Below are positions 1 to 44,284 of a stretch of DNA of 44,284 bases, one piece after another. The DNA lies in NCBI GenBank assembly GCA_022424815.1, contig JAKMGS010000001.1, positions 1-44,284 on the forward strand, written 5' to 3'. The stretch comes from Schleiferiaceae bacterium (lineage in GTDB: Bacteria > Bacteroidota > Bacteroidia > Flavobacteriales > Schleiferiaceae). The position numbers and the translations under genes are program-made. How positions within the stretch are numbered: position 1 is the first letter of the stretch; the number at the start of each line of letters is the position of its first letter. The notes below the pieces were generated by a model. That model saw only the letters and a list, made by a program, of their open reading frames with translations. It had not been told where the DNA came from and did not search any database.

Positions 1-289
<289 letters not shown>

Positions 290-414
290 ATGTTGTTGTT
301 TGTTTCCTAGCTATTAACTCAAGGATAATTGACAAGGTTTTTTGCATTCCTTGTTTCTTAAACCAATATGTAAAGAACGTTTCTTCAAAGTTTCCAATCC
401 TTCGATTGGGGCGG

Positions 415-444
415 CAAATGTACGTAGGTTTTTTTAACCCACAA
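415..444 (-). promoter_or_regulatory. rRNA promoter P1 (Bacteroidota type: TTG-N19-TACATTTG)
   Basis: On the minus strand, TTG (444-442) is followed by a 19 nt spacer and TACATTTG (422-415), matching the Bacteroidetes -33/-7 consensus TTTG...TAnnTTTG. An A-tract lies upstream (about 465-480). It sits about 125 nt upstream of the 16S 5' end. Confidence 0.6.
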
Positions 445-544
445 GATTTACCTGGAAATATTTTAGGACTTTTTTTCGTCTTCTGGATATGCCGTTGCAG
501 ATCCTATTTCCAACTCTTCGAACCCTTTGTTTCGTTAGGGAGGG

Positions 545-574
545 CAAATGTACGATGGCTTTCGCTCTTGTCAA
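545..574 (-). promoter_or_regulatory. rRNA promoter P2 (TTG-N19-TACATTTG)
   Basis: On the minus strand, gTTGACA (575-570) is followed by a 19 nt spacer and TACATTTG (552-545). The flanks repeat those of P1 (GGGNGGCAAATGTACG and TTAGGACTTTTTT), so this looks like a duplicated promoter module. Confidence 0.6.
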
Positions 575-759
575 CATTTTTAAGGACTTTTTTCCAACTT
601 TTTTCGACTGTCTTGAAAAACAGCTAGTTGCAATTTTAGTCCCGCCCAAAGGCCCATAATCAGTGTGGTTCTAGATAATATCAAAACCTGGCCTTCAGCC
701 CGGTAGATTGTTCTAAATAACTGATTCAAAAAAAGAGCGTGCTTCTCTCAAAGCGGCTG

Positions 760-789
760 CAAATGTATGCGCGTTTTTCACATCTGCAA
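760..789 (-). promoter_or_regulatory. rRNA promoter P3 (TTG-N19-TACATTTG)
   Basis: On the minus strand, TTG (789-787) is followed by a 19 nt spacer and TACATTTG (767-760), with an upstream A-tract (803-809 on the plus strand as T-run). Confidence 0.5.
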
Positions 790-836
790 TACCTACGATT
801 AACTTTTTTTAGAGTTGTTTTCGTCAGCCCTGGTTA

Positions 837-1511
837 TCAAGGAGTTGACAATGAAACCGGAATGATTTTTCCTCGCAATACCTGGCCTGCAGTGCTTGCA
901 AAGGTGTAGATAAAAGGACTCAGCTCTTCTGGTTGCAGCGGAGCTACATAACCAGGGAATGCTTCAGAAAGCATCTCGGTTTGGACAGCACCCAGAGCTA
1001 AAGTGTTGAAGGACCACTGGGAGGATTCTGCAAATTCCGCTTGAAAGCATTCCATAAGGACATTGATTGCACCTTTGGAAGAGGAATAATTGGTCAAACC
1101 GGGAAACTTCACACTGCCTTGTACACCCCCAACGGAGCTTATGGCAATCACATGAGCACGATCTGTAAGTTGAGAGAGGAGTCTTTGAGTCAACAAATAG
1201 GGGCCAAAAACATTTATGCCGTAGCAAAACTGTAAATCTTCTGCGGTCATATGGGCCATTGGTTTATTTACAAGAGCCCCTGCATTGTGAATGAGGACAT
1301 CAACTGGATCAGAAGGCAGGTTGGTTTGCATAGGATGTTGAAGATCGTAGGCGACCAATTCTAAATTGGACCCATATTCCTCCTTCAATTCAGAAAGAGG
1401 ATCAAGATTTCTTGTCAAAACAATGACCTTCCAATCCTTTTGTAAGAACTCCTTTACCGTGGCCAAACCGATGCCACGAGAGCCTCCAGTAATCCAAGCA
1501 ACCTGCTTCAT
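837..1511 (-). CDS. short-chain dehydrogenase/reductase (classical SDR)
   Basis: Contains TGGSRGIG (the TGxxxGxG motif), NAG and a S...YSSSK catalytic triad. I prefer the internal start MKQVAWITGG (ATG at 1511) to the ORF-track start at 1571, because 1542-1568 is the upstream terminator hairpin. Confidence 0.85.
   Translation of the reverse strand: MKQVAWITGGSRGIGLATVKEFLQKDWKVIVLTRNLDPLSELKEEYGSNLELVAYDLQHPMQTNLPSDPVDVLIHNAGALVNKPMAHMTAEDLQFCYGINVFGPYLLTQRLLSQLTDRAHVIAISSVGGVQGSVKFPGLTNYSSSKGAINVLMECFQAEFAESSQWSFNTLALGAVQTEMLSEAFPGYVAPLQPEELSPFIYTFASTAGQVLRGKIIPVSLSTP
1364..1373 (-). repeat. GGGTCCAATT motif copy (in SDR CDS, read as G-S-N)
   Basis: Exact 10-mer read directly. It is paired with GCGACCAATT at 1351-1360 as an inverted repeat. 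Confidence 0.9.
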
Positions 1512-1535
1512 GTTTTTGCGTATTATATATATGTA

Positions 1536-1568
1536 TACAAAAATGGCCCGAAACAAGTTCGGGCCATT
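1536..1568 (-). terminator. rho-independent terminator after the E2 gene
   Basis: An 11 bp perfect stem, AATGGCCCGAA (1542-1552) / TTCGGGCCATT (1558-1568), has a 5 nt loop and is followed on the minus strand by TTTTTG. Confidence 0.65.
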
Positions 1569-1595
1569 CAAATTTGGGGGAAAATTTTCGCCGGA

Positions 1596-2888
1596 TTATA
1601 CCAACATGGTCACCGGGTTTTCCAAATATGCTTTCAGTGATTGCAAGAATGCTGCTCCGCTCGCACCATCCACAACACGGTGGTCTAAACTCAAAGTCAC
1701 TTTCATGACGTTGCCAGGAAGAACTTGGCCATCCTTCACCACTGGAACTTGCTTGATACCGCCGACAGCAAGGATACCTGCATCTGGTGGGTTCACAATA
1801 GCAGTGAATTCTTCTATACCGAACATTCCTAGGTTAGAAATAGTAAAGGTGTTGCCTTCCCAATCTGCCGGTTGTAGCTTCTTGTCCTTTGCTTTTCCAG
1901 CAAGGTCTTTCACGCTCGCAGAGATGTGAGAAAGGGCCATTTGATCTGCATGACGCAATACTGGCACCAACAATCCATCCTCAATGGCCACAGCCACACC
2001 GATGTGTACGTGATCATTTACTCGGATAAAGTCGCCCATCCATGAGCTGTTTACTGCCGGGTGCTTCTTCAAAGCCAAAGCTGTTGCTTTCACTACGAGG
2101 TCGTTGAAGCTGATTTTCACATCGCCCGATGCGTTCATCGCTTTGCGCGCCGCAATAGCGTTGTCCATATCGATGTCCATCGTCACATAGAAATGTGGCG
2201 CTGTGAATTTGCTTTCGCTCAAACGCTTCGCAATAACCTTGCGCATTTGGCTCACAGGGTAATCTGTGTAGTTCTCTACGCCGGCTGGAGCCGCTGGAGC
2301 TGAAGCTGCTGCTGCCGCGCCTGGCTGAGTCGAAGTATGGAATTCAGGATTGAATGAATCTACATCGCGCTTCACTATCCGACCGTGATCGCCCGAACCT
2401 TGAACCATGTTCAGGTCGATGCCGCGATCTGCCGCTAACTTGCGGGCAAGAGGTGATGCTTTCACGCTGCCATCCGTAGCTACTTGTGCCGCGTGAGCAG
2501 GAGCAGGTGCTGCAGCGGGTGTCGCCGCTGGAGCAGGAGCAGGAGTAGCTGCTGGTGCAGGAACGGCTGCCGGGGCTGGAGCTTCTTCTGCTGGAGCCAC
2601 TGCAGGAGCAGCATCGCCAGCCTTCAAAGCTTCTATATCCTCACCTTCATCTCCTAGGATAGCCAATACGGTATCCACCGGAGCAGTTTCGCCTTCGCCA
2701 GTTCCGATATATAGGAGTTTGCCCTCTTGGCCTGGGAATGCTTCAAATTCCATGGTGGCTTTGTCGGTTTCAATTTCCGCCAACAAGTCGCCTTCATTTA
2801 CTGTGTCGCCAATTTTCTTGTGCCATTTCGCCACAACCCCTTCGGTCATGGTATCTGACAATCTTGGCATGTTAATTACTATCGCCAT
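1596..2888 (-). CDS. pdhC: dihydrolipoamide acetyltransferase (E2) of the pyruvate dehydrogenase complex
   Basis: Has a lipoyl domain (EIETDKATMEFE), Ala/Pro-rich linkers, a subunit-binding domain (ASPLARKLAADRGIDL) and the catalytic motif DHRVVDG. Confidence 0.9.
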   Translation of the reverse strand: MAIVINMPRLSDTMTEGVVAKWHKKIGDTVNEGDLLAEIETDKATMEFEAFPGQEGKLLYIGTGEGETAPVDTVLAILGDEGEDIEALKAGDAAPAVAPAEEAPAPAAVPAPAATPAPAPAATPAAAPAPAHAAQVATDGSVKASPLARKLAADRGIDLNMVQGSGDHGRIVKRDVDSFNPEFHTSTQPGAAAAASAPAAPAGVENYTDYPVSQMRKVIAKRLSESKFTAPHFYVTMDIDMDNAIAARKAMNASGDVKISFNDLVVKATALALKKHPAVNSSWMGDFIRVNDHVHIGVAVAIEDGLLVPVLRHADQMALSHISASVKDLAGKAKDKKLQPADWEGNTFTISNLGMFGIEEFTAIVNPPDAGILAVGGIKQVPVVKDGQVLPGNVMKVTLSLDHRVVDGASGAAFLQSLKAYLENPVTMLV

Positions 2889-2899
2889 GTTCTCTTGTA

Positions 2900-3895
2900 T
2901 TATTCAGTGATGAATGGGTAATCTTCCTGAGCGTATACGCCTTGGTACAATTCTGATGGATCTGGGAAATCGCTTTCTTCTCCGAATTTCACACATTCCG
3001 CCACAAGGTCCTTGACGCGTTGATCGATGGTTGCAATCTCCTCATCAGTTGCCCATTTTTCTTCTTTGATTTTATTCAAACAAAGCGTGATAGGATCTTT
3101 TGCTTGGTATTCCGCTACCTCTTCTTTAGTGCGGTACTTCTGTGGATCAGACATTGAGTGTCCTTTGTAACGGTAGGTGCGGATTTCCAATAAGGTTGGT
3201 CCATCGCCCTTGCGCGCACGCTCAGTAGCCTCGTAAATGGCATCATATACCGCAATTGGATCCATACCGTCCACTACACGACAAGGCATATCATAACCCA
3301 AACCTAATTTGTAGATTTCCGTGTGGTTAGCTGTACGCTCTACCGATGTACCCATAGCATAACCGTTGTTCTCTACACAGAATACTACTGGTAGCTTCCA
3401 AAGCATGGCTAAGTTTGCCGTTTCGTGCCAAGAACCCTGACGGATCGCACCATCACCCATGTAAGTAAGGGTTACGTTTTCCTTGCCGTTGTATTGGTCA
3501 GCAAAAGCTAAACCGGCACCTAGAGGAATCTGACCCCCAACAATACCGTGACCACCCCAGAATCCTTTATCTGGAGAGAACATGTGCATAGAGCCACCTT
3601 TACCACGAGAGGTACCGGTAACCTTACCCATAAGTTCGGCCATAATACGGCGTGGATCTTCGCCCAATGCGATAGGCTGTACGTGGTTACGGTATGCCGT
3701 AATCATGTTATCACCTTCCTGCATAGCGTAGGCAGACCCTGCCAATACTGCTTCTTGACCATTATACAAATGCAAGAATCCACGGATCTTTTGCTGGATG
3801 TACAATGCTGCGGACATGTCTTCGAACTTTCTCCAGAAGAGCATGTCTTCGTACCACTTCAAATAGGTAGCTTTTGTTACGCGCTTTTTTGCCAT
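2900..3895 (-). CDS. pdhA: pyruvate dehydrogenase E1 component, alpha subunit
   Basis: TPP-dependent E1-alpha motifs are present (GDGA...EN, YRYKGHSMSDP). Start taken at MAKKRV (ATG 3895), because a TAAATTTG -7 box at 3920-3927 lies inside the longer ORF. Confidence 0.9.
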   Translation of the reverse strand: MAKKRVTKATYLKWYEDMLFWRKFEDMSAALYIQQKIRGFLHLYNGQEAVLAGSAYAMQEGDNMITAYRNHVQPIALGEDPRRIMAELMGKVTGTSRGKGGSMHMFSPDKGFWGGHGIVGGQIPLGAGLAFADQYNGKENVTLTYMGDGAIRQGSWHETANLAMLWKLPVVFCVENNGYAMGTSVERTANHTEIYKLGLGYDMPCRVVDGMDPIAVYDAIYEATERARKGDGPTLLEIRTYRYKGHSMSDPQKYRTKEEVAEYQAKDPITLCLNKIKEEKWATDEEIATIDQRVKDLVAECVKFGEESDFPDPSELYQGVYAQEDYPFITE

Positions 3896-3919
3896 TTGTC
3901 GTCGATGTGTTTTGAGCGA

Positions 3920-3949
3920 CAAATTTAACGCAAAACCCCACCTAGCAAA
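3920..3949 (-). promoter_or_regulatory. candidate pdhA promoter (TTTG-N18-TAAATTTG)
   Basis: On the minus strand, TTTG (3949-3946) and TAAATTTG (3927-3920) lie about 25 nt upstream of ATG 3895. Confidence 0.5.
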
Positions 3950-3970
3950 ACAAGATGTGCTTTAAGTTGA

Positions 3971-3989
3971 CCACTTTATAACAAAGTGG
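3971..3989 (-). terminator. weak hairpin downstream of porV
   Basis: A 7 bp stem, CCACTTT/AAAGTGG, with a 5 nt loop. There is no clear U-tract on the minus strand, so termination function is uncertain. Confidence 0.3.
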
Positions 3990-4019
3990 GTGAATTTTGA
4001 AAGAATCGGAAAATTCCCC

Positions 4020-5183
4020 TTACTGCGCTAAGAATCCGTCAATATTGAAGGCCATGGAGAAACGAAGGGTGTTTTCCAGTGGCGAACGCGTGGTTGGACT
4101 GGCCGGAATGAGGTAGGCCATGTCGATCGTGAAGACGTTGTATTGAAGGCCGAATCCCATCGTCACGTATTGGCGGTTCCCCTTGAGTTTGTGCTCGTGG
4201 AGGTAGCCGGTACGAGCAAACAGGAAGTTGTCGTACTTGTATTCCAAACCGAAGTTATAGATGTTCTCCTGAAGCAACTCATCGAATCCACCTGGTTTCG
4301 CTGCTGGGTTGAAGCTCTGGAACACGCCCATCAATGGCGTAACATTATCATCCATACCGGCAACGATTTCACCATTAGTCCCTAATTCTGGGGGTGTAGG
4401 AACGACGAGACGGTTTAAATCTAAATAGACGGACATTTGGTTGTATTGGTCAATTTCCAAGTGGTATCCCCCACCGATGCGCAAATTCGTCGGCAAGAAG
4501 TCACTGTTTCCACTTTCGGAATAGGCGATTTTGGCACCCAAGTTTGTCAAGGCAATACCCGCAGACCAAGCCTGACGACGGCCACCTTTGATATTGTTAT
4601 AATCACTTTGATAATAAAATCCGAGGTCGGCCGCACCACTTTGGCCCGGTTTGGTTTGAAGACCCTGTACTACTTGGCCCTGTGCGATATCCGAATAGAT
4701 CCAACGCAATGCCGTTCCCGCGCTCCAATGATCGCTGAGCTTCAGGGCATAGGCTACATCGAGGTAGAATTCATAGGGATTGAAGGTACCCATTGAGTTT
4801 CCTTGCTCGTTAGTGAAGTTGATTTCCCCCAATGAGAAGTATCGCAACGAAGCGCTGATGCCTTGACGGTCGCTCAACGCTTTGGTGTAGTTTACGTAAG
4901 CTAGGTCGATATCTGGGACCAATTTCGACATCCACGGTGTGTACGACATCGCCATCGAAGCTTTCTTATTCTCCAAAAATGCCAATTTCGCCGGGTTCCA
5001 GGCACTTGAGTTGCCGTCCGGTGTACTCGCTACACCCACATCTCCCATGGCACCAGCTCGTGAATCTGGACTCACCAAGAGAATAGGTACTGCAGTGGTT
5101 ACCACATTGTATTTAAGGTTGCTTTGCGCTTTCGATTGGAAGGCAAATACTAATGCTAAGGAGAGGAATGCGAGTTTCTTCAT
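4020..5183 (-). CDS. porV: type IX secretion system outer-membrane protein PorV (LptO)
   Basis: Has a signal peptide and the characteristic N-terminus TTAVPILLVSPDSRAGAMGDVGVA. It has a beta-barrel-like alternating pattern and lies directly downstream of porU, as in Flavobacterium. Confidence 0.85.
   Translation of the reverse strand: MKKLAFLSLALVFAFQSKAQSNLKYNVVTTAVPILLVSPDSRAGAMGDVGVASTPDGNSSAWNPAKLAFLENKKASMAMSYTPWMSKLVPDIDLAYVNYTKALSDRQGISASLRYFSLGEINFTNEQGNSMGTFNPYEFYLDVAYALKLSDHWSAGTALRWIYSDIAQGQVVQGLQTKPGQSGAADLGFYYQSDYNNIKGGRRQAWSAGIALTNLGAKIAYSESGNSDFLPTNLRIGGGYHLEIDQYNQMSVYLDLNRLVVPTPPELGTNGEIVAGMDDNVTPLMGVFQSFNPAAKPGGFDELLQENIYNFGLEYKYDNFLFARTGYLHEHKLKGNRQYVTMGFGLQYNVFTIDMAYLIPASPTTRSPLENTLRFSMAFNIDGFLAQ
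4915..4924 (+). repeat. GGGACCAATT motif copy (in porV, antisense; sense reads L-V-P)
   Basis: Exact 10-mer read directly. Confidence 0.9.
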
Positions 5184-5213
5184 AGTTGGGTTAACGCTTG
5201 TCGCAGCGCAAGT

Positions 5214-8200
5214 TTAACGTATATATATGAGCTTTTCTTGTATTGCGGCAGATTTTCCGTCAACATTTCGGGTGAATTGGACCCTAATATGGTAAAAACC
5301 AGGACCTGGGCGCCCACCTTCAATTTCCGACATTTTAAAGCTAGGCAACGAGGTCTCCGATCCTATAAGGGTTAGGCTTTCCTCCTTGTGCCATAAAATT
5401 CGGCCTTCGTTATTGAATAGGTCCATAATGAGAATTCCGCCTTCCCCACTCTCGTCGTGGCTCAGGTTGAAGTTCACCTCATCGAGGAAGGGATTTGGAT
5501 AGGCAAGTAATTGGTTTAACACCGGCTTCTCGGAATCCACCACCACGAAGGCTATGCTGTCGTAGCCCCATTGATTGAGTACGTCCCAAGCGCGCAACTC
5601 CAAGGTGTGCTCGCCGTACTCGAGGTCGTAATAAGGATAGGTGATCTTGCCGCGCGTGAAATCGTCAATGGCGCTCTGATAATAGTCGTTAACGTTAACC
5701 GGTTGCCCGTCCAAGATGAGGCTTAGGTTGTGCCCAATTCCCAATCCAACCGCATTAATACCACTCTCATCGTACAAGAATCCTAGGGCTGTAGGATCGG
5801 GATCGCTGAAGCCGCCGGACACGAAATTCGTATCATTAATGTATAGGTGCACTTCCGGTCCTTCAGTATCGGTAATCACCCCGTCGTACACACCGCCGAT
5901 CAAATGTTGACGAGAGGCGCCCCAGAAATCTCTTTCGAAATTCGTCGCATAGGCGGCAATCTTCGGGGGACCGACACTCAGGTTGATGTCCAAGGGCACG
6001 CGGAATTCAAAGGTGAATGTTCCATTGACCACCGTCGCTTGCCCCTTGAACACCGCGTTGTTTTGGGTGGTGAAGTTGAAGGCGCCGCCTCGGTTGTCGT
6101 TCGTTTTGGTTTGCACGTTTTGGACCTTGTCGTAGAACTGGAGCCATACGCGACCGTTGATGTTAGTGAGGGTTTGGCCGTTATCGTCGCGAATGCTTCC
6201 TTTGATTTGGACCCAATTCAATGCTTTAATTGTATCGCTAAATTGATCCCACGCGACCCCATTAATAGAGTCGAAAACCAATCCGTCTTCCGGCCTTGCC
6301 AGCGGCAGCGCAGCATCTCCCATGAGCGAGAATTTAATTTTATCACCGCTGATGTTGTTGTTCTTTGTTGTGCGAATCACATCTCCCAAGCGGGGTTGGT
6401 CGAGGAATAGCATATTTCTGTTGAGCAACTCGTTGAGTTGGTAGGTGCTGTTCGTGGCGAAAACGCTTCTTGTGGTCGAAAACAGTGCGATGGCACCGCC
6501 GTTTGGGTTGAGGTGAAGTTGTTCTGCAGCGCTCACTCGGTTTGGATCGTCGAATCTGGCAAATTCACAGGTGATGGTGGTAAATACCGGCAGGGTGGTT
6601 TGATTCTCCCACGTGTTGATGTCCTCGAGTTGCAATATGCGCTCTGTGGCCCAGCCTACCTCTCCCCCATGGCCGACATAGCTCACCAGGAGCGCCCCAT
6701 TTTCTACCTCGCGGAAGAGTTTTTTACGTGCTTCAGGATAGCGCTGCGATCCGGGCATGCTTTCTTGCAAGAAGGCGTCAGCATAAATCTTGATGTTATT
6801 GAGTTCGGTGCGTATGGTGTCCAATTCCTTGGTTAATCGGTCCTGTACTACTTCAAATTCTTTTTCCCAACCGTCGTCTACATCATCCGCCACCCACAAA
6901 GCGTTCATGCGCCATGGACCAAAGCGCTCCGTAGCCGTGAGGTAATGTTCGATTTTGGCCACCGCTTGTTCGGCTTGTTGAACAGTACGAACTGGGATCC
7001 TACCTATACCGATATCGAGATCATCCAAAAACCAATTCACGCTTTCATCGGCGTCCAGGTAACCGTAGTAATCATCGGTAATGTAGGAGCTATAGAGGGA
7101 AAAACTAGCCTTGGAGTGGTAGGTAGGAATGAGGTTGGATTTTGGACCCGATAATTGGCCTTTATAATCGTAGGATGCATCTCCTAAGAGGGTCAGGTAT
7201 TGCAGTTTTTCGGAGTCGTTAAATAATCGAACCAAGAACTTTCGAATAGCACCGATATCAGGGTTTCCGGTGTTCATTACATCATATATATACTCCAATG
7301 CAACTACCTCCGCGTCGATGCCCGTCGCTCGCTCTACATCCGCCAAATCATGAGCGGCACCGAGCAAGGAATCTGGAGCGATGATGATGCTTTGCGCATT
7401 GCCGAGATCAGGGTAGGTGGCTGTTGAACTGTTGTTTAAATCAACCACCTCATCCACTACATATCCGATCGACCCTACCCCAAATTTGTAAGTGCGTATT
7501 TTGTCCTCGTGTGAGTACCATCGAGCTTCGTTGGCACCCGTAATTATGGGCACAACCTTGGAAACGATACGGTTATTTTCTATTCCGAAAATGGTCAGAT
7601 CTGCACTGGCCTCGGTGGTAAAATAGGAGTAGCTATCTGCGCTTCTTGGAGCGTTAACCATGAATTTGTTGGGGCTCTGTTTTTCAGAGGATGTTTCCCA
7701 GTCCACCACCACTTCATCCAACCACATGGCAGCGGCATTATTTCCCGCCTTGTCATAGATAATCCGTAAGGTTGAACCTTGGTCTGCGGTGAACGTAGCC
7801 GTGAGGACTTTTTCTTGGACAAAGTTGCTCACGCTCCCGGTCATCACTGCTGGGAAATTTATTTGGACGGTTTGATTACCATATTCTATCCGCAGCTTGG
7901 TGTTGCTCGTACTTGCGCGGGCTACTGCTCTGATCTGGACATTGATATCCGTTCCGAGAATAGGACTGTTTTCGGAGTTGCTTTTCCCGACCGTTCTTTG
8001 GCGGAAATCATAATCTCGTTGCGTTGTGAAATCGAATAATTCTCCCATCCATCGACGACCTGTACCGACCAAATTATACATGGCGGTATCGTAGACCCAA
8101 GTGGCACGTGCGTTCAAGAATCGGGCATTAGAATCTGCCTGTTCTTGTTCCAAAGGAATGGGCTGGTATGAGGTATTTCCTCCGCTCACCAAGAAGTACT

Positions 8201-8633
8201 TCGCATCGGAATAGGCATTATCCGAATAATTCGATGCTTCGGTTGAAGGACTGTAGGTTAGATCATAGCTCGGTGGTATGTAAAACCAGTAGATGGTGCT
8301 TGCCGAAAGGGTGGTTTCATTTACATCGTAAGGGATAGAGAAATCACCGGCCATGGGCTCGTTGGAGCTGTTCATTGGGAGTAGTGCGCCCTCTAATCGG
8401 CAACGAATCTCCAATTCCTCTGTAGGATCCCCGGCTGTTAGAATGCCTAAATCTATAATCTCGCTACCGGTTAATTTATACAGCCCGCTGTGTTGGTCTT
8501 CTGCTCCGTTGAGGGCAGAAATCCGGTGGTTTAGCGTTTTGAATCGGACATAGGTACCCTCATCAAAGGACATCTGCGCCACCACGAGTACCGGACTTAA
8601 ACACACGTATAATAAGAGTACAATTCTTTTCAC
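5214..8633 (-). CDS. porU: type IX secretion C-terminal signal peptidase PorU (gingipain/C25-like)
   Basis: Contains C25-like motifs: LLGDASYDYKG, the His block SYVGHGGEVGW and the Cys block FTTITCEFARFD. Start taken at the in-frame GTG 8633, which gives the signal peptide KRIVLLLYVCLSPVLVVAQ. The ORF-track start at 8768 would overlap the divergent neighbour. Confidence 0.8.
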   Translation of the reverse strand: MKRIVLLLYVCLSPVLVVAQMSFDEGTYVRFKTLNHRISALNGAEDQHSGLYKLTGSEIIDLGILTAGDPTEELEIRCRLEGALLPMNSSNEPMAGDFSIPYDVNETTLSASTIYWFYIPPSYDLTYSPSTEASNYSDNAYSDAKYFLVSGGNTSYQPIPLEQEQADSNARFLNARATWVYDTAMYNLVGTGRRWMGELFDFTTQRDYDFRQRTVGKSNSENSPILGTDINVQIRAVARASTSNTKLRIEYGNQTVQINFPAVMTGSVSNFVQEKVLTATFTADQGSTLRIIYDKAGNNAAAMWLDEVVVDWETSSEKQSPNKFMVNAPRSADSYSYFTTEASADLTIFGIENNRIVSKVVPIITGANEARWYSHEDKIRTYKFGVGSIGYVVDEVVDLNNSSTATYPDLGNAQSIIIAPDSLLGAAHDLADVERATGIDAEVVALEYIYDVMNTGNPDIGAIRKFLVRLFNDSEKLQYLTLLGDASYDYKGQLSGPKSNLIPTYHSKASFSLYSSYITDDYYGYLDADESVNWFLDDLDIGIGRIPVRTVQQAEQAVAKIEHYLTATERFGPWRMNALWVADDVDDGWEKEFEVVQDRLTKELDTIRTELNNIKIYADAFLQESMPGSQRYPEARKKLFREVENGALLVSYVGHGGEVGWATERILQLEDINTWENQTTLPVFTTITCEFARFDDPNRVSAAEQLHLNPNGGAIALFSTTRSVFATNSTYQLNELLNRNMLFLDQPRLGDVIRTTKNNNISGDKIKFSLMGDAALPLARPEDGLVFDSINGVAWDQFSDTIKALNWVQIKGSIRDDNGQTLTNINGRVWLQFYDKVQNVQTKTNDNRGGAFNFTTQNNAVFKGQATVVNGTFTFEFRVPLDINLSVGPPKIAAYATNFERDFWGASRQHLIGGVYDGVITDTEGPEVHLYINDTNFVSGGFSDPDPTALGFLYDESGINAVGLGIGHNLSLILDGQPVNVNDYYQSAIDDFTRGKITYPYYDLEYGEHTLELRAWDVLNQWGYDSIAFVVVDSEKPVLNQLLAYPNPFLDEVNFNLSHDESGEGGILIMDLFNNEGRILWHKEESLTLIGSETSLPSFKMSEIEGGRPGPGFYHIRVQFTRNVDGKSAAIQEKLIYIR
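5275..5284 (-). repeat. GGGTCCAATT motif copy (in porU, read as V-Q-F)
   Basis: Exact 10-mer read directly. Confidence 0.9.
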
Positions 8634-8758
8634 TTCCACAAATCTACTGCGCAATACATAACAAATGCCGGATAAAAAGCGTTTAAACAGGAACGAAAAG
8701 CAAGTGCAAATCGTACTTTTTTTGCTTATACTTGTTGCTTGAAAACATAGGTTTATCA

Positions 8759-9745
8759 ATGAACGCATTGAAATCGCGCATACTCACAGTGGCTATTACA
8801 CTGACAGCCAGCACCTTAAGCTTTGCTCAAGATGCTCACTTCAGTCAATATTACGCCAATCCTATCTACCTAAATCCGGCATTTGCGGGTCTAGAAAGAT
8901 GTCCTACAGTCCATACTAATTACCGAAATCAGTATCCTGAGCTCGGAGTATACCAGACTTATTCTGCCTCCTACGATCAATACGTAGACAAATTAAATGG
9001 TGGAGTAGCCGTAATGGCGCTGCGTGATGATGCAGGAAATGGCGCACTAAATCTGACCGAAGTCAGTGGAGTATATAGCTACCATTTAGAAGTAAACCGC
9101 AAGTTTACCTTATTGAGTGGTTTCCAAGCCACATTCCGTCAACGCACATTGGATTGGGGACAGTTTACATTCCCAGATATGATTGATCCGTTCTACGGCT
9201 TTGTTTTGCCCACGAATGAAATTGCGCCAGGTAACAATTATAACAATCACTTAGACCTGAGCTTCGGTATGCTAGGCTTTACTGAGCGTTGGTACATTGG
9301 TGTAGTGGGTCATCATTTGACCGAACCGAACGAAGCATTCTTGAGCCAGAGCCGTTTACCATTTAAACTTACTGCACATGCTGGGGCTAATCTTCCTCTC
9401 GGCCGTAAGCGACTGCACAATAGTTTACAATCTTACCTCGTTCCTAATATAGTATACCAACAACAAGGACCTGCATCTCAGTTGACTGCTGGTTTGAGTT
9501 TTGCTCGTGGACCTTTGGCAGGAGGTTTAGCTCTCCGTCAAGGAAGCTTCAACCCGGATGCTGTGATTTTCATTTTGGGAATCACCCCGCCTGACCTTCC
9601 CTGGACTTTTGGTTATAGCTATGATTACACCATTAGTGATCTAACCAATACACTAGGTGGTGCTCATGAAGTCAGCCTGGGCTACAAATTCCCATGCCGC
9701 ACACGTAAAAGCAAAATGAAACCTCTTAAGTGTCCTAAATTCTAA
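8759..9745 (+). CDS. PorP/SprF-family type IX secretion membrane protein
   Basis: Has a signal peptide followed by AQDAHFSQYYANPIYLNPAFAG, the PorP/SprF signature N-terminus. ATG at 8759 is preferred over TTG at 8732. Confidence 0.8.
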   Translation: MNALKSRILTVAITLTASTLSFAQDAHFSQYYANPIYLNPAFAGLERCPTVHTNYRNQYPELGVYQTYSASYDQYVDKLNGGVAVMALRDDAGNGALNLTEVSGVYSYHLEVNRKFTLLSGFQATFRQRTLDWGQFTFPDMIDPFYGFVLPTNEIAPGNNYNNHLDLSFGMLGFTERWYIGVVGHHLTEPNEAFLSQSRLPFKLTAHAGANLPLGRKRLHNSLQSYLVPNIVYQQQGPASQLTAGLSFARGPLAGGLALRQGSFNPDAVIFILGITPPDLPWTFGYSYDYTISDLTNTLGGAHEVSLGYKFPCRTRKSKMKPLKCPKF

Positions 9746-9767
9746 CCAAGACGAAACATTAAATAGT

Positions 9768-11498
9768 ATGAATACCTTCGTAAAGTTTTCAATCGCCACT
9801 GTTGCGCTTGCTCTTCTTGCAAGTTGTGCAGGACCAGAATCTAATACTACTGGTTGGGCTATTAACAACAAAAAGAATGGTGGCTTTCAAGCAAACTTGA
9901 ACTACAAGGGCCAAGAAACTGGACCTGGTTTAGTGTTCATTGAAGGTGGTACATTCACCATGGGTCAGGTTGAAGAAGATTTTATCAAAGATTGGAACAA
10001 CATACCTCGCCAGATGACGGTGAGTTCATTCTACATGGATGAGAATGAAGTAACGAATCTGGATTATAGAGAGTATTTGTATTGGCTCGAAAGAGTGTAT
10101 AAAGAAGAATACCCACGGGTATTTGAAACTGCACTACCGGATACGTTAGTTTGGCGAGATAAGTTAGCATACAACGATAATTACGTTGAAAATTACTTGC
10201 GTCACCCCGCGTATAATTACTATCCAGTGGTTGGTGTAAGTTGGCTACAAGCACAACGTTACTGTTCTTGGAGAACTGATCGTGTCAATGAGGCCATTTT
10301 AATTGAAAAAGGCATTCTGAGCATCAATGAAAATCCTTATGGTCCAGATCATTTCAATACAGAAGTTTACCTTTATAGAGAAGGTGAATATTCTGTCCAA
10401 AACAAAAAGGGACTTAAAGATTTAAACCCCATGGGATATGGAAAAGATGGACGTCCAGCCCGAATTGAAGACGGTATTCTATTGCCAAAATATCGCTTAC
10501 CGACGGAAGCAGAATGGGAATACGCAGCCTATGCAGATGGTGGTCGCCGCATCTATAACACGGTAGTAGATAAAAACAAGTACAGCTGGAATGGTAATGA
10601 AACACGCAACTACAACAAACAGGAACGTGGTGATATTCTTGCCAACTTTAAACGTGGAAGAGGAGATAACATGGGTACATCTGGATGGCTCAATGACCAA
10701 GCCGATATCACCATTCAAGTACGTTTTTATCCGCCAAATGATTTTGGATTATACGATATGGCGGGTAATGCAGCGGAGTGGGTGCTAGACGTTTACCGTC
10801 CTCTATCATCAACCGATGTTACTGACTTCCGAGGATTTCGTGGGAATGAATTTCAAACCTTTGATAAGAATTGGGACAACAGTGGTGGACTCGTTATCTT
10901 GGATGACGTTCAGTATGACACCATCAACGGTGTAGGTGTTCCAGTACGTCTTCCAGGGCAACTTCCTATGAGGGATGTGACTGCCGATGATGTTGTCAGT
11001 AAAGATAGAACCTTTCCTACACGTCGCAACTACAGCCAAAGTGATTACCGTGATTATCTCGATGGTGATGTCCAAAGCTCTACCGACTATGATGCGGGTG
11101 GAGATTTTGATAATCAGACTACTCTAGATTTTCCAGAGGATAGTGATAGTTTAGGTTTTCCTAGTGATAGTGCATCATTTGCTTTTGAAGATAGCACTGA
11201 ATTTGATGATCTGTCAATGTCTTCACCAATTGATTTTGGGACTTCACCTGCTATGTACGACTACCAAAACACTTCTTTGATTAACAACACAACACGTGTT
11301 TACAAAGGAGGAAGCTGGAAAGACCGTGCGTATTGGTTAAGCCCAGGGACACGTCGATTCTTAGAAGAAGATCAAAGTACTGATTACATTGGGTTTAGAT
11401 GTGCAATGGATCGTGTTGGATTCCAGAATCTCGACGATTCTCGCAACAAGCGTCCTGGGAAAGTCAAACGACACAACTTCAAGCGTTACAAAATGTAA
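9768..11498 (+). CDS. gldJ: gliding motility lipoprotein GldJ (FGE/sulfatase-modifying-factor-like fold)
   Basis: Has a lipoprotein signal (LLASC). TGWAINNKKNGGFQ...QETGPGLVFIEGGTFTMG and RVYKGGSW...GFRC match GldJ. The conserved gldJ-murF synteny is present. Confidence 0.85.
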   Translation: MNTFVKFSIATVALALLASCAGPESNTTGWAINNKKNGGFQANLNYKGQETGPGLVFIEGGTFTMGQVEEDFIKDWNNIPRQMTVSSFYMDENEVTNLDYREYLYWLERVYKEEYPRVFETALPDTLVWRDKLAYNDNYVENYLRHPAYNYYPVVGVSWLQAQRYCSWRTDRVNEAILIEKGILSINENPYGPDHFNTEVYLYREGEYSVQNKKGLKDLNPMGYGKDGRPARIEDGILLPKYRLPTEAEWEYAAYADGGRRIYNTVVDKNKYSWNGNETRNYNKQERGDILANFKRGRGDNMGTSGWLNDQADITIQVRFYPPNDFGLYDMAGNAAEWVLDVYRPLSSTDVTDFRGFRGNEFQTFDKNWDNSGGLVILDDVQYDTINGVGVPVRLPGQLPMRDVTADDVVSKDRTFPTRRNYSQSDYRDYLDGDVQSSTDYDAGGDFDNQTTLDFPEDSDSLGFPSDSASFAFEDSTEFDDLSMSSPIDFGTSPAMYDYQNTSLINNTTRVYKGGSWKDRAYWLSPGTRRFLEEDQSTDYIGFRCAMDRVGFQNLDDSRNKRPGKVKRHNFKRYKM

Positions 11499-11520
11499 TC
11501 TGACTTTTAACAATATTAAA

Positions 11521-11546
11521 CCCTGCCTCTTCGGCGGGGTTTTTTT
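11521..11546 (+). terminator. rho-independent terminator after gldJ
   Basis: The stem CCCUGCC (11521-27) pairs with GGCGGGG (11533-39), including one G-U pair, around a 5 nt loop. It is followed by T7 (11540-46). Confidence 0.75.
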
Positions 11547-11582
11547 ATGCCCTAACTTTCCCCTAAACAATTCACTGTACTC

Positions 11583-12857
11583 ATGACTCCATTCGAGGCC
11601 TATCTTCAATGCAAAGCTGTATCAACCGATACGCGCAACATCGTTCCCGGTTCTGTGTTTTTTGCCCTCAAAGGCGCACGGTTCAACGGAAATGAATTTG
11701 CACTACAAGCTTTGGCTGAGGGAGCTTCCTATGCCGTCGTCGACGAGCCAGTTGGAGAAGACCACAGACTTCTGCAGGTAGATGATGTGCTCACAACCCT
11801 TCAAGATTGTGCAAAGCAATACCGCAGGCATCTCGGCATCCCCATCATAGGGCTGACCGGTAGCAATGGAAAGACCACCAACAAGGAACTCTTTCATGCA
11901 GTACTCTCTACCCACTTCAATGTCCACGCGACAAAGGGTAACTTCAATAACCATATTGGCGTACCATTGACCCTATTGAGTATTCCTGAAGCCACCGAAC
12001 TGGCCGTAATAGAAATGGGTGCCAACCATCAAGGGGAAATCGCTCTACTGGCCTCCATTTGCGAGCCAGATCTTGGCTACATCACGAACTATGGCAAAGC
12101 ACATATGGAAGGATTTGGTGGCGTAGAAGGCATCATTAAAGGCAAAAGTGAGCTATATGACTTTATTCGATCCCACAACAACGCATACGTATTATTAAAT
12201 ACCGATGATCCTATTCAAATTGAGAAAAGTCAAGGATGCGCTACCATCACCTTTGGTCAACACAGCGGCCAGTACCAATGGTTACCTAAAGCTGAAGGAG
12301 AATTTGCCGGGCTTTGTTTCGAACACGAGCATCACGTTCATAATGTCAAGAGTCAACTCAGCGGTTCTTTTAATGAAACGAATATTGCTGCAGCAGTAGC
12401 ACTCGGCTTGCACTATGGTATTACTGCTGCCAACATCGTGAAAGCCATTAAATCCTATGTGCCGTCGATGAACAGAGTCGAATGGAGGGAAACCGCACAT
12501 AACAAGGTCTTATTAGATGCGTACAACGCCAATCCTACCAGCATGTCTTTATCGGTAGAAAGCTTCGCGAAATGGCATCCCAATGGTTACTTAATCCTCG
12601 GTGATATGTTTGAGCTCGGCACAGCCGCAGACGAAGAGCATGAAGCAATGGTACAATTGGTGTGCGAATCAGGCATGTCGGAACGCTGCATTTTAGTGGG
12701 AGACTTTTTCGGACGAACCTCGTGGGAAGGTGCTCATTTTGGCACCGCAGCAGAATTGGCCAAGTATTGGAACGAAAAGGGCGCCCCTAAGGACGCCCAT
12801 ATCTTGTTAAAAGGTTCACGAGGCATTGCTCTGGAGCAACTCCTCCCCCTGCTGTAA
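11583..12857 (+). CDS. murF: UDP-N-acetylmuramoyl-tripeptide--D-alanyl-D-alanine ligase
   Basis: Mur ligase motifs are present (GLTGSNGKTT, NYGKAH, DAYNANP). Confidence 0.9.
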   Translation: MTPFEAYLQCKAVSTDTRNIVPGSVFFALKGARFNGNEFALQALAEGASYAVVDEPVGEDHRLLQVDDVLTTLQDCAKQYRRHLGIPIIGLTGSNGKTTNKELFHAVLSTHFNVHATKGNFNNHIGVPLTLLSIPEATELAVIEMGANHQGEIALLASICEPDLGYITNYGKAHMEGFGGVEGIIKGKSELYDFIRSHNNAYVLLNTDDPIQIEKSQGCATITFGQHSGQYQWLPKAEGEFAGLCFEHEHHVHNVKSQLSGSFNETNIAAAVALGLHYGITAANIVKAIKSYVPSMNRVEWRETAHNKVLLDAYNANPTSMSLSVESFAKWHPNGYLILGDMFELGTAADEEHEAMVQLVCESGMSERCILVGDFFGRTSWEGAHFGTAAELAKYWNEKGAPKDAHILLKGSRGIALEQLLPLL

Positions 12858-14003
12858 TTAGCTGTTTTTGATCAAGTCACGTGAGATGACGACACGCTGA
12901 ATCTCAGAAGTACCCTCATAGATTTGGGTAATCTTGGCATCACGCATCAAACGCTCCACATGGTACTCTTTCACGAAACCGTAGCCGCCGTGTACTTGAA
13001 CTGCTTCTGTGGTGACCCACATTGCTGCCTCAGAAGCTGCTAGTTTCGCCATGGCACTTTCTTTGTCGTACGGCAAACCTTGGTCTTTCAACCAAGCAGC
13101 CTTGTACACCAACATACGCGCTTGCTCAATCTTCATTTCCATGTCGGCCAGTTTGAATGCAATGGCTTGGTGGTCATGAATAGGCTTTCCGAAGGTGGTA
13201 CGCTCTTTAGAGTACGCAAGTGCTAAATCCAATGCTCCTTGTGCAATTCCCAGAGCTTGGGCAGCAATACCGATACGGCCACCACTCAAGGTCTTCATGG
13301 CGAATTTGAAGCCGAAACCGTCCTCGCCTATTCTGTTCTCTTTAGGCACCTTTACGTCATTGAATAACAATGTGTGCGTATCTGAACCGCGAATCCCGAG
13401 TTTATCTTCTTTCTTTCCAACTACGAAGCCGTCCATCCCCTTCTCAACGATCAATGCGTTGATACCGCGGTGGCCCTTTTCGCGATCGGTTTGTGCAATT
13501 ACTAACGCTATCTCACAGCTATTTCCATTCGTGATCCAGTTCTTCGTGCCGTTCAGCAAATAGTGGTCGCCTTGGTCAATGGCGGTAGTTTGCTGTGATG
13601 TCGCATCTGAACCGGCTTCCGGCTCGCTCAAACAGAATGCACCAATGATTTCGCCTGAAGCTAATCTGGTGAGGTATTTCTGCTTTTGCTCTTCAGTACC
13701 GAAGGTATCTAGACCCCAGCACACGAGGCTATTGTTCACGCTCACGACGACAGACGCCGAGGCATCTACCTTTGAAAACTCTTCCATGGCCAGTACGTAC
13801 GACAAGGTGTCCATACCCGAACCGCCGTAGTCCGGACTGACCATCATGCCCATGAAACCGAGCTCGCCAAGTTGCTTAATTTGTTGTGCAGGGAATTCCT
13901 GCTTTTCGTCTCTTTCTATGACTCCTGGAAGCAATTCCGCCTGTGTGAAATCACGCGCTGCATCCCGAATCATCAAATGCTCCTCTGATAGGGTGAAGTT
14001 CAT
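12858..14003 (-). CDS. acyl-CoA dehydrogenase (short/branched-chain type)
   Basis: The ACAD family signature runs throughout (CLSEPEAGSD, GGYGF..EY.VER..RDAKI..IYEGT). Confidence 0.9.
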   Translation of the reverse strand: MNFTLSEEHLMIRDAARDFTQAELLPGVIERDEKQEFPAQQIKQLGELGFMGMMVSPDYGGSGMDTLSYVLAMEEFSKVDASASVVVSVNNSLVCWGLDTFGTEEQKQKYLTRLASGEIIGAFCLSEPEAGSDATSQQTTAIDQGDHYLLNGTKNWITNGNSCEIALVIAQTDREKGHRGINALIVEKGMDGFVVGKKEDKLGIRGSDTHTLLFNDVKVPKENRIGEDGFGFKFAMKTLSGGRIGIAAQALGIAQGALDLALAYSKERTTFGKPIHDHQAIAFKLADMEMKIEQARMLVYKAAWLKDQGLPYDKESAMAKLAASEAAMWVTTEAVQVHGGYGFVKEYHVERLMRDAKITQIYEGTSEIQRVVISRDLIKNS

Positions 14004-14031
14004 CGATTATTCTGATTAATATTGGGTTACG

Positions 14032-14039
14032 CAAATGTA
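14032..14039 (-). promoter_or_regulatory. candidate -7 box (TACATTTG) for the acyl-CoA dehydrogenase gene
   Basis: This is the same octamer as in the rRNA promoters, 28 nt upstream of ATG 14003. No -33 TTG lies at the proper spacing. It overlaps the anmK start codon. Confidence 0.35.
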
Positions 14040-15078
14040 CAACGCAGGCTTCAATGTTTTAGGATTAATGAGCGGCACTTCCCTTGACGGAATGGATGCT
14101 GCTTTGGTCGCTTTTGACCCGGAAGATTCGAGAGATTGGAAGGTGTTAGGGGTCCAATTCTACCCCTACCCATGGGAGCTAAAAGAAATGGCCCAACAAA
14201 CCTATAGGCAAGGCAAAAAATCGCCTGCCTTCGACCAGTCTTTTGCTGCGTGGACGGTTGACTGTGTATGTTCATTTAAACAAACACACGATGTTGAAAT
14301 ACATCTTATCGGGCATCACGGCCAAACAATATTCCACGATCCTACAGACAAGTTCACCTACCAAGCCGGTTGTCTACCTTCGATTGCAGAGGAATTGAAC
14401 ATACCTGTCGTGACCAATTTTCGGATGCAGGACGTACTCCTAGGCGGACAAGGCGCACCTTTAGTTCCCACGGGAGATCATCTGATGTTTGGGGAATATG
14501 AATGCTGTTTAAACATTGGTGGATTCGCGAATTATTCGTTCGGCAAACCCATTCTTTCGGAGGGCATTGCAGCGGCCGGGGATATTTGTCCGGTCAATGC
14601 AGTACTCAATGGGCAGGCAGAATTGTTAGGCCAGGCCTATGATGCTGGCGGGAAATTGGCAGCCTCTGGAACTGTCTTCGAGGACAAAGTCAAGATACTT
14701 ATAGGTGCTATCCAAAGTACTGAGGAGAGTTTGGGGTATGAATGGATGGAGGATCATATCAACCCAATTTTAAATGGACTTTCACCTGTCGATGCGTTGG
14801 CTACCTACACTGAGGTAGTAGCTAGGGTCATTGCGGAGAGAATTGGTCCTAGAAAAACTTTAATTACCGGTGGAGGCGCCAAAAACAAGTGCCTCATTTC
14901 AAGAATCTTTAGCTTAGGCGCAGACCTCGTCGTACCCTCTGAGCAAATCATCGACTACAAAGAAGCCATGATATTCGCATTGTTGGCCGCCGAGAGATTT
15001 CATGGACGACTCAATGTTTTAGGCCACACCACGGGGAGTGGATTATCGCATAGTTCCGGCAGTATTTTCTATCCTTGA
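14035..15078 (+). CDS. anmK: anhydro-N-acetylmuramic acid kinase
   Basis: The N-terminal GLMSGTSLDGMDAAL is the AnmK signature, and the length is right. Confidence 0.85.
   Translation: MYNAGFNVLGLMSGTSLDGMDAALVAFDPEDSRDWKVLGVQFYPYPWELKEMAQQTYRQGKKSPAFDQSFAAWTVDCVCSFKQTHDVEIHLIGHHGQTIFHDPTDKFTYQAGCLPSIAEELNIPVVTNFRMQDVLLGGQGAPLVPTGDHLMFGEYECCLNIGGFANYSFGKPILSEGIAAAGDICPVNAVLNGQAELLGQAYDAGGKLAASGTVFEDKVKILIGAIQSTEESLGYEWMEDHINPILNGLSPVDALATYTEVVARVIAERIGPRKTLITGGGAKNKCLISRIFSLGADLVVPSEQIIDYKEAMIFALLAAERFHGRLNVLGHTTGSGLSHSSGSIFYP
14150..14159 (+). repeat. GGGTCCAATT motif copy (in anmK, read as V-Q-F)
   Basis: Exact 10-mer read directly. Confidence 0.9.
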
Positions 15079-15113
15079 AACGCTATCTTTAAACTCCCTT
15101 AAACAGAGCACAC

Positions 15114-16340
15114 ATGAAAGAGCAACTGCGCGCTTTTGAAGAGCGCCCCGCAGAGATTGTATTCCACTGGCACGATTCTGAAACTGAAGCAAAAGGCTGG
15201 GTCGTAATCAATAGCCTACGCGGCGGTGCCGCGGGTGGCGGAACCCGTATGAGACCCGGACTCACGGAAGGTGAAGTCTTATCGCTAGCCAAGACCATGG
15301 AAATCAAATTTACCATCGCTGGACCGGCTATTGGCGGTGCCAAAAGTGGTATTGACTTCGATCCGAATGATCCTAGAAAACAAGGCGTATTAGAACGCTG
15401 GTACAAGGCGGTATACCCTCTTTTAAAAAACTATTACGGCACCGGCGGTGACCTCAACGTCGATCAAAAGACGGAGGTTATTCCTATCACCAGTGAATTG
15501 GGCATTTTGCATCCGCAAGAGGGTGTACTTAATGGACATTACCAGCCGGGGGATTTTGCCAAGGCCAAGAAGATAAAACAGCTGCAAGATGGGGTAAGCT
15601 TAACGGTAGATTGCCCAAATCTCACTCCTAGCTCCGAAGGCACCTTTAAGGTGGGCGACCTTATTACCGGCTATGGGTCCGCAGTGAGCGTCAAGCACTT
15701 CTATGATATTTGGGGCGGCAATGTTCAACAAAAACGAGTAATCATCCAAGGATGGGGCAATGTTGCTTCAGGTGCAGCGTATTACCTCAGTCAAATGGGC
15801 GCTAAAATTGTCGGAATTATTGATAAGGTAGGCGGCTTGATGAAGCCTGAAGGATTTTCATTCGAAGAGATCCAAGTACTGTTTAATGAAAAGAACGGTA
15901 ATGTATTGAATGCGCAGAATATGATGAGCTTCGAAGAAATGAACAAGCAGATTTGGTCTATGGGTGCCGAGGTCTTCATCCCTGCGGCGGCCTCAAGATT
16001 GGTCAATAGGATGCAACTCGCCCAGCTCTTGGACAATGGATTGGAAGTGATTTCTTCGGGTGCCAATGTTCCGTTTGCAGATGAAGAGATTTTTTATGGC
16101 CCAATTGCCGAACTCGCAGATCAAAAATGTGCGGTCATCCCTGATTTTATATCAAATTGTGGAATGGCCAGAGTTTTCGGATATTTAATGCAAGAAGGCG
16201 CTGTTGTCAATGATGAGGCCATTTTCGACGATGTTTCCAACACTATAAATTCTGCACTACTTAACGTCAAAGCTATTGATAACCAAAAAACAGGCATTAC
16301 ATTTAAGGCATATTCAAACGCCCTTAAACTGCTGATATAA
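15114..16340 (+). CDS. Glu/Leu/Phe/Val dehydrogenase family protein
   Basis: Contains GGAAGGGTRMRP and the catalytic-Lys block AGPAIGGAKSGIDFDP, plus a Rossmann motif GWGNVASGAA. Confidence 0.8.
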   Translation: MKEQLRAFEERPAEIVFHWHDSETEAKGWVVINSLRGGAAGGGTRMRPGLTEGEVLSLAKTMEIKFTIAGPAIGGAKSGIDFDPNDPRKQGVLERWYKAVYPLLKNYYGTGGDLNVDQKTEVIPITSELGILHPQEGVLNGHYQPGDFAKAKKIKQLQDGVSLTVDCPNLTPSSEGTFKVGDLITGYGSAVSVKHFYDIWGGNVQQKRVIIQGWGNVASGAAYYLSQMGAKIVGIIDKVGGLMKPEGFSFEEIQVLFNEKNGNVLNAQNMMSFEEMNKQIWSMGAEVFIPAAASRLVNRMQLAQLLDNGLEVISSGANVPFADEEIFYGPIAELADQKCAVIPDFISNCGMARVFGYLMQEGAVVNDEAIFDDVSNTINSALLNVKAIDNQKTGITFKAYSNALKLLI

Positions 16341-16342
16341 TT

Positions 16343-17653
16343 ATGGTATATACACTAATGCTGGTAGTATTCGTACTAGGCTATGCAGCTATTGCTCTCG
16401 AGCATCAACTAAAAATAGATAAAGCGGCTGCGGCCCTAGTAACCGGTGTGGTTACTTGGACCTTATACATCATGACCGCTCACGATGTTCATCATGTTGA
16501 AGAACACCTGCTGCATCACCTCAGTGAAATCTCCTCCATCCTCTTCTTTTTGATTGGGGCGATGACCATTGTTGAATTAGTCGATGCACACGAAGGGTTT
16601 TCAGTCATTACCGATAAGATTAAGACCACAAAAAAGGTTAAACTCATGTGGATTATTTGCGTGTTGAGCTTTTTCTTTTCAGCCGCCTTGGATAATCTTA
16701 CCACTTCTATCGTAATGGTCAGCTTGTTGCGTAAGTTGATTGAAGATAAAAAAGACCGCTGGTTCTTTGCCGGGATGGTGGTGGTTGCCGCCAATGCAGG
16801 AGGTGCCTGGTCGCCCATTGGAGACGTGACCACCACTATGCTTTGGATCAAAGGCCAGATCACAGCAGCAGGAATTATTAAGGTGTTAATCATCCCTTCT
16901 ATTTTCACATTGTTAGCCCCTTTGGCCATTCTTTCCTTCCGAATGAAAGGGAACGTAACACGCCCAGTTCGAGTAGAAAGTGCCGATCACTACACTGATC
17001 CAACTACTCCATTCGAAAGAAATTTCGTGTTCTTTGCCGGTGTAGCAGGATTAATTTTTGTTCCAATTTTCAAGACCGTGACCCACCTCCCCCCTTTCAT
17101 GGGCATGATGCTTTCTTTAGGTGTCTTGTGGCTGATTACAGATATTATACACAGAAGAAAACCTAGCGAGGTTCGTCACGAGTTGAGTGTGTTGGGTGTA
17201 GTTCGTAAAATTGATACACCATCGGTACTTTTCTTCTTGGGAATCCTCTTGGCCGTAGCTTCATTGCAAAGCATGGGACAGCTGGGAGATTTAGCTATTG
17301 CCTTGGATAACTCCATTGGCACAAACACTGAAAGCGGCGTATATGCTGTGAGCATCATTATCGGTTTACTTTCTTCCATTGTAGATAACGTACCCCTAGT
17401 TGCAGCTGCGATGGGAATGTACGAGGTTACCACTACTGGTCTATTCATGGTAGATGGTGTATTCTGGGAGTTTTTGGCTTATTGTGCAGGAACAGGTGGT
17501 TCTGCGCTCATCATTGGTTCAGCTGCTGGTGTGGCAGTAATGGGACTAGAAAAAATACCATTTGGTTGGTATTTGAAGAATATTTCACTGCTTGCACTCG
17601 TTGGATACTTTGCAGGGGCGGCAGTATATATCCTCGAACGTACACTCTTTTAG
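16343..17653 (+). CDS. nhaD: Na+/H+ antiporter NhaD (ArsB/NhaD permease superfamily)
   Basis: A polytopic membrane protein of about 436 aa with NhaD-like blocks (SAALDNLTT, ANAGGAWSPIGDVTTTMLW, SIVDNVPLVAA). Confidence 0.75.
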   Translation: MVYTLMLVVFVLGYAAIALEHQLKIDKAAAALVTGVVTWTLYIMTAHDVHHVEEHLLHHLSEISSILFFLIGAMTIVELVDAHEGFSVITDKIKTTKKVKLMWIICVLSFFFSAALDNLTTSIVMVSLLRKLIEDKKDRWFFAGMVVVAANAGGAWSPIGDVTTTMLWIKGQITAAGIIKVLIIPSIFTLLAPLAILSFRMKGNVTRPVRVESADHYTDPTTPFERNFVFFAGVAGLIFVPIFKTVTHLPPFMGMMLSLGVLWLITDIIHRRKPSEVRHELSVLGVVRKIDTPSVLFFLGILLAVASLQSMGQLGDLAIALDNSIGTNTESGVYAVSIIIGLLSSIVDNVPLVAAAMGMYEVTTTGLFMVDGVFWEFLAYCAGTGGSALIIGSAAGVAVMGLEKIPFGWYLKNISLLALVGYFAGAAVYILERTLF

Positions 17654-17678
17654 AGTCGTTCGAACTTGTTGATATCTC

Positions 17679-17710
17679 GAAAGCCCTTGTAAAACGAGGG
17701 CTTTCTTTTT
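17679..17710 (+). terminator. rho-independent terminator after nhaD
   Basis: A 9 bp perfect stem, GAAAGCCCT (17679-87) / AGGGCTTTC (17697-705), with a 9 nt loop, followed by TTTTT. Confidence 0.8.
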
Positions 17711-17741
17711 GCGGATATTTGAGAAAATGACACTTTAGACA

Positions 17742-18446
17742 ATGAATACACAATTCCTTCAAATTCAGCCAGGCACTAATGCTGCTGATATGACTTCAAC
17801 TTCGTCGAACGAAACCACTATGTCAATTCTTGATTTGATGTCCTCAGGAGGTATCGGGGGAATCCTAATCATGGTGTTCTTAGGAATTCTAAGCGTCATG
17901 GCCATCTACATTTTCTTAGAGCGATTTGGCGCCATACGCAATGCGAATAAAGTAGATCCTAATTTCATGAATAATATCAAGGATATGGTATTAGATGGGA
18001 AGTTAGAAAGTGCACAAGCCTTGTGTGCTGCAGAAAGTACACCTGTGGCGCGGATGATTGATAAAGGTATTAGTCGTATTGGAAAGCCTTTAGGTGATAT
18101 TACTCAAGCCATCGAGAATCAGGGCAAATTAGAAGTAACTCGATTAGAAAAAGGTCTCGCAATGTTAGCAACGATTTCTGGTGGCGCACCTATGATTGGT
18201 TTCTTAGGAACGGTTATCGGGATGATCCTAACCTTTAAAGAGATGGCAAATGCTGGAGGCCAAATCAAGTTAGATATGATGGCGGAAGGCATTTATACTG
18301 CAATGACCACTACGGTTGCCGGTTTGTTGGTCGGTATCATTGCCTATTTTGGTTACAATTTTTTGGTGACTCGAGTGGATAGCGTAGTATACAAACTTGA
18401 AGATAGTGCGATGGCCTTCTTAGACTTATTGCACGAACCAGCTTAA
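17742..18446 (+). CDS. MotA/TolQ/ExbB proton-channel family protein
   Basis: Has three TM segments and the conserved C-terminal block GGAPMIGFLGTVIGM...TTVAGL. Confidence 0.85.
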   Translation: MNTQFLQIQPGTNAADMTSTSSNETTMSILDLMSSGGIGGILIMVFLGILSVMAIYIFLERFGAIRNANKVDPNFMNNIKDMVLDGKLESAQALCAAESTPVARMIDKGISRIGKPLGDITQAIENQGKLEVTRLEKGLAMLATISGGAPMIGFLGTVIGMILTFKEMANAGGQIKLDMMAEGIYTAMTTTVAGLLVGIIAYFGYNFLVTRVDSVVYKLEDSAMAFLDLLHEPA

Positions 18447-18458
18447 TCGAAACTTATT

Positions 18459-18860
18459 ATGAATTTAAGATCGAGAAGGAAAGTTAGTGCAGAGGTCAAT
18501 ATGTCGTCAATGACAGATTTGGTCTTCTTATTACTCATATTCTTCATCTTGGCCTCCACCCTAGTCACCTCAAGTGCATTGGACATCATCTTGCCAAAAA
18601 GTGGTGCACAAACGGTCAAGAAAAAGAACATTACACTCACAGTGAATGAAGACCTTGAGTTCGACCTTAACGGGAGTATTATAAGCTATGACCAAGTCGA
18701 ATCTCGTCTGATAGCAGCTGCCTCCGAACTATCCGCTGATGAAGAACCCGTAATTGTGCTTCGCGCTGACCAAAGTATTCCTACGGGAGAAACGGTACGA
18801 ATTTTGGACATAGGATACCGTAACAATATGAGAATGATCATTGCAACTGATCCGAACTAA
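18459..18860 (+). CDS. ExbD/TolR biopolymer transport protein
   Basis: Has an N-terminal single TM with the signature NMSSMTDLVFLLLIFF. It is 133 aa long and follows the ExbB-like gene. Confidence 0.85.
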   Translation: MNLRSRRKVSAEVNMSSMTDLVFLLLIFFILASTLVTSSALDIILPKSGAQTVKKKNITLTVNEDLEFDLNGSIISYDQVESRLIAAASELSADEEPVIVLRADQSIPTGETVRILDIGYRNNMRMIIATDPN

Positions 18861-19720
18861 TGGCATTTAACGAGAATACAAACCGAAATAAAGCACGCAT
18901 TGGAACGATTGTTTTCCATGCTCTCCTATTGTTATGGTTTGCATTCTATGGACTCACCTACCAAGACCCGCCACCTGAAGAGGGGATTGCCATTAATTTT
19001 GGTTACCAAGATGATGGTGCAGGCAACACCTCACAAGCTAATCCTACTACACCTCCTCCCCCGGCTCCAGCGGAACCCGTAGAAGCACCGCAGGCTCAAG
19101 AAGAGGTCGTGACTCAGGACATTGATGAGGCACCAGTGATCAGCGAGCCTACAGAGGAAACCACTACGCAAACGCAAACCGCGCCTGTTCAAACACCGCA
19201 AAAGCCTGTTCAAGAACAAACGACCCCAGATCCCGAACCTGATCCTCAGCCCACAGAAGAGGAATTAGAACGTCAACGCAAACAAGATAGACTTAACCGA
19301 ATGTTTAACACTCAGAACCAAGGCAATGGTCAAGGAGAAGGTGAAACACAAGGCGGCGGCGATCAAGGAGACCCTAATGGCGATATTTTGAGTACTAACC
19401 GGACAGGTGATGGAGGAATAGGAAACAAAGGTCAATATTGGATGAACGGACGCCCCGTGAAAATCCCAGAGCCTGAAACTGGCTGTAATTATGAAGGTGT
19501 AGTGGTTATAAAAATTGCTGTGAATGCAGATGGCGAGGTTTACGAAGCGGAACTGGCTCCGAATAATCAAATACCAGCCGGTCTTGTCAAATCAAATTTT
19601 GGTTCCAACACCTGTTTGGTTAATAAAGCCAAAAAAGCCGCCAACGATTCAAAGTGGAGCGCAGATCCCGGAAATCTAAGACGGGTTGGTTTTATTGTTT
19701 ATCGTTTTGATTTGCAATGA
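18860..19720 (+). CDS. TonB-like energy transducer (Pro/Thr/Gln-rich linker, TonB-C-like domain)
   Basis: Has an N-terminal TM, a long PxP/Q-rich linker and a C-terminal block GVVVIKIAVNADGEV. Its start overlaps the ExbD stop. Confidence 0.6.
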   Translation: MAFNENTNRNKARIGTIVFHALLLLWFAFYGLTYQDPPPEEGIAINFGYQDDGAGNTSQANPTTPPPPAPAEPVEAPQAQEEVVTQDIDEAPVISEPTEETTTQTQTAPVQTPQKPVQEQTTPDPEPDPQPTEEELERQRKQDRLNRMFNTQNQGNGQGEGETQGGGDQGDPNGDILSTNRTGDGGIGNKGQYWMNGRPVKIPEPETGCNYEGVVVIKIAVNADGEVYEAELAPNNQIPAGLVKSNFGSNTCLVNKAKKAANDSKWSADPGNLRRVGFIVYRFDLQ

Positions 19721-20922
19721 CCTACGACGAAGCTGTACAATGGCTGTATAGCGCAGTGCCCAATTTTCAGCGCGACGGCGGAAACAAGAATTATAAAATT
19801 GGTCTAGAAGGTCCACAGGAGCTATGGTCCTATTTGGGCTATCCCACAACTGATATTCCAACTATTCACGTGGCCGGCACTAATGGCAAGGGATCAACGG
19901 TACATTTGATGGCATCCGGAATGCGTGAAATGGGATTGCGAGTGGGTGTGTTCTCATCGCCACATTTATTTGATTTTCGGGAGCGTGCAAAAATTGGAAC
20001 CACCAAAGTTCCTGAGTCCTTCATTATCGAATTTGTTTCCCAGCACCAAGACTTTTTCACCAAAGGTGGCTATAGCTTTTTTGAGCTTACTTTAATGCTG
20101 TCGCTACGTTGGTTCGAGGACGAAAAAGTGGACTGGATCATCTTAGAAACAGGAATGGGAGGAAGATTGGATGCCACCAACATCTGTAGGCCTGAACTCA
20201 CTATGATTACCAATATAGGCCTAGACCATGTGCAGTGGCTAGGTACAACTCGAGCGGCAATAGCAGCTGAAAAAGCTGGGATTATCAAAGCTGGTGTGCC
20301 GGCCGTTATCGTTCAAAAAGATTCAGAAACACAAGCCGTCTTTGAGCGCGTTGCGCATGATCAAAAAGCACCATTATTCTGGGCATCAGGATTTGAGTTT
20401 GAGAGCGATTTGCGAGGGGATTACCAGAAATACAATATCAATGGTGCGGCGACGGCCTTGGATTTACTCTTCCCGGAATACCAATCGGTTTGGTCTTTAG
20501 GTTTTGCTCGGGTAGTGACCAACACTGGCCTTCAAGGTCGGTGGATGATTATTGATCAGGAGCCAAGAACGGTCTGTGACACTGGCCATAACGGCCACGC
20601 ATTTTCCGAACTAGTCCCACAAGTACAACGTGAATGTGAAGGGACGATCCACTGGGTATTAGGCAGTGCAGGTGATAAGGATTTTAAAGAAGTCTTAGAA
20701 TTATTACCCATAGAAGGGTCCAAGTTTTATTGGACCGCCAGTACAAGTCCGAGAACTGCAGCTCCGGAAGTATTGGGCGAACTCGCCGCCAGCATGGGTC
20801 GGTATGGAAATCACTTCTCCTCGGTCCTAGAAGCCTGGGGTGCAGCAAAAAACAACGCTAAACCCAAGGACCTTATCTTTATTGGCGGCAGTACATTTGT
20901 CGTCGCAGACTTAGCATTATGA
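19717..20922 (+). CDS. folC: bifunctional folylpolyglutamate synthase / dihydrofolate synthase
   Basis: Has the Mur-ligase-type P-loop HVAGTNGKGST. Its start overlaps the upstream stop in an ATGA arrangement. Confidence 0.85.
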   Translation: MTYDEAVQWLYSAVPNFQRDGGNKNYKIGLEGPQELWSYLGYPTTDIPTIHVAGTNGKGSTVHLMASGMREMGLRVGVFSSPHLFDFRERAKIGTTKVPESFIIEFVSQHQDFFTKGGYSFFELTLMLSLRWFEDEKVDWIILETGMGGRLDATNICRPELTMITNIGLDHVQWLGTTRAAIAAEKAGIIKAGVPAVIVQKDSETQAVFERVAHDQKAPLFWASGFEFESDLRGDYQKYNINGAATALDLLFPEYQSVWSLGFARVVTNTGLQGRWMIIDQEPRTVCDTGHNGHAFSELVPQVQRECEGTIHWVLGSAGDKDFKEVLELLPIEGSKFYWTASTSPRTAAPEVLGELAASMGRYGNHFSSVLEAWGAAKNNAKPKDLIFIGGSTFVVADLAL

Positions 20923-21509
20923 AAAACCTCCTTATAGCTCTTATTACCTTAACCAGCTTGTATGCTCAAGGTCAAGTAGAAGAATTGAATCAACGCACTC
21001 AGCTATTTATTAGTGAAATAGAGGATAGATTCAAAGTAAAGTCCATCAACGGTAACGTACCAGATTACGGCGTATTACCAGAAACTGAATTTGTGCAGCA
21101 TGAATACTACCAGCTCAAGCAATTGGAGAAAGAGGTGAATGAACTGGGCAATAAAGTCAAGCCCACCTATCACCTCAGCACCTTTGCCTATGAGGATGAA
21201 GATGAAATCTTGTATGCGCTAAAGTTCTGGTTCAAGTCGTTTATAGGTGATAAACGCATGACCCCTGGACGTGATTACCGTACCGTAGACCATGTTGTAC
21301 CTGCTATTATTGTTATTGAAAAGAACTACATTTCCATCCTCACTTTGAGCTGTTATGCCACCGATATTGAAGAGTTCCGTCAATGGCGCAGTGATATGCT
21401 TGGGGTATTCGGCGGGCCAAATTCAATAGTGATTGAAATAGGCTGCAACGGACCTATCGAATGGACCAAAAATGCACCGGACCCAAAAGACACGAAGTGG
21501 CGCCGCTAA
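20919..21509 (+). CDS. hypothetical secreted protein
   Basis: Has a signal peptide (MKNLLIALITLTSLYAQGQ) and an ATGA overlap with folC. I recognise no family motif. Confidence 0.55.
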   Translation: MKNLLIALITLTSLYAQGQVEELNQRTQLFISEIEDRFKVKSINGNVPDYGVLPETEFVQHEYYQLKQLEKEVNELGNKVKPTYHLSTFAYEDEDEILYALKFWFKSFIGDKRMTPGRDYRTVDHVVPAIIVIEKNYISILTLSCYATDIEEFRQWRSDMLGVFGGPNSIVIEIGCNGPIEWTKNAPDPKDTKWRR

Positions 21510-23008
21510 CCACGCATGAGCAAGGCCTCTTTTAGATGCCCTAGTTCCATGCACTGTTCTTCTCCTAAATCCATGATGGTCATAGCGACACCAAGGACTT
21601 GGCGACGACCTCTAATGCTAATCCGAGATTCTACACAGTGCTCCACCAACCATCGGTAAACATTCTGAGGCACGAGTCCTGAAAATAATATTTCTTCTTC
21701 TGAAAGCTGAGCGTTTTGCTTGCCTTGTCTGCTCATTTGAATGGACCAAGCTTGGTGTACTCTCCGTTGTATCAAAGTGCTCGTCTCCGCAGCTTCGAAC
21801 TCCTGTCTTGGCGCGGTAATGGGCACGCAAATATCAAAGCGGTCGCGCAAGGCTGCTTGAAAGCGCTGGCGGTGATTTTCTAGCGCAATAGGCGTACACT
21901 TACAAGGTGTCTGACTATTGAAATGGCCACATGGACAAGGATTGGCGGCAGCAATACATTGAAAGGTATAAGAATCCATGGGCTTAAGTAATGCAGCACG
22001 AAAACGCTCCTTGTGTTTGAGTAATTCATCGACGATGAGAACACCTCCCAAGCTTTTAATCAAAGTGGGGACCTGCTGCGGCTTACTCGGTAGTGCATGT
22101 GCGGGTATATCGGATAAATCTTGAGCGCCCCTAGTGAAGGCTTCAATGGCATGTTCCATGAGTTCCGGGGAATTGCCAAATATGGAGGCCAATGATTGCT
22201 CCAATCGCAACGACTCACACGGACGGTCCCCCGCTCTTTTGCCTATAGCCTCACCTAAACTCTGAACCAAGGCCGTGGTACGGACATTCGGCGGCGGCAA
22301 TATCGTATGCATTCGCTCCAATAACATCGTCTTCCCCAATCCCGGCGAACCTTCTGTCCAAAGATGGTGACCGCCGGCTGCAGCCACCTCCAGCGCTCGC
22401 TTGAGCATTTCGTGGCCTTCGACTTGGGTAAAGCACAAGGCATCTTGTTGTGCGATTTGCCGTTGCTCGCTGGTGATGGGCATCTGTTGCCAGTCTTCAG
22501 CCTGTAGTACATCTATAGCGTCCTGGAGATGAACCGCTCTCCCGATGCGAAATCCCTTGGGCAACGGAGCTGTGAAGGAAAAATCCGCATCAAATTGTAA
22601 GATGATGCCCTTTTTGCCCAGCGCTATGGCCCGCGCTATGGCATTGTATGGATCGTTTGCCTTTAGGAGGGTGCCGTCCAAGCCCAGATTACCCACAATG
22701 AGGTATTGGTCGAGATCCGGAAGGTGCAGCTGGTCAGAGGCGGCAAGGATGCCTAGGGCGATGGCCAGGTCGAGTTCGTATTGGCGAATGGGAATGGGGG
22801 ATTCCTCACACTGAATGGTGATGCGCTGGCCGGGCCATCGCCAGCCATTCGAGCGCAGGGCGGTATAGACCCTATTCCGGATCTCGTTTCCAGGGCGTGC
22901 GGGGATGCCGAGCAGGTGGAACTTTATGCCGCGCGAAATATTAATTTGTAGTTGGAGCGGGGCGACACCAAGGGTGTGGGTGTGGCACGAATAGGTGGTA
23001 ATAAGCAT
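21506..23008 (-). CDS. comM: divergent YifB/ComM-family Mg-chelatase-like AAA+ protein
   Basis: The N-terminal Lon-like domain is recognisable (GIKFHLLGIP, LAIALGILAASDQ). Walker A GSPGLGKT, Walker B VLIVDE, AAANPCPCG and DRFD are present. The RPFRxPHH block and about 15 aa before the NPCPCG block look altered or absent. Confidence 0.7.
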   Translation of the reverse strand: MLITTYSCHTHTLGVAPLQLQINISRGIKFHLLGIPARPGNEIRNRVYTALRSNGWRWPGQRITIQCEESPIPIRQYELDLAIALGILAASDQLHLPDLDQYLIVGNLGLDGTLLKANDPYNAIARAIALGKKGIILQFDADFSFTAPLPKGFRIGRAVHLQDAIDVLQAEDWQQMPITSEQRQIAQQDALCFTQVEGHEMLKRALEVAAAGGHHLWTEGSPGLGKTMLLERMHTILPPPNVRTTALVQSLGEAIGKRAGDRPCESLRLEQSLASIFGNSPELMEHAIEAFTRGAQDLSDIPAHALPSKPQQVPTLIKSLGGVLIVDELLKHKERFRAALLKPMDSYTFQCIAAANPCPCGHFNSQTPCKCTPIALENHRQRFQAALRDRFDICVPITAPRQEFEAAETSTLIQRRVHQAWSIQMSRQGKQNAQLSEEEILFSGLVPQNVYRWLVEHCVESRISIRGRRQVLGVAMTIMDLGEEQCMELGHLKEALLMRG

Positions 23009-23015
23009 GGGCGTT

Positions 23016-23038
23016 GGGTTTCCAAATAAATTGGACCC
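23016..23038 (-). promoter_or_regulatory. near-palindromic element GGGTCCAATTTATTTGGAAACCC, 7 nt upstream of the comM-like ATG
   Basis: The minus strand reads GGGTCCAATT-TATT-TGGAAACCC. It is nearly identical to the element at 31371-31396 upstream of radC. Confidence 0.5.
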
Positions 23039-23076
23039 TCATTCTCAGACTTCCAAAAAGTGTGAAAAAGTAAAAG

Positions 23077-24126
23077 TTATTCGCCCTGCTTATTCGCGAG
23101 CTGCCCACAAGCTGCGTCGATATCTTGACCGCGGGAATGACGCACGGTAGCTATAATACGATGCTCCTCCAAGATTCGTTTATACATATCCACGGCCTCT
23201 TGCGATGCCTGCGTGTACGGCCCATTGTCGATGGGATTGTACTGAATGATATTCACCTTTGTCGGTATGGCGCCACAAAACTTGGCGAGGGCGATGGCAT
23301 CGGCCTCCTCGTCGTTGATTCCACGCCAAATCACATATTCAAAGGTCACTCCGCGACCTGTATTGGCGTACCAATACTGCAGACTCTCACGCAAATCCGC
23401 GAGCGTGGTGCTCTTGTGTGCGAGCGGCATGAGTTTGGCGCGCTTTTCTTCGATGGCGCTGTGCAAGGAAATGGCGAGACCAAATTTGACCTGATCGTCC
23501 GCCATTTTTTTAATGAGCTTAGGAACGCCAATGGTGCTGAGCGTGATGCGCTTTGGCGACATGCCCAATCCTTTGGGATCGGTAATTTTATCAATGGCCT
23601 GCAGAACGTTATTATAGTTCAATAACGGCTCCCCCATACCCATAAACACAATGTTGGTCAACGGGCGGTCGAAGTATTCCTTACCCTGCTCATCGATCAC
23701 GACGACTTGGTCGTAAATCTCGTCCGGGGTGAGGTTACGCATACGTTTGAGTCCGGCGGTGGCACAGAAAGTACAATCGAGGCTACACCCTACTTGCGAA
23801 CTTACACAAGCGGTAATGCGCTTCTCGGTTGGGATGAGTACAGATTCCACCATGGCCCCATCGTGCAGCTTCACCGCATTTTTGATGGTGCCGTCTTTCG
23901 AACGCTGCATGAGGTCGACCTCCAGGAGATTGAAAAAGAAATGTTCTTCGAGTAGGGCTCGGGTGGATTTGCTCAGGTTGGTCATCTCGTCAAACGACGA
24001 AGCACTCTTTTGCCACAGCCACTGATAGACTTGCTTGGCGCGAAAGGCTTTTTCGCCATTGGCCTCAAAGAATTGGACCATCTGATCCTGAGATAAGCTA
24101 CGTATGTCCCTTTTGGCGGTTTCCAT
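23077..24126 (-). CDS. rlmN: 23S rRNA/tRNA (adenine-C2)-methyltransferase RlmN (radical SAM)
   Basis: Contains the radical-SAM cluster CSLDCTFCAT, GMGEPLLN and the C-terminal DIDAACGQL. Confidence 0.9.
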   Translation of the reverse strand: METAKRDIRSLSQDQMVQFFEANGEKAFRAKQVYQWLWQKSASSFDEMTNLSKSTRALLEEHFFFNLLEVDLMQRSKDGTIKNAVKLHDGAMVESVLIPTEKRITACVSSQVGCSLDCTFCATAGLKRMRNLTPDEIYDQVVVIDEQGKEYFDRPLTNIVFMGMGEPLLNYNNVLQAIDKITDPKGLGMSPKRITLSTIGVPKLIKKMADDQVKFGLAISLHSAIEEKRAKLMPLAHKSTTLADLRESLQYWYANTGRGVTFEYVIWRGINDEEADAIALAKFCGAIPTKVNIIQYNPIDNGPYTQASQEAVDMYKRILEEHRIIATVRHSRGQDIDAACGQLANKQGE

Positions 24127-24146
24127 GTGGCAAAGATAGCGAAGCC

Positions 24147-25007
24147 TTAAGGCATATCGCGCTCTACGAGGTAGCCCATTTTACCCATTTGATAATCGCG
24201 CATGGCCTCCATGATTTCCGTTTGACTGTTCATCACGAAGGGACCATAGGTTTCCAATTTCTCTTGAATAGGCGCCGCACTCACAAAAAGAAGCTTGGTC
24301 GGCGTTGAAGGAATGAGGGTATGATGCCCTGGGACCAATTCATATAAAAAGTGCTCCTCCACCATGCCGTACCCTTCTAATCTACCGCCGCCGCTAAGCG
24401 AGTACAACAATCCATGTTCGCCTTCTTTCACCTCAAAAGTCACCGCCGCATCTGCCGCAGCCGTGCCGTGCACGCTAGAGATAGGATAGGCGCTCTGAAG
24501 CGGCCCCTTAGGACCACCTGCGATAGGAGTTCCAGCCGAAATGCGCAGGTCTTGATGACCCGCAACTTCTGGCATTTCATCTTTTTGCAACGGAATATAA
24601 TTGGGCTCCATGCCCTTGGCACGTTTGGGCAGGTTGATCCAAATCTGTACGATCTCCTGCATCCCACCTTCCTCGCAAAGCTTGGCTGGCGGACGTTCAG
24701 AGTGGATAATGCCCATACCTACGTCCATCCATTGTACGCCGCCATCATCGACCACACTGTTGTTGCCTCGGCTATCTCGATGGTGTACCCCGCCTTCCCA
24801 CATGAAGGTCACCGGCGTAAACCCGCGGTGCGGATGCGGCCCTACCCCTGCATTCCAGCGGTCCGTCCCCGGCTCCACGAAATTCGCGTGGTGGTGGATC
24901 AGCAGAAAAGGGTCGATATGTTCGACTTGTTGTGTAGGCAAGGGTTGCTTGAGGGGATGCTCCCCCATCATCACGTCGTAGGCTTGAATGGCTCTTTTCA
25001 CAGACAT
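24147..25007 (-). CDS. pirin family protein
   Basis: The cupin motif HPHRGFTPVTFMWEG is characteristic of pirins. Confidence 0.85.
   Translation of the reverse strand: MSVKRAIQAYDVMMGEHPLKQPLPTQQVEHIDPFLLIHHHANFVEPGTDRWNAGVGPHPHRGFTPVTFMWEGGVHHRDSRGNNSVVDDGGVQWMDVGMGIIHSERPPAKLCEEGGMQEIVQIWINLPKRAKGMEPNYIPLQKDEMPEVAGHQDLRISAGTPIAGGPKGPLQSAYPISSVHGTAAADAAVTFEVKEGEHGLLYSLSGGGRLEGYGMVEEHFLYELVPGHHTLIPSTPTKLLFVSAAPIQEKLETYGPFVMNSQTEIMEAMRDYQMGKMGYLVERDMP
24331..24340 (+). repeat. GGGACCAATT motif copy (in the pirin gene, antisense; sense reads L-V-P)
   Basis: Exact 10-mer read directly. Confidence 0.9.
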
Positions 25008-25008
25008 A

Positions 25009-25713
25009 TTATGCGTTTAAAATAATTGGGACCAATTCTTCCAAATGGGCAATCTCAAAAGTCAATTTCTCGTGGTGAGGCACCTGCTTAGGGTTGAAAT
25101 AGACCTGGTCAATGCCCTGCTCCCTCGCCCCAACGCAATCCGCAATGAGGTTATCACCGATCATCAAACTCTCCTTGCGCTCAGCACCGGTGAGCCGGAG
25201 GGCGCGGCGGAAAATCTTTGGATCCGGCTTGTTTACCCCCACTTGGTCACTGCAGAGCAACAAATCAAAAAGCGGCTCGAGACCACTTTCGGCAAATTTG
25301 ATGTTTTGACTTTCGTGAAAACCATTGGTTATGACATGTAAAACACAGCCTGCTGCTTTTAGTTCTTGCAATACCTCAGCGGCACTTTCAATCAAGTGGT
25401 TTTGATAGGGCGTTTCCTTAATGTAGCGGAGTTCCATCTCCCAGGCCACATCCTTAGCGCTCACCCCAAAATGCTCGAAAGTTTCGCGAAATCTAGTTTC
25501 ACGAAGGGTTTGCTTATCAATGGCCCCGGCGCGGTACAGATCCCATTTCAGGTCATTGATGGTGATGTATTTATCGAAGAACTGCTCGAAACTGGGTAAC
25601 CCTAAACCCGGCAATCCTAAATCTGCATAGAGGTTGCGCAGGGACATTTCAGAGTTTTTCTCGAAGTCCCAAAGGGTATGATCCCAATCAAAGAAGAGGT
25701 GTTTGTATTTCAC
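25009..25713 (-). CDS. HAD-superfamily hydrolase (YjjG-like nucleotidase/phosphatase)
   Basis: HAD motif I FFDWDHTLWDF, motif II ITNG and motif IV GDNLIADCVGA are present. I prefer GTG 25713, which forms a GTGA overlap with the upstream stop and puts DxD near the N-terminus. The alternative is ATG at 25752. Confidence 0.75.
   Translation of the reverse strand: MKYKHLFFDWDHTLWDFEKNSEMSLRNLYADLGLPGLGLPSFEQFFDKYITINDLKWDLYRAGAIDKQTLRETRFRETFEHFGVSAKDVAWEMELRYIKETPYQNHLIESAAEVLQELKAAGCVLHVITNGFHESQNIKFAESGLEPLFDLLLCSDQVGVNKPDPKIFRRALRLTGAERKESLMIGDNLIADCVGAREQGIDQVYFNPKQVPHHEKLTFEIAHLEELVPIILNA
25028..25037 (+). repeat. GGGACCAATT motif copy (in the HAD gene 3' end, antisense; sense reads L-V-P)
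   Basis: Exact 10-mer read directly. It is embedded in AATTGG-GA-CCAATT. Confidence 0.9.
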
Positions 25714-26642
25714 GAACGTGTGGTTTTGGGTTTTCGCCAACGCAGGTACCAAGGCAGGTTATTCTCTACGTGGAAATAGAAAGGTTCATCATGGGCGCCA
25801 AAGCCGCTGTAGAAGCGCGCCAATCCAGGAATGCTACTTCCTTCAAAATCCAATATATGGTCAGAGCCTGCGTGAAGGTGAATCATTTGATCGATGAGTA
25901 AGGTCGGTGCGCCACATTCTTTGCCGTAGCTCGAACTGGCGTTGAGCAAGAGGGTGGAACGACCATGGAATTGGACCCAAATCTGACCAGCAACCAGAGT
26001 ATTTCCCTCATCATATACGGCCAGCAGTACGCCTCTTTTCTGGTACAAGCAAAACTCCAAGACCTTGGCTAAACTATCGATGTTTTCAGCGGTAATAGCG
26101 GTCTTGTCCTGGGTATTGTGCTTCCATAAGCGCACGACATCTTGAGTAGTAGCCCATTGCGCAGATTCCAAGGAACTCTTTTGTGCCTTTTTCAGGTTGC
26201 GCTTGGTCTGCGCACTATATCCAGTGGCTAATTCCTCATACGAGGCCTTGGTGGACAAAATAAAATTTGAATACTTCTCAGGGGTCCAATGGGACGGGAA
26301 AGCCACGCCGGGTGAAAGAAAGAATTCCCCGTAGGCAAAATGTTTCATCGCTTCCTCCATCAACGCTTCTACCCACTGTGAGGACAACGGAATGGTCGAA
26401 TACGGGCCTACAGCCTGTGTCCCATAAGGACGCGTGGTAAAAGAAATGCCGTTTTTCTCTCTTGGAAACAACGGAAAAACCACTTCGTAATCCCCATAAA
26501 TAAGCGCATCCCAGGTTGGGGCTACCCAATTCAGGTACCAGCTAAATCCATAAGGTTGCGGATGTGCTGTGGCAGCCACACATCGATCCCAACGTTCGAA
26601 ATCGATCTCGGCATGTGGAATGTACTTAAGGTTTGGCCGCAT
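25710..26642 (-). CDS. FemAB-like / BioF2-like GNAT acyl(aminoacyl)transferase family protein
   Basis: The N-terminus EIDFERWDRCV...YGFSWYLNWVAPTWDALIYGDYEVVFPL resembles the FemAB-related GNAT proteins of polysaccharide loci. Start taken at MRPNLKY (26642). The assignment rests on motif memory only. Confidence 0.5.
   Translation of the reverse strand: MRPNLKYIPHAEIDFERWDRCVAATAHPQPYGFSWYLNWVAPTWDALIYGDYEVVFPLFPREKNGISFTTRPYGTQAVGPYSTIPLSSQWVEALMEEAMKHFAYGEFFLSPGVAFPSHWTPEKYSNFILSTKASYEELATGYSAQTKRNLKKAQKSSLESAQWATTQDVVRLWKHNTQDKTAITAENIDSLAKVLEFCLYQKRGVLLAVYDEGNTLVAGQIWVQFHGRSTLLLNASSSYGKECGAPTLLIDQMIHLHAGSDHILDFEGSSIPGLARFYSGFGAHDEPFYFHVENNLPWYLRWRKPKTTRS
25969..25978 (-). repeat. GGGTCCAATT motif copy (in the FemAB-like gene, read as V-Q-F)
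   Basis: Exact 10-mer read directly. Confidence 0.9.
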
Positions 26643-27936
26643 CAATAAAGGATTTATAGACCTCAGCCCAGCCCTTCCATTGGGGCTCAAATTCACTAAA
26701 CGTGCGGTTGTGCCAAACCGAGATTAACGTGCCGCCAACGGCTTTCACCACGGGTACCCATTGCTTCATCCCTGCCAAGGCTTCCTCTGCACCAACATTC
26801 AAATAGGTGTCCCCATAATAGGTCACGTCCATGAAGGCGAAAGGATGAAGGTTGAGCGGCAACTCCATCTCTAGTTCAACGTCGTAAAAGGTGTATGCCG
26901 AAGCGATGCTCGCACGGAACCCGGGCAATTCGGTGTACCCCATGCTGTGTTCGTCTTTAATGCCCAATTCTATCAAATTTCTGAATGTATGCGGCGTTCG
27001 CATGCGCAGGTAATGTTGTCGACTTTGCGTTACTGGTCGACGGACCACATCCTGCAACATCTGACGTTCATTGCCGACCACTTCCAAATCGCTATTCGAT
27101 GCGTAGCTCGGATGAATACCTAGCATAGCCCAATCTGCAATCTCTCTCAAAGTAATAGCAGCATCCTTACTATAAGGACTTACATTGCGATCTTTAGGTC
27201 CAAACTCCGCAAAGAGCATGAAGTACAATGCCTTCACATCCGAGCTCTTGTTCCAGTTACGCTGTTTTCTAAACGTATCATAGGGATCCCGGCGCCAATT
27301 TGATAGCGCTAAGGCTCTCATGCGAAACATCTTCAAATTAAATGTTATCAGATCTTTCGCAAATGCACCCACCGTTCGTAAAGCACCCTTTCCCTTGAAA
27401 GCAAACAGGTTATCAATATCAACGGTGGTCAAGTATTGGTAGCGCTGGCTTAAATCAAAAGAAGCCTCGAACCAAAGCTTGCCCAAGGCCAGCGCCCATT
27501 CATTGACCACTGGACGTTCCAAAAATTCATTCTTAAAAGCAAAACTCTCCTTGGCTGGAAAGCGTCCATGTACATCCGCAATAAAAGGGAGGTATTCCTC
27601 ATATCGCGACACCAAGAAAAAGGTGGCCGCAATAGGATCGAAAGGCAAATCGCCTACCTGACGTTGACATACGGTAGGAATCCCTTCCCATTGTCCAGCA
27701 TAGAGCTCTTGCTCCACGATATCCTGTTCCCAAATAAGTTTATGAGGAAGGATCTGAAAGATCCCTTCCATCGGGGTAGCGCTATAGTTGATTCTAAACC
27801 CCTCGGCTTGATCGAACGCTTCCATTTCCTTGTACACCACATACGACACGCCCATAGCCTTGCTCAGCAAAACCTTGGTCGCCCACCTAAACCGCGGACT
27901 ATCCTGCGTCGTATATATGGCTACTACGGCATCCAT
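26626..27936 (-). CDS. polysaccharide-deacetylase-like (CE4-related) protein with an N-terminal extra domain
   Basis: The block ATFFLVSRYEEY is followed by CE4-like motifs TVDIDN, GIHPSY, SRQHYLRM and VWHN. This is a tentative family call. Confidence 0.45.
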   Translation of the reverse strand: MDAVVAIYTTQDSPRFRWATKVLLSKAMGVSYVVYKEMEAFDQAEGFRINYSATPMEGIFQILPHKLIWEQDIVEQELYAGQWEGIPTVCQRQVGDLPFDPIAATFFLVSRYEEYLPFIADVHGRFPAKESFAFKNEFLERPVVNEWALALGKLWFEASFDLSQRYQYLTTVDIDNLFAFKGKGALRTVGAFAKDLITFNLKMFRMRALALSNWRRDPYDTFRKQRNWNKSSDVKALYFMLFAEFGPKDRNVSPYSKDAAITLREIADWAMLGIHPSYASNSDLEVVGNERQMLQDVVRRPVTQSRQHYLRMRTPHTFRNLIELGIKDEHSMGYTELPGFRASIASAYTFYDVELEMELPLNLHPFAFMDVTYYGDTYLNVGAEEALAGMKQWVPVVKAVGGTLISVWHNRTFSEFEPQWKGWAEVYKSFIDAAKP

Positions 27937-28637
27937 TGTCCTCCATTAACGTGTAGGGTTTGACCCGTGGTATACTCGCTGCCCAGCAAATAGCTGATGG
28001 CCTCTACAATCTGTTCGGGACGCCCAAAAGCGTCCATAGGGATGGTTGTTTTTACTTGGGCCAACAACTCCTCAGGCACATCATGCAACATGCCTGCGTT
28101 CATATAACCATAGGCAATGGTGTTAGCTGTGATGCCCTTCTGGGCAAGGTCGATGGCCACACCGCGCATATATCCTTCTACCGCACTCTTCGATGCCGTA
28201 TAAGCACTTGTACCGAAAGAAGGCTTGTGCGCCACCACACTACTGATGGAAATAACTCGCCCGCTCCCTTTGGCGCGCATGTGCATCAAGGCATGCTGGG
28301 TACAGCGTACGGCACTCAAGAAATTAATATCCATTAAGCGCGACATCTCCGCAGCCTCGAGCTTCCACGATGCGGCGGCATGGGCAACACCCGCATTATT
28401 AATGAGTACATCACAACCGCCGTGCTGCTCTACCCACGCAAAAAGCGCCCCTACCTCTTCATCCGAGGTCAAGTCAGCACCAAAGCACTGGCCTTCGATT
28501 CCCTCGCGCTCGCAATGCTCGCGCAAAGAATCCACCGCTCTAGTGGTCAACAACAATCGGTAGCCAAGCTTGGCTAGTTCTGGCAGCATGGCCTTCGCCA
28601 TACCCCCTCCTGCTCCAGTAAGGACTATATTTTTCAT
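27924..28637 (-). CDS. SDR-family oxidoreductase (FabG-like)
   Basis: Contains TGAGGGMA, NNAG and S...YTASK. It forms an ATGA overlap with the upstream gene. Confidence 0.85.
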   Translation of the reverse strand: MKNIVLTGAGGGMAKAMLPELAKLGYRLLLTTRAVDSLREHCEREGIEGQCFGADLTSDEEVGALFAWVEQHGGCDVLINNAGVAHAAASWKLEAAEMSRLMDINFLSAVRCTQHALMHMRAKGSGRVISISSVVAHKPSFGTSAYTASKSAVEGYMRGVAIDLAQKGITANTIAYGYMNAGMLHDVPEELLAQVKTTIPMDAFGRPEQIVEAISYLLGSEYTTGQTLHVNGGQWMP

Positions 28638-29551
28638 GCGCCTTCCGGGGTATACATGGTCACCCCGTTTGTTCTATATTCTTCTAAAAGTACCGATTTA
28701 AACAGAGATGCATCCACCAACAAACTTGGCGCCTCTCCGATACGAACGTGCTTCAACGCACCTTTGGCTTCCAATAACGGGATAAGTCCATCGCACTTGC
28801 GCTGGGCACTGACCGCCGGATTGTGCAATTTCGTCACCACATTCACCTTACGCCCTCCGACCAATACCACGGGGAAGGTCCTACTCTCCGGCAAATACAC
28901 GGGGAACGAAAAACCCTTCCAACCAATGGTATCTTCCACTGCATGCAAGCTCGTACCGCTATTGATCAGCGTGGTCCCGATGTACAACAACTGCCCGCCC
29001 GAAGCGAGGTGTTTGGTCCATGGGCTTTGCGGCCCATAGGGAGTCCCGTCGGTATGGTGACCGGTGGTATACCACTGTGCCTTTGGCCCTTTAACAGCTA
29101 CGGGTTCGAGCGGATGCGCCGATCTTGCGTCAGCCACTTCTCGGCGGAAATATTCGGTTATGGTCCCCATCTTGCTCGGGGTCTCTGCGACGCTAAAGGC
29201 CGTTTGTGGGTGCTCCGCTTGCAAGGTAATGACCGGGCTTGAGGGCATCAACAAATGCGCCTCTTCTCCCACAAGCTCCAACAAGGCTGCAACCACCGTG
29301 GCGGGACCACCTTCTACATATCCAATGGAGCTCATAGCGCTATGCACTAACAAATCTGTACCCGGCGCCACGCCAGCGGCCTTGAGGCTTTCCACGAGTG
29401 ATGCTTTGGTCCACACATCTCCCGCAGCTTTACGGGCTGCCAAGTCCTTGCGAACCTTGGCTTTTTTACGGTTTCTGTTCCATTGCAGCAGCGGCTGAGG
29501 AACCAGTGATCGAAGTATATCTTTAGCGCTCATGCTTTGCGTTCCATTCAT
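28634..29551 (-). CDS. AAC(3)-family N-acetyltransferase (aminoglycoside 3-N-acetyltransferase fold)
   Basis: DLLVHSAMSSIGYVEGGPATVVAALLELVGEEAHLLMP matches the conserved N-terminal core of the AAC(3) family. The start could instead be M7 at 29533. Confidence 0.7.
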   Translation of the reverse strand: MNGTQSMSAKDILRSLVPQPLLQWNRNRKKAKVRKDLAARKAAGDVWTKASLVESLKAAGVAPGTDLLVHSAMSSIGYVEGGPATVVAALLELVGEEAHLLMPSSPVITLQAEHPQTAFSVAETPSKMGTITEYFRREVADARSAHPLEPVAVKGPKAQWYTTGHHTDGTPYGPQSPWTKHLASGGQLLYIGTTLINSGTSLHAVEDTIGWKGFSFPVYLPESRTFPVVLVGGRKVNVVTKLHNPAVSAQRKCDGLIPLLEAKGALKHVRIGEAPSLLVDASLFKSVLLEEYRTNGVTMYTPEGA

Positions 29552-30716
29552 TTAGTAACGTATCCACTAAGTATTTGGTGGCCCAATTCGGTAATCCAAA
29601 ACTCTCATACCTCCCCCACATAGGGTAAGAACCCGGTAAGGCTCCGCCCACGTCCATCGAGGCACGTGCCCCACTGGTCGCCACGACCGAAAGCAACGTA
29701 TTCATTGTATCGCGTGCCTCCAGAGCCCAAGGCGCTCTAATCTTATGCCACAAAATGGCAAGTTGTGCTCCTCCTGTAGGAATAAAAGCTTCCGAGCCCC
29801 GCCACTGGGCATCATAGCGCCCGTGTAAGATCCCCTCCGCAAGGAATCGCTTGGCAAGTACCTCAGCGCCACCAATGGACGCATCTATATAACGTTGTTC
29901 TCCCAACCGTTGACCTGCATCAAAAAGGCCATCTAGGGTGTAGGCGATGGTATGGATGATGGGGCGATCGTTTTTATGTAAGGTATTATCACAATTCGCC
30001 AACCAATAGTGCTCGTTTTGCTGGGTTAGGACCCAATTCAAATGGTGGTGGCTATGGGCTTCCCAAGCATCACGGCATTCAGGAAATTCCGGCAACCAGT
30101 CCAAAATGGGTGCAACGACATAAGTACCGTACACCCGCACGGCGCCCATGAAATCATTGGTGGAAAACTGCCCTTGATCGTCGAGCTGGTCCCAGATCCA
30201 ATCAATGGCGCGTTTGGCCGCCTCCGCATACGCGCGATCCCCCGTATGGCGGTACAGCGGCAATAGCCCGCGCAAGATTTGTCCGGTATTAAAGACTACT
30301 GAAGGGCGCTGCTGATGCACATACCCGCCTGGCCATCCTCCATCTTCGTGTTGGATGCTCAGCAGCCATTGCCCCGCGTCCTCAGACGCAGCGCGAGCCT
30401 CTCGGGCCCAAGGAAAATTTGATTCCGTACTGTAGCGCAGCAGCGTATCGATGATGTACCCGGTGGTCTCTGGATAGGAAGAGGTCCAACCGCTGTGGTG
30501 GTAATAAGTCCCCGACCCGCGATCTGCCCCGCTATTGATGCTGTGGATGAGCCAACGCACAGCGTGGTGCATGGAGCGCTCCTTATCCGCTTCGCTATGG
30601 TGTTTGAGGTAGGATTTTAGGTACAAGCGATTGTTCCATTCAGCGAATAAATACCGCCAATGATCGTACTTTCCCAAAAACGAATGCCAACGTCGGACAT
30701 ACGCTGCTACTCCCAT
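29523..30716 (-). CDS. prenyltransferase/squalene-cyclase-repeat (alpha/alpha toroid) protein
   Basis: Has a QW-type repeat, AGQWLLSIQHEDGGWPGG, plus further aromatic/Gly-rich helical-hairpin-like blocks. The fold assignment is tentative and the function is unknown. Confidence 0.45.
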   Translation of the reverse strand: MGVAAYVRRWHSFLGKYDHWRYLFAEWNNRLYLKSYLKHHSEADKERSMHHAVRWLIHSINSGADRGSGTYYHHSGWTSSYPETTGYIIDTLLRYSTESNFPWAREARAASEDAGQWLLSIQHEDGGWPGGYVHQQRPSVVFNTGQILRGLLPLYRHTGDRAYAEAAKRAIDWIWDQLDDQGQFSTNDFMGAVRVYGTYVVAPILDWLPEFPECRDAWEAHSHHHLNWVLTQQNEHYWLANCDNTLHKNDRPIIHTIAYTLDGLFDAGQRLGEQRYIDASIGGAEVLAKRFLAEGILHGRYDAQWRGSEAFIPTGGAQLAILWHKIRAPWALEARDTMNTLLSVVATSGARASMDVGGALPGSYPMWGRYESFGLPNWATKYLVDTLLNEWNAKHER

Positions 30717-31351
30717 TACAACAATCCTTGATCTGAAAAGCTAAAGTAGCCACTACGCGCCACAATTAAGTGGTCCAAGAGCTTGATATCTAAAGTATCT
30801 GCCGCGGCACTCAACTTTCTTGTCATGCGTTTGTCATTTTCACTGGGAGCCAAGGCCCCACTGGGGTGATTGTGGGCCACGATGATGGCGGTAGCATTCC
30901 AATGCAAGGCGCGTTTGAGGATAAGCCGAACGTCGGTCAAGGTACCCGTTAAGCCGCCTTTGAATAGTTGGTGACAGGCCAGCGGCGCATGGGCTCTATT
31001 GAGGTAGAGGACGTGGAATTCTTCGTGGGCTGGGAATTCGAGGTGCTTAAAGTGGGCGTAGGCATCTTGGCTTTTCCGGATGGCGTGCTCCATAGGCTTG
31101 GGGGTGCTCCAGGCTTGGTGTAGTGCGAGTACGGCCATGATTTGCTTCGCTTTTTTGGGGCCAATTCCCTTAATCTCCCGCAGCGCATCTTCGTCCATCT
31201 GCAGGATCCGATTAAAGTCGAGAAAATACTCGTTCAACGCTTGCTCCAGCTCTTCCACACTTTGGTAGCGTGCCCCACCGTTGAGGATGTAGCTCATGAG
31301 TTTGGCCGTAGACCATTGCTGGGTCGTTTCATAAAAGGATTGTTTTTCCAT
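30716..31351 (-). CDS. radC: RadC-family JAB-domain protein (UPF0758)
   Basis: Has an N-terminal helix-hairpin-helix (EIKGIGPKKAKQIMAV) and the JAMM motif HNHPSGALAPSENDKRMT. Confidence 0.9.
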   Translation of the reverse strand: MEKQSFYETTQQWSTAKLMSYILNGGARYQSVEELEQALNEYFLDFNRILQMDEDALREIKGIGPKKAKQIMAVLALHQAWSTPKPMEHAIRKSQDAYAHFKHLEFPAHEEFHVLYLNRAHAPLACHQLFKGGLTGTLTDVRLILKRALHWNATAIIVAHNHPSGALAPSENDKRMTRKLSAAADTLDIKLLDHLIVARSGYFSFSDQGLL

Positions 31352-31370
31352 GGGGTTGAATTTTGATAAG

Positions 31371-31396
31371 GGGTTTCTAATAAATTAATTGGACCC
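31371..31396 (-). promoter_or_regulatory. near-palindromic element GGGTCCAATTAATTTATTAGAAACCC in the radC / glycosyltransferase divergent spacer
   Basis: The plus strand reads GGGTTTCTAATAAATTAATTGGACCC, against GGGTTTCCAAATAAATTGGACCC at 23016-23038. It lies 19 nt upstream of the radC ATG and 25-50 nt upstream of the GT GTG start. Confidence 0.5.
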
Positions 31397-31420
31397 AAAG
31401 AATTATCCTACTTTTAACTC

Positions 31421-32500
31421 GTGAAGATTGCTGTTCTAGGATCAAGAGGAATTCCCAACCGCTACGGCGGCTTCGAAGAGATGGCTGCCCAAGTCGCCCC
31501 ACTGTGGGTCAAGGCGGGCCATGAGGTCGTCGTCTACACTACCAGCGACCATCCCGATAAGGTGGAAGAAGTGGCCGGCGCGCGCATCAAGTACATATTC
31601 AATCCCGAGAGCACTTTCGGACTCGCGGGCCAATTCATCTACGACCTGCTCTGCATCCTCGACGCACGACGCGAAGGTTTTGACATTTACTTGCAGCTGG
31701 GCTACACCACTTCAGGCATCTGGTCCTTCCTGTGGCCGAAGAAAAAAACCATGACCAACATGGACGGGTTGGAACACCAAAGGGCCAAATACAAGGGTCC
31801 GTTGTCGATATTCTTGCGATGGTCGGAGCGCAGGGCGGCCAAACGTTCACAACTTTTAGTTGCTGACAACCCGGAGATCGCCCGCTACCTCGCCAAATAC
31901 AACAAGCCTACCCAAACCATCGCCTACGGCAGCCACGTGGTGGAGGCGTCCGAAAACGCCGCGCAGATCTTACAGGAAGCCGGCCTTCCGACCCACAACT
32001 TCCACGTTAATATTGGCCGTATACAACCAGATAACCACGTTTGGGAGATTCTTGCGGCCGCGGAAGAAAGCGGTGAAACTGTAGTGGCTATTGGAGACTA
32101 TAGCACGAGGTATGGACGGAAGCTGCGCAAAATTTTCGATGCGAAGAACCTCCATTTCCCTGGGACTATTTACGATAAAACGGTCTTGAATGCCCTGCGC
32201 ACTCAAGCGGTGTTTTACCTACATGGACACAGTGTAGGCGGTACCAACCCTGCATTGCTTGAGGCAATGGGATGTGGCGCCATGGTCTTGGCACACAACA
32301 ATCCTTTTAACGCGAGTGTCTTGGGAGGGCTGGGCGCCTTATGGTCGGATGAAGAAGAACTCAAGGAATTATTGAAGCAGCGTCCCTCAGCCGACGTGAA
32401 GGCAGAACAAGCTGAAATCTCTAAGGGGCGGGTGAAGGACTATTTTAATTGGTCCCAGATCGCAAATCAGTACCTCGAGGCCATGGCCGGCCTACAATAA
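31421..32500 (+). CDS. GT4-family glycosyltransferase with a DUF1972-type N-terminus
   Basis: MKIAVLGSRGIPNRYGGFEEMA is the DUF1972 signature, and the C-terminal GT1/GT4 block is GHSVGGTNPALLEAMGCG. It has a GTG start. Confidence 0.8.
   Translation: MKIAVLGSRGIPNRYGGFEEMAAQVAPLWVKAGHEVVVYTTSDHPDKVEEVAGARIKYIFNPESTFGLAGQFIYDLLCILDARREGFDIYLQLGYTTSGIWSFLWPKKKTMTNMDGLEHQRAKYKGPLSIFLRWSERRAAKRSQLLVADNPEIARYLAKYNKPTQTIAYGSHVVEASENAAQILQEAGLPTHNFHVNIGRIQPDNHVWEILAAAEESGETVVAIGDYSTRYGRKLRKIFDAKNLHFPGTIYDKTVLNALRTQAVFYLHGHSVGGTNPALLEAMGCGAMVLAHNNPFNASVLGGLGALWSDEEELKELLKQRPSADVKAEQAEISKGRVKDYFNWSQIANQYLEAMAGLQ
32447..32456 (-). repeat. GGGACCAATT motif copy (in the glycosyltransferase gene, antisense; sense reads N-W-S)
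   Basis: Exact 10-mer read directly. Confidence 0.9.
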
Positions 32501-32529
32501 AAAAAGCCCCACCAAAACTGGCAGGGCTT
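32498..32529 (-). terminator. probable terminator for queA, between convergent genes
   Basis: On the minus strand, AGCCC-TG-CCA GTTT TGG-TG-GGGCT forms a hairpin followed by T7 (plus-strand A-run 32499-32505). Confidence 0.55.
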
Positions 32530-32550
32530 CCTCAAATAAATCTTAACGGA

Positions 32551-33606
32551 TTAGATGATCAGCATTGCATCACCGAAGGCCAAGAAGCGGTACTTCTCTT
32601 TGATGGCTTCGTTGATGGCATGCATGGCCAATTCGTGACCGACCATCGCACTGTTCATCATCAATAAGGTCGAACCTGGAGGGTGGAAATTCGTGATCAT
32701 TGAATCCGGAATCTGAATCTCGTAGGGAGGGAAGATGAATTTATTCGTCCATCCCGTATTTCCAGTAACACGGCCTCCTGTAGTCAACGAGCTTTCCAAT
32801 GTGCGAACCGTTGTGGTACCTACGGCGCATACACGACGCTTGTTAGACAATGCTTGGTTTACTACATCAGCAGTAGATTGCGGCATAAAATATTGTTCAC
32901 TATCCATTTTATGCTTGCTCAAATCTTCCACCTCTACCGGACGGAACGTGCCTAGTCCTACGTGGTGGGTCAATTCTGGCAACTGTACACCTTTAATCTC
33001 CAAACGTCTCAGCAAGTGCTTCGAGAAGTGCAATCCCGCCACTGGAGCAGCGACAGCACCTTCCTCTTTCGCAAAGATGGTTTGGTAACGCTCGGCATCT
33101 TCCTCAGTGGGCTCACGGTTGATGTATTTCGGAAGTGGGGTCTCTCCCATTTCTTTGAGCTTGTTACGGAATTCTTCGTACGAACCGTCGAACAAGAAGC
33201 GAAGCGTACGTCCACGAGAAGTAGTATTATCAATGACCTCAGCCACCAACGTATCGTCCTCGCCGAAGTAAAGTTTGTTCCCTATTCTGATTTTACGTGC
33301 AGGATCCACCAATACGTCCCACAATCTGCTCTCTGAATTGAGTTCGCGGAGCAAAAACACCTCGATGCGCGCACCGGTCTTCTCTTTATTCCCCCACATG
33401 CGTGCAGGGAATACTTTGGTGTTGTTCATTACCATCACATCGCCGTCCTCGAAATAATCGATGACCTGGTGGAAATGTTTGTGCTCGATTTCGCCGGTGT
33501 CCTTGTGCAATACCATCAAGCGGCTGTCGTCGCGATGTAGAGTGGGTTCTTGAGCGATGAGCTCCTTAGGCAGCTCATAGTCAAAGTGAGAGAGTTTCAT
33601 TTTCAT
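32551..33606 (-). CDS. queA: S-adenosylmethionine:tRNA ribosyltransferase-isomerase
   Basis: The N-terminus [17 protein letters not shown] and the C-terminal block [12 protein letters not shown] are QueA signatures. Confidence 0.92.
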
Positions 33607-33642
33607 AGCTTACGGGCTTTGAAATTTATAATAAGAAAAGTA

Positions 33643-33674
33643 CAAAGGTACGATTTCGGCACCCCCCTTGTCAA
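33643..33674 (-). promoter_or_regulatory. candidate queA promoter (TTG-N21-TACCTTTG)
   Basis: On the minus strand, TACCTTTG (33650-33643) lies about 37 nt upstream of the ATG, with TTG at 33674-33672. Confidence 0.4.
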
Positions 33675-33773
33675 GTTTTTAATAAACCAATTGACTTTGA
33701 ACCTTACAGTTCCGACATTTGTTATATCTACCCGCCACGGAATTGGTTCCTAAAACTTTTTAGCGCAAAAACA

Positions 33774-34496
33774 ATGGGAGTTAATCTACTCGAAAAGCTT
33801 AGTGATATCCGCGCGAAAAACGCGCAACCCTCGAACACAGAAGTGTTGGAAGGTTTCAAGGCCCTGCTGAACCAACCCAATGAAGGCGAACGTATTCTGC
33901 GTAACCTTTTTAAGTCTGATGGTAGCGAGGAGCACTTGGACTTTGATACATTGGAGGTCAATCGCATTTATCACATTGAGGACATCAAAAAACTGTGTAT
34001 TGATTACCGTTTAAGGTTCTTGGACTCTAAACACTTCAACGGCACCTTCCCTTCGGAAGCCATTGACGCCATCAAAGATTTCGAGGCCAAGCAAGGCAAA
34101 GAAATCAAAGGTTTTAAAATGATTGCACCGGCGGGGATGTTCAAGCTGGCTGAAAAAGACAAAGATCCTATCCTAATGGTACCTATGGGCAACGGTTATT
34201 ACTACCAGCTCGCCCAGTGGGGCAATGATCTACATTTTTTGCGCAAAATCTTGGTTTATCCGTTCCGAAATTTCGAAACGATCATGAAAACCGTATTTGT
34301 ATTTTCCGCACTCACGGCACTATTGTTCCCAGAGAGTATGATGCGCGGTCCTAAAGATACCGGTACCATAATGCACATTCGTGTGATTTTCTTCTTCTGG
34401 ATGGTCTTCGCCACGAGCGCCATGACGGCCTTGTACGGCTTCAGCCGCGTGAAGAATTTCAGTTCAAATTTATGGAAGAGCCGTTTCCTAGACTAG
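33774..34496 (+). CDS. hypothetical membrane protein (soluble N-domain plus two C-terminal TM helices)
   Basis: Coding-like ORF with hydrophobic segments VFVFSALTALLF and VIFFFWMVFATSAMTALYGF. I recognise no family motif. Confidence 0.55.
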   Translation: MGVNLLEKLSDIRAKNAQPSNTEVLEGFKALLNQPNEGERILRNLFKSDGSEEHLDFDTLEVNRIYHIEDIKKLCIDYRLRFLDSKHFNGTFPSEAIDAIKDFEAKQGKEIKGFKMIAPAGMFKLAEKDKDPILMVPMGNGYYYQLAQWGNDLHFLRKILVYPFRNFETIMKTVFVFSALTALLFPESMMRGPKDTGTIMHIRVIFFFWMVFATSAMTALYGFSRVKNFSSNLWKSRFLD

Positions 34497-35197
34497 GCGG
34501 AAGCGACTTCATCGAAAAAATATTGGGCCCACTCGTTGGGCCCTTTTCCGTTTGAGGCTTCGTAGGGTCCAATTTTAGTACGCCGTAACCCTACCAAATG
34601 TCCTCCACTATTCAAAGCTTTGCCAATATCATGAGCCAAGGAACGGATGTACGTGCCCTTGCTGCAGAGGACTCGCAGTTCTAATAATTGGTCCGTATAA
34701 CTAAGAATTTCTAATTCATGAATGACCACTTGACGCGGCGCCATAATTATTTCCTCACCCGCACGAGCCTTTTCGTAGGCACGAACGCCGTCCTTCTTGA
34801 TGGCAGAAAAGATCGGCGGCACTTGTGAAATCTCACCGGTAAACGCTTTCAGCGCCTCCTCTATGGTTTCTTGATTGATATGATCCGTTGGAAATTCTGC
34901 ATCGATAGCACTCTCCAAATCATAGGATGGCGTCGTTGCACCAAGCTTCACTTGTGCCACATATTCCTTAGGCAGCCCCATGAAATCTGAAATCTCCTTG
35001 GTCTTCTTTCCCACACAAATAATGAGTAGGCCTGTGGCCAACGGATCTAGGGTTCCAGCATGACCCACTTTTAGCTTTTTCTTTCCGGTGACTTTTTGAA
35101 GGGCGTACTTGATTTTAGCGACCGCGTGATAGCTCGTCCACTCTAAAGGCTTATCGACCAATAGCACTTGGCCAGAAACGATATCCTCTACGGTCAA
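34493..35197 (-). CDS. truB: tRNA pseudouridine(55) synthase
   Basis: Contains LLVDKPLEWTS and the catalytic block GHAGTLDPLATGLL. The probable start is TTG at 35197, forming a TTGA overlap with the uppP stop. The longer ORF-track N-terminus overlaps uppP by about 100 nt. Confidence 0.85.
   Translation of the reverse strand: MTVEDIVSGQVLLVDKPLEWTSYHAVAKIKYALQKVTGKKKLKVGHAGTLDPLATGLLIICVGKKTKEISDFMGLPKEYVAQVKLGATTPSYDLESAIDAEFPTDHINQETIEEALKAFTGEISQVPPIFSAIKKDGVRAYEKARAGEEIIMAPRQVVIHELEILSYTDQLLELRVLCSKGTYIRSLAHDIGKALNSGGHLVGLRRTKIGPYEASNGKGPNEWAQYFFDEVASA
34565..34574 (+). repeat. GGGTCCAATT motif copy (in truB, antisense; sense reads I-G-P)
   Basis: Exact 10-mer read directly. Confidence 0.9.
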
Positions 35198-36000
35198 AAC
35201 CCAAAGAATTGGCTCAGTAAAACGATGGCAGCGATGCCGAAACAGTAATAACTGAAGTACTTCAATTTGGCACGACGCACCAAGGCAATCATCCACTTAC
35301 AAGCAAAAACGCCGCTCACAAAAGCTGCCAATAACCCTAACATTAAACTAGTGATTTCTACATCAGCTCCCGCAGCCTGTCCTGCGATTATATCTTTGGT
35401 ATCTAGTAAGGTTTTACCCAGAATGATTGGCAAGACCATTAAAAAAGAAAATTGTGCGGCCTTACTTCGATCTATTCCCAGCAACACTGAAGTACTAATT
35501 GTGGCACCGGAGCGACTTACACCCGGCAAAATGGCTATGGCTTGTGCCAATCCGACAACAAATGCATCTAGGGCGAATACTGATTTTGTGGTTTCCTTCG
35601 AGCGATCAGCAAGGAACAATAGGATACCCGTCAATACAAGCATGGCACCCACAAGCAATAATTGGCCTTCGAATAATGATGCAATTTGATCTTCAAAAGC
35701 TAAACCTATGAATGCTGCGGGGATCATTGAAACGATAATGTAAGATGTAAACTTAGTCTCGTCGTTCCATTTAAACTCAAGCAATCCTGCAATCAATCGA
35801 CCTATATCCTTTCTAAATACAACTATGGTACTGAGGGCTGTTCCGGCATGAACAACTACATCAAAGGTTAAACTTTCTCCTCCCGACATGTTTAGGTCAA
35901 AGAGGTGTTTTCCTATTTCTAAATGGCCTGAACTACTGACCGGTAAGAATTCCGTAATTCCTTGAATAAGACCTAAGATCATGGCCTGGATAGCTGTCAT
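35194..36000 (-). CDS. uppP: undecaprenyl-diphosphate phosphatase
   Basis: BacA/UppP motifs are present (QGITEFLPVSSSGHL, PGVSRSGATI). Confidence 0.9.
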   Translation of the reverse strand: MTAIQAMILGLIQGITEFLPVSSSGHLEIGKHLFDLNMSGGESLTFDVVVHAGTALSTIVVFRKDIGRLIAGLLEFKWNDETKFTSYIIVSMIPAAFIGLAFEDQIASLFEGQLLLVGAMLVLTGILLFLADRSKETTKSVFALDAFVVGLAQAIAILPGVSRSGATISTSVLLGIDRSKAAQFSFLMVLPIILGKTLLDTKDIIAGQAAGADVEITSLMLGLLAAFVSGVFACKWMIALVRRAKLKYFSYYCFGIAAIVLLSQFFGF

Positions 36001-36010
36001 AAAGGAAACT

Positions 36011-36250
36011 CTATGCGTCCTTGCGCTTTAGCATGATGGCCACAATGGGAAGGACCAATCCAATAAATAAAAACCAAGGGGCAATACCAATGCGCTGTGT
36101 GCCGAAAATTTCTGGGTTGAATTCTCCAAGAGAATCTGATCCCCCACCTAGCATTAAAGCGAAACCAATTGCAAGCATGACTAATCCTGCAATCAAGATT
36201 AGATATTTACGACGATCAAATAAAAACACGTTTTTGTTTTCCATAATCAA
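36011..36250 (-). CDS. small membrane protein (DUF3098-like)
   Basis: A 79 aa protein with two TM helices. It occupies the conserved position between ftsX and uppP in Bacteroidota. Confidence 0.6.
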   Translation of the reverse strand: MIMENKNVFLFDRRKYLILIAGLVMLAIGFALMLGGGSDSLGEFNPEIFGTQRIGIAPWFLFIGLVLPIVAIMLKRKDA

Positions 36251-37125
36251 TAATATAATTCGTTGGTTTTAAGTTTTAAGTAACGACGGATCGCAATGGT
36301 CGTGCTCAAGCCTGGCACTAAAATGCTCAAAAGGACTACCCCAGAAAGAACTAATACCGTAGTCTCAGTGGTAAAAATAGATGAGGCCGCTGGAAAATAT
36401 GATTTTAAACCATGGCCTAACGCAAACAATAAAGCAATACTCATTATTGCACTCAGTAAACCAAGCAGGACGCTAGTCCACACATAAGGGCGTCGAATAA
36501 AGCCCGATTTCGCACCGACAAGTTGCATTGTTTTCAATAAGAATCGTTTGGAATATATGGTCAATCGAATACTTGAATTAATCAACGCGAGCGCCACGGT
36601 GAGTAACACAAGAGAAATACCAATGAGTAACATGGTGATCTTCTCGATATTCTCATTGACTAACCCTATTAAATCTGGATCATAAAGGACATCTTGGATG
36701 TACTCGTCCGATTTTAATTCCTCGCTTAATTGTTCTAAGTCTCCATTCGCCACTACCTCAGACTTAAGGTTGACATCGATGGTATGTGATAATGGATTAT
36801 AGCCGAGAAATTGAACAAAATCTTCTCCCAAATCCTCCTGCAATTCCTCAGCCGCAACATCTTTTGTTATTAATGTTGCGCTCTTTGCATAAGGCGCAAG
36901 TTTTTGAGCATTTAAAATTGTCTTTAATTCTTCTTCCGGAACCTTTTCATCAAGGACCAATGTAAAAGTAAAATTCTCCCGAACTGCCTCAGCTAAATCT
37001 TTGGCTGAGAGAACTAAATGTCCTAAAACACCTGTAACGAATAAAACCAGTGTCATCGAAATGATAACGCTCAAGTAGGAACTGCGTACTCGACGTGTGG
37101 TAAATTTTTGCTCTTTTGAACTCAT
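36247..37125 (-). CDS. ftsX: cell-division FtsX-like permease
   Basis: Has the FtsX topology: N-terminal TM, periplasmic domain and three C-terminal TMs. Start taken at MSSKEQKF (37125), so that the leuS promoter box lies outside the gene. Confidence 0.8.
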   Translation of the reverse strand: MSSKEQKFTTRRVRSSYLSVIISMTLVLFVTGVLGHLVLSAKDLAEAVRENFTFTLVLDEKVPEEELKTILNAQKLAPYAKSATLITKDVAAEELQEDLGEDFVQFLGYNPLSHTIDVNLKSEVVANGDLEQLSEELKSDEYIQDVLYDPDLIGLVNENIEKITMLLIGISLVLLTVALALINSSIRLTIYSKRFLLKTMQLVGAKSGFIRRPYVWTSVLLGLLSAIMSIALLFALGHGLKSYFPAASSIFTTETTVLVLSGVVLLSILVPGLSTTIAIRRYLKLKTNELYY

Positions 37126-37161
37126 CGTAGCGAAAATAGTAATTCCTGCCCCATCATTCAC

Positions 37162-37169
37162 TAATTTTG
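37162..37169 (+). promoter_or_regulatory. candidate -7 box TAATTTTG for leuS
   Basis: Matches TAnnTTTG and lies 26 nt upstream of ATG 37196. No clear -33 TTG is present. Confidence 0.35.
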
Positions 37170-37195
37170 CGGCTGTTCAACACTTCTTTTCTTTC

Positions 37196-39955
37196 ATGGA
37201 GTACAATCATCAGGAAATTGACAAGAAATGGCAGGCTAAATGGGCTGCTGAAGGCACCTACCATGCATCAAATTCTCAAGACAAGCCAAAATTCTATGTT
37301 TTGGACATGTTCCCGTACCCATCGGGTGCGGGTCTGCACGTAGGTCACCCGCTGGGCTACATCGCCTCTGACATCTATGGGCGCTATAAAAAGCAGAAAG
37401 GGTTTAATGTGTTGCACCCTATGGGATATGATGCCTTTGGATTGCCAGCAGAACAATATGCCATCCAAACCGGCCAACATCCTGAGAAAACCACAGAAAT
37501 AAATACCGCACGCTACCGCCAACAGCTCGACAATATCGGTTTCGGCCTGGATTGGTCGCGTGAATTCAAGACCACGGATCCTTCCTACTACAAATGGACG
37601 CAGTGGATATTCATTCAACTCTTCGATGCGTGGTACGACCACAACGAAGGAGTAAGCCGTCATATTGATACGCTAATTACGCATTTTGCTGCGCACGGCA
37701 CCGAAGGATTGAACGCCGCACAGACGGAAGAAATGAACTTCAGCGCCGAAGAGTGGGCAGGAATGGACCAAGTCGCACAAGCAGAAGTTTTATTGAATTA
37801 TCGTTTAGCTTACCGAAGCGAAAGCAACGTGAACTGGTGTCCTGCCTTGGGTACCGTATTGGCGAACGACGAGGTGAAAGACGGCTTGAGTGAGCGTGGA
37901 GGACACCCAGTAGTACAGAAAAAGATGATGCAATGGTCGATGCGCATCACCGCCTTCGCAGATCGTCTGCTTGAAGGATTGGAGCGCATTGATTGGAGCA
38001 CCTCACTGAAAGAGACACAGCGCAACTGGATAGGAAAATCTGTAGGTGCTGCCATCTTCTTTGATATTGATGGGCACGAGGGACAGATCGAGGTCTTCTC
38101 AACGCGTCCAGATACCTTGTTCGGTGCCACGTTTGTGACCTTGGCGCCAGAGCATGAATTGGTTCAAAAAATTACCACGGCCGACCAGCGGGAGGCCGTA
38201 CAAGCCTACCAAGCCAAAGCTGCTGCACGCAGCGAACGCGACCGTATGGCGGATACAAAAACTATCAGCGGTTGTTTCACTGGTGCCTATGCAGTACATC
38301 CAATCAGTGGTACGAAGGTGCCTATTTGGATTGGCGATTATGTATTGGCGAGCTATGGAACAGGCGCCGTTATGGCCGTTCCTGGTCACGACAGCCGCGA
38401 TTATGCCTTCGCAAAGCACTTTGACCTTGAGATAGTAGAGGTCGTAGCTGGCGGCGATTTGAGCGTAGAGGCCTTCGAAGCCAAAGAAGGGAAAATGGTG
38501 AATTCCGATTTCCTTAACGGCATGGAGTGCATGGACGCCAAGGCGAAAATGATTGAGCACCTGGAAGGAATTGGCTACGGAAAAGGAGCCACCCAATACA
38601 AACTCCGTGATGCCATCTTTGGACGTCAACGCTACTGGGGAGAGCCTATTCCGGTGTACTATGAGAACGGTATTGCCAAGACGATGCCGCTCGAAGATTT
38701 GCCATTGACCTTGCCAGATGTGGATGCTTACTTACCGACAGAAGACGGTGAGCCGCCGCTCGCACGCGCCAACCATTGGACCTACAACGGCCATCCTTTG
38801 GAGACGACGACGATGCCGGGCTGGGCGGGTTCATCGTGGTACTTCTTGCGTTACATGGACGCACACAACAACGAAGAATTTGCCGAGAAGGCAACCACGG
38901 AGTATTGGAACCAGGTCGATTTGTATGTCGGCGGTTCTGAGCACGCCACGGGTCACCTACTCTACTCGCGCTTCTGGACGAAATTCCTATTCGACATGGG
39001 CTTCATCAGATTTGACGAGCCGTTTAAGAAACTGATCAATCAAGGGATGATTCAGGGCATCAGTGCCTTCGTTCATAGAATTAACGGGACCAACACCTTT
39101 GTAAGTACTGGGCTCAAGGGCGACAATGAAACGCAGGCCATTCATGCTGATGTGAGCTTGTTGCAAGGCGATGAGTTGGATGTGGAAGCGTTTAAGAATT
39201 GGCGCGAAGAATACAAGGATGCAGAATTCATCCTTGAAAATGGCAAGTACATCTGTAGCCGCGAGGTGGAGAAGATGTCAAAGTCCAAATTTAATGTGAC
39301 CAACCCTGACGATATCGTTGAGAAGTATGGTGCAGACGTATTGCGCATGTACGAGATGTTCTTGGGACCGTTAGAGCAAAGCAAGCCATGGAACACGCAA
39401 GGCCTTTCTGGTGTGGCCGGATTCCGCAGAAAATTCTGGAAGCTGTTCCACCAAGGAGATACCTTCAACGTGAGCGATGCGCCTGCGGATAAAAAAGCAC
39501 TGAAGGCGGCCCATACCTGTATCAAAAAAGTCAACGAAGACATTAAGAACTTCAGTTTCAATACTTCGGTCAGTGCCTTTATGATTGCGACCAATGAATT
39601 GACAGATTTGAAGGCCAACAACCGCGAGGTGTTAGAGCCGCTCGTTCGCCTGATCTCACCTTTTGCCCCACACCTCGCGGAAGAATTGTGGGAACTGATG
39701 GGCGGAGAAGGTTCAGTGACACACAGCGAGTATCCAACACACAATGAGAGCTACTTGGTAGAGAGCAGCAAGAACTACCCTGTTTCGTTTAATGGAAAGG
39801 TTCGATTCCAACTAGAATTGCCATTAGATATGAGCAAAGAGGATATCGAGAAAGCCGTAATGGCCGACGAGCGTACCGGCGAAAATATTGGCGATAAGCA
39901 GGTCCGAAAGATGATTGTCGTGCCCGGAAGGATTATCAATATTGTGATCGGCTAA
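37196..39955 (+). CDS. leuS: leucine--tRNA ligase
   Basis: Contains the class I motifs HVGHP and KMSKS and the CP1 editing domain. Start taken at MEYNHQEIDKKWQ (ATG 37196). Confidence 0.95.
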   Translation: MEYNHQEIDKKWQAKWAAEGTYHASNSQDKPKFYVLDMFPYPSGAGLHVGHPLGYIASDIYGRYKKQKGFNVLHPMGYDAFGLPAEQYAIQTGQHPEKTTEINTARYRQQLDNIGFGLDWSREFKTTDPSYYKWTQWIFIQLFDAWYDHNEGVSRHIDTLITHFAAHGTEGLNAAQTEEMNFSAEEWAGMDQVAQAEVLLNYRLAYRSESNVNWCPALGTVLANDEVKDGLSERGGHPVVQKKMMQWSMRITAFADRLLEGLERIDWSTSLKETQRNWIGKSVGAAIFFDIDGHEGQIEVFSTRPDTLFGATFVTLAPEHELVQKITTADQREAVQAYQAKAAARSERDRMADTKTISGCFTGAYAVHPISGTKVPIWIGDYVLASYGTGAVMAVPGHDSRDYAFAKHFDLEIVEVVAGGDLSVEAFEAKEGKMVNSDFLNGMECMDAKAKMIEHLEGIGYGKGATQYKLRDAIFGRQRYWGEPIPVYYENGIAKTMPLEDLPLTLPDVDAYLPTEDGEPPLARANHWTYNGHPLETTTMPGWAGSSWYFLRYMDAHNNEEFAEKATTEYWNQVDLYVGGSEHATGHLLYSRFWTKFLFDMGFIRFDEPFKKLINQGMIQGISAFVHRINGTNTFVSTGLKGDNETQAIHADVSLLQGDELDVEAFKNWREEYKDAEFILENGKYICSREVEKMSKSKFNVTNPDDIVEKYGADVLRMYEMFLGPLEQSKPWNTQGLSGVAGFRRKFWKLFHQGDTFNVSDAPADKKALKAAHTCIKKVNEDIKNFSFNTSVSAFMIATNELTDLKANNREVLEPLVRLISPFAPHLAEELWELMGGEGSVTHSEYPTHNESYLVESSKNYPVSFNGKVRFQLELPLDMSKEDIEKAVMADERTGENIGDKQVRKMIVVPGRIINIVIG

Positions 39956-39994
39956 TCCGAAGGAGGAGCAAAAATTTTCAAGGTAAACCCAACT

Positions 39995-40021
39995 AAAAAG
40001 GCGCCCTGCGGGCGCCTTTTT
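39995..40021. terminator. bidirectional rho-independent terminator between convergent leuS and the M23 peptidase gene
   Basis: AAAAA-GGCGCCC-TGC-GGGCGCC-TTTTT: a 7 bp GC stem flanked by an A-run and a T-run. Confidence 0.8.
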
Positions 40022-41261
40022 AGTTGTTTCCTAATTCTTGAATAAGCTTTTCAGAATACTCCTTAAATGCCGCCAAGCTAGTGGAGTCCAACGACTTTGC
40101 TTCAGGTAACTTTTGTTTATATGGATCAACTTGTTTTCCATTTACCCAAAAACGATAGCAAACATGCGGTCCAGTAGCTAAACCGGTTGAACCTACATAA
40201 CCAATAACATCCCCTTGTTTCACACGCACTCCAGGCTTTATACCAGACTTAATTTTACTCATGTGCAAATACTGAGTGGAGTAGGTACTATTATGACGAA
40301 CCTTTACATAGTTGCCATTCCCAGAGGTATATGAAGCAGCACTTATCTCTCCATCGGCTGTGGTCATGATTGGAGTTCCCGTGGGTGCAGCATAATCCGT
40401 ACCTAAGTGAGCCTTCCATCGCTTTTGAACTGGATGAAATCTTCGACCACTGTAACGTGATGAAATACGCGTAAAATTTAAGGGAGCTCGCAAAAAGGTT
40501 TTCCTCAAACTTCGTCCTTCCTCATCATAATAATCATCAAATCCTAATTCGTTTTCGTATTGAAAAGAGTAATAGTCATTTCCTGAATGTATCAGATTAG
40601 CTCCCAATACTCTCTTGAGTCCTACATAGGTAGTATCATCCACGTACTCCTCTTCGTAAATCACTGAAAAGGCATCACCCTTTTGAATTCTAAAGAAATC
40701 AATACTCCAAGCGTAAATATTAACCAATGACATCGCTAAAGCATTAGTTCCTCCGGCATTGTTTACAGAGAGGTACAAGGCATCTTCTATTGTCCCAGAA
40801 ATGACCTTCCTCTTTACAGTACGTTCTTTTACATATTTATGCGCATAAATAGAATCAGAATTCAATGAAATAATAACGTATTCAAACGCATTCTCCGGAT
40901 AAATGAAATACGATGGAATCGATGAATTTTCTCCTTTCGCAATTTTCACTGTAACTCCGGATCGAATTTTCGTAACATCAAATACTGAATCAATTCTTGA
41001 TGCTATGGAGTATATTATTGATGTTGAAACTCCACGTTCACCTAAGATTGAACCAAAACTTTCTCCAGAAGAAATTGTATGATCTTCGAAACCCAGAGTA
41101 TCCGCAGGTAAGGTTAGATAAAACTTCGGTTCGACCTCTTGTATAGGTTCTTCAATCGGATTAGCTTCTGCACCAGACTCCTTTCCTGGTTTTATTGCAA
41201 AAATGATAACAATGATGAAAACGGCTGCAAATAAGAGCCAAGCGTATTTTTTTAACTTCAT
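40020..41261 (-). CDS. M23-family peptidoglycan metalloendopeptidase
   Basis: Has an N-terminal TM and the HxxxD motif HLGTDYAAPTGTPI. The C-terminal block is GSTGLATGPHVCYRFW, so the HxH motif reads H-V-C. Confidence 0.85.
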   Translation of the reverse strand: MKLKKYAWLLFAAVFIIVIIFAIKPGKESGAEANPIEEPIQEVEPKFYLTLPADTLGFEDHTISSGESFGSILGERGVSTSIIYSIASRIDSVFDVTKIRSGVTVKIAKGENSSIPSYFIYPENAFEYVIISLNSDSIYAHKYVKERTVKRKVISGTIEDALYLSVNNAGGTNALAMSLVNIYAWSIDFFRIQKGDAFSVIYEEEYVDDTTYVGLKRVLGANLIHSGNDYYSFQYENELGFDDYYDEEGRSLRKTFLRAPLNFTRISSRYSGRRFHPVQKRWKAHLGTDYAAPTGTPIMTTADGEISAASYTSGNGNYVKVRHNSTYSTQYLHMSKIKSGIKPGVRVKQGDVIGYVGSTGLATGPHVCYRFWVNGKQVDPYKQKLPEAKSLDSTSLAAFKEYSEKLIQELGNN

Positions 41262-42229
41262 GAGCCTTGCTCAATTTCTTTTAGCACATCCTCTACCCAG
41301 CTCTTTCCCCATTCTGCACGCTGATGTTCCGTCCATAATTCAGGATAGAATATTCGACGTTGAAAGCGCGGGGGCAAGTACTTCTGCCAATTTGTTCCCC
41401 CAGTTGCAGGGATATCGGTTGGCTTCTTGCTTAAATAGCGGACCGCAGTTTTATAATGTTGTAGTGGCCAATTCACATTGACGTTCAAATCCAATAATCG
41501 CAACGTATCTTCAAGCTGCGCAACCTCAGCATCAGACATTCCGGCCTGCTTTAGTTCCAGAAAGCGCTCCCAGATATTACAATGCTCGTAAGACTCAGCC
41601 GCAAAGACCAAATCGTCCCAGTATTTCTCAATGAATTGAACCGCCGTGTAGGCAGGCTTACCCGTATCCTCCACCTTTGCACCATCCTTCCAATAAACGG
41701 CATCCATCTGCTCTTCAATTGTCGCACCAGCCAAAGCTTTGCGCTTTGATTCAGCTACAATATTAATCAATGGAGCACAACCCAACTCTATGATGCGGTA
41801 CTGCACACTCTGGAAACCTGAGGCCGGCGCCAACGCATCGCGAAAAGCTAAAAACTCATCCTTCTTCATGCCCTTTTCCATCACGCCAAAGCTGCTTCGC
41901 AAAGCCCCAAAGTATCGGTTAATGCGGTGAAGGCGTTCGGCAAAATCTGTCAACGACAAATCTCCAGCTGCAATGGCATCAATTTCGATGCGTGCCAGCT
42001 TGAAATACAGTTCTGTAATCTGATGGTAAATAATGAAGATTGGCTCATCAGCGATTTCCGTCACCGGACGCTGGAGACTGAGCAAGGTATCGAGCTGAAC
42101 GTAGTCCCAGTAATTTTGAAAAGAAGCACGCTGCCATCCATTCACATAGGTCTCAAAATCTTGTCCGGTTGCTTCAATTTTATTGCGCAAATCGGACAAT
42201 TTTTCCATTAATTCCGGGCTCCACTCCAT
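41258..42229 (-). CDS. kynA: tryptophan 2,3-dioxygenase family protein
   Basis: TDO blocks are present (YWDYVQLDTLLSLQ, FIIYHQITELYFKL). ATG 42229 (MEWSPEL) is preferred to TTG at 42250. Confidence 0.8.
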   Translation of the reverse strand: MEWSPELMEKLSDLRNKIEATGQDFETYVNGWQRASFQNYWDYVQLDTLLSLQRPVTEIADEPIFIIYHQITELYFKLARIEIDAIAAGDLSLTDFAERLHRINRYFGALRSSFGVMEKGMKKDEFLAFRDALAPASGFQSVQYRIIELGCAPLINIVAESKRKALAGATIEEQMDAVYWKDGAKVEDTGKPAYTAVQFIEKYWDDLVFAAESYEHCNIWERFLELKQAGMSDAEVAQLEDTLRLLDLNVNVNWPLQHYKTAVRYLSKKPTDIPATGGTNWQKYLPPRFQRRIFYPELWTEHQRAEWGKSWVEDVLKEIEQGS

Positions 42230-42314
42230 GGTAATGTAGGTTTGCTCCAAAGTTAGCCAATACCATGGCCAACTTGATCCTTTGCCGATAAGTTTTAAAC
42301 GAATTTTAACGCTC

Positions 42315-43346
42315 TTAGATGCGTTTCAAAGTAAATGTAAACTCCGTGCCTACACCTTCTGTAGATTCTACTTTAATCGCCTCTCCGTGACGCTCGATAA
42401 TATGCTTAACGATGGATAATCCCAGACCGGTTCCTCCGGCATCTCGCGAACGCGCTTTATCTACCCTGTAAAAGCGTTCAAAAATGTGCGGTAGATCCTC
42501 CTCGGAAATACCGAAACCTTGGTCCTTGATTCTGAATTCAATTCTCTCTCTCGTACCGGAAATAAAGAAGTCTACAGTGGAGCCTTCCGGGCTGTATTTG
42601 ATAGCGTTTACTAGTAAATTATCCAACACCTGCTCTAACCTTGCAGCATCACATAATACTTGGGTGTTCTCATCTACAGCAAAATGAATCTTGATCGAAG
42701 ACTCACGTTTATTAGCTAAGTTTTCAATTTCACTCAACGCATCATCTATCAAGTTGCGTACAATTACTGGACGTAACTGAACATCATATTCCCCACTTTC
42801 TACCTTTGTTAGTACATCCATGTCTTTCACAAGCTGTGTCATGCGCTCAACAGACTTCGCCGCGCGTTTCAAGAATTTTTTGGCCACTTTTTCATCCTTA
42901 AGCGCACCATCCAACAGAGTATAAATATATCCTTGAATATTAAAAATTGGTGTCTTGAGTTCGTGGCTAACATTTCCAATGTATTCACGACGGAATTGTT
43001 CTCTGCCCTTCATTTCTTCAACGAGTGCATTTTGTTTTTCACTCCACTCTTCGAGCCTTTCTTCTAATTCCGCTAGATTTCCAACACTTCCTGTATTTAA
43101 CGGAGATTCCGTCAGACCTTGCTTTTGAATTTTTTGTTGAATACCCCTAATCCGTCCTATTAAAATGTAGTAGGTCGCGTAATAAAAAGATGTAATTGTA
43201 ACCACAAAGAAAAGTACCCACCATAACCATTCCGGGATGTTCAAATGTTGAGTGTAGGTTAATAACCATTCAAATAGAACGGCTAATCCCGTAACTGTAG
43301 CTCCCATGATAAAGGAGAGCAAAAGCATGCGATTTCCTCGCATCAA
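42315..43346 (-). CDS. sensor histidine kinase (HisKA + HATPase_c)
   Basis: Has two N-terminal TMs, the H-box SHELKTPI, the N-box LLVNAIKY and the G-box GTGLGLSIVK. Confidence 0.85.
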   Translation of the reverse strand: MMRGNRMLLLSFIMGATVTGLAVLFEWLLTYTQHLNIPEWLWWVLFFVVTITSFYYATYYILIGRIRGIQQKIQKQGLTESPLNTGSVGNLAELEERLEEWSEKQNALVEEMKGREQFRREYIGNVSHELKTPIFNIQGYIYTLLDGALKDEKVAKKFLKRAAKSVERMTQLVKDMDVLTKVESGEYDVQLRPVIVRNLIDDALSEIENLANKRESSIKIHFAVDENTQVLCDAARLEQVLDNLLVNAIKYSPEGSTVDFFISGTRERIEFRIKDQGFGISEEDLPHIFERFYRVDKARSRDAGGTGLGLSIVKHIIERHGEAIKVESTEGVGTEFTFTLKRI

Positions 43347-44035
43347 TCGATTGTTTCGAATTTATACCCAACGCCTTTGACCGTCTTGATGCGATCATCA
43401 CCTATTTTCTCTCTGAGCTTACGGATATGTACATCTATGGTTCTACCTCCTACAATAACTACCGTACCCCATATTCTGTCCATGATTTCTTCACGTATAA
43501 AGACTTTTCCTGGTTTCGATGCCAAGAGGCTGAGCAATTCGAATTCTTTCCTCGGAAGTTCAATAACATTTCCCGCAATCTCTACATGGTAGCGCTCAGG
43601 GTCAATGATTAAATCTGAGAACTCCATTTTTCCTGGAACTTCTTGCTCAGGAACTGGTCTTCTTCTTAAGAGTGCCTTTAATCTTGAGGTCAGAACCTTA
43701 GGTTTTACGGGCTTCGTTATATAATCATCTGCGCCAGCTTCAAAACCTGCCACTTGGCTGTAATCTTCACCACGTGCCGTAAGAAATGCAATGATTGTAT
43801 TCTCAAGTCCTGGCAATCTTCGAATTTGATCACAGGCTTCAATACCGTCCATTTCCGGCATCATTACGTCCAATAAAATTAAATCTGGCTTGAATTCTTT
43901 CGCTTTTGCTACACCTGCTTTACCGCTGGCGGCAGTCGCTACTTTATATCCTTCTGCTTTTAAGTTGTATCCTACGAAGTCCAAAATATCTGGCTCGTCG
44001 TCAACTAATAGAATCTTGATGTTAGAATTATCCAT
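43343..44035 (-). CDS. OmpR/PhoB-family response regulator
   Basis: Has a receiver domain (DDEPDI..., LILLDVMMP, K in ITKP) and a winged-helix output domain (TIDVHIRKLREK, GVGYKF). It overlaps the kinase gene by 4 nt. Confidence 0.9.
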   Translation of the reverse strand: MDNSNIKILLVDDEPDILDFVGYNLKAEGYKVATAASGKAGVAKAKEFKPDLILLDVMMPEMDGIEACDQIRRLPGLENTIIAFLTARGEDYSQVAGFEAGADDYITKPVKPKVLTSRLKALLRRRPVPEQEVPGKMEFSDLIIDPERYHVEIAGNVIELPRKEFELLSLLASKPGKVFIREEIMDRIWGTVVIVGGRTIDVHIRKLREKIGDDRIKTVKGVGYKFETID

Positions 44036-44234
44036 GATTTCAATTTACCACAAAGATGGAAAACTATTACTACTTCCAAGCGACTTCTAGAAACTTAACA
44101 TAAAGCAAATGTGGGCCTAACAAACTCTTAAAGCCCTTTTCTAAACTCAGCAATTAAAGTTGATACTTAGTTAAGATTCAGTTTACATGATGGTCCTTCA
44201 TTTGTGATGTCAAAACAAAACAAAAGACGTAGAA

Positions 44235-44284
44235 ATGAAATTCAACAAATTAATGATTGTAGTCGCAGCTGCTTCTTTCCTAGC
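44235..44284 (+). CDS. 5' end of an ORF encoding a signal peptide (MKFNKLMIVVAAASFL...), truncated by the window
   Basis: An ATG followed by a hydrophobic stretch. Only 16 codons are visible. Confidence 0.3.
   Translation, partial: MKFNKLMIVVAAASFL

Follow-up and report, generated by a model that had tools for sequence, protein, structure and literature searches.

A lineage-restricted 10-mer, GGGWCCAATT, over-represented and conserved in one clade of marine Schleiferiaceae: a candidate DNA uptake signal

Introduction

Only for two families, both proteobacterial, are sequence-specific tags for the recognition of self DNA well established, and no uptake signal is known in Bacteroidota. The systems closest to the element described here are the USS of the Pasteurellaceae (AAGTGCGGT core) and the DUS of the Neisseriaceae (GCCGTCTGAA, with dialects). 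In cyanobacteria, a role of HIP1 (GCGATCGC) as a self-recognition tag is now debated; its function was long unclear and is now linked to transformation, which it is proposed to enhance in a methylation-dependent manner (bioRxiv 10.64898/2026.06.24.733823). Within the Flavobacteriales, natural competence with a preference for own DNA is described for Riemerella columbina, with no signal defined for it (PMC7965970), and this makes an uptake signal plausible in the order.

Here I describe the 10-mer GGGWCCAATT in a 44.3-kb stretch of chromosomal DNA from a Schleiferiaceae bacterium (Flavobacteriales), hereafter the window, in flanking sequence and in related contigs. The word was first noticed in a sequence-only reading of the window.

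Results

Abundance of GGGWCCAATT

A string search of both strands returned 11 exact copies of GGGWCCAATT per 44.3 kb (Table 1), reproducing every coordinate and strand of the sequence-only reading, as well as its count of 11 for the 8-mer GGGTCCAA. Dinucleotide shuffles of the window contain a mean of 0.27 copies and a maximum of 3, and Markov models derived from the window's own words predict 0.32 (order 3), 0.27 (order 4) and 0.55 (order 5), so that the proposed enrichment also stands in the window against models of 4th and 5th order. In 100 order-3 Markov simulations, the commonest 10-mer of any sort reached just 4–5 copies, compared with 7 for GGGTCCAATT alone, and the excess therefore withstands the look-elsewhere effect. 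One-mismatch copies number 14, bringing the total with at most one mismatch to 25, against 6.9 in shuffles, and the exact copies outnumber the excess of one-off copies. Such near-matches had been reported before, but only eight of them: those starting at 1351, 3254, 6205, 6241, 14410 and 20716 were overlooked, and one placed at 6827 really starts at 6817. The over-representation of the word is thus real.

Spacing between copies is random, and the interval 34.6–44.3 kb, previously noted as motif-free, is a gap and nothing more, the following 9.75 kb of genome carrying 2 more copies. In all, 19.7 kb of new flanking sequence holds 4 further copies, giving 15 in about 64 kb of a single genomic neighbourhood, or ~0.24/kb. 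Fold enrichment grows with word length, from 2.5–5.5-fold for 8-mers to 25–43-fold for 10-mers, with ~35-fold for the complete word. Sub-words such as GGWCC are not enriched; GGWCC in fact falls slightly short of expectation (observed/expected 0.79), evidence against a simple effect of a GGWCC methylase or of very-short-patch (VSP) repair.

Table 1. Exact copies and selected variants of GGGWCCAATT in the window, with their state in related contigs.
Element	Position	Strand	Context	Related contigs
One mismatch	1351–1360	+	Inside CDS; imperfect inverted pair with 1364–1373 (-), 3 nt between	
Exact, GGGTCCAATT	1364–1373	-	SDR gene (837–1511, -), sense, G-S-N	
Exact, GGGACCAATT	4915–4924	+	porV (4020–5183, -), antisense, L-V-P	
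Exact, GGGTCCAATT	5275–5284	-	porU/C25 peptidase gene, sense, stop 61 nt further on, V-Q-F	
Exact, GGGTCCAATT	14150–14159	+	anmK, sense, start 115 nt before, V-Q-F	
Exact, GGGTCCAATT	23029–23038	-	Intergenic, same orientation as comM/yifB, start 20 nt downstream; flanked by TTTG and TTTATTTG (-7-like) elements	Invariant in 5
Exact, GGGACCAATT	24331–24340	+	Pirin gene, antisense, L-V-P	Invariant in 5 in-clade contigs; GGAGTCAATT or GGGGCCAATT in outgroups
Exact, GGGACCAATT	25028–25037	+	HAD hydrolase gene, antisense, stop 19 nt further on, L-V-P	Lost in L086
Exact, GGGTCCAATT	25969–25978	-	Hypothetical 310-aa gene, sense, V-Q-F	Lost in L084, L096
One mismatch, GGGTCCAATG	26282–26291	+	Example of the 14 one-mismatch copies	TGGTCC or TAGTCC in relatives; window/L082 lineage thus nearer to motif
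Variant GGGGCCAATT, containing GGGCCAATT	31157–31166	+		Conserved in L008, L082, L084
Exact, GGGTCCAATT	31387–31396	-	Intergenic, divergent radC/glycosyltransferase spacer, radC 35 nt downstream	Invariant in 4 in-clade contigs; absent from outgroups
Second GGGCCAATT	31627–31635	+		
Exact, GGGACCAATT	32447–32456	-	GT4 glycosyltransferase gene, antisense, stop 44 nt further on, N-W-S	Conserved in L008, L082, L084, L085
Exact, GGGTCCAATT	34565–34574	+	truB, antisense, stop 72 nt further on, I-G-P	Kept in L008, L084; lost in L082, L085

Placement and flanks

Nine of the 11 copies lie within CDSs, in nine different and unrelated genes, and the other two are intergenic, though non-coding DNA makes up only 5% of the window. 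The coding copies occupy several reading frames, two of them favoured, and the peptides first read across the nine CDSs (V-Q-F and L-V-P three times each, the others once) were all recovered. Flank preferences are weak, consisting of T-rich sequence at -5 to -1 and C at +1. No terminator-type inverted pairs were found, the sole pair (1351/1364) being imperfect and located within a CDS.

The mean distance to a gene boundary is 109 nt for the copies, compared with 322 nt for random positions (P = 6e-4), and some copies sit at convergent gene ends. The preference for gene ends is weaker at sites in the extension, with boundary distances of 270, 370 and 923 nt. USS and DUS have been reported at poorly conserved positions (PMC2817400), and the occurrence of GGGWCCAATT at gene ends and in non-coding DNA fits this placement. 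As regards competence, the DNA analysed shows only homologues of comM and radC, both of them widespread.

One possibility raised by this distribution is that the copies bind an abundant protein, nucleoid-associated or a global regulator, that acts near gene boundaries. The boundary preference is consistent with it, as are the two copies that precede the start codons of comM and radC by 20–35 nt. These had both been described as lying in promoter spacers; both are indeed intergenic, but only the comM copy falls between Bacteroidota-type -33 and -7-like elements. However, 9 of 11 copies are inside CDSs, some at convergent gene ends, the word hardly varies and is not degenerate, and the boundary preference weakens in the new sequence. 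Regulator sites are also rarely created by multiple amino-acid-changing substitutions, unlike the copy gained at 12100 in contig L101 (see below). I consider this explanation unlikely.

The weak flanks, the occurrence on both strands, and the spread over two spacers and nine unrelated CDSs with several reading frames used rule out a protein motif, paralogy or a mobile repeat, in agreement with what had been proposed. A MITE/REP-type repeat is likewise rejected, given flanks without repeat-like conserved sequence, 9 of 11 copies in CDSs and an origin by substitution. CCAATT-type hexamers are common words of this genome, which could suggest an artefact of chance, composition or codon usage, or else remnants of a mobile repeat. 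Against this, order 3–5 Markov models predict only 0.3–0.55 copies where 11 are found, simulated 10-mers never exceeded 5, and the excess is replicated by the newly added sequence and by independent assemblies. The several frames, the Markov excess and the conserved silent sites described below also uphold the earlier view that neither codons nor peptides drive the word. With both strands and the weak flanks added, these results refute the artefact and repeat readings, which I regard as practically certain to be wrong.

Orientation

Across the 15 copies, six are on the plus strand and nine on the minus strand. With the leading strand deduced from a negative GC skew and from the minus-strand 16S gene, 9 of the 15 are on the presumed leading strand, for which P = 0.85 against 50%, P = 0.15 against a 75% skew, P = 0.017 against 85% and P = 0.002 against 90% co-orientation with replication. 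The balanced orientation first described as unlike KOPS is therefore confirmed, a co-orientation of 85% being rejected, and KOPS-type polarity is ruled out. The same statement had been made for Chi, which the 75% comparison excludes less firmly than was implied.

It is in fact conceivable that the word is a Chi-like recombination hotspot, recognised by the RecBCD or AddAB of this lineage, with its enrichment in core DNA serving the protection and repair of self DNA. In E. coli, Chi is found about once every 4 kb, which equals the density seen here, and GGGWCCAATT is not a palindrome, is specific to its lineage and is conserved; a leading-strand skew of 75% is also compatible with the observed orientation. 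This orientation is, however, fully compatible with 50:50. Known Chi sites are 5–8 nt long, whereas enrichment here builds up to the full 10-mer, and a 10-mer at such a density needs far stronger enrichment (~35-fold) than a word of that length. A Chi-like function thus appears rather unlikely.

Conservation and origin among relatives

In contigs that are 81–96% identical to the window, GGGWCCAATT is kept at orthologous places. In relatives of ~70% identity, in other Schleiferiaceae and in 1.5 Mb of other Flavobacteriia it is no more frequent than by chance, and it is confined to one genus-level clade of uncultured marine Schleiferiaceae.

Across the related contigs, motif bases show a mismatch rate of 1.4%, compared with 11% for random background 10-mers (P = 5e-5). 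At third codon positions the rate is 5.1% within the motif and 25.7% in the background (P = 1.6e-6), and counted by site, 3 of 16 positions in the motif vary, the background figure being 53% (P = 0.005). The low mismatch, third codon positions included, indicates that the word is held at the DNA level. Whatever its function, these data show that silent sites of housekeeping genes are constrained independently of the encoded proteins.

This constraint recalls HIP1, with its orthologous-site conservation and methylase recognition. GGGWCCAATT could thus be a methylation-linked motif of the HIP1 type, the word, or its GGWCC or AATT sub-site in context, being the target of a methyltransferase, and methylated copies marking self DNA or regulating repair, replication or transformation. 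Two palindromic sub-sites of restriction-modification type, GGWCC and AATT, are embedded in it. The 10-mer itself, however, is not a palindrome (its reverse complement is AATTGGWCCC), only these inner parts being so, GGWCC alone is under-represented, and the ~64 kb of neighbourhood revealed no gene for a methyltransferase, which also counts against this possibility. I judge it to have a low probability, both for the methyltransferase target and for the roles of the methylated copies, but it overlaps with the uptake signal proposed below rather than excluding it.

Partial matches to the motif are found in outgroups at the same codons, pointing to an origin by substitution and not by insertion. 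A lineage-specific gain is seen at 12100 in L101, where AAGATCAGTT became GGGACCAATT and the peptide K-I-S became G-T-N, and another at 10924 in L100. Copies are thus shown to have arisen in situ by substitution, with gains and losses continuing. Related words, namely GGGSCCAATT and GGGCCAATT, are in addition over-abundant in sub-lineages, which for GGGCCAATT is that of L008/L084/L104; this pattern may be called dialect-like.

Gains by point substitution from near-matches, and the apparent conservation, would also be obtained if the copies had no function individually and were by-products of a bias in mutation or repair that depends on sequence, such as VSP-like mismatch correction turning near-cognate words into the cognate one, and the embedded methylase-type core is consistent with this. 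Known VSP systems, with contexts of 4–5 bp, would nonetheless be expected to enrich GGWCC, which shows no enrichment, and a repair context of 10 bp has no known precedent. I therefore hold this explanation to be very improbable.

Discussion

The word is restricted to one lineage and conserved at orthologous places, its copies arose by point substitution, and related variants accompany it. This genomic signature is best matched by what was suggested at the outset, a USS/DUS- or HIP1-like element or the site of an abundant DNA-binding or DNA-modifying protein, except that the lack of GGWCC enrichment argues against a simple GGWCC methylase. From this signature, I infer a protein that reads the word and a process of DNA uptake or recombination; the reader is most likely a sequence-specific DNA-binding protein. 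The reading I tentatively prefer, while it may well prove wrong, is that GGGWCCAATT marks the DNA of one genus-level Schleiferiaceae clade as self and acts as a DNA uptake signal. A competence-associated DNA receptor would prefer fragments bearing the word, and conspecific DNA with new or intact copies would be favoured both in uptake and in recombination. Copies would then accumulate by point substitution where protein function permits, in places such as permissive codons, gene ends and spacers, and, once accumulated, would be held in place.

A bolder version of the uptake-signal reading, on which I am more doubtful, is that this would be the first uptake signal in Bacteroidota, of recent origin in one uncultured marine/estuarine Schleiferiaceae genus, with GGGCCAATT and GGGSCCAATT as dialects and a receptor unrelated to the ComP/ComN pilins. 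If true, another phylum would be added to those with self-recognition tags, through a tag that is young and limited to one genus of uncultured marine Flavobacteriales, and this tag would have been caught early in its build-up, as its low density, visible gains and variant words suggest. It would also imply that sequence-biased natural transformation shapes the genomes of abundant free-living marine Flavobacteriales. In practical terms, the word could serve as a sequence barcode for binning the clade and tracing gene flow into it, and a 10-bp DNA probe would be a concrete bait for the protein that reads it.

Comparison with known systems

KOPS/SRS and MITE/REP elements resemble GGGWCCAATT in being short repeated DNA elements scattered round chromosomes. 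More than 85% of KOPS/SRS copies run in the direction of replication, a level rejected for GGGWCCAATT (P = 0.017), while MITE/REP elements are longer, intergenic and structured, with conserved flanks, none of which applies to GGGWCCAATT. Chi shares with it an asymmetric, species-specific sequence, enrichment in core DNA and an occurrence of once per 4–5 kb, but is a word of 5–8 nt with modest enrichment and a leading-strand skew, in contrast to a 10-mer with ~35-fold enrichment and no demonstrable skew. HIP1 is similarly hyper-abundant, conserved beyond coding constraint and provided with methylase-type sub-sites; it is, however, an 8-bp perfect palindrome found phylum-wide at ~1 per kb, whereas GGGWCCAATT is a 10-bp asymmetric word of one genus-level clade.

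The likeness to USS and DUS is the most extensive. These are also short (9–12 nt), non-palindromic and vastly over-represented words, present in both orientations, in genes (in several frames) and in spacers, without repeat-like flanks. Each belongs to a particular lineage, has related variants, is conserved at orthologous places and sits at tolerant protein positions, and the weak AT-rich flank of GGGWCCAATT recalls that of USS. They differ in reaching hundreds to thousands of copies at ~1 per kb, GGGWCCAATT being four to five times less dense, and in forming inverted pairs that act as transcription terminators, for which GGGWCCAATT has no terminator-type counterpart. Competent cells bind and take up DNA bearing USS or DUS in preference to other DNA, and they have a cognate receptor and competence machinery (type IV pilus/ComP or ComN, ComEC, DprA). 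Finally, USS and DUS are proteobacterial, whereas GGGWCCAATT is a candidate signal in a host belonging to the Bacteroidota.

Abundance of GGGWCCAATT in the window

All 11 exact copies of GGGWCCAATT listed by the sequence-only reading were recovered by a direct search of the window, each at its coordinates and on its strand. Dinucleotide-preserving shuffles of the window give a mean of 0.27 copies and a maximum of 3, and Markov models built from the window's own words predict 0.32 (order 3), 0.27 (order 4) and 0.55 (order 5). The most frequent 10-mer in the window is GGGTCCAATT, with 7 copies, while the top 10-mer of any kind reached 4–5 copies in 100 order-3 Markov simulations; since no simulated 10-mer exceeded 5 copies, the excess survives the look-elsewhere effect. 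An artefact of composition or codon usage is ruled out: the expectations at Markov orders 0–6 and the simulations speak against it, and the copies are spread over several reading frames. Allowing up to one mismatch, I found 25 sites in the window vs 6.9 expected. Among the one-off copies listed previously, one position (6827) should read 6817, and six such copies had been missed.

Enrichment rises with word length, from ~1-fold for 5- and 6-mers to 2.5–5.5 for 8-mers, 7–14 for 9-mers and 25–43-fold for the two 10-mers, which identifies the whole 10-mer as the unit. The embedded GGWCC has an observed/expected ratio of 0.79 in the window. Because it is not enriched, a simple effect of a GGWCC methylase or of very-short-patch (VSP) repair is unlikely, and this ratio counts against the VSP type of repair bias as a rival origin of the word.

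The gene content is that of a Bacteroidota chromosome, with housekeeping genes that include murein genes, leuS, rlmN, truB, comM/yifB and radC, and with a type IX secretion gene cluster (4020–11498). An ORF at 229–627(+), overlapping the 16S rRNA gene, is probably spurious.

Type IX secretion genes and 16S rRNA gene of the window
Feature	Coordinates	Strand	Remark
porV	4020-5183	-	type IX secretion gene cluster; holds motif copy
porU/C25 peptidase	5214-8573	-	type IX secretion gene cluster; holds motif copy
porP/sprF	8759-9745	+	type IX secretion gene cluster
gldJ-like gene, FGE-sulfatase domain	9768-11498	+	type IX secretion gene cluster
16S rRNA gene, 5' 287 nt	1-288	-	runs off left end of window

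Distribution among relatives

The LeuRS locus groups the window with Schleiferiaceae (Flavobacteriales), the nearest genome being the MAG SFB_13D_100_21 (locus L008; 96% amino-acid and 84% nucleotide identity), and an ENA metagenome assembly holds contigs nearly identical to the window. The motif is found at orthologous positions, with occasional losses, in L008 and in the metagenome contigs L082–L086 and L096 (86–94% identical to the window). A rightward walk beyond the window added 19.7 kb of sequence belonging to the same clade; it contains 4 further copies, which brings the density to 0.24 per kb (15 copies in ~64 kb of one genomic neighbourhood). In this extension region, the motif is present in contigs at 96%, 84% and 82% identity, including NCBI assemblies GCA_964222665.1 and GCA_041236175.1, and has 0 copies in contigs at 71–73% identity. 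The motif has 1 copy in 97 kb of outgroup Schleiferiaceae (~69% identity), 0 in the 157 kb of seven further Schleiferiaceae loci, and 5 (vs ~3 expected) in the 1.5 Mb of 71 other Flavobacteriia and Bacteroidota loci. Counts outside the close relatives are therefore at chance level, and the enrichment is limited to one roughly genus-level clade.

A segment encoding a TonB-dependent receptor and a beta-helix protein (contig L097, 5641–9801) is also present in L102, L104, L106 and L107, and is missing from L101 (15390–15796). This accessory indel within the clade holds 0 GGGWCCAATT copies.

Position and orientation of the copies

Nine of the window copies fall within CDSs, each in a different and unrelated one, 4 in sense and 5 in antisense orientation. 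Their frames and peptides are as the sequence-only reading gave them, with a preference for two frames, V-Q-F and L-V-P (three copies each). Over 15 independent copies, the flanks are T-rich at -5 to -1 and have C at +1 in 9/15, and no repeat-like similarity among copies was found within ±25 nt. These weak base preferences rule out a longer hidden repeat or MITE. Together with the word excess and the unrelated CDSs, they exclude a protein motif, paralogy, a mobile repeat or composition as the source of the word; the first three had been discounted from the sequence alone, correctly so. No known RNA family or tRNA was found at the motif sites.

The sole two intergenic copies lie 20 nt upstream of comM (23029–23038) and 35 nt upstream of radC (31387–31396), each co-oriented with its gene, a placement that may be coincidental with two cases. 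Both comM and radC have homologues in the Haemophilus competence regulon. Bacteroidota-type -33 and -7-like elements flank the comM copy only. A longer element common to both (GGGTCCAATTWATTT...GAAACCC) was set aside, as it has two copies only, and no hairpin common to both was found.

The mean distance to a gene boundary is 109 nt for the window copies vs 322 nt for random positions (P = 6e-4), and the sites in flanking DNA lie at 97, 198, ~270, ~370 and 923 nt; placement near gene boundaries is a trend that is suggestive only. Intervals between copies are random (coefficient of variation 1.02), ruling out regular spacing. An imperfect inverted motif pair, GCGACCAATT-cta-AATTGGACCC, with 8/10 positions pairing, is found at 1351–1373; its location is inside the SDR gene's coding region rather than at a terminator.

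A minus-strand 16S gene and a negative GC skew point to the minus strand as the leading one, and this presumed leading strand carries 9/15 copies. Strong replication polarity of the KOPS/SRS type, which the earlier reading had doubted, is rejected (P = 0.017 at 85% co-orientation). A Chi-like site is a rival explanation with which the count is compatible, at a 75% leading-strand skew (P = 0.15); it is also compatible with a 50:50 ratio.

Gain and conservation of the copies

Outgroups have partial matches at orthologous positions, such as GGGGCCAATT, GGAGTCAATT and CGAACCAATT, which shows that the copies arose on the spot through substitutions and were not inserted. At position 12100 of contig L101, the sub-lineage L101/L100/L097 has GGGACCAATT, read G-T-N; the corresponding sequence in L104, L105 and the outgroup is AAGATCAGTT (K-I-S). 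Relative to L104/L105/L106 there are four substitutions in 10 nt, every one toward the motif. This gain is directional and amino-acid-changing, and lies in a small hypothetical protein. A second gain within the clade is found at L100 10924.

Mismatch within the clade is 1.4% at motif positions; the full set of 10-nt windows shows 11.1% (P = 5e-5 by resampling), and the ±30-nt flanks show 2.5–13.6%. At third codon positions mismatch is 5.1% inside the motif vs 25.7% (P = 1.6e-6), and in a site-level test 3/16 positions are variable vs 53% in the background (P = 0.005). The constraint, or continual restoration, thus acts on the DNA word itself and does not depend on the encoded proteins.

Related words

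The motif minus its central W, GGGCCAATT, is mildly enriched in the window lineage, with 4 copies in ~64 kb vs ~0.7 expected, and is also enriched, with ~9 distinct sites in ~51 kb vs ~0.8 expected in the sub-lineage L008/L084/L096/L104 (also L105), for example at window-equivalent positions 19551, 35660 and 36894. This word could represent a dialect, or else another specificity alongside the first. GGGSCCAATT and the palindromic AATTGGGCCCAATT occur too, and such variant words in sub-lineages resemble dialects, in small numbers. AATTGGGCCCAATT is a perfect 14-bp palindrome at L101 5639–5652 (also in L100), formed by two overlapping motif variants (GGGCCCAATT, both strands) inside the apolipoprotein N-acyltransferase gene, where L104 and L105 have AATTGGCCC.

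In five outgroup loci, GGCCAATT has 22 copies vs ~5.8 expected; the excess is partly due to orthologous, protein-constrained sites that enter the count more than once. The copies are not kept between L087 and L094 (87% identical), and the case for a dialect in outgroup genera is weak. The whole locus L090, from an outgroup genus, has 8 copies in 18.7 kb vs ~1.2 expected, 5/8 being TGGCCAATT, and the excess is smaller in L087 and L088; it may reflect an ancestral signal, a parallel signal or codon-pair usage.

Comparison with known systems

A lineage-specific hyper-abundant oligomer is a known kind of feature. The literature search for the 10-mer returned incidental primer or eukaryotic matches only, with no mention as a bacterial motif, and the literature searched describes no uptake sequence in Bacteroidota. 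New are the word GGGWCCAATT itself, the phylum in which it occurs and its state, which is one of low density and apparently young.

Among the possible mechanisms, an uptake-signal-like self tag appears the most likely, and I propose it tentatively. It is favoured by the match to the signature of the USS and DUS uptake signals, and by the example of Riemerella columbina, a naturally competent member of the Flavobacteriales that prefers its own DNA and has no defined signal (PMC7965970). Against it stand the motif density, lower than that of USS/DUS, and the absence of the terminator pairs that are a feature of these. Besides the Chi-like site and a repair bias, the rivals are a putative nucleoid or regulator binding site and a putative methylation-linked tag, which overlaps with the uptake-signal model.

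The likeness to USS/DUS, for which a signature of this kind has been described (PMC2817400), extends to an asymmetric core of 10 bp, weakly AT-rich in its flank and present in both orientations, and to copies that are mostly intragenic, in favoured frames and at tolerant positions. It also includes restriction to one lineage, retention at orthologous sites, gain by substitution and variant words in sub-lineages. The same signature, palindromy excepted, has been described for the cyanobacterial HIP1, which is now proposed to be a methylation-dependent uptake signal (bioRxiv 10.64898/2026.06.24.733823).

Follow-up and report, generated by a model that had tools for sequence, protein, structure and literature searches.

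A putative non-canonical promoter signal in front of a small set of competence-like genes in Schleiferiaceae

In a 44,284-nt stretch of Schleiferiaceae DNA (the window, by which we always mean that whole stretch), a short element occurs twice, once just upstream of a comM-like gene and once just upstream of radC. The question raised by this locus is whether the two copies are a single regulatory signal and, if so, what kind of signal it is and which genes it marks. Natural transformation has been documented in a few species of Bacteroidota, and we know of no regulatory signal or regulon described for it in the phylum. A screen in Riemerella found the genes that are needed, but not how they are controlled (PMC8459023). 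A preliminary description of the window had proposed that the element is an inverted repeat acting as the shared operator of a co-regulated module.

We name the two copies S1 and S2. On the plus strand, S1 reads GGGTTTCCAAATAAATTGGACCC (23016-23038, 23 nt) and S2 reads GGGTTTCTAATAAATTAATTGGACCC (31371-31396, 26 nt). These sequences and positions, as well as the distances of 7 and 19 nt to the two start codons on the coding (minus) strand, agree with the preliminary description. The difference between the sites, described there as about 2 nt plus AATT, consists of one substitution, a 1-nt deletion and the 4-nt AATT insertion. S1 is inside the 68-nt gap between rlmN and comM, and S2 is inside the 69 nt that separate radC from a GT4 glycosyltransferase gene (31421-32500) in divergent orientation. 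The elements and their neighbors are as follows.

21506..23008, minus strand: ComM-like gene, YifB family, divergent, identified by profile matches
23016..23038, minus strand: S1 element, GGGTCCAATTTATTTGGAAACCC, 7 nt 5' of the comM-like ATG (23008)
23077..24126, minus strand: rlmN, co-directional and upstream of S1, without a terminator, the putative source of read-through RNA across S1
30716..31351, minus strand: radC, first in the same-strand gene string that ends with comM
31371..31396, minus strand: S2 element, GGGTCCAATTAATTTATTAGAAACCC, 19 nt 5' of the radC ATG (31351)
31409..31416, plus strand: -7-like box of the divergent GT4 glycosyltransferase gene, TACTTTTA, 4 nt before its GTG

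The product of 21506-23008 matches the ChlI, Mg_chelatase, Mg_chelatase_C and YifB/ComM models, with scores below the NCBIfam cut-off. By these matches, it is a YifB/ComM-family Mg-chelatase-like ATPase. The ComM of the whole Schleiferiaceae clade is a shortened, divergent AAA+ protein.

The resemblance between S1 and S2 can be assessed in the window itself. The pattern GGGTTTC-N8-15-GGACCC, chosen post hoc with the sites already seen, occurs in two places in the window (S1 and S2) and in 0/100 shuffles. As an unbiased control, we compared by Smith-Waterman all 666 pairs of the 70-nt regions upstream of the window genes. The comM/radC pair ranks 5th of 666, with a score of 14.5 (mean 8.2, sd 1.7), and it includes the longest exact word found among all pairs, the 10-nt GGGTCCAATT. 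From the window alone, the resemblance is suggestive: moderately unusual and not decisive. It is data from outside the window, that is, related genomes and an independent profile, that make the kinship of S1 and S2 solid at the sequence level. The profile was built only from other genomes' copies of a third site, S3, which is non-orthologous to both S1 and S2. Its best two matches in the 44-kb window are S1 (E 6.4e-17, extending over 75 nt) and S2 (E 0.0053).

The third site emerges from a scan of the pattern GGGTTTCYAAN{1,8}AATTGGACCC over 185,579 species, represented by one genome each. The scan reports 16 stretches, 14 of which come from Schleiferiaceae, Cryomorphaceae and Flavobacteriales MAGs; the other two, inside genes of a Veillonellaceae MAG and of Pedobacter, are chance matches. 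The 14 lineage stretches appear in exactly three contexts, with a maximum of three per genome. The S1 context is the junction from rlmN to comM, and the S2 context is the divergent gap between radC and the glycosyltransferase gene. In the S3 context, 6 nt separate the element from the start of a 207-aa gene, which is found 3' of an FKBP gene and overlaps a 471-aa gene. A sample that includes 98% of the window's words also carries S3, with the element intact. The likeness of S1 and S3 covers about 65 nt, beginning at the stop codon of the upstream gene and reaching the ATG, with the arrangement ATAACTTTTA..TTTyCACA..TTGG..GGGTCCAATTTATTTGGAAACCC.

Searches with nhmmer profiles find no further copies of the element in about 260 kb of lineage DNA, and a scan of JGI metagenomes with CCAATTTATNNGGAAACCC reports S1 and S3 copies and unrelated chance matches only. 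One low-GC match (L029) was dropped for having no real genes. By these scans, the element is not a generic intergenic repeat; had it been one, the proposal of the preliminary description would have been refuted. In the scan of 185,579 species genomes, the lineage has three copies or fewer per genome, in the same three contexts. Pattern-based scans would miss diverged members, so the full set could be bigger and have a theme other than DNA uptake.

Within the genus, S1 is 95% and S2 98% identical, while third codon positions are 72-86% identical. We rejected this conservation as an argument for the element, because other promoter-bearing gaps within the genus are equally conserved (94-95%). More distant orthologous sites were reached via protein look-ups, so they are free of pattern bias. 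The synteny from radC to comM is kept in relatives in which ComM is merely 32-43% identical, and in other genera, too, the orthologues of comM and radC are preceded by the element. For S1, the sequences are GCCAATTTATGAGGAAACCCC in L026 (ComM 32% identical), GGTCCAATTTATAGGAAAAC in L018, GGGTCCAATTTGAAGAGAAAC in L119 and GCCAATTTATATAGGTAT in L120. For S2, they are GAACTTATAAAGAAACCC in L024, from the same genome as L026, and TAGCTTAATAAGGAAACC in L022. In S3, all 23 nt are kept although the downstream protein is 36% identical, and the S3 of a further genus reads CCAATTTATAGGGAAACCCC, 6 nt before the ATG.

An alignment of 13 cores results in the asymmetric consensus CCAAyTTAT-N2-3-GGAAAC(CCC), which always points the same way and stays close to the start codon. 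The genus accounts for most occurrences of the left GGGT and of the TCCAA/TTGGA dyad, although S3 keeps both in a second lineage (L004/L023). The right half-site is gone in L026, L106, L018, L017 and L120, all of which retain the asymmetric core.

The conserved core is part of a promoter-like arrangement. In the window we annotate the following boxes.

23016..23023, minus strand: S1 box E, conserved start region, GGAAACCC, with the predicted +1 at 23021
23026..23033, minus strand: S1 box D, -7-like, in the deeply conserved core, CAATTTAT, assigned from alignments and geometry
23053..23056, minus strand: S1 -33-like TTGG, 19 nt (20 from TTG) upstream of box D
23061..23066, minus strand: S1 upstream box B, TTCACA, common to S3 and kept in the S1 of other genera
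23071..23080, minus strand: S1 upstream box A, ATAACTTTTA, also common to S3 and kept in the S1 of other genera
31370..31378, minus strand: S2 box E, AGAAACCCC, with the predicted +1 at 31375
31380..31387, minus strand: S2 box D, TAATTTAT
31407..31410, minus strand: S2 -33-like TAGG, 19 nt upstream of box D, overlapping the opposite-strand -7-like box that belongs to the divergent glycosyltransferase gene

In 15 of 17 S1, S2 and S3 sequences, a T(T/A)GG is found 19-20 nt upstream of an 8-nt box nAAyTTAw, with unrelated sequences in the spacers. The S1 sites of L017 and L018 are without the -33-like TTGG. The S2 element is shifted by 3-4 nt relative to S1 and S3; its TAGG is the complement of the neighboring gene's -7 box, and its spacing may be otherwise constrained. 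In Flavobacterium psychrophilum, promoters have a -33/-7 layout in which the -7 box TAnnTTTG spans positions -12 to -5 (PMC9723704). Placing the sites on that layout, the predicted transcription start is the A of GGAAAC (23021 and 31375), and the predicted leaders are 12-13 nt long for S1 and S3, as against 20-29 nt for S2.

Box D has the variants CAATTTAT, TAATTTAT, GAACTTAT and TAGCTTAA, and the TTTG end is missing in all of them. Neighboring genes in the window have canonical TAnnTTTG boxes, as in rlmN (TATCTTTG), queA (TACCTTTG) and the acyl-CoA dehydrogenase gene (TACATTTG), which sets box D apart as a distinct class. Box D has no match among the six motif classes described in F. psychrophilum (PMC9723704). 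In its sequence, the element resembles a promoter class of its own, one in which the start region is conserved as well. A sigma-54 or ECF promoter was rejected by eye, the spacing being off by one and a common -12/-10 element being absent. For boxes A and B, the candidate roles are a second promoter, an UP-like element or an activator site, any of which they could be. Box A (TAACTTTT in S1 and S3) is closer to the sigma-A -7 box than box D is, and a true promoter at box A could put boxes D and E in a 5' UTR. Metatranscriptome contigs, which are assembled and unstranded, span both intergenic regions and yield no 5' ends.

The identity of the third target brings in the question of function. The second gene of the S3 operon encodes an exported protein of 471 aa, whose family has only 22 representatives among 1.84 billion proteins. 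The protein has a signal-peptide-like N-terminus, followed by its most conserved segment (about 29-92) and a beta-rich remainder. In 8 of 12 family members, the HHH_3 model (PF12836), the ComEA-type motif, matches at one recurring N-terminal position, within that conserved segment (E 8e-4 to 0.07), with scores of 13.7-19.9 bits that are all below the Pfam cut-off of 27. The profile of the 471-aa family matches both HhH domains of EEPD1 (PDB 9yi2_A) with an E of 1.8e-4. The AlphaFold model of the protein, with a pLDDT of 32, is unusable. These profile matches point to a ComEA-type HhH domain, of a DNA-binding class, in the 471-aa protein. The element then precedes a ComM-like gene, radC and an operon for a putative ComEA-type HhH protein and, with that third operon, all three targets would fall into gene classes that are part of competence regulons in other bacteria. 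In Riemerella anatipestifer, transposon insertions in the YifB/ComM gene cut transformation about 100-fold, and an HhH-domain protein is essential for natural transformation (PMC8459023).

Two of the targets are decayed in some strains. One metagenome contig has comM as a 41-codon remnant, and in two MAGs radC is without about 120 codons, a poor fit to a strongly selected pathway. Together with the shortened and divergent ComM, this decay suggests that the DNA-uptake pathway may be under relaxed selection in places.

We propose that a dedicated, non-canonical promoter or regulatory signal, with the element as its core, would mark a small competence-like gene set, a proposal in which our confidence and our doubt are evenly balanced. 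The signal would be common to three operons: that of the ComM-like gene, that of radC and the string downstream of it, and that of the exported ComEA-type HhH protein. Its putative anatomy is a T(T/A)GG at about -33, a spacer of 19-20 nt, an nAAyTTAw box (CAATTTAT) that replaces TAnnTTTG, and a start region GGAAAC(CCC). From the fact that box D is off the sigma-A consensus at its most conserved end, and that the start region is kept between non-orthologous sites, we infer a specific factor that recognizes the signal, either an alternative sigma or an activator or repressor at -12..+7. Expression of the three operons would then be joint, making them a small set for DNA uptake and processing.

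RNA structure bears on a different reading, in which the element acts as 5'-leader RNA, such that a motif or hairpin near the start codon sets translation or stability, with the promoter at box A or in the preceding gene. In favor of it, box A resembles TAnnTTTG, RNA contigs cover the element, and Bacteroidota initiate translation without Shine-Dalgarno pairing, with leader structure tuning initiation (PMC6847099). In six out of six orthologues from other genera, the S1 leader folds better than shuffles, into a hairpin with z of -1.65, -2.95, -2.59, -3.76, -2.37 and -5.29. The 3' arm of these hairpins contains or abuts the AUG, placing it in the stem, and the 5' arm overlaps the predicted positions -5..+4. 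The stems have different sequences: UAGGAAA/UUUCCUA, GUAGGA/UCCUAC, UAUAGGUA/UACCUAUA, AUGAG/CUCAU and GAAGAG/CUCUUC. S3 leaders have the same hairpin tendency (z -0.9, -2.1 and -1.9), and S2, which is without a co-directional upstream gene, has mostly no such hairpin.

The window sites themselves behave differently from those hairpins. The window S1 hairpin has -7.5 to -9 kcal/mol and a z of about -1 to -1.3, the window S2 is unstructured with a z of +1.8 to +1.9, and neither folds better than shuffles. For the same reason, an intrinsic terminator or a stable hairpin in the window was rejected. S2 retains the sequence blocks without any pairing, RNAalifold finds no consensus pairs for the S1+S3 module, and an Rfam search finds no family match, either at the gathering threshold or with E relaxed to 10. 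What is conserved is an asymmetric core sequence and not pairing; the unstructured S2 and the absence of a consensus structure for S1 and S3 argue for recognition at the level of sequence. We consider the leader RNA reading unlikely.

It is also unlikely, in our estimate, that the three operons have no common regulation at all, and that the sites are ordinary weak housekeeping promoters or leaders, alike by an old duplication of an intergenic module plus general constraint. Three observations agree with that possibility. The other promoter gaps within the genus are about as conserved as S1 and S2, the control restricted to the window places four pairs above comM/radC, and S1 and S3 share the full 65-nt module in the manner of a duplication. 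Against it, genera with diverged flanks still have the shared core at all three loci, box D is unlike the canonical boxes of its neighbors, and the three targets have one functional theme.

The dyad of S1 leads to another candidate, an operator (T)CCAA-N5-TTGG(A) for a dimeric repressor such as a non-canonical LexA-like SOS regulator, by which comM, radC and the third operon would be repressed until DNA damage. S1 and S3 have a perfect 5+5 dyad whose 4-N5-4 architecture is that of the published motif, and the site overlaps the predicted -7/+1 region, where repressors usually bind. The CTAA-N5-TTAG regulon has RadC among its predicted members, and examples of diverged dyads are known (PMC8565304). 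However, the dyad is broken in other genera, where GGAAAC is kept (CCAA-TTTAT-GAGG, -AGGG and -AGGA), and the good half-sites in S2 are 8 nt apart instead of 5, when changes in spacer length abolish binding (PMC8565304). CTAA-N5-TTAG is absent from the window, the other three window matches to CCAA-N5-TTGG are intragenic, and a ComEA-like gene and comM would be unusual SOS members. We regard such an operator as quite improbable. As for the other SOS box of the phylum, GGA-N5-TCC, all its window matches are away from the sites. Neither the window nor the related loci retrieved contain recA, dinB/umuDC or a gene for such a regulator.

These results also bear on the palindromic operator of the preliminary description. 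The term near-palindromic suits S1 (TCCAA-N5-TTGGA) and describes S2 poorly, where the RNA fold has -2 kcal/mol and is no better than shuffles. As a shared operator, the inverted repeat is not supported: the dyad is largely limited to the genus, the half-site spacing differs by 3 nt between sites, and the core shared across genera is asymmetric. The part of the co-regulated module that survives is a shared, specific and conserved signal in front of genes for DNA uptake and processing (comM-like, radC and the putative ComEA-type operon).

Finally, a mobile or recombination repeat (MITE, REP or att site), with S1 and S2 as direct repeats on either side of an 8.3-kb segment richer in G+C, is very improbable: the two copies are in direct orientation and G+C is 0.50-0.53 between them vs 0.43-0.47 outside, but gene order across the segment is conserved in distant relatives, the segment contains housekeeping genes (rlmN), and the three copies per genome have a fixed orientation directly before a start codon.

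Coming back to the dedicated promoter signal, the hairpins of S1 and S3 can be given a place in it. At the junctions from rlmN to comM and from FKBP to the third operon, in both of which the upstream gene is co-directional and has no terminator, the signal would lie within an inverted repeat, with the 5' arm upstream of the predicted start. RNA that reads through from the upstream gene would fold, masking the leader or the AUG, and would be poorly translated. RNA from the internal promoter would not include the 5' arm, and hence would be unmasked, in a putative fold-back inhibition like that of IS10. Metatranscriptome contigs do cross the rlmN-comM junction, representing either read-through RNA or DNA in those libraries.

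A wider hypothesis, which is possible but which we hold with more doubt than belief, is that Schleiferiaceae run a dedicated competence programme. It would consist of an undescribed promoter class (CAAyTTAT + GGAAACCCC) read by a lineage-specific sigma or activator, an exported HhH and beta-rich DNA receptor, possibly in the outer membrane, and fold-back hairpins that silence read-through.

A conserved cis-signal would provide a testable handle on competence in this group. It could be used as a matrix to list the remaining set in Schleiferiaceae genomes, and it could help find the factor that reads it. The lineage-restricted HhH/beta-rich protein is nominated as a DNA receptor. Schleiferiaceae are abundant uncultured Flavobacteriales of marine and estuarine waters, and the proposal would bear on gene exchange in common marine bacterioplankton. 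The promoter inside a hairpin, if real, would be a case of chromosomal insulation against read-through, in a phylum without Shine-Dalgarno-based initiation. If the conservative reading of three similar promoters alone holds, the result is a modest annotation of regulatory DNA.

Several known systems offer points of comparison. The nearest described system in the phylum is that of the non-canonical LexA SOS boxes of Bacteroidota, CTAA-N5-TTAG and GGA-N5-TCC, with RadC as a predicted member (PMC8565304). RadC is shared with the set described here, and the S1/S3 dyad is one symmetric change away from CTAA/TTAG. In contrast to the LexA boxes, the dyad here is lost in other genera, S2 has its half-sites spaced differently, and the targets other than radC are non-SOS. 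The sigma-A promoter of the phylum (-33 TTTG / -7 TAnnTTTG, PMC9723704) is similar in layout: here a T(T/A)GG precedes, by 19-20 nt, an 8-nt box in which A2, T5 and T6 are retained, near the start codon. The differences are that the box here ends in TTAT or TTAA instead of TTTG, and that a GGAAAC(CCC) start region is kept between unrelated loci.

For the hairpins, the precedent is the fold-back inhibition of the IS10 transposase, in which, as reportedly established by the Kleckner laboratory in the 1980s, transcripts from outside carry both arms of the repeat and mask the translation start. Here too the predicted promoter is within an inverted repeat, and transcripts from the internal promoter would be without the 5' arm, as judged from sequence. 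The setting is different, a chromosomal operon junction, and in the genus of the window the hairpin ends 7 nt before the AUG and does not cover it.

In target content, the best-known counterpart is the CRP-S/Sxy (TfoX) regulon of Pasteurellaceae, Vibrionaceae and Enterobacteriaceae, which includes comM, radC and comE1, the ComEA homologue, and so overlaps with the three targets reported here. A CRP-S site is a 22-bp palindrome that a dimer binds upstream of the core promoter, whereas our signal lacks symmetry and coincides in part with the predicted -7/+1 region. A CRP-S regulon is mentioned in one published account (PMC5809987).

In form, the signal is closer to the cin-box, to judge by the arrangement of its parts. 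The cin-box or com-box read by streptococcal ComX (sigma-X) is TACGAATA. It is also a short non-housekeeping box at the position equivalent to -10, common to operons for DNA uptake and processing that include comEA and radC, and it defines a small regulon. Here, the sequence is CAAyTTAT...GGAAAC, in a different phylum, with a -33/-7 geometry and three targets seen; we know of no ComX-like sigma in this lineage. With these differences, the putative signal in front of comM, radC and the ComEA-type operon appears to behave more like a cin-box than like a CRP-S palindrome.

Ten genes on one strand, overlapping or with tiny gaps, form a string that runs from radC to comM, in the following order.

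21506-31351, minus strand, radC, 397-aa protein, Antibiotic_NAT-family acetyltransferase, SDR, DUF7033 protein, 328-aa protein, HAD hydrolase, pirin, rlmN, comM

The G+C of the string is above that of its flanks, and its gene order is kept across genera; in L024 and L025, two of the loci fetched from relatives, five additional genes separate HAD from pirin. The genes at both ends of the string are decaying in some strains. In the MAGs UBA8576 and UBA10897 (L006:2524-2790 and L013:208-474; window orthologue at 30716-31351), codons ~24-143 of radC are missing, and the L006 copy has ATA in place of ATG; the element that precedes radC and the neighbouring genes are intact beside both shortened copies. 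At the comM end, all that is left of the orthologue of 21506-23008 in one metagenome contig (L054:5773-5897) is a 41-codon in-frame remnant, in which codons 1-16 are fused to ~472-500, and both rlmN and the element upstream of the remnant are intact.

Two genes next to the element, rlmN within the string and the glycosyltransferase gene divergent from radC, have a -7-type box just 4 nt from the start codon, reading TATCTTTG-CCAC-ATG (24127-24146) and TACTTTTA-ACTC-GTG (31409-31420), respectively. From this spacing, leaderless mRNAs are predicted for both genes.

In the control, a Smith-Waterman comparison of all 666 pairs of 70-nt upstream regions in the window, further pairs reach scores as high as that of comM/radC. 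One such pair is the glutamate-dehydrogenase-like and CitMHS transporter genes, preceded by CCCTTAAAC (upstream of 15114 and 16343), and another is the porV and acyl-CoA dehydrogenase genes, preceded by (T)TAACCCAA (upstream of 5183 and 14003). The sequence TTAGGGTCCAATTCACCCGAAA (5273-5304, minus strand) lies ~90 nt ahead of the porV start, within the porU-like C25 peptidase gene at its 3' end. It has 13 nt in common with S3, the third site of the element in other genomes, and ranks third among matches to the profile built from S3 copies only (E 0.054); the likeness is probably due to chance. These porV-like and porU-like genes, together with PorP/SprF-like genes, make up a type IX secretion gene cluster (4020-9745). 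The window itself starts within a 16S rRNA gene (1-288, minus strand; bacterial model positions 1-287). In the metagenome scan, the 19-mer used for the search also occurs in GCACCAATTTATTGGGAAACCCGGAGAAGCGGGTAAATTGGTGC, a multi-copy palindromic repeat of an unrelated organism with at most 3 copies per 10 kb (Ga03348xx contigs L043, L048, L051, L070, L072, L094, L104, L115 and L118), and is common to the repeat and the element by chance.

Adjoining S3 is a gene for a LytS-type sensor kinase (L014:136-2139 and orthologues) with His_kinase and HATPase_c domains and a large N-terminal extracytoplasmic part. In both the window's genus and the L004/L023 lineage, this gene and the FKBP gene that lies upstream of S3 are divergently oriented; in L106, ~2 kb separate the two. 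No LytTR partner for the kinase was seen in the fetched DNA.

The ComM-like proteins are divergent throughout the Schleiferiaceae clade. The window protein (gene at 21506-23008) is 34% identical to those of other genera, compared with 64% for RadC, and scores 219 against TIGR00368, where the cut-off is 362. In typical ComM, the segment from Walker B to the NPCPCG motif is much longer than in the Schleiferiaceae proteins.

Follow-up and report, generated by a model that had tools for sequence, protein, structure and literature searches.

The window, by which we mean the whole 44 284-nucleotide stretch of Schleiferiaceae DNA analysed here, contains a string of eight genes on the minus strand. 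From its 5' end, the string comprises a radC gene of the YicR/UPF0758 type (30716..31351; PF04002 and TIGR00608), a gene for a protein predicted from its fold to be a toroid (29523..30716), an AAC(3)-fold (Antibiotic_NAT) gene (28634..29533, with another start at 29551; PF02522), a classical, FabG-like SDR gene (27924..28637; PF00106), a DUF7033 gene homologous to vimE (26626..27936; PF23019 and NF053580), a FemAB/VimA-like tandem-GNAT transferase gene (25710..26642; assigned from homologues and predicted fold), a HAD gene for a YjjG-type pyrimidine 5'-nucleotidase (25009..25713; TIGR02254), and a pirin (bicupin) gene (24147..25007; PF02678 plus PF05726). An earlier, sequence-only reading had described these eight open reading frames and their junctions, and all of them were found again when we re-read the sequence. 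TAATG is common to radC and the toroid gene. The toroid and AAC(3)-fold genes overlap by 29 nt (ATG at 29551) or 11 nt (ATG at 29533), and the shorter overlap is favoured because relatives of the AAC(3)-like protein are 296–300 amino acids long. An ATGA overlap (28634–28637) joins the AAC(3)-fold gene to the SDR gene, which in turn overlaps the DUF7033 gene by 13 nt. The DUF7033 and FemAB-like genes overlap by 17 nt (ATG at 26642, in agreement with the N-termini of homologues), a GTGA overlap (25710–25713) follows between the FemAB-like and HAD genes, and a single nucleotide separates the HAD and pirin genes. The string runs on past position 24147, where a 20-nt gap leads to rlmN and a 68-nt gap to a comM-like gene. 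On the other side, a GT4-type glycosyltransferase gene (31421..32500, plus strand; Cps2T-like, NF046071 150.7 bits against a cut-off of 500) is divergent from radC.

The gene order was compared across Bacteroidota loci anchored on the DUF7033 gene (80 named loci, 90 anchored loci, and 64–65 loci for the position of radC). The recurring order, across families, across orders and in the 80 loci, is proS, rpsT, radC, [wecB], DUF7033, [AAC3, second deacetylase], FemAB-like, [SDR], upp, membrane protein and yjjG (HAD). The association that the sequence-only reading had seen in one genome is not confined to it: in at least three Bacteroidia orders, the deacetylase-like (DUF7033) and FemAB-like pair has a same-strand radC in front. 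Going upstream from the cassette, the first gene outside it is radC in 34 of 64 informative loci, in 17 of which the gene before radC is not rpsT; rpsT is kept without radC in only two loci. A same-strand radC lies within 3 kbp upstream of DUF7033 at 34 of 65 loci, and at seven the radC stop overlaps with the DUF7033 start or lies right against it. One distant genome has the identical order radC-QW-AAC(3)-SDR-DUF7033-FemAB, with a toroid ('QW') protein 46% identical to that of the window, and two others have an enlarged cassette with an AMP-ligase, a carrier protein and a GNAT. Elsewhere, the neighbours of DUF7033 genes include wecB, lptB, kdsC and heptose-epimerase-like genes. Where the cassette is absent, radC stands immediately before a YjjG-like HAD gene. 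Within the genus the block from truB to comM is fully collinear, and it is only in genus relatives that pirin adjoins the string and that rlmN and comM are its neighbours; the synteny of the divergent GT4 gene is likewise restricted to the genus.

Profile and fold searches upheld the family calls made earlier from the sequence (RadC, AAC(3)-fold, SDR, deacetylase-like, FemAB-like, HAD and pirin). The DUF7033 protein matches PF23019 (93.7 bits) and, over residues 100–421, the VimE model NF053580 (E = 2.7e-47, 161.3 bits), which is far under the equivalog cut-off (161 versus 440 bits). None of 151 sampled Bacteroidota genomes reaches that cut-off, the best score being 314. The family is present in 51 of the 151 genomes with a maximum of one copy each, so no separate VimE paralogue is seen, and relatives are encoded in at least 594 species genomes. 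For the C-terminal half of the protein, neither Pfam nor the PDB gave a sequence match. These homologies make the DUF7033 protein a putative sugar-nucleotide de-N-acetylase; the deacetylase activity of VimE is itself based on genetics and domain prediction, with no assay (PMC7468200).

Taken alone, the FemAB-like protein of the window gave family matches that were all sub-threshold. Among 45 homologues, PF13480 was matched by 33, PF02388 by 12, and TIGR03019, which VimA also matches (PMC7468200), by 12; a profile of the family matched FemX (E = 0.008). The AF2 model (pLDDT 94.2) has Sbb17/Sba18 as top folds, followed by FemX, FemA and MprF. The homologues and the modelled fold together predict an aminoacyl-tRNA-dependent transferase. 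A FemAB-family transferase of the TIGR03019/PF13480 type thus adjoins the DUF7033 gene, as expected of a VimA-like protein, and these two genes form the core of the cassette. Sba18 and Sbb17 (PDB 9wqw, 9wqx and 9wqy; E about 1e-12 to 1e-11, TM 0.65–0.73) are aminoacyl-tRNA-dependent FemAB-like peptide synthases of streptothricin-type pathways, solved with the amino-sugar substrate streptothrisamine. However, their sequence identity to the FemAB-like protein is 16–17%, and they belong to secondary metabolism rather than to a conserved chromosomal locus for the envelope.

The toroid, AAC(3)-fold and SDR genes are recurrent but optional members of the cassette. Pfam matches of the toroid protein are all below threshold. 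Its AF2 model (pLDDT 95.2) has its best PDB folds among GH88/GH105 hydrolases and AGE-type 2-epimerases (TM 0.6–0.7); we take it for a cytoplasmic (alpha/alpha)6 toroid of carbohydrate-enzyme type that probably acts on a sugar. More than 2000 homologues exist, and all five whose contexts were sampled lie beside DUF7033 and/or radC plus wecB. The earlier 'QW' label does not hold in the sense of a specific likeness to terpene cyclases: we rejected a squalene-hopene or class II terpene cyclase, as PF13243 scores 19.2 bits against a cut-off of 26.1 and cyclase folds rank lower (TM 0.54–0.60). The AAC(3)-like protein matches PF02522 (146 bits), and its PDB relatives include AAC(3) enzymes and FrbF (E about 1e-16); against NCBIfam AAC_3 it scores 96.4 bits (cut-off 270), and all subtype models are far under their cut-offs. 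Judged from these scores, it is an acetyl-CoA N-acetyltransferase of the AAC(3) fold that is not of the resistance type. Its close relatives (47% identical) occur in an unrelated context. The SDR protein matches PF00106 (149.8 bits), with every NCBIfam equivalog model under its cut-off. The positions of the AAC(3)-fold and SDR genes vary by lineage. The former occurs in 10 of 90 anchored loci and the latter in seven of 90, where it either precedes DUF7033 or follows the FemAB-like gene.

The HAD protein is matched over its full length by TIGR02254 (193 bits, cut-off 159.9), which places it with YjjG/YfnB. In other lineages its gene comes after upp and a gene for a small membrane protein, and it accompanies radC even in genomes without the cassette. 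A role as the sugar-phosphate phosphatase of the cassette was rejected on the grounds of this above-cut-off match and of the place of the gene in the backbone. The view that all eight genes make up a single pathway thus fails at the 3' end, where two housekeeping genes with no relation to the cassette stand: the HAD protein is a backbone nucleotidase and pirin a neighbour in the genus only.

The explanation that we favour, and hold to be fairly probable, is that three layers make up the string as one composite transcription unit. The first would be an old, Bacteroidia-wide backbone, (proS-rpsT-)radC ... upp-membrane protein-yjjG; in the genus of the window, upp and the membrane protein gene are missing from it, and rpsT has parted from radC. 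The second would be a Vim-like amino-sugar tailoring cassette inserted directly behind radC, and the third would be made up of pirin, rlmN and comM. The DUF7033 deacetylase would expose the amine of an N-acetylated hexosamine, probably as the UDP-sugar; wecB, the UDP-GlcNAc 2-epimerase gene, is just upstream of DUF7033 in many lineages. The FemAB-like transferase would then re-acylate the freed amine with an amino acid from aminoacyl-tRNA, so that the acetyl group of a cell-surface amino sugar would probably be replaced by an amino acid. In the lineage of the window, the toroid, AAC(3)-fold and SDR genes occupy the place that wecB has in many others. The product would most likely be a modified N-aminoacyl amino sugar for an outer-membrane glycan, and, a type IX secretion system being present, may be the acceptor sugar of PorU. 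An AAC(3)-like enzyme that capped the amine of the amino acid would leave a product unable to accept PorU cargo. What the analysis itself establishes in this account are the junctions, homologies, folds and synteny; the substrates, the sequence of steps, co-transcription and the place where the product ends up are inferences.

The closest known system is the Wbp/Vim linking-sugar pathway (VimE, VimA and VimF) of Porphyromonas gingivalis and Tannerella forsythia, in which VimE and VimA are proposed to take the 2-N-acetyl group off a UDP-amino sugar and then to put an amino acid on (Veith et al. 2020; PMC7468200). Its Wbp enzymes (WbpA/B/E/D) supply UDP-GlcNAc3NAcA, and its product is an N-aminoacyl amino sugar by which type IX secretion cargo is joined to LPS. 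Compared at this VimE/VimA step, both systems have a VimE-family protein beside a FemAB-family (TIGR03019-like) transferase, and deacetylate-then-aminoacylate chemistry is proposed for both. The sequence-only reading had not recognised the gene set as a described pathway; the pathway is in part already described, as its core matches this step (PMC7468200). Both systems also belong to a phylum with type IX secretion, and in both a DNA-repair gene leads envelope genes, recA in P. gingivalis (PMC3663753) and radC here. In contrast, the order in the window is reversed (deacetylase, then transferase), the DUF7033 protein is about 30% identical to VimE-like proteins and below the equivalog cut-off, and no adjacent VimF equivalent is kept outside the genus. 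Extra genes are found as well: toroid, AAC(3)-fold and SDR here, and AMP-ligase plus carrier protein, a formyltransferase or a second deacetylase elsewhere. The sortase gene of type IX secretion, porU (5223..8492, minus strand; NF033707 878.8 bits, cut-off 420), lies in the same window 18 kbp from the string, and yet the DUF7033 family also occurs in genomes without PorU. In a tally of 151 Bacteroidota genomes, which is confounded by phylogeny, 45 have both a VimE-like protein and PorU, six the former only, 64 PorU only and 36 neither, so that the link between the cassette and type IX secretion is weak.

RadC is near-universal in bacteria and has been without a known role ever since another gene proved to be responsible for the radC102 phenotype. 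In the window, the radC product matches PF04002 (131.6 bits) and TIGR00608 (146 bits, cut-off 133.85), its JAB domain has an intact JAMM motif HxHx7SxxD (HNHPSGALAPSEND) that can be read in the sequence, and its N-terminus has a helix-hairpin-helix domain, with weak HhH and UPF0758_N matches. By these features it belongs to the RadC/YicR (UPF0758) family. In the composite unit that we favour, RadC would be the ordinary housekeeping copy, sharing a promoter and an mRNA with the cassette, and its tie to the cassette would be one of expression rather than chemistry. It is instead conceivable, though we think improbable, that the conserved operon reflects common chemistry and that RadC is a JAMM metallo-amidase acting on an amide of the pathway, for instance to edit or release an aminoacyl or acyl group on a sugar or on a carrier-bound intermediate that the DUF7033 and FemAB-like proteins have made. 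The intact motif would suit such an enzyme, and no function has been established for RadC (PMC4474612); moreover, radC remains beside the cassette in the 17 loci with an altered upstream neighbour, its stop meets the DUF7033 start at the seven loci counted above, and in the genus of the window it moved with the cassette, leaving proS-rpsT on another contig. However, radC is single-copy in this genome and encodes a DNA-type N-terminus, cassette-free genomes keep it followed by yjjG, about half of the cassette loci, including the lptB-DUF7033-kdsC variant of Bacteroidales, have no radC nearby, and the vim genes of P. gingivalis follow recA, not radC (PMC3663753). The neighbours of radC also differ in E. 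coli and Bacillus subtilis: yicR-rpmB-rpmG-mutM lies beside dfp-dut and pyrE in the former, and the operon maf-radC-mreBCD-minCD of the latter has known internal promoters (PMC4474612). These loci resemble the string in that a housekeeping radC shares an operon with envelope or morphogenesis genes and has ribosomal-protein and pyrimidine-nucleotide genes next to it (cf. rpsT, upp and yjjG), but the partner genes are wholly different. If RadC did act in the pathway, the Bacteroidia operon would be the first functional handle on this protein.

It is very unlikely that the cassette follows a mycothiol-like logic and yields a cytoplasmic small molecule (a low-molecular-weight thiol or a related glycoside) in place of an envelope glycan. 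Such a pathway would use, in order, a glycosyltransferase, a phosphatase, a deacetylase, an amino-acid ligase and an N-acetyltransferase; these roles would suit the divergent GT4, the HAD protein, the DUF7033 protein, the FemAB-like protein and the AAC(3)-fold protein, all five of which look cytoplasmic. However, the glycosyltransferase is a neighbour in the genus only, the HAD protein is the backbone YjjG nucleotidase, and the N-acetyltransferase is optional. Moreover, a thiol pathway is already in place, since this genome, like most of the order, has a homologue of BshC (bacillithiol synthase), and the occurrence of wecB, lptB, kdsC and heptose-epimerase-like genes as neighbours speaks for envelope glycans.

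Slightly less credible still is a chance juxtaposition of eight unrelated genes, tightly packed only because the whole streamlined genome is. By a gene call that crudely took the longest ORFs, the genome (assembly 82% complete) is about 91% coding, same-strand gaps have a median of 6 nt, and the gap is at most 1 nt at 40.8% of 802 same-strand junctions. No other tight run in the genome is as long as this one of eight genes, the runner-up having six. When gaps were shuffled among junctions, seven or more tight junctions in a row arose in 5.7% of trials, and packing sets the string only marginally beyond chance. Since the genome is very compact and a comparable run arises by chance with P about 0.06, packing by itself proves little, and the earlier argument from tight packing to one functional unit is not borne out, as 41% of the junctions in the genome are equally tight. 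Comparative genomics is stronger evidence: the order radC, DUF7033, FemAB-like and HAD is kept across orders, and the six-gene order from radC to the FemAB-like gene recurs in a distant genome. Synteny thus refutes chance for the radC-to-FemAB-like stretch; for pirin, which like rlmN and comM is a neighbour in the genus only, chance still stands. We give almost no credence to an aminoglycoside resistance gene in a resistance island, for which the Antibiotic_NAT match and the AAC(3) enzymes among the PDB relatives might speak, as every NCBIfam AAC(3) cut-off is missed by far (96 versus 270 bits), the gene is chromosomal and conserved in housekeeping synteny with no mobile-element genes nearby, and FrbF shows the AAC(3) fold used in biosynthesis.

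Sequence scans from radC to pirin found neither internal terminators nor promoter boxes nor RNA motifs: terminator-like and sigma-70-like sites in the string are not above shuffled expectation, in agreement with the earlier remark that no internal hairpin terminator is visible, and an Rfam search of the string gave no match. From the sequence we infer that radC to pirin would be co-transcribed. In the 69 nt that separate radC from the divergent glycosyltransferase gene, we read directly the element GGGTCCAATTAATTTATTAGAAACCCC (31370..31396, minus strand), a candidate promoter or operator of the string. Its GGGTCCAATT half is an abundant word genome-wide with no conservation in genus relatives, whereas its 3' block TTAnnTTAnTAnnnAACC, about 25 nt upstream of the radC ATG, is conserved in them. 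A similar element lies upstream of the comM-like gene (23015–23038). A pattern scan revealed a single Bacteroidota -7-type box (TAnnTTTG) on the minus strand in the 10.5 kbp from 21000 to 31500, namely TATCTTTG (24131..24138) in the pirin-rlmN gap; lying just upstream of rlmN, it likely marks the end of the transcription unit.

All eight minus-strand open reading frames of the string, radC followed by the genes for a toroid ('QW') protein, an AAC(3)-like protein, an SDR, a DUF7033 protein, a FemAB-like protein, a YjjG-type HAD protein and pirin, were present on re-reading, as were all the junctions listed in the sequence-only reading. Homologue lengths and N-termini favour ATG starts at 29533 for the AAC(3)-like gene and at 26642 for the FemAB-like gene, giving an 11-nt overlap with the toroid gene and a 17-nt overlap with the DUF7033 gene, respectively. 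The GTG start of the HAD gene at 25713, which gives a GTGA overlap, fits the YjjG model match, which starts near the DxD motif. Beyond pirin, where that reading ended the string, the chain goes on with rlmN, 20 nt away, and then with a comM-like gene behind a 68-nt gap. The genome assembly (1.84 Mb, 82% complete) represents an uncultured marine Flavobacteriales lineage; by a crude longest-ORF gene call, on which all of the gap statistics rest, it is about 91% coding, its same-strand median gap is 6 nt, and 40.8% of 802 same-strand junctions have gaps of 1 nt or less. Of all tight runs in this genome, that from radC to pirin is the longest, and a run at least as long arose in 5.7% of trials in which gaps were shuffled among junctions. 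The earlier proposal that such packing implies one functional unit is therefore not borne out, and packing alone is weak evidence of such a unit.

The most telling evidence came from gene neighbourhoods, which were compared by anchoring on the DUF7033 protein. Neighbours were clustered in regions that represent nine further families of the order and in 80 named loci, taken among at least 594 matches in species-representative genomes. The truB-to-comM block is collinear within the genus. The recurring order, with optional genes in brackets, is proS, an unassigned gene, rpsT, radC, (wecB), DUF7033, (AAC3, second deacetylase), FemAB-like, (SDR), upp, a 159-aa membrane protein and a yjjG-type HAD. 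A same-strand radC lies within 3 kb upstream of DUF7033 in 34 of the 65 loci with enough flank, so the check proposed in the sequence-only reading, whether radC is consistently joined to the cassette, is positive for the core. DUF7033 is directly abutted by radC in 18 loci, in seven the stop of radC overlaps or abuts the start of DUF7033, and a FemAB-like gene is downstream of DUF7033 in 41 of 64. The labels of the radC-adjacent loci include Schleiferiaceae, Owenweeksia, Vicingaceae, Flavobacteriaceae and Polaribacter in the Flavobacteriales, Porphyromonadaceae and Prolixibacteraceae in the Bacteroidales, and MAGs labelled Chitinophaga. In half of the radC-bearing loci (17 of 34) rpsT is no longer directly upstream of radC, and only two loci have rpsT next to a cassette that lacks radC. 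The genome studied here has kept radC with the cassette, while proS and rpsT are together on another contig (G000:C13:5915-7840); homologues of upp and the 159-aa membrane protein were not found in this 82% complete assembly.

Two genomes of the same order without DUF7033 have what looks like the backbone minus the sugar cassette: a YjjG-like HAD gene comes immediately after radC in one (L137:5873-7105, genome G088) and one gene further on in the other (L136, genome G160). What emerges is a sugar cassette lodged within an old backbone, radC ... upp ... yjjG. The HAD protein of the window scores 193 against the YjjG/YfnB pyrimidine-nucleotidase equivalog (cut-off 159.9), and its gene is part of the conserved backbone, outside the sugar chemistry. 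The pirin is a standard bicupin, and its place in the string is incidental. The interpretation made from the sequence is partly supported: the genes from radC through the FemAB-like gene form a conserved unit, probably a new form of Vim-type system for tailoring amino sugars.

The radC product matches PF04002 (131.6 bits) and TIGR00608 (above cut-off), with weak N-terminal matches to HhH, and its JAMM motif, HNHPSGALAPSEND, is intact. A chemistry shared between RadC and the cassette is improbable: about half of the loci have no radC nearby, as in the Bacteroidales variant lptB, DUF7033, heptose-epimerase-like, kdsC; the copy beside the cassette is an ordinary full-length housekeeping radC, the only one in the genome studied here; and the two genomes without DUF7033 still have radC with the HAD gene directly or closely behind it. 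A catalytic role of RadC in the cassette pathway is a testable, if improbable, idea, and since radC is conserved as the leading gene of the unit, an envelope-related role can be tested cheaply by genetics. A precedent, without known functional meaning, exists in the vim genes that sit behind a DNA-repair gene, recA. The arrangement also loosely resembles that of Escherichia coli, in which yicR-rpmB-rpmG-mutM adjoins dfp-dut, with pyrE nearby.

The core of the cassette is the DUF7033 and FemAB-like pair. The protein previously called deacetylase-like has a DUF7033 domain and hits the NCBIfam model for VimE with E = 2.7e-47 and 161 bits against a cut-off of 440. Sequence searches found no related solved structure at E up to 1 and no CE4 Pfam match in the C-terminal half, and a full-text literature search found no papers mentioning DUF7033. 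The FemAB-like protein alone has no significant family match; among 45 homologues, PF13480 is matched by 33, PF02388 by 12 and TIGR03019 by 12, the last a model that VimA also matches (PMC7468200). Its predicted model (pLDDT 94.2) is closest to Sbb17/Sba18, then to FemX and FemA, and then to the MprF synthase domain, all of them aminoacyl-tRNA-dependent transferases; the Sbb17/Sba18 structures were solved with the amino-sugar substrate streptothrisamine. No FemAB-like (VimA) neighbour was found beside the two best VimE-scoring genes (L121 and L122), so the relationship to VimA rests on shared family models only. The VimE/VimA-like pair is found with interchangeable modules (the toroid enzyme, an AAC(3)-fold acetyltransferase, an SDR, an AMP-ligase with a carrier protein, a formyltransferase or a second deacetylase) in at least 594 species genomes.

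The toroid protein has only sub-threshold matches, to several alpha/alpha-toroid families. Its predicted model (pLDDT 95.2) is an (alpha/alpha)6 barrel, nearest among solved folds (TM 0.6–0.7) to GH88/GH105 unsaturated-uronyl hydrolases and AGE-type 2-epimerases. From this modelled fold it is best called a putative cytoplasmic sugar-acting toroid. A terpene cyclase was rejected, since Pfam matches are sub-threshold and cyclases rank below the carbohydrate-active toroids. The family exceeds 2000 proteins, and all five homologue contexts sampled contain DUF7033 and/or radC plus wecB. One locus (L133) has the exact order radC-toroid-AAC3-SDR-DUF7033-FemAB behind proS...rpsT; in another (L134) the toroid gene is paired with a formyltransferase gene opposite radC-wecB-DUF7033-FemAB. 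Two further loci (L131 and L135) combine the toroid with an AMP-ligase, a carrier-like protein of about 85 aa, a GNAT, AAC3, DUF7033, a FemAB-like protein and an FtsX-type permease. This expanded variant, in which a DUF7033 gene at the head is optional, the permease is of FtsX/MacB type and the ligase is AMP-binding, spans L135:5534-14843 and L131:7001-14893. L135 has two DUF7033 genes, and the DltA/DltC-like pair hints at acyl or aminoacyl chemistry on a carrier.

The AAC(3)-like protein matches PF02522 and is far under every NCBIfam AAC(3) cut-off; the SDR is classical and FabG-like, under all equivalog cut-offs. Such genes occur in 10 and seven, respectively, of the 90 anchored loci, and their placement varies: before DUF7033 here, and in other lineages inside or behind the pair of DUF7033 and FemAB-like genes. 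An AAC(3)-like clade dedicated to the cassette was rejected, because three relatives (45–49% identity), from Fluviicola-type genomes (L141, L142 and L143), are part of another conserved gene order: rpmE, a WG_beta_rep protein of about 705 aa, (a TonB_C-like protein), Antibiotic_NAT and enoyl-CoA hydratase.

On the model of the Wbp/Vim pathway (PMC7468200), the DUF7033 enzyme would de-N-acetylate a hexosamine carried on a nucleotide, possibly a derivative of UDP-GlcNAc or UDP-ManNAc, since many lineages have wecB immediately upstream. The FemAB-like enzyme would then use aminoacyl-tRNA to attach an amino acid, lineage-specific tailoring may come from the AAC(3)-fold enzyme, SDR and toroid, and the product would probably be destined for an outer-membrane glycan. 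A linking-sugar role for type IX secretion is possible, because the window also contains a full-length porU (5223-8492, minus strand; 878.8 bits against a cut-off of 420). The distribution across genomes does not support a strict linkage: DUF7033 and PorU occur together in 45, DUF7033 alone in six, PorU alone in 64 and neither in 36. We know of no linking-sugar route other than that of Porphyromonas/Tannerella. The VimE/VimA-like pair is a concrete candidate for linking-sugar pathways in marine and environmental Bacteroidia and, more generally, may be a source of N-acyl amino-sugar variation on Bacteroidia surfaces. Workers on type IX secretion have concluded that the pathways making the sugar by which secreted proteins are joined to the cell surface must differ between Bacteroidota (PMC11969387).

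A low-molecular-weight (mycothiol-like) thiol as product is disfavoured, since BshC occurs throughout the order and the conserved parts of the cassette do not include the GT, HAD or acetyltransferase. The BshC (bacillithiol synthase) homologue of this genome (G000:C187:451-1851, minus strand) is one frame of about 519 aa with the model match in two pieces. The genus scores about 262, just below the cut-off of 265.8, and other families of the order 325–485; BshC seems to be divergent in this genus.

Between radC and pirin, terminator-like and sigma-70-like sites did not exceed shuffled expectation (sigma-70 scans being of little value in Bacteroidota), and neither an Rfam match nor, by pattern scan, a TAnnTTTG box was found. 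The single minus-strand TAnnTTTG box in 21000-31500, TATCTTTG (24131-24138), lies just before rlmN, ending 4 nt before its ATG, so that an rlmN transcript made from it would have little or no leader. In the 69 nt that separate radC from the glycosyltransferase gene lies an element similar to one that precedes the comM-like gene; relatives within the genus conserve only the 3' block of the element ahead of radC, some 25 nt from the radC ATG. A loose regex search for the element was uninformative, as half of it consists of a word abundant in the genome, GGNCCAATT (reverse complement AATTGGNCC), with 695 copies in the 1.84-Mb genome against about 56 expected; GGGTCCAATT alone has 93 against 3.5 expected, and the most frequent 10-mers are all variants of GGNCCAATT. 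Copies in the window lie at 31387-31396, 23029-23038, 34565-34574, 25969-25978 and 26282-26290. The word is found in either direction with respect to genes, 13% of its copies are intergenic, and it could be an uptake-sequence-like or architectural word.
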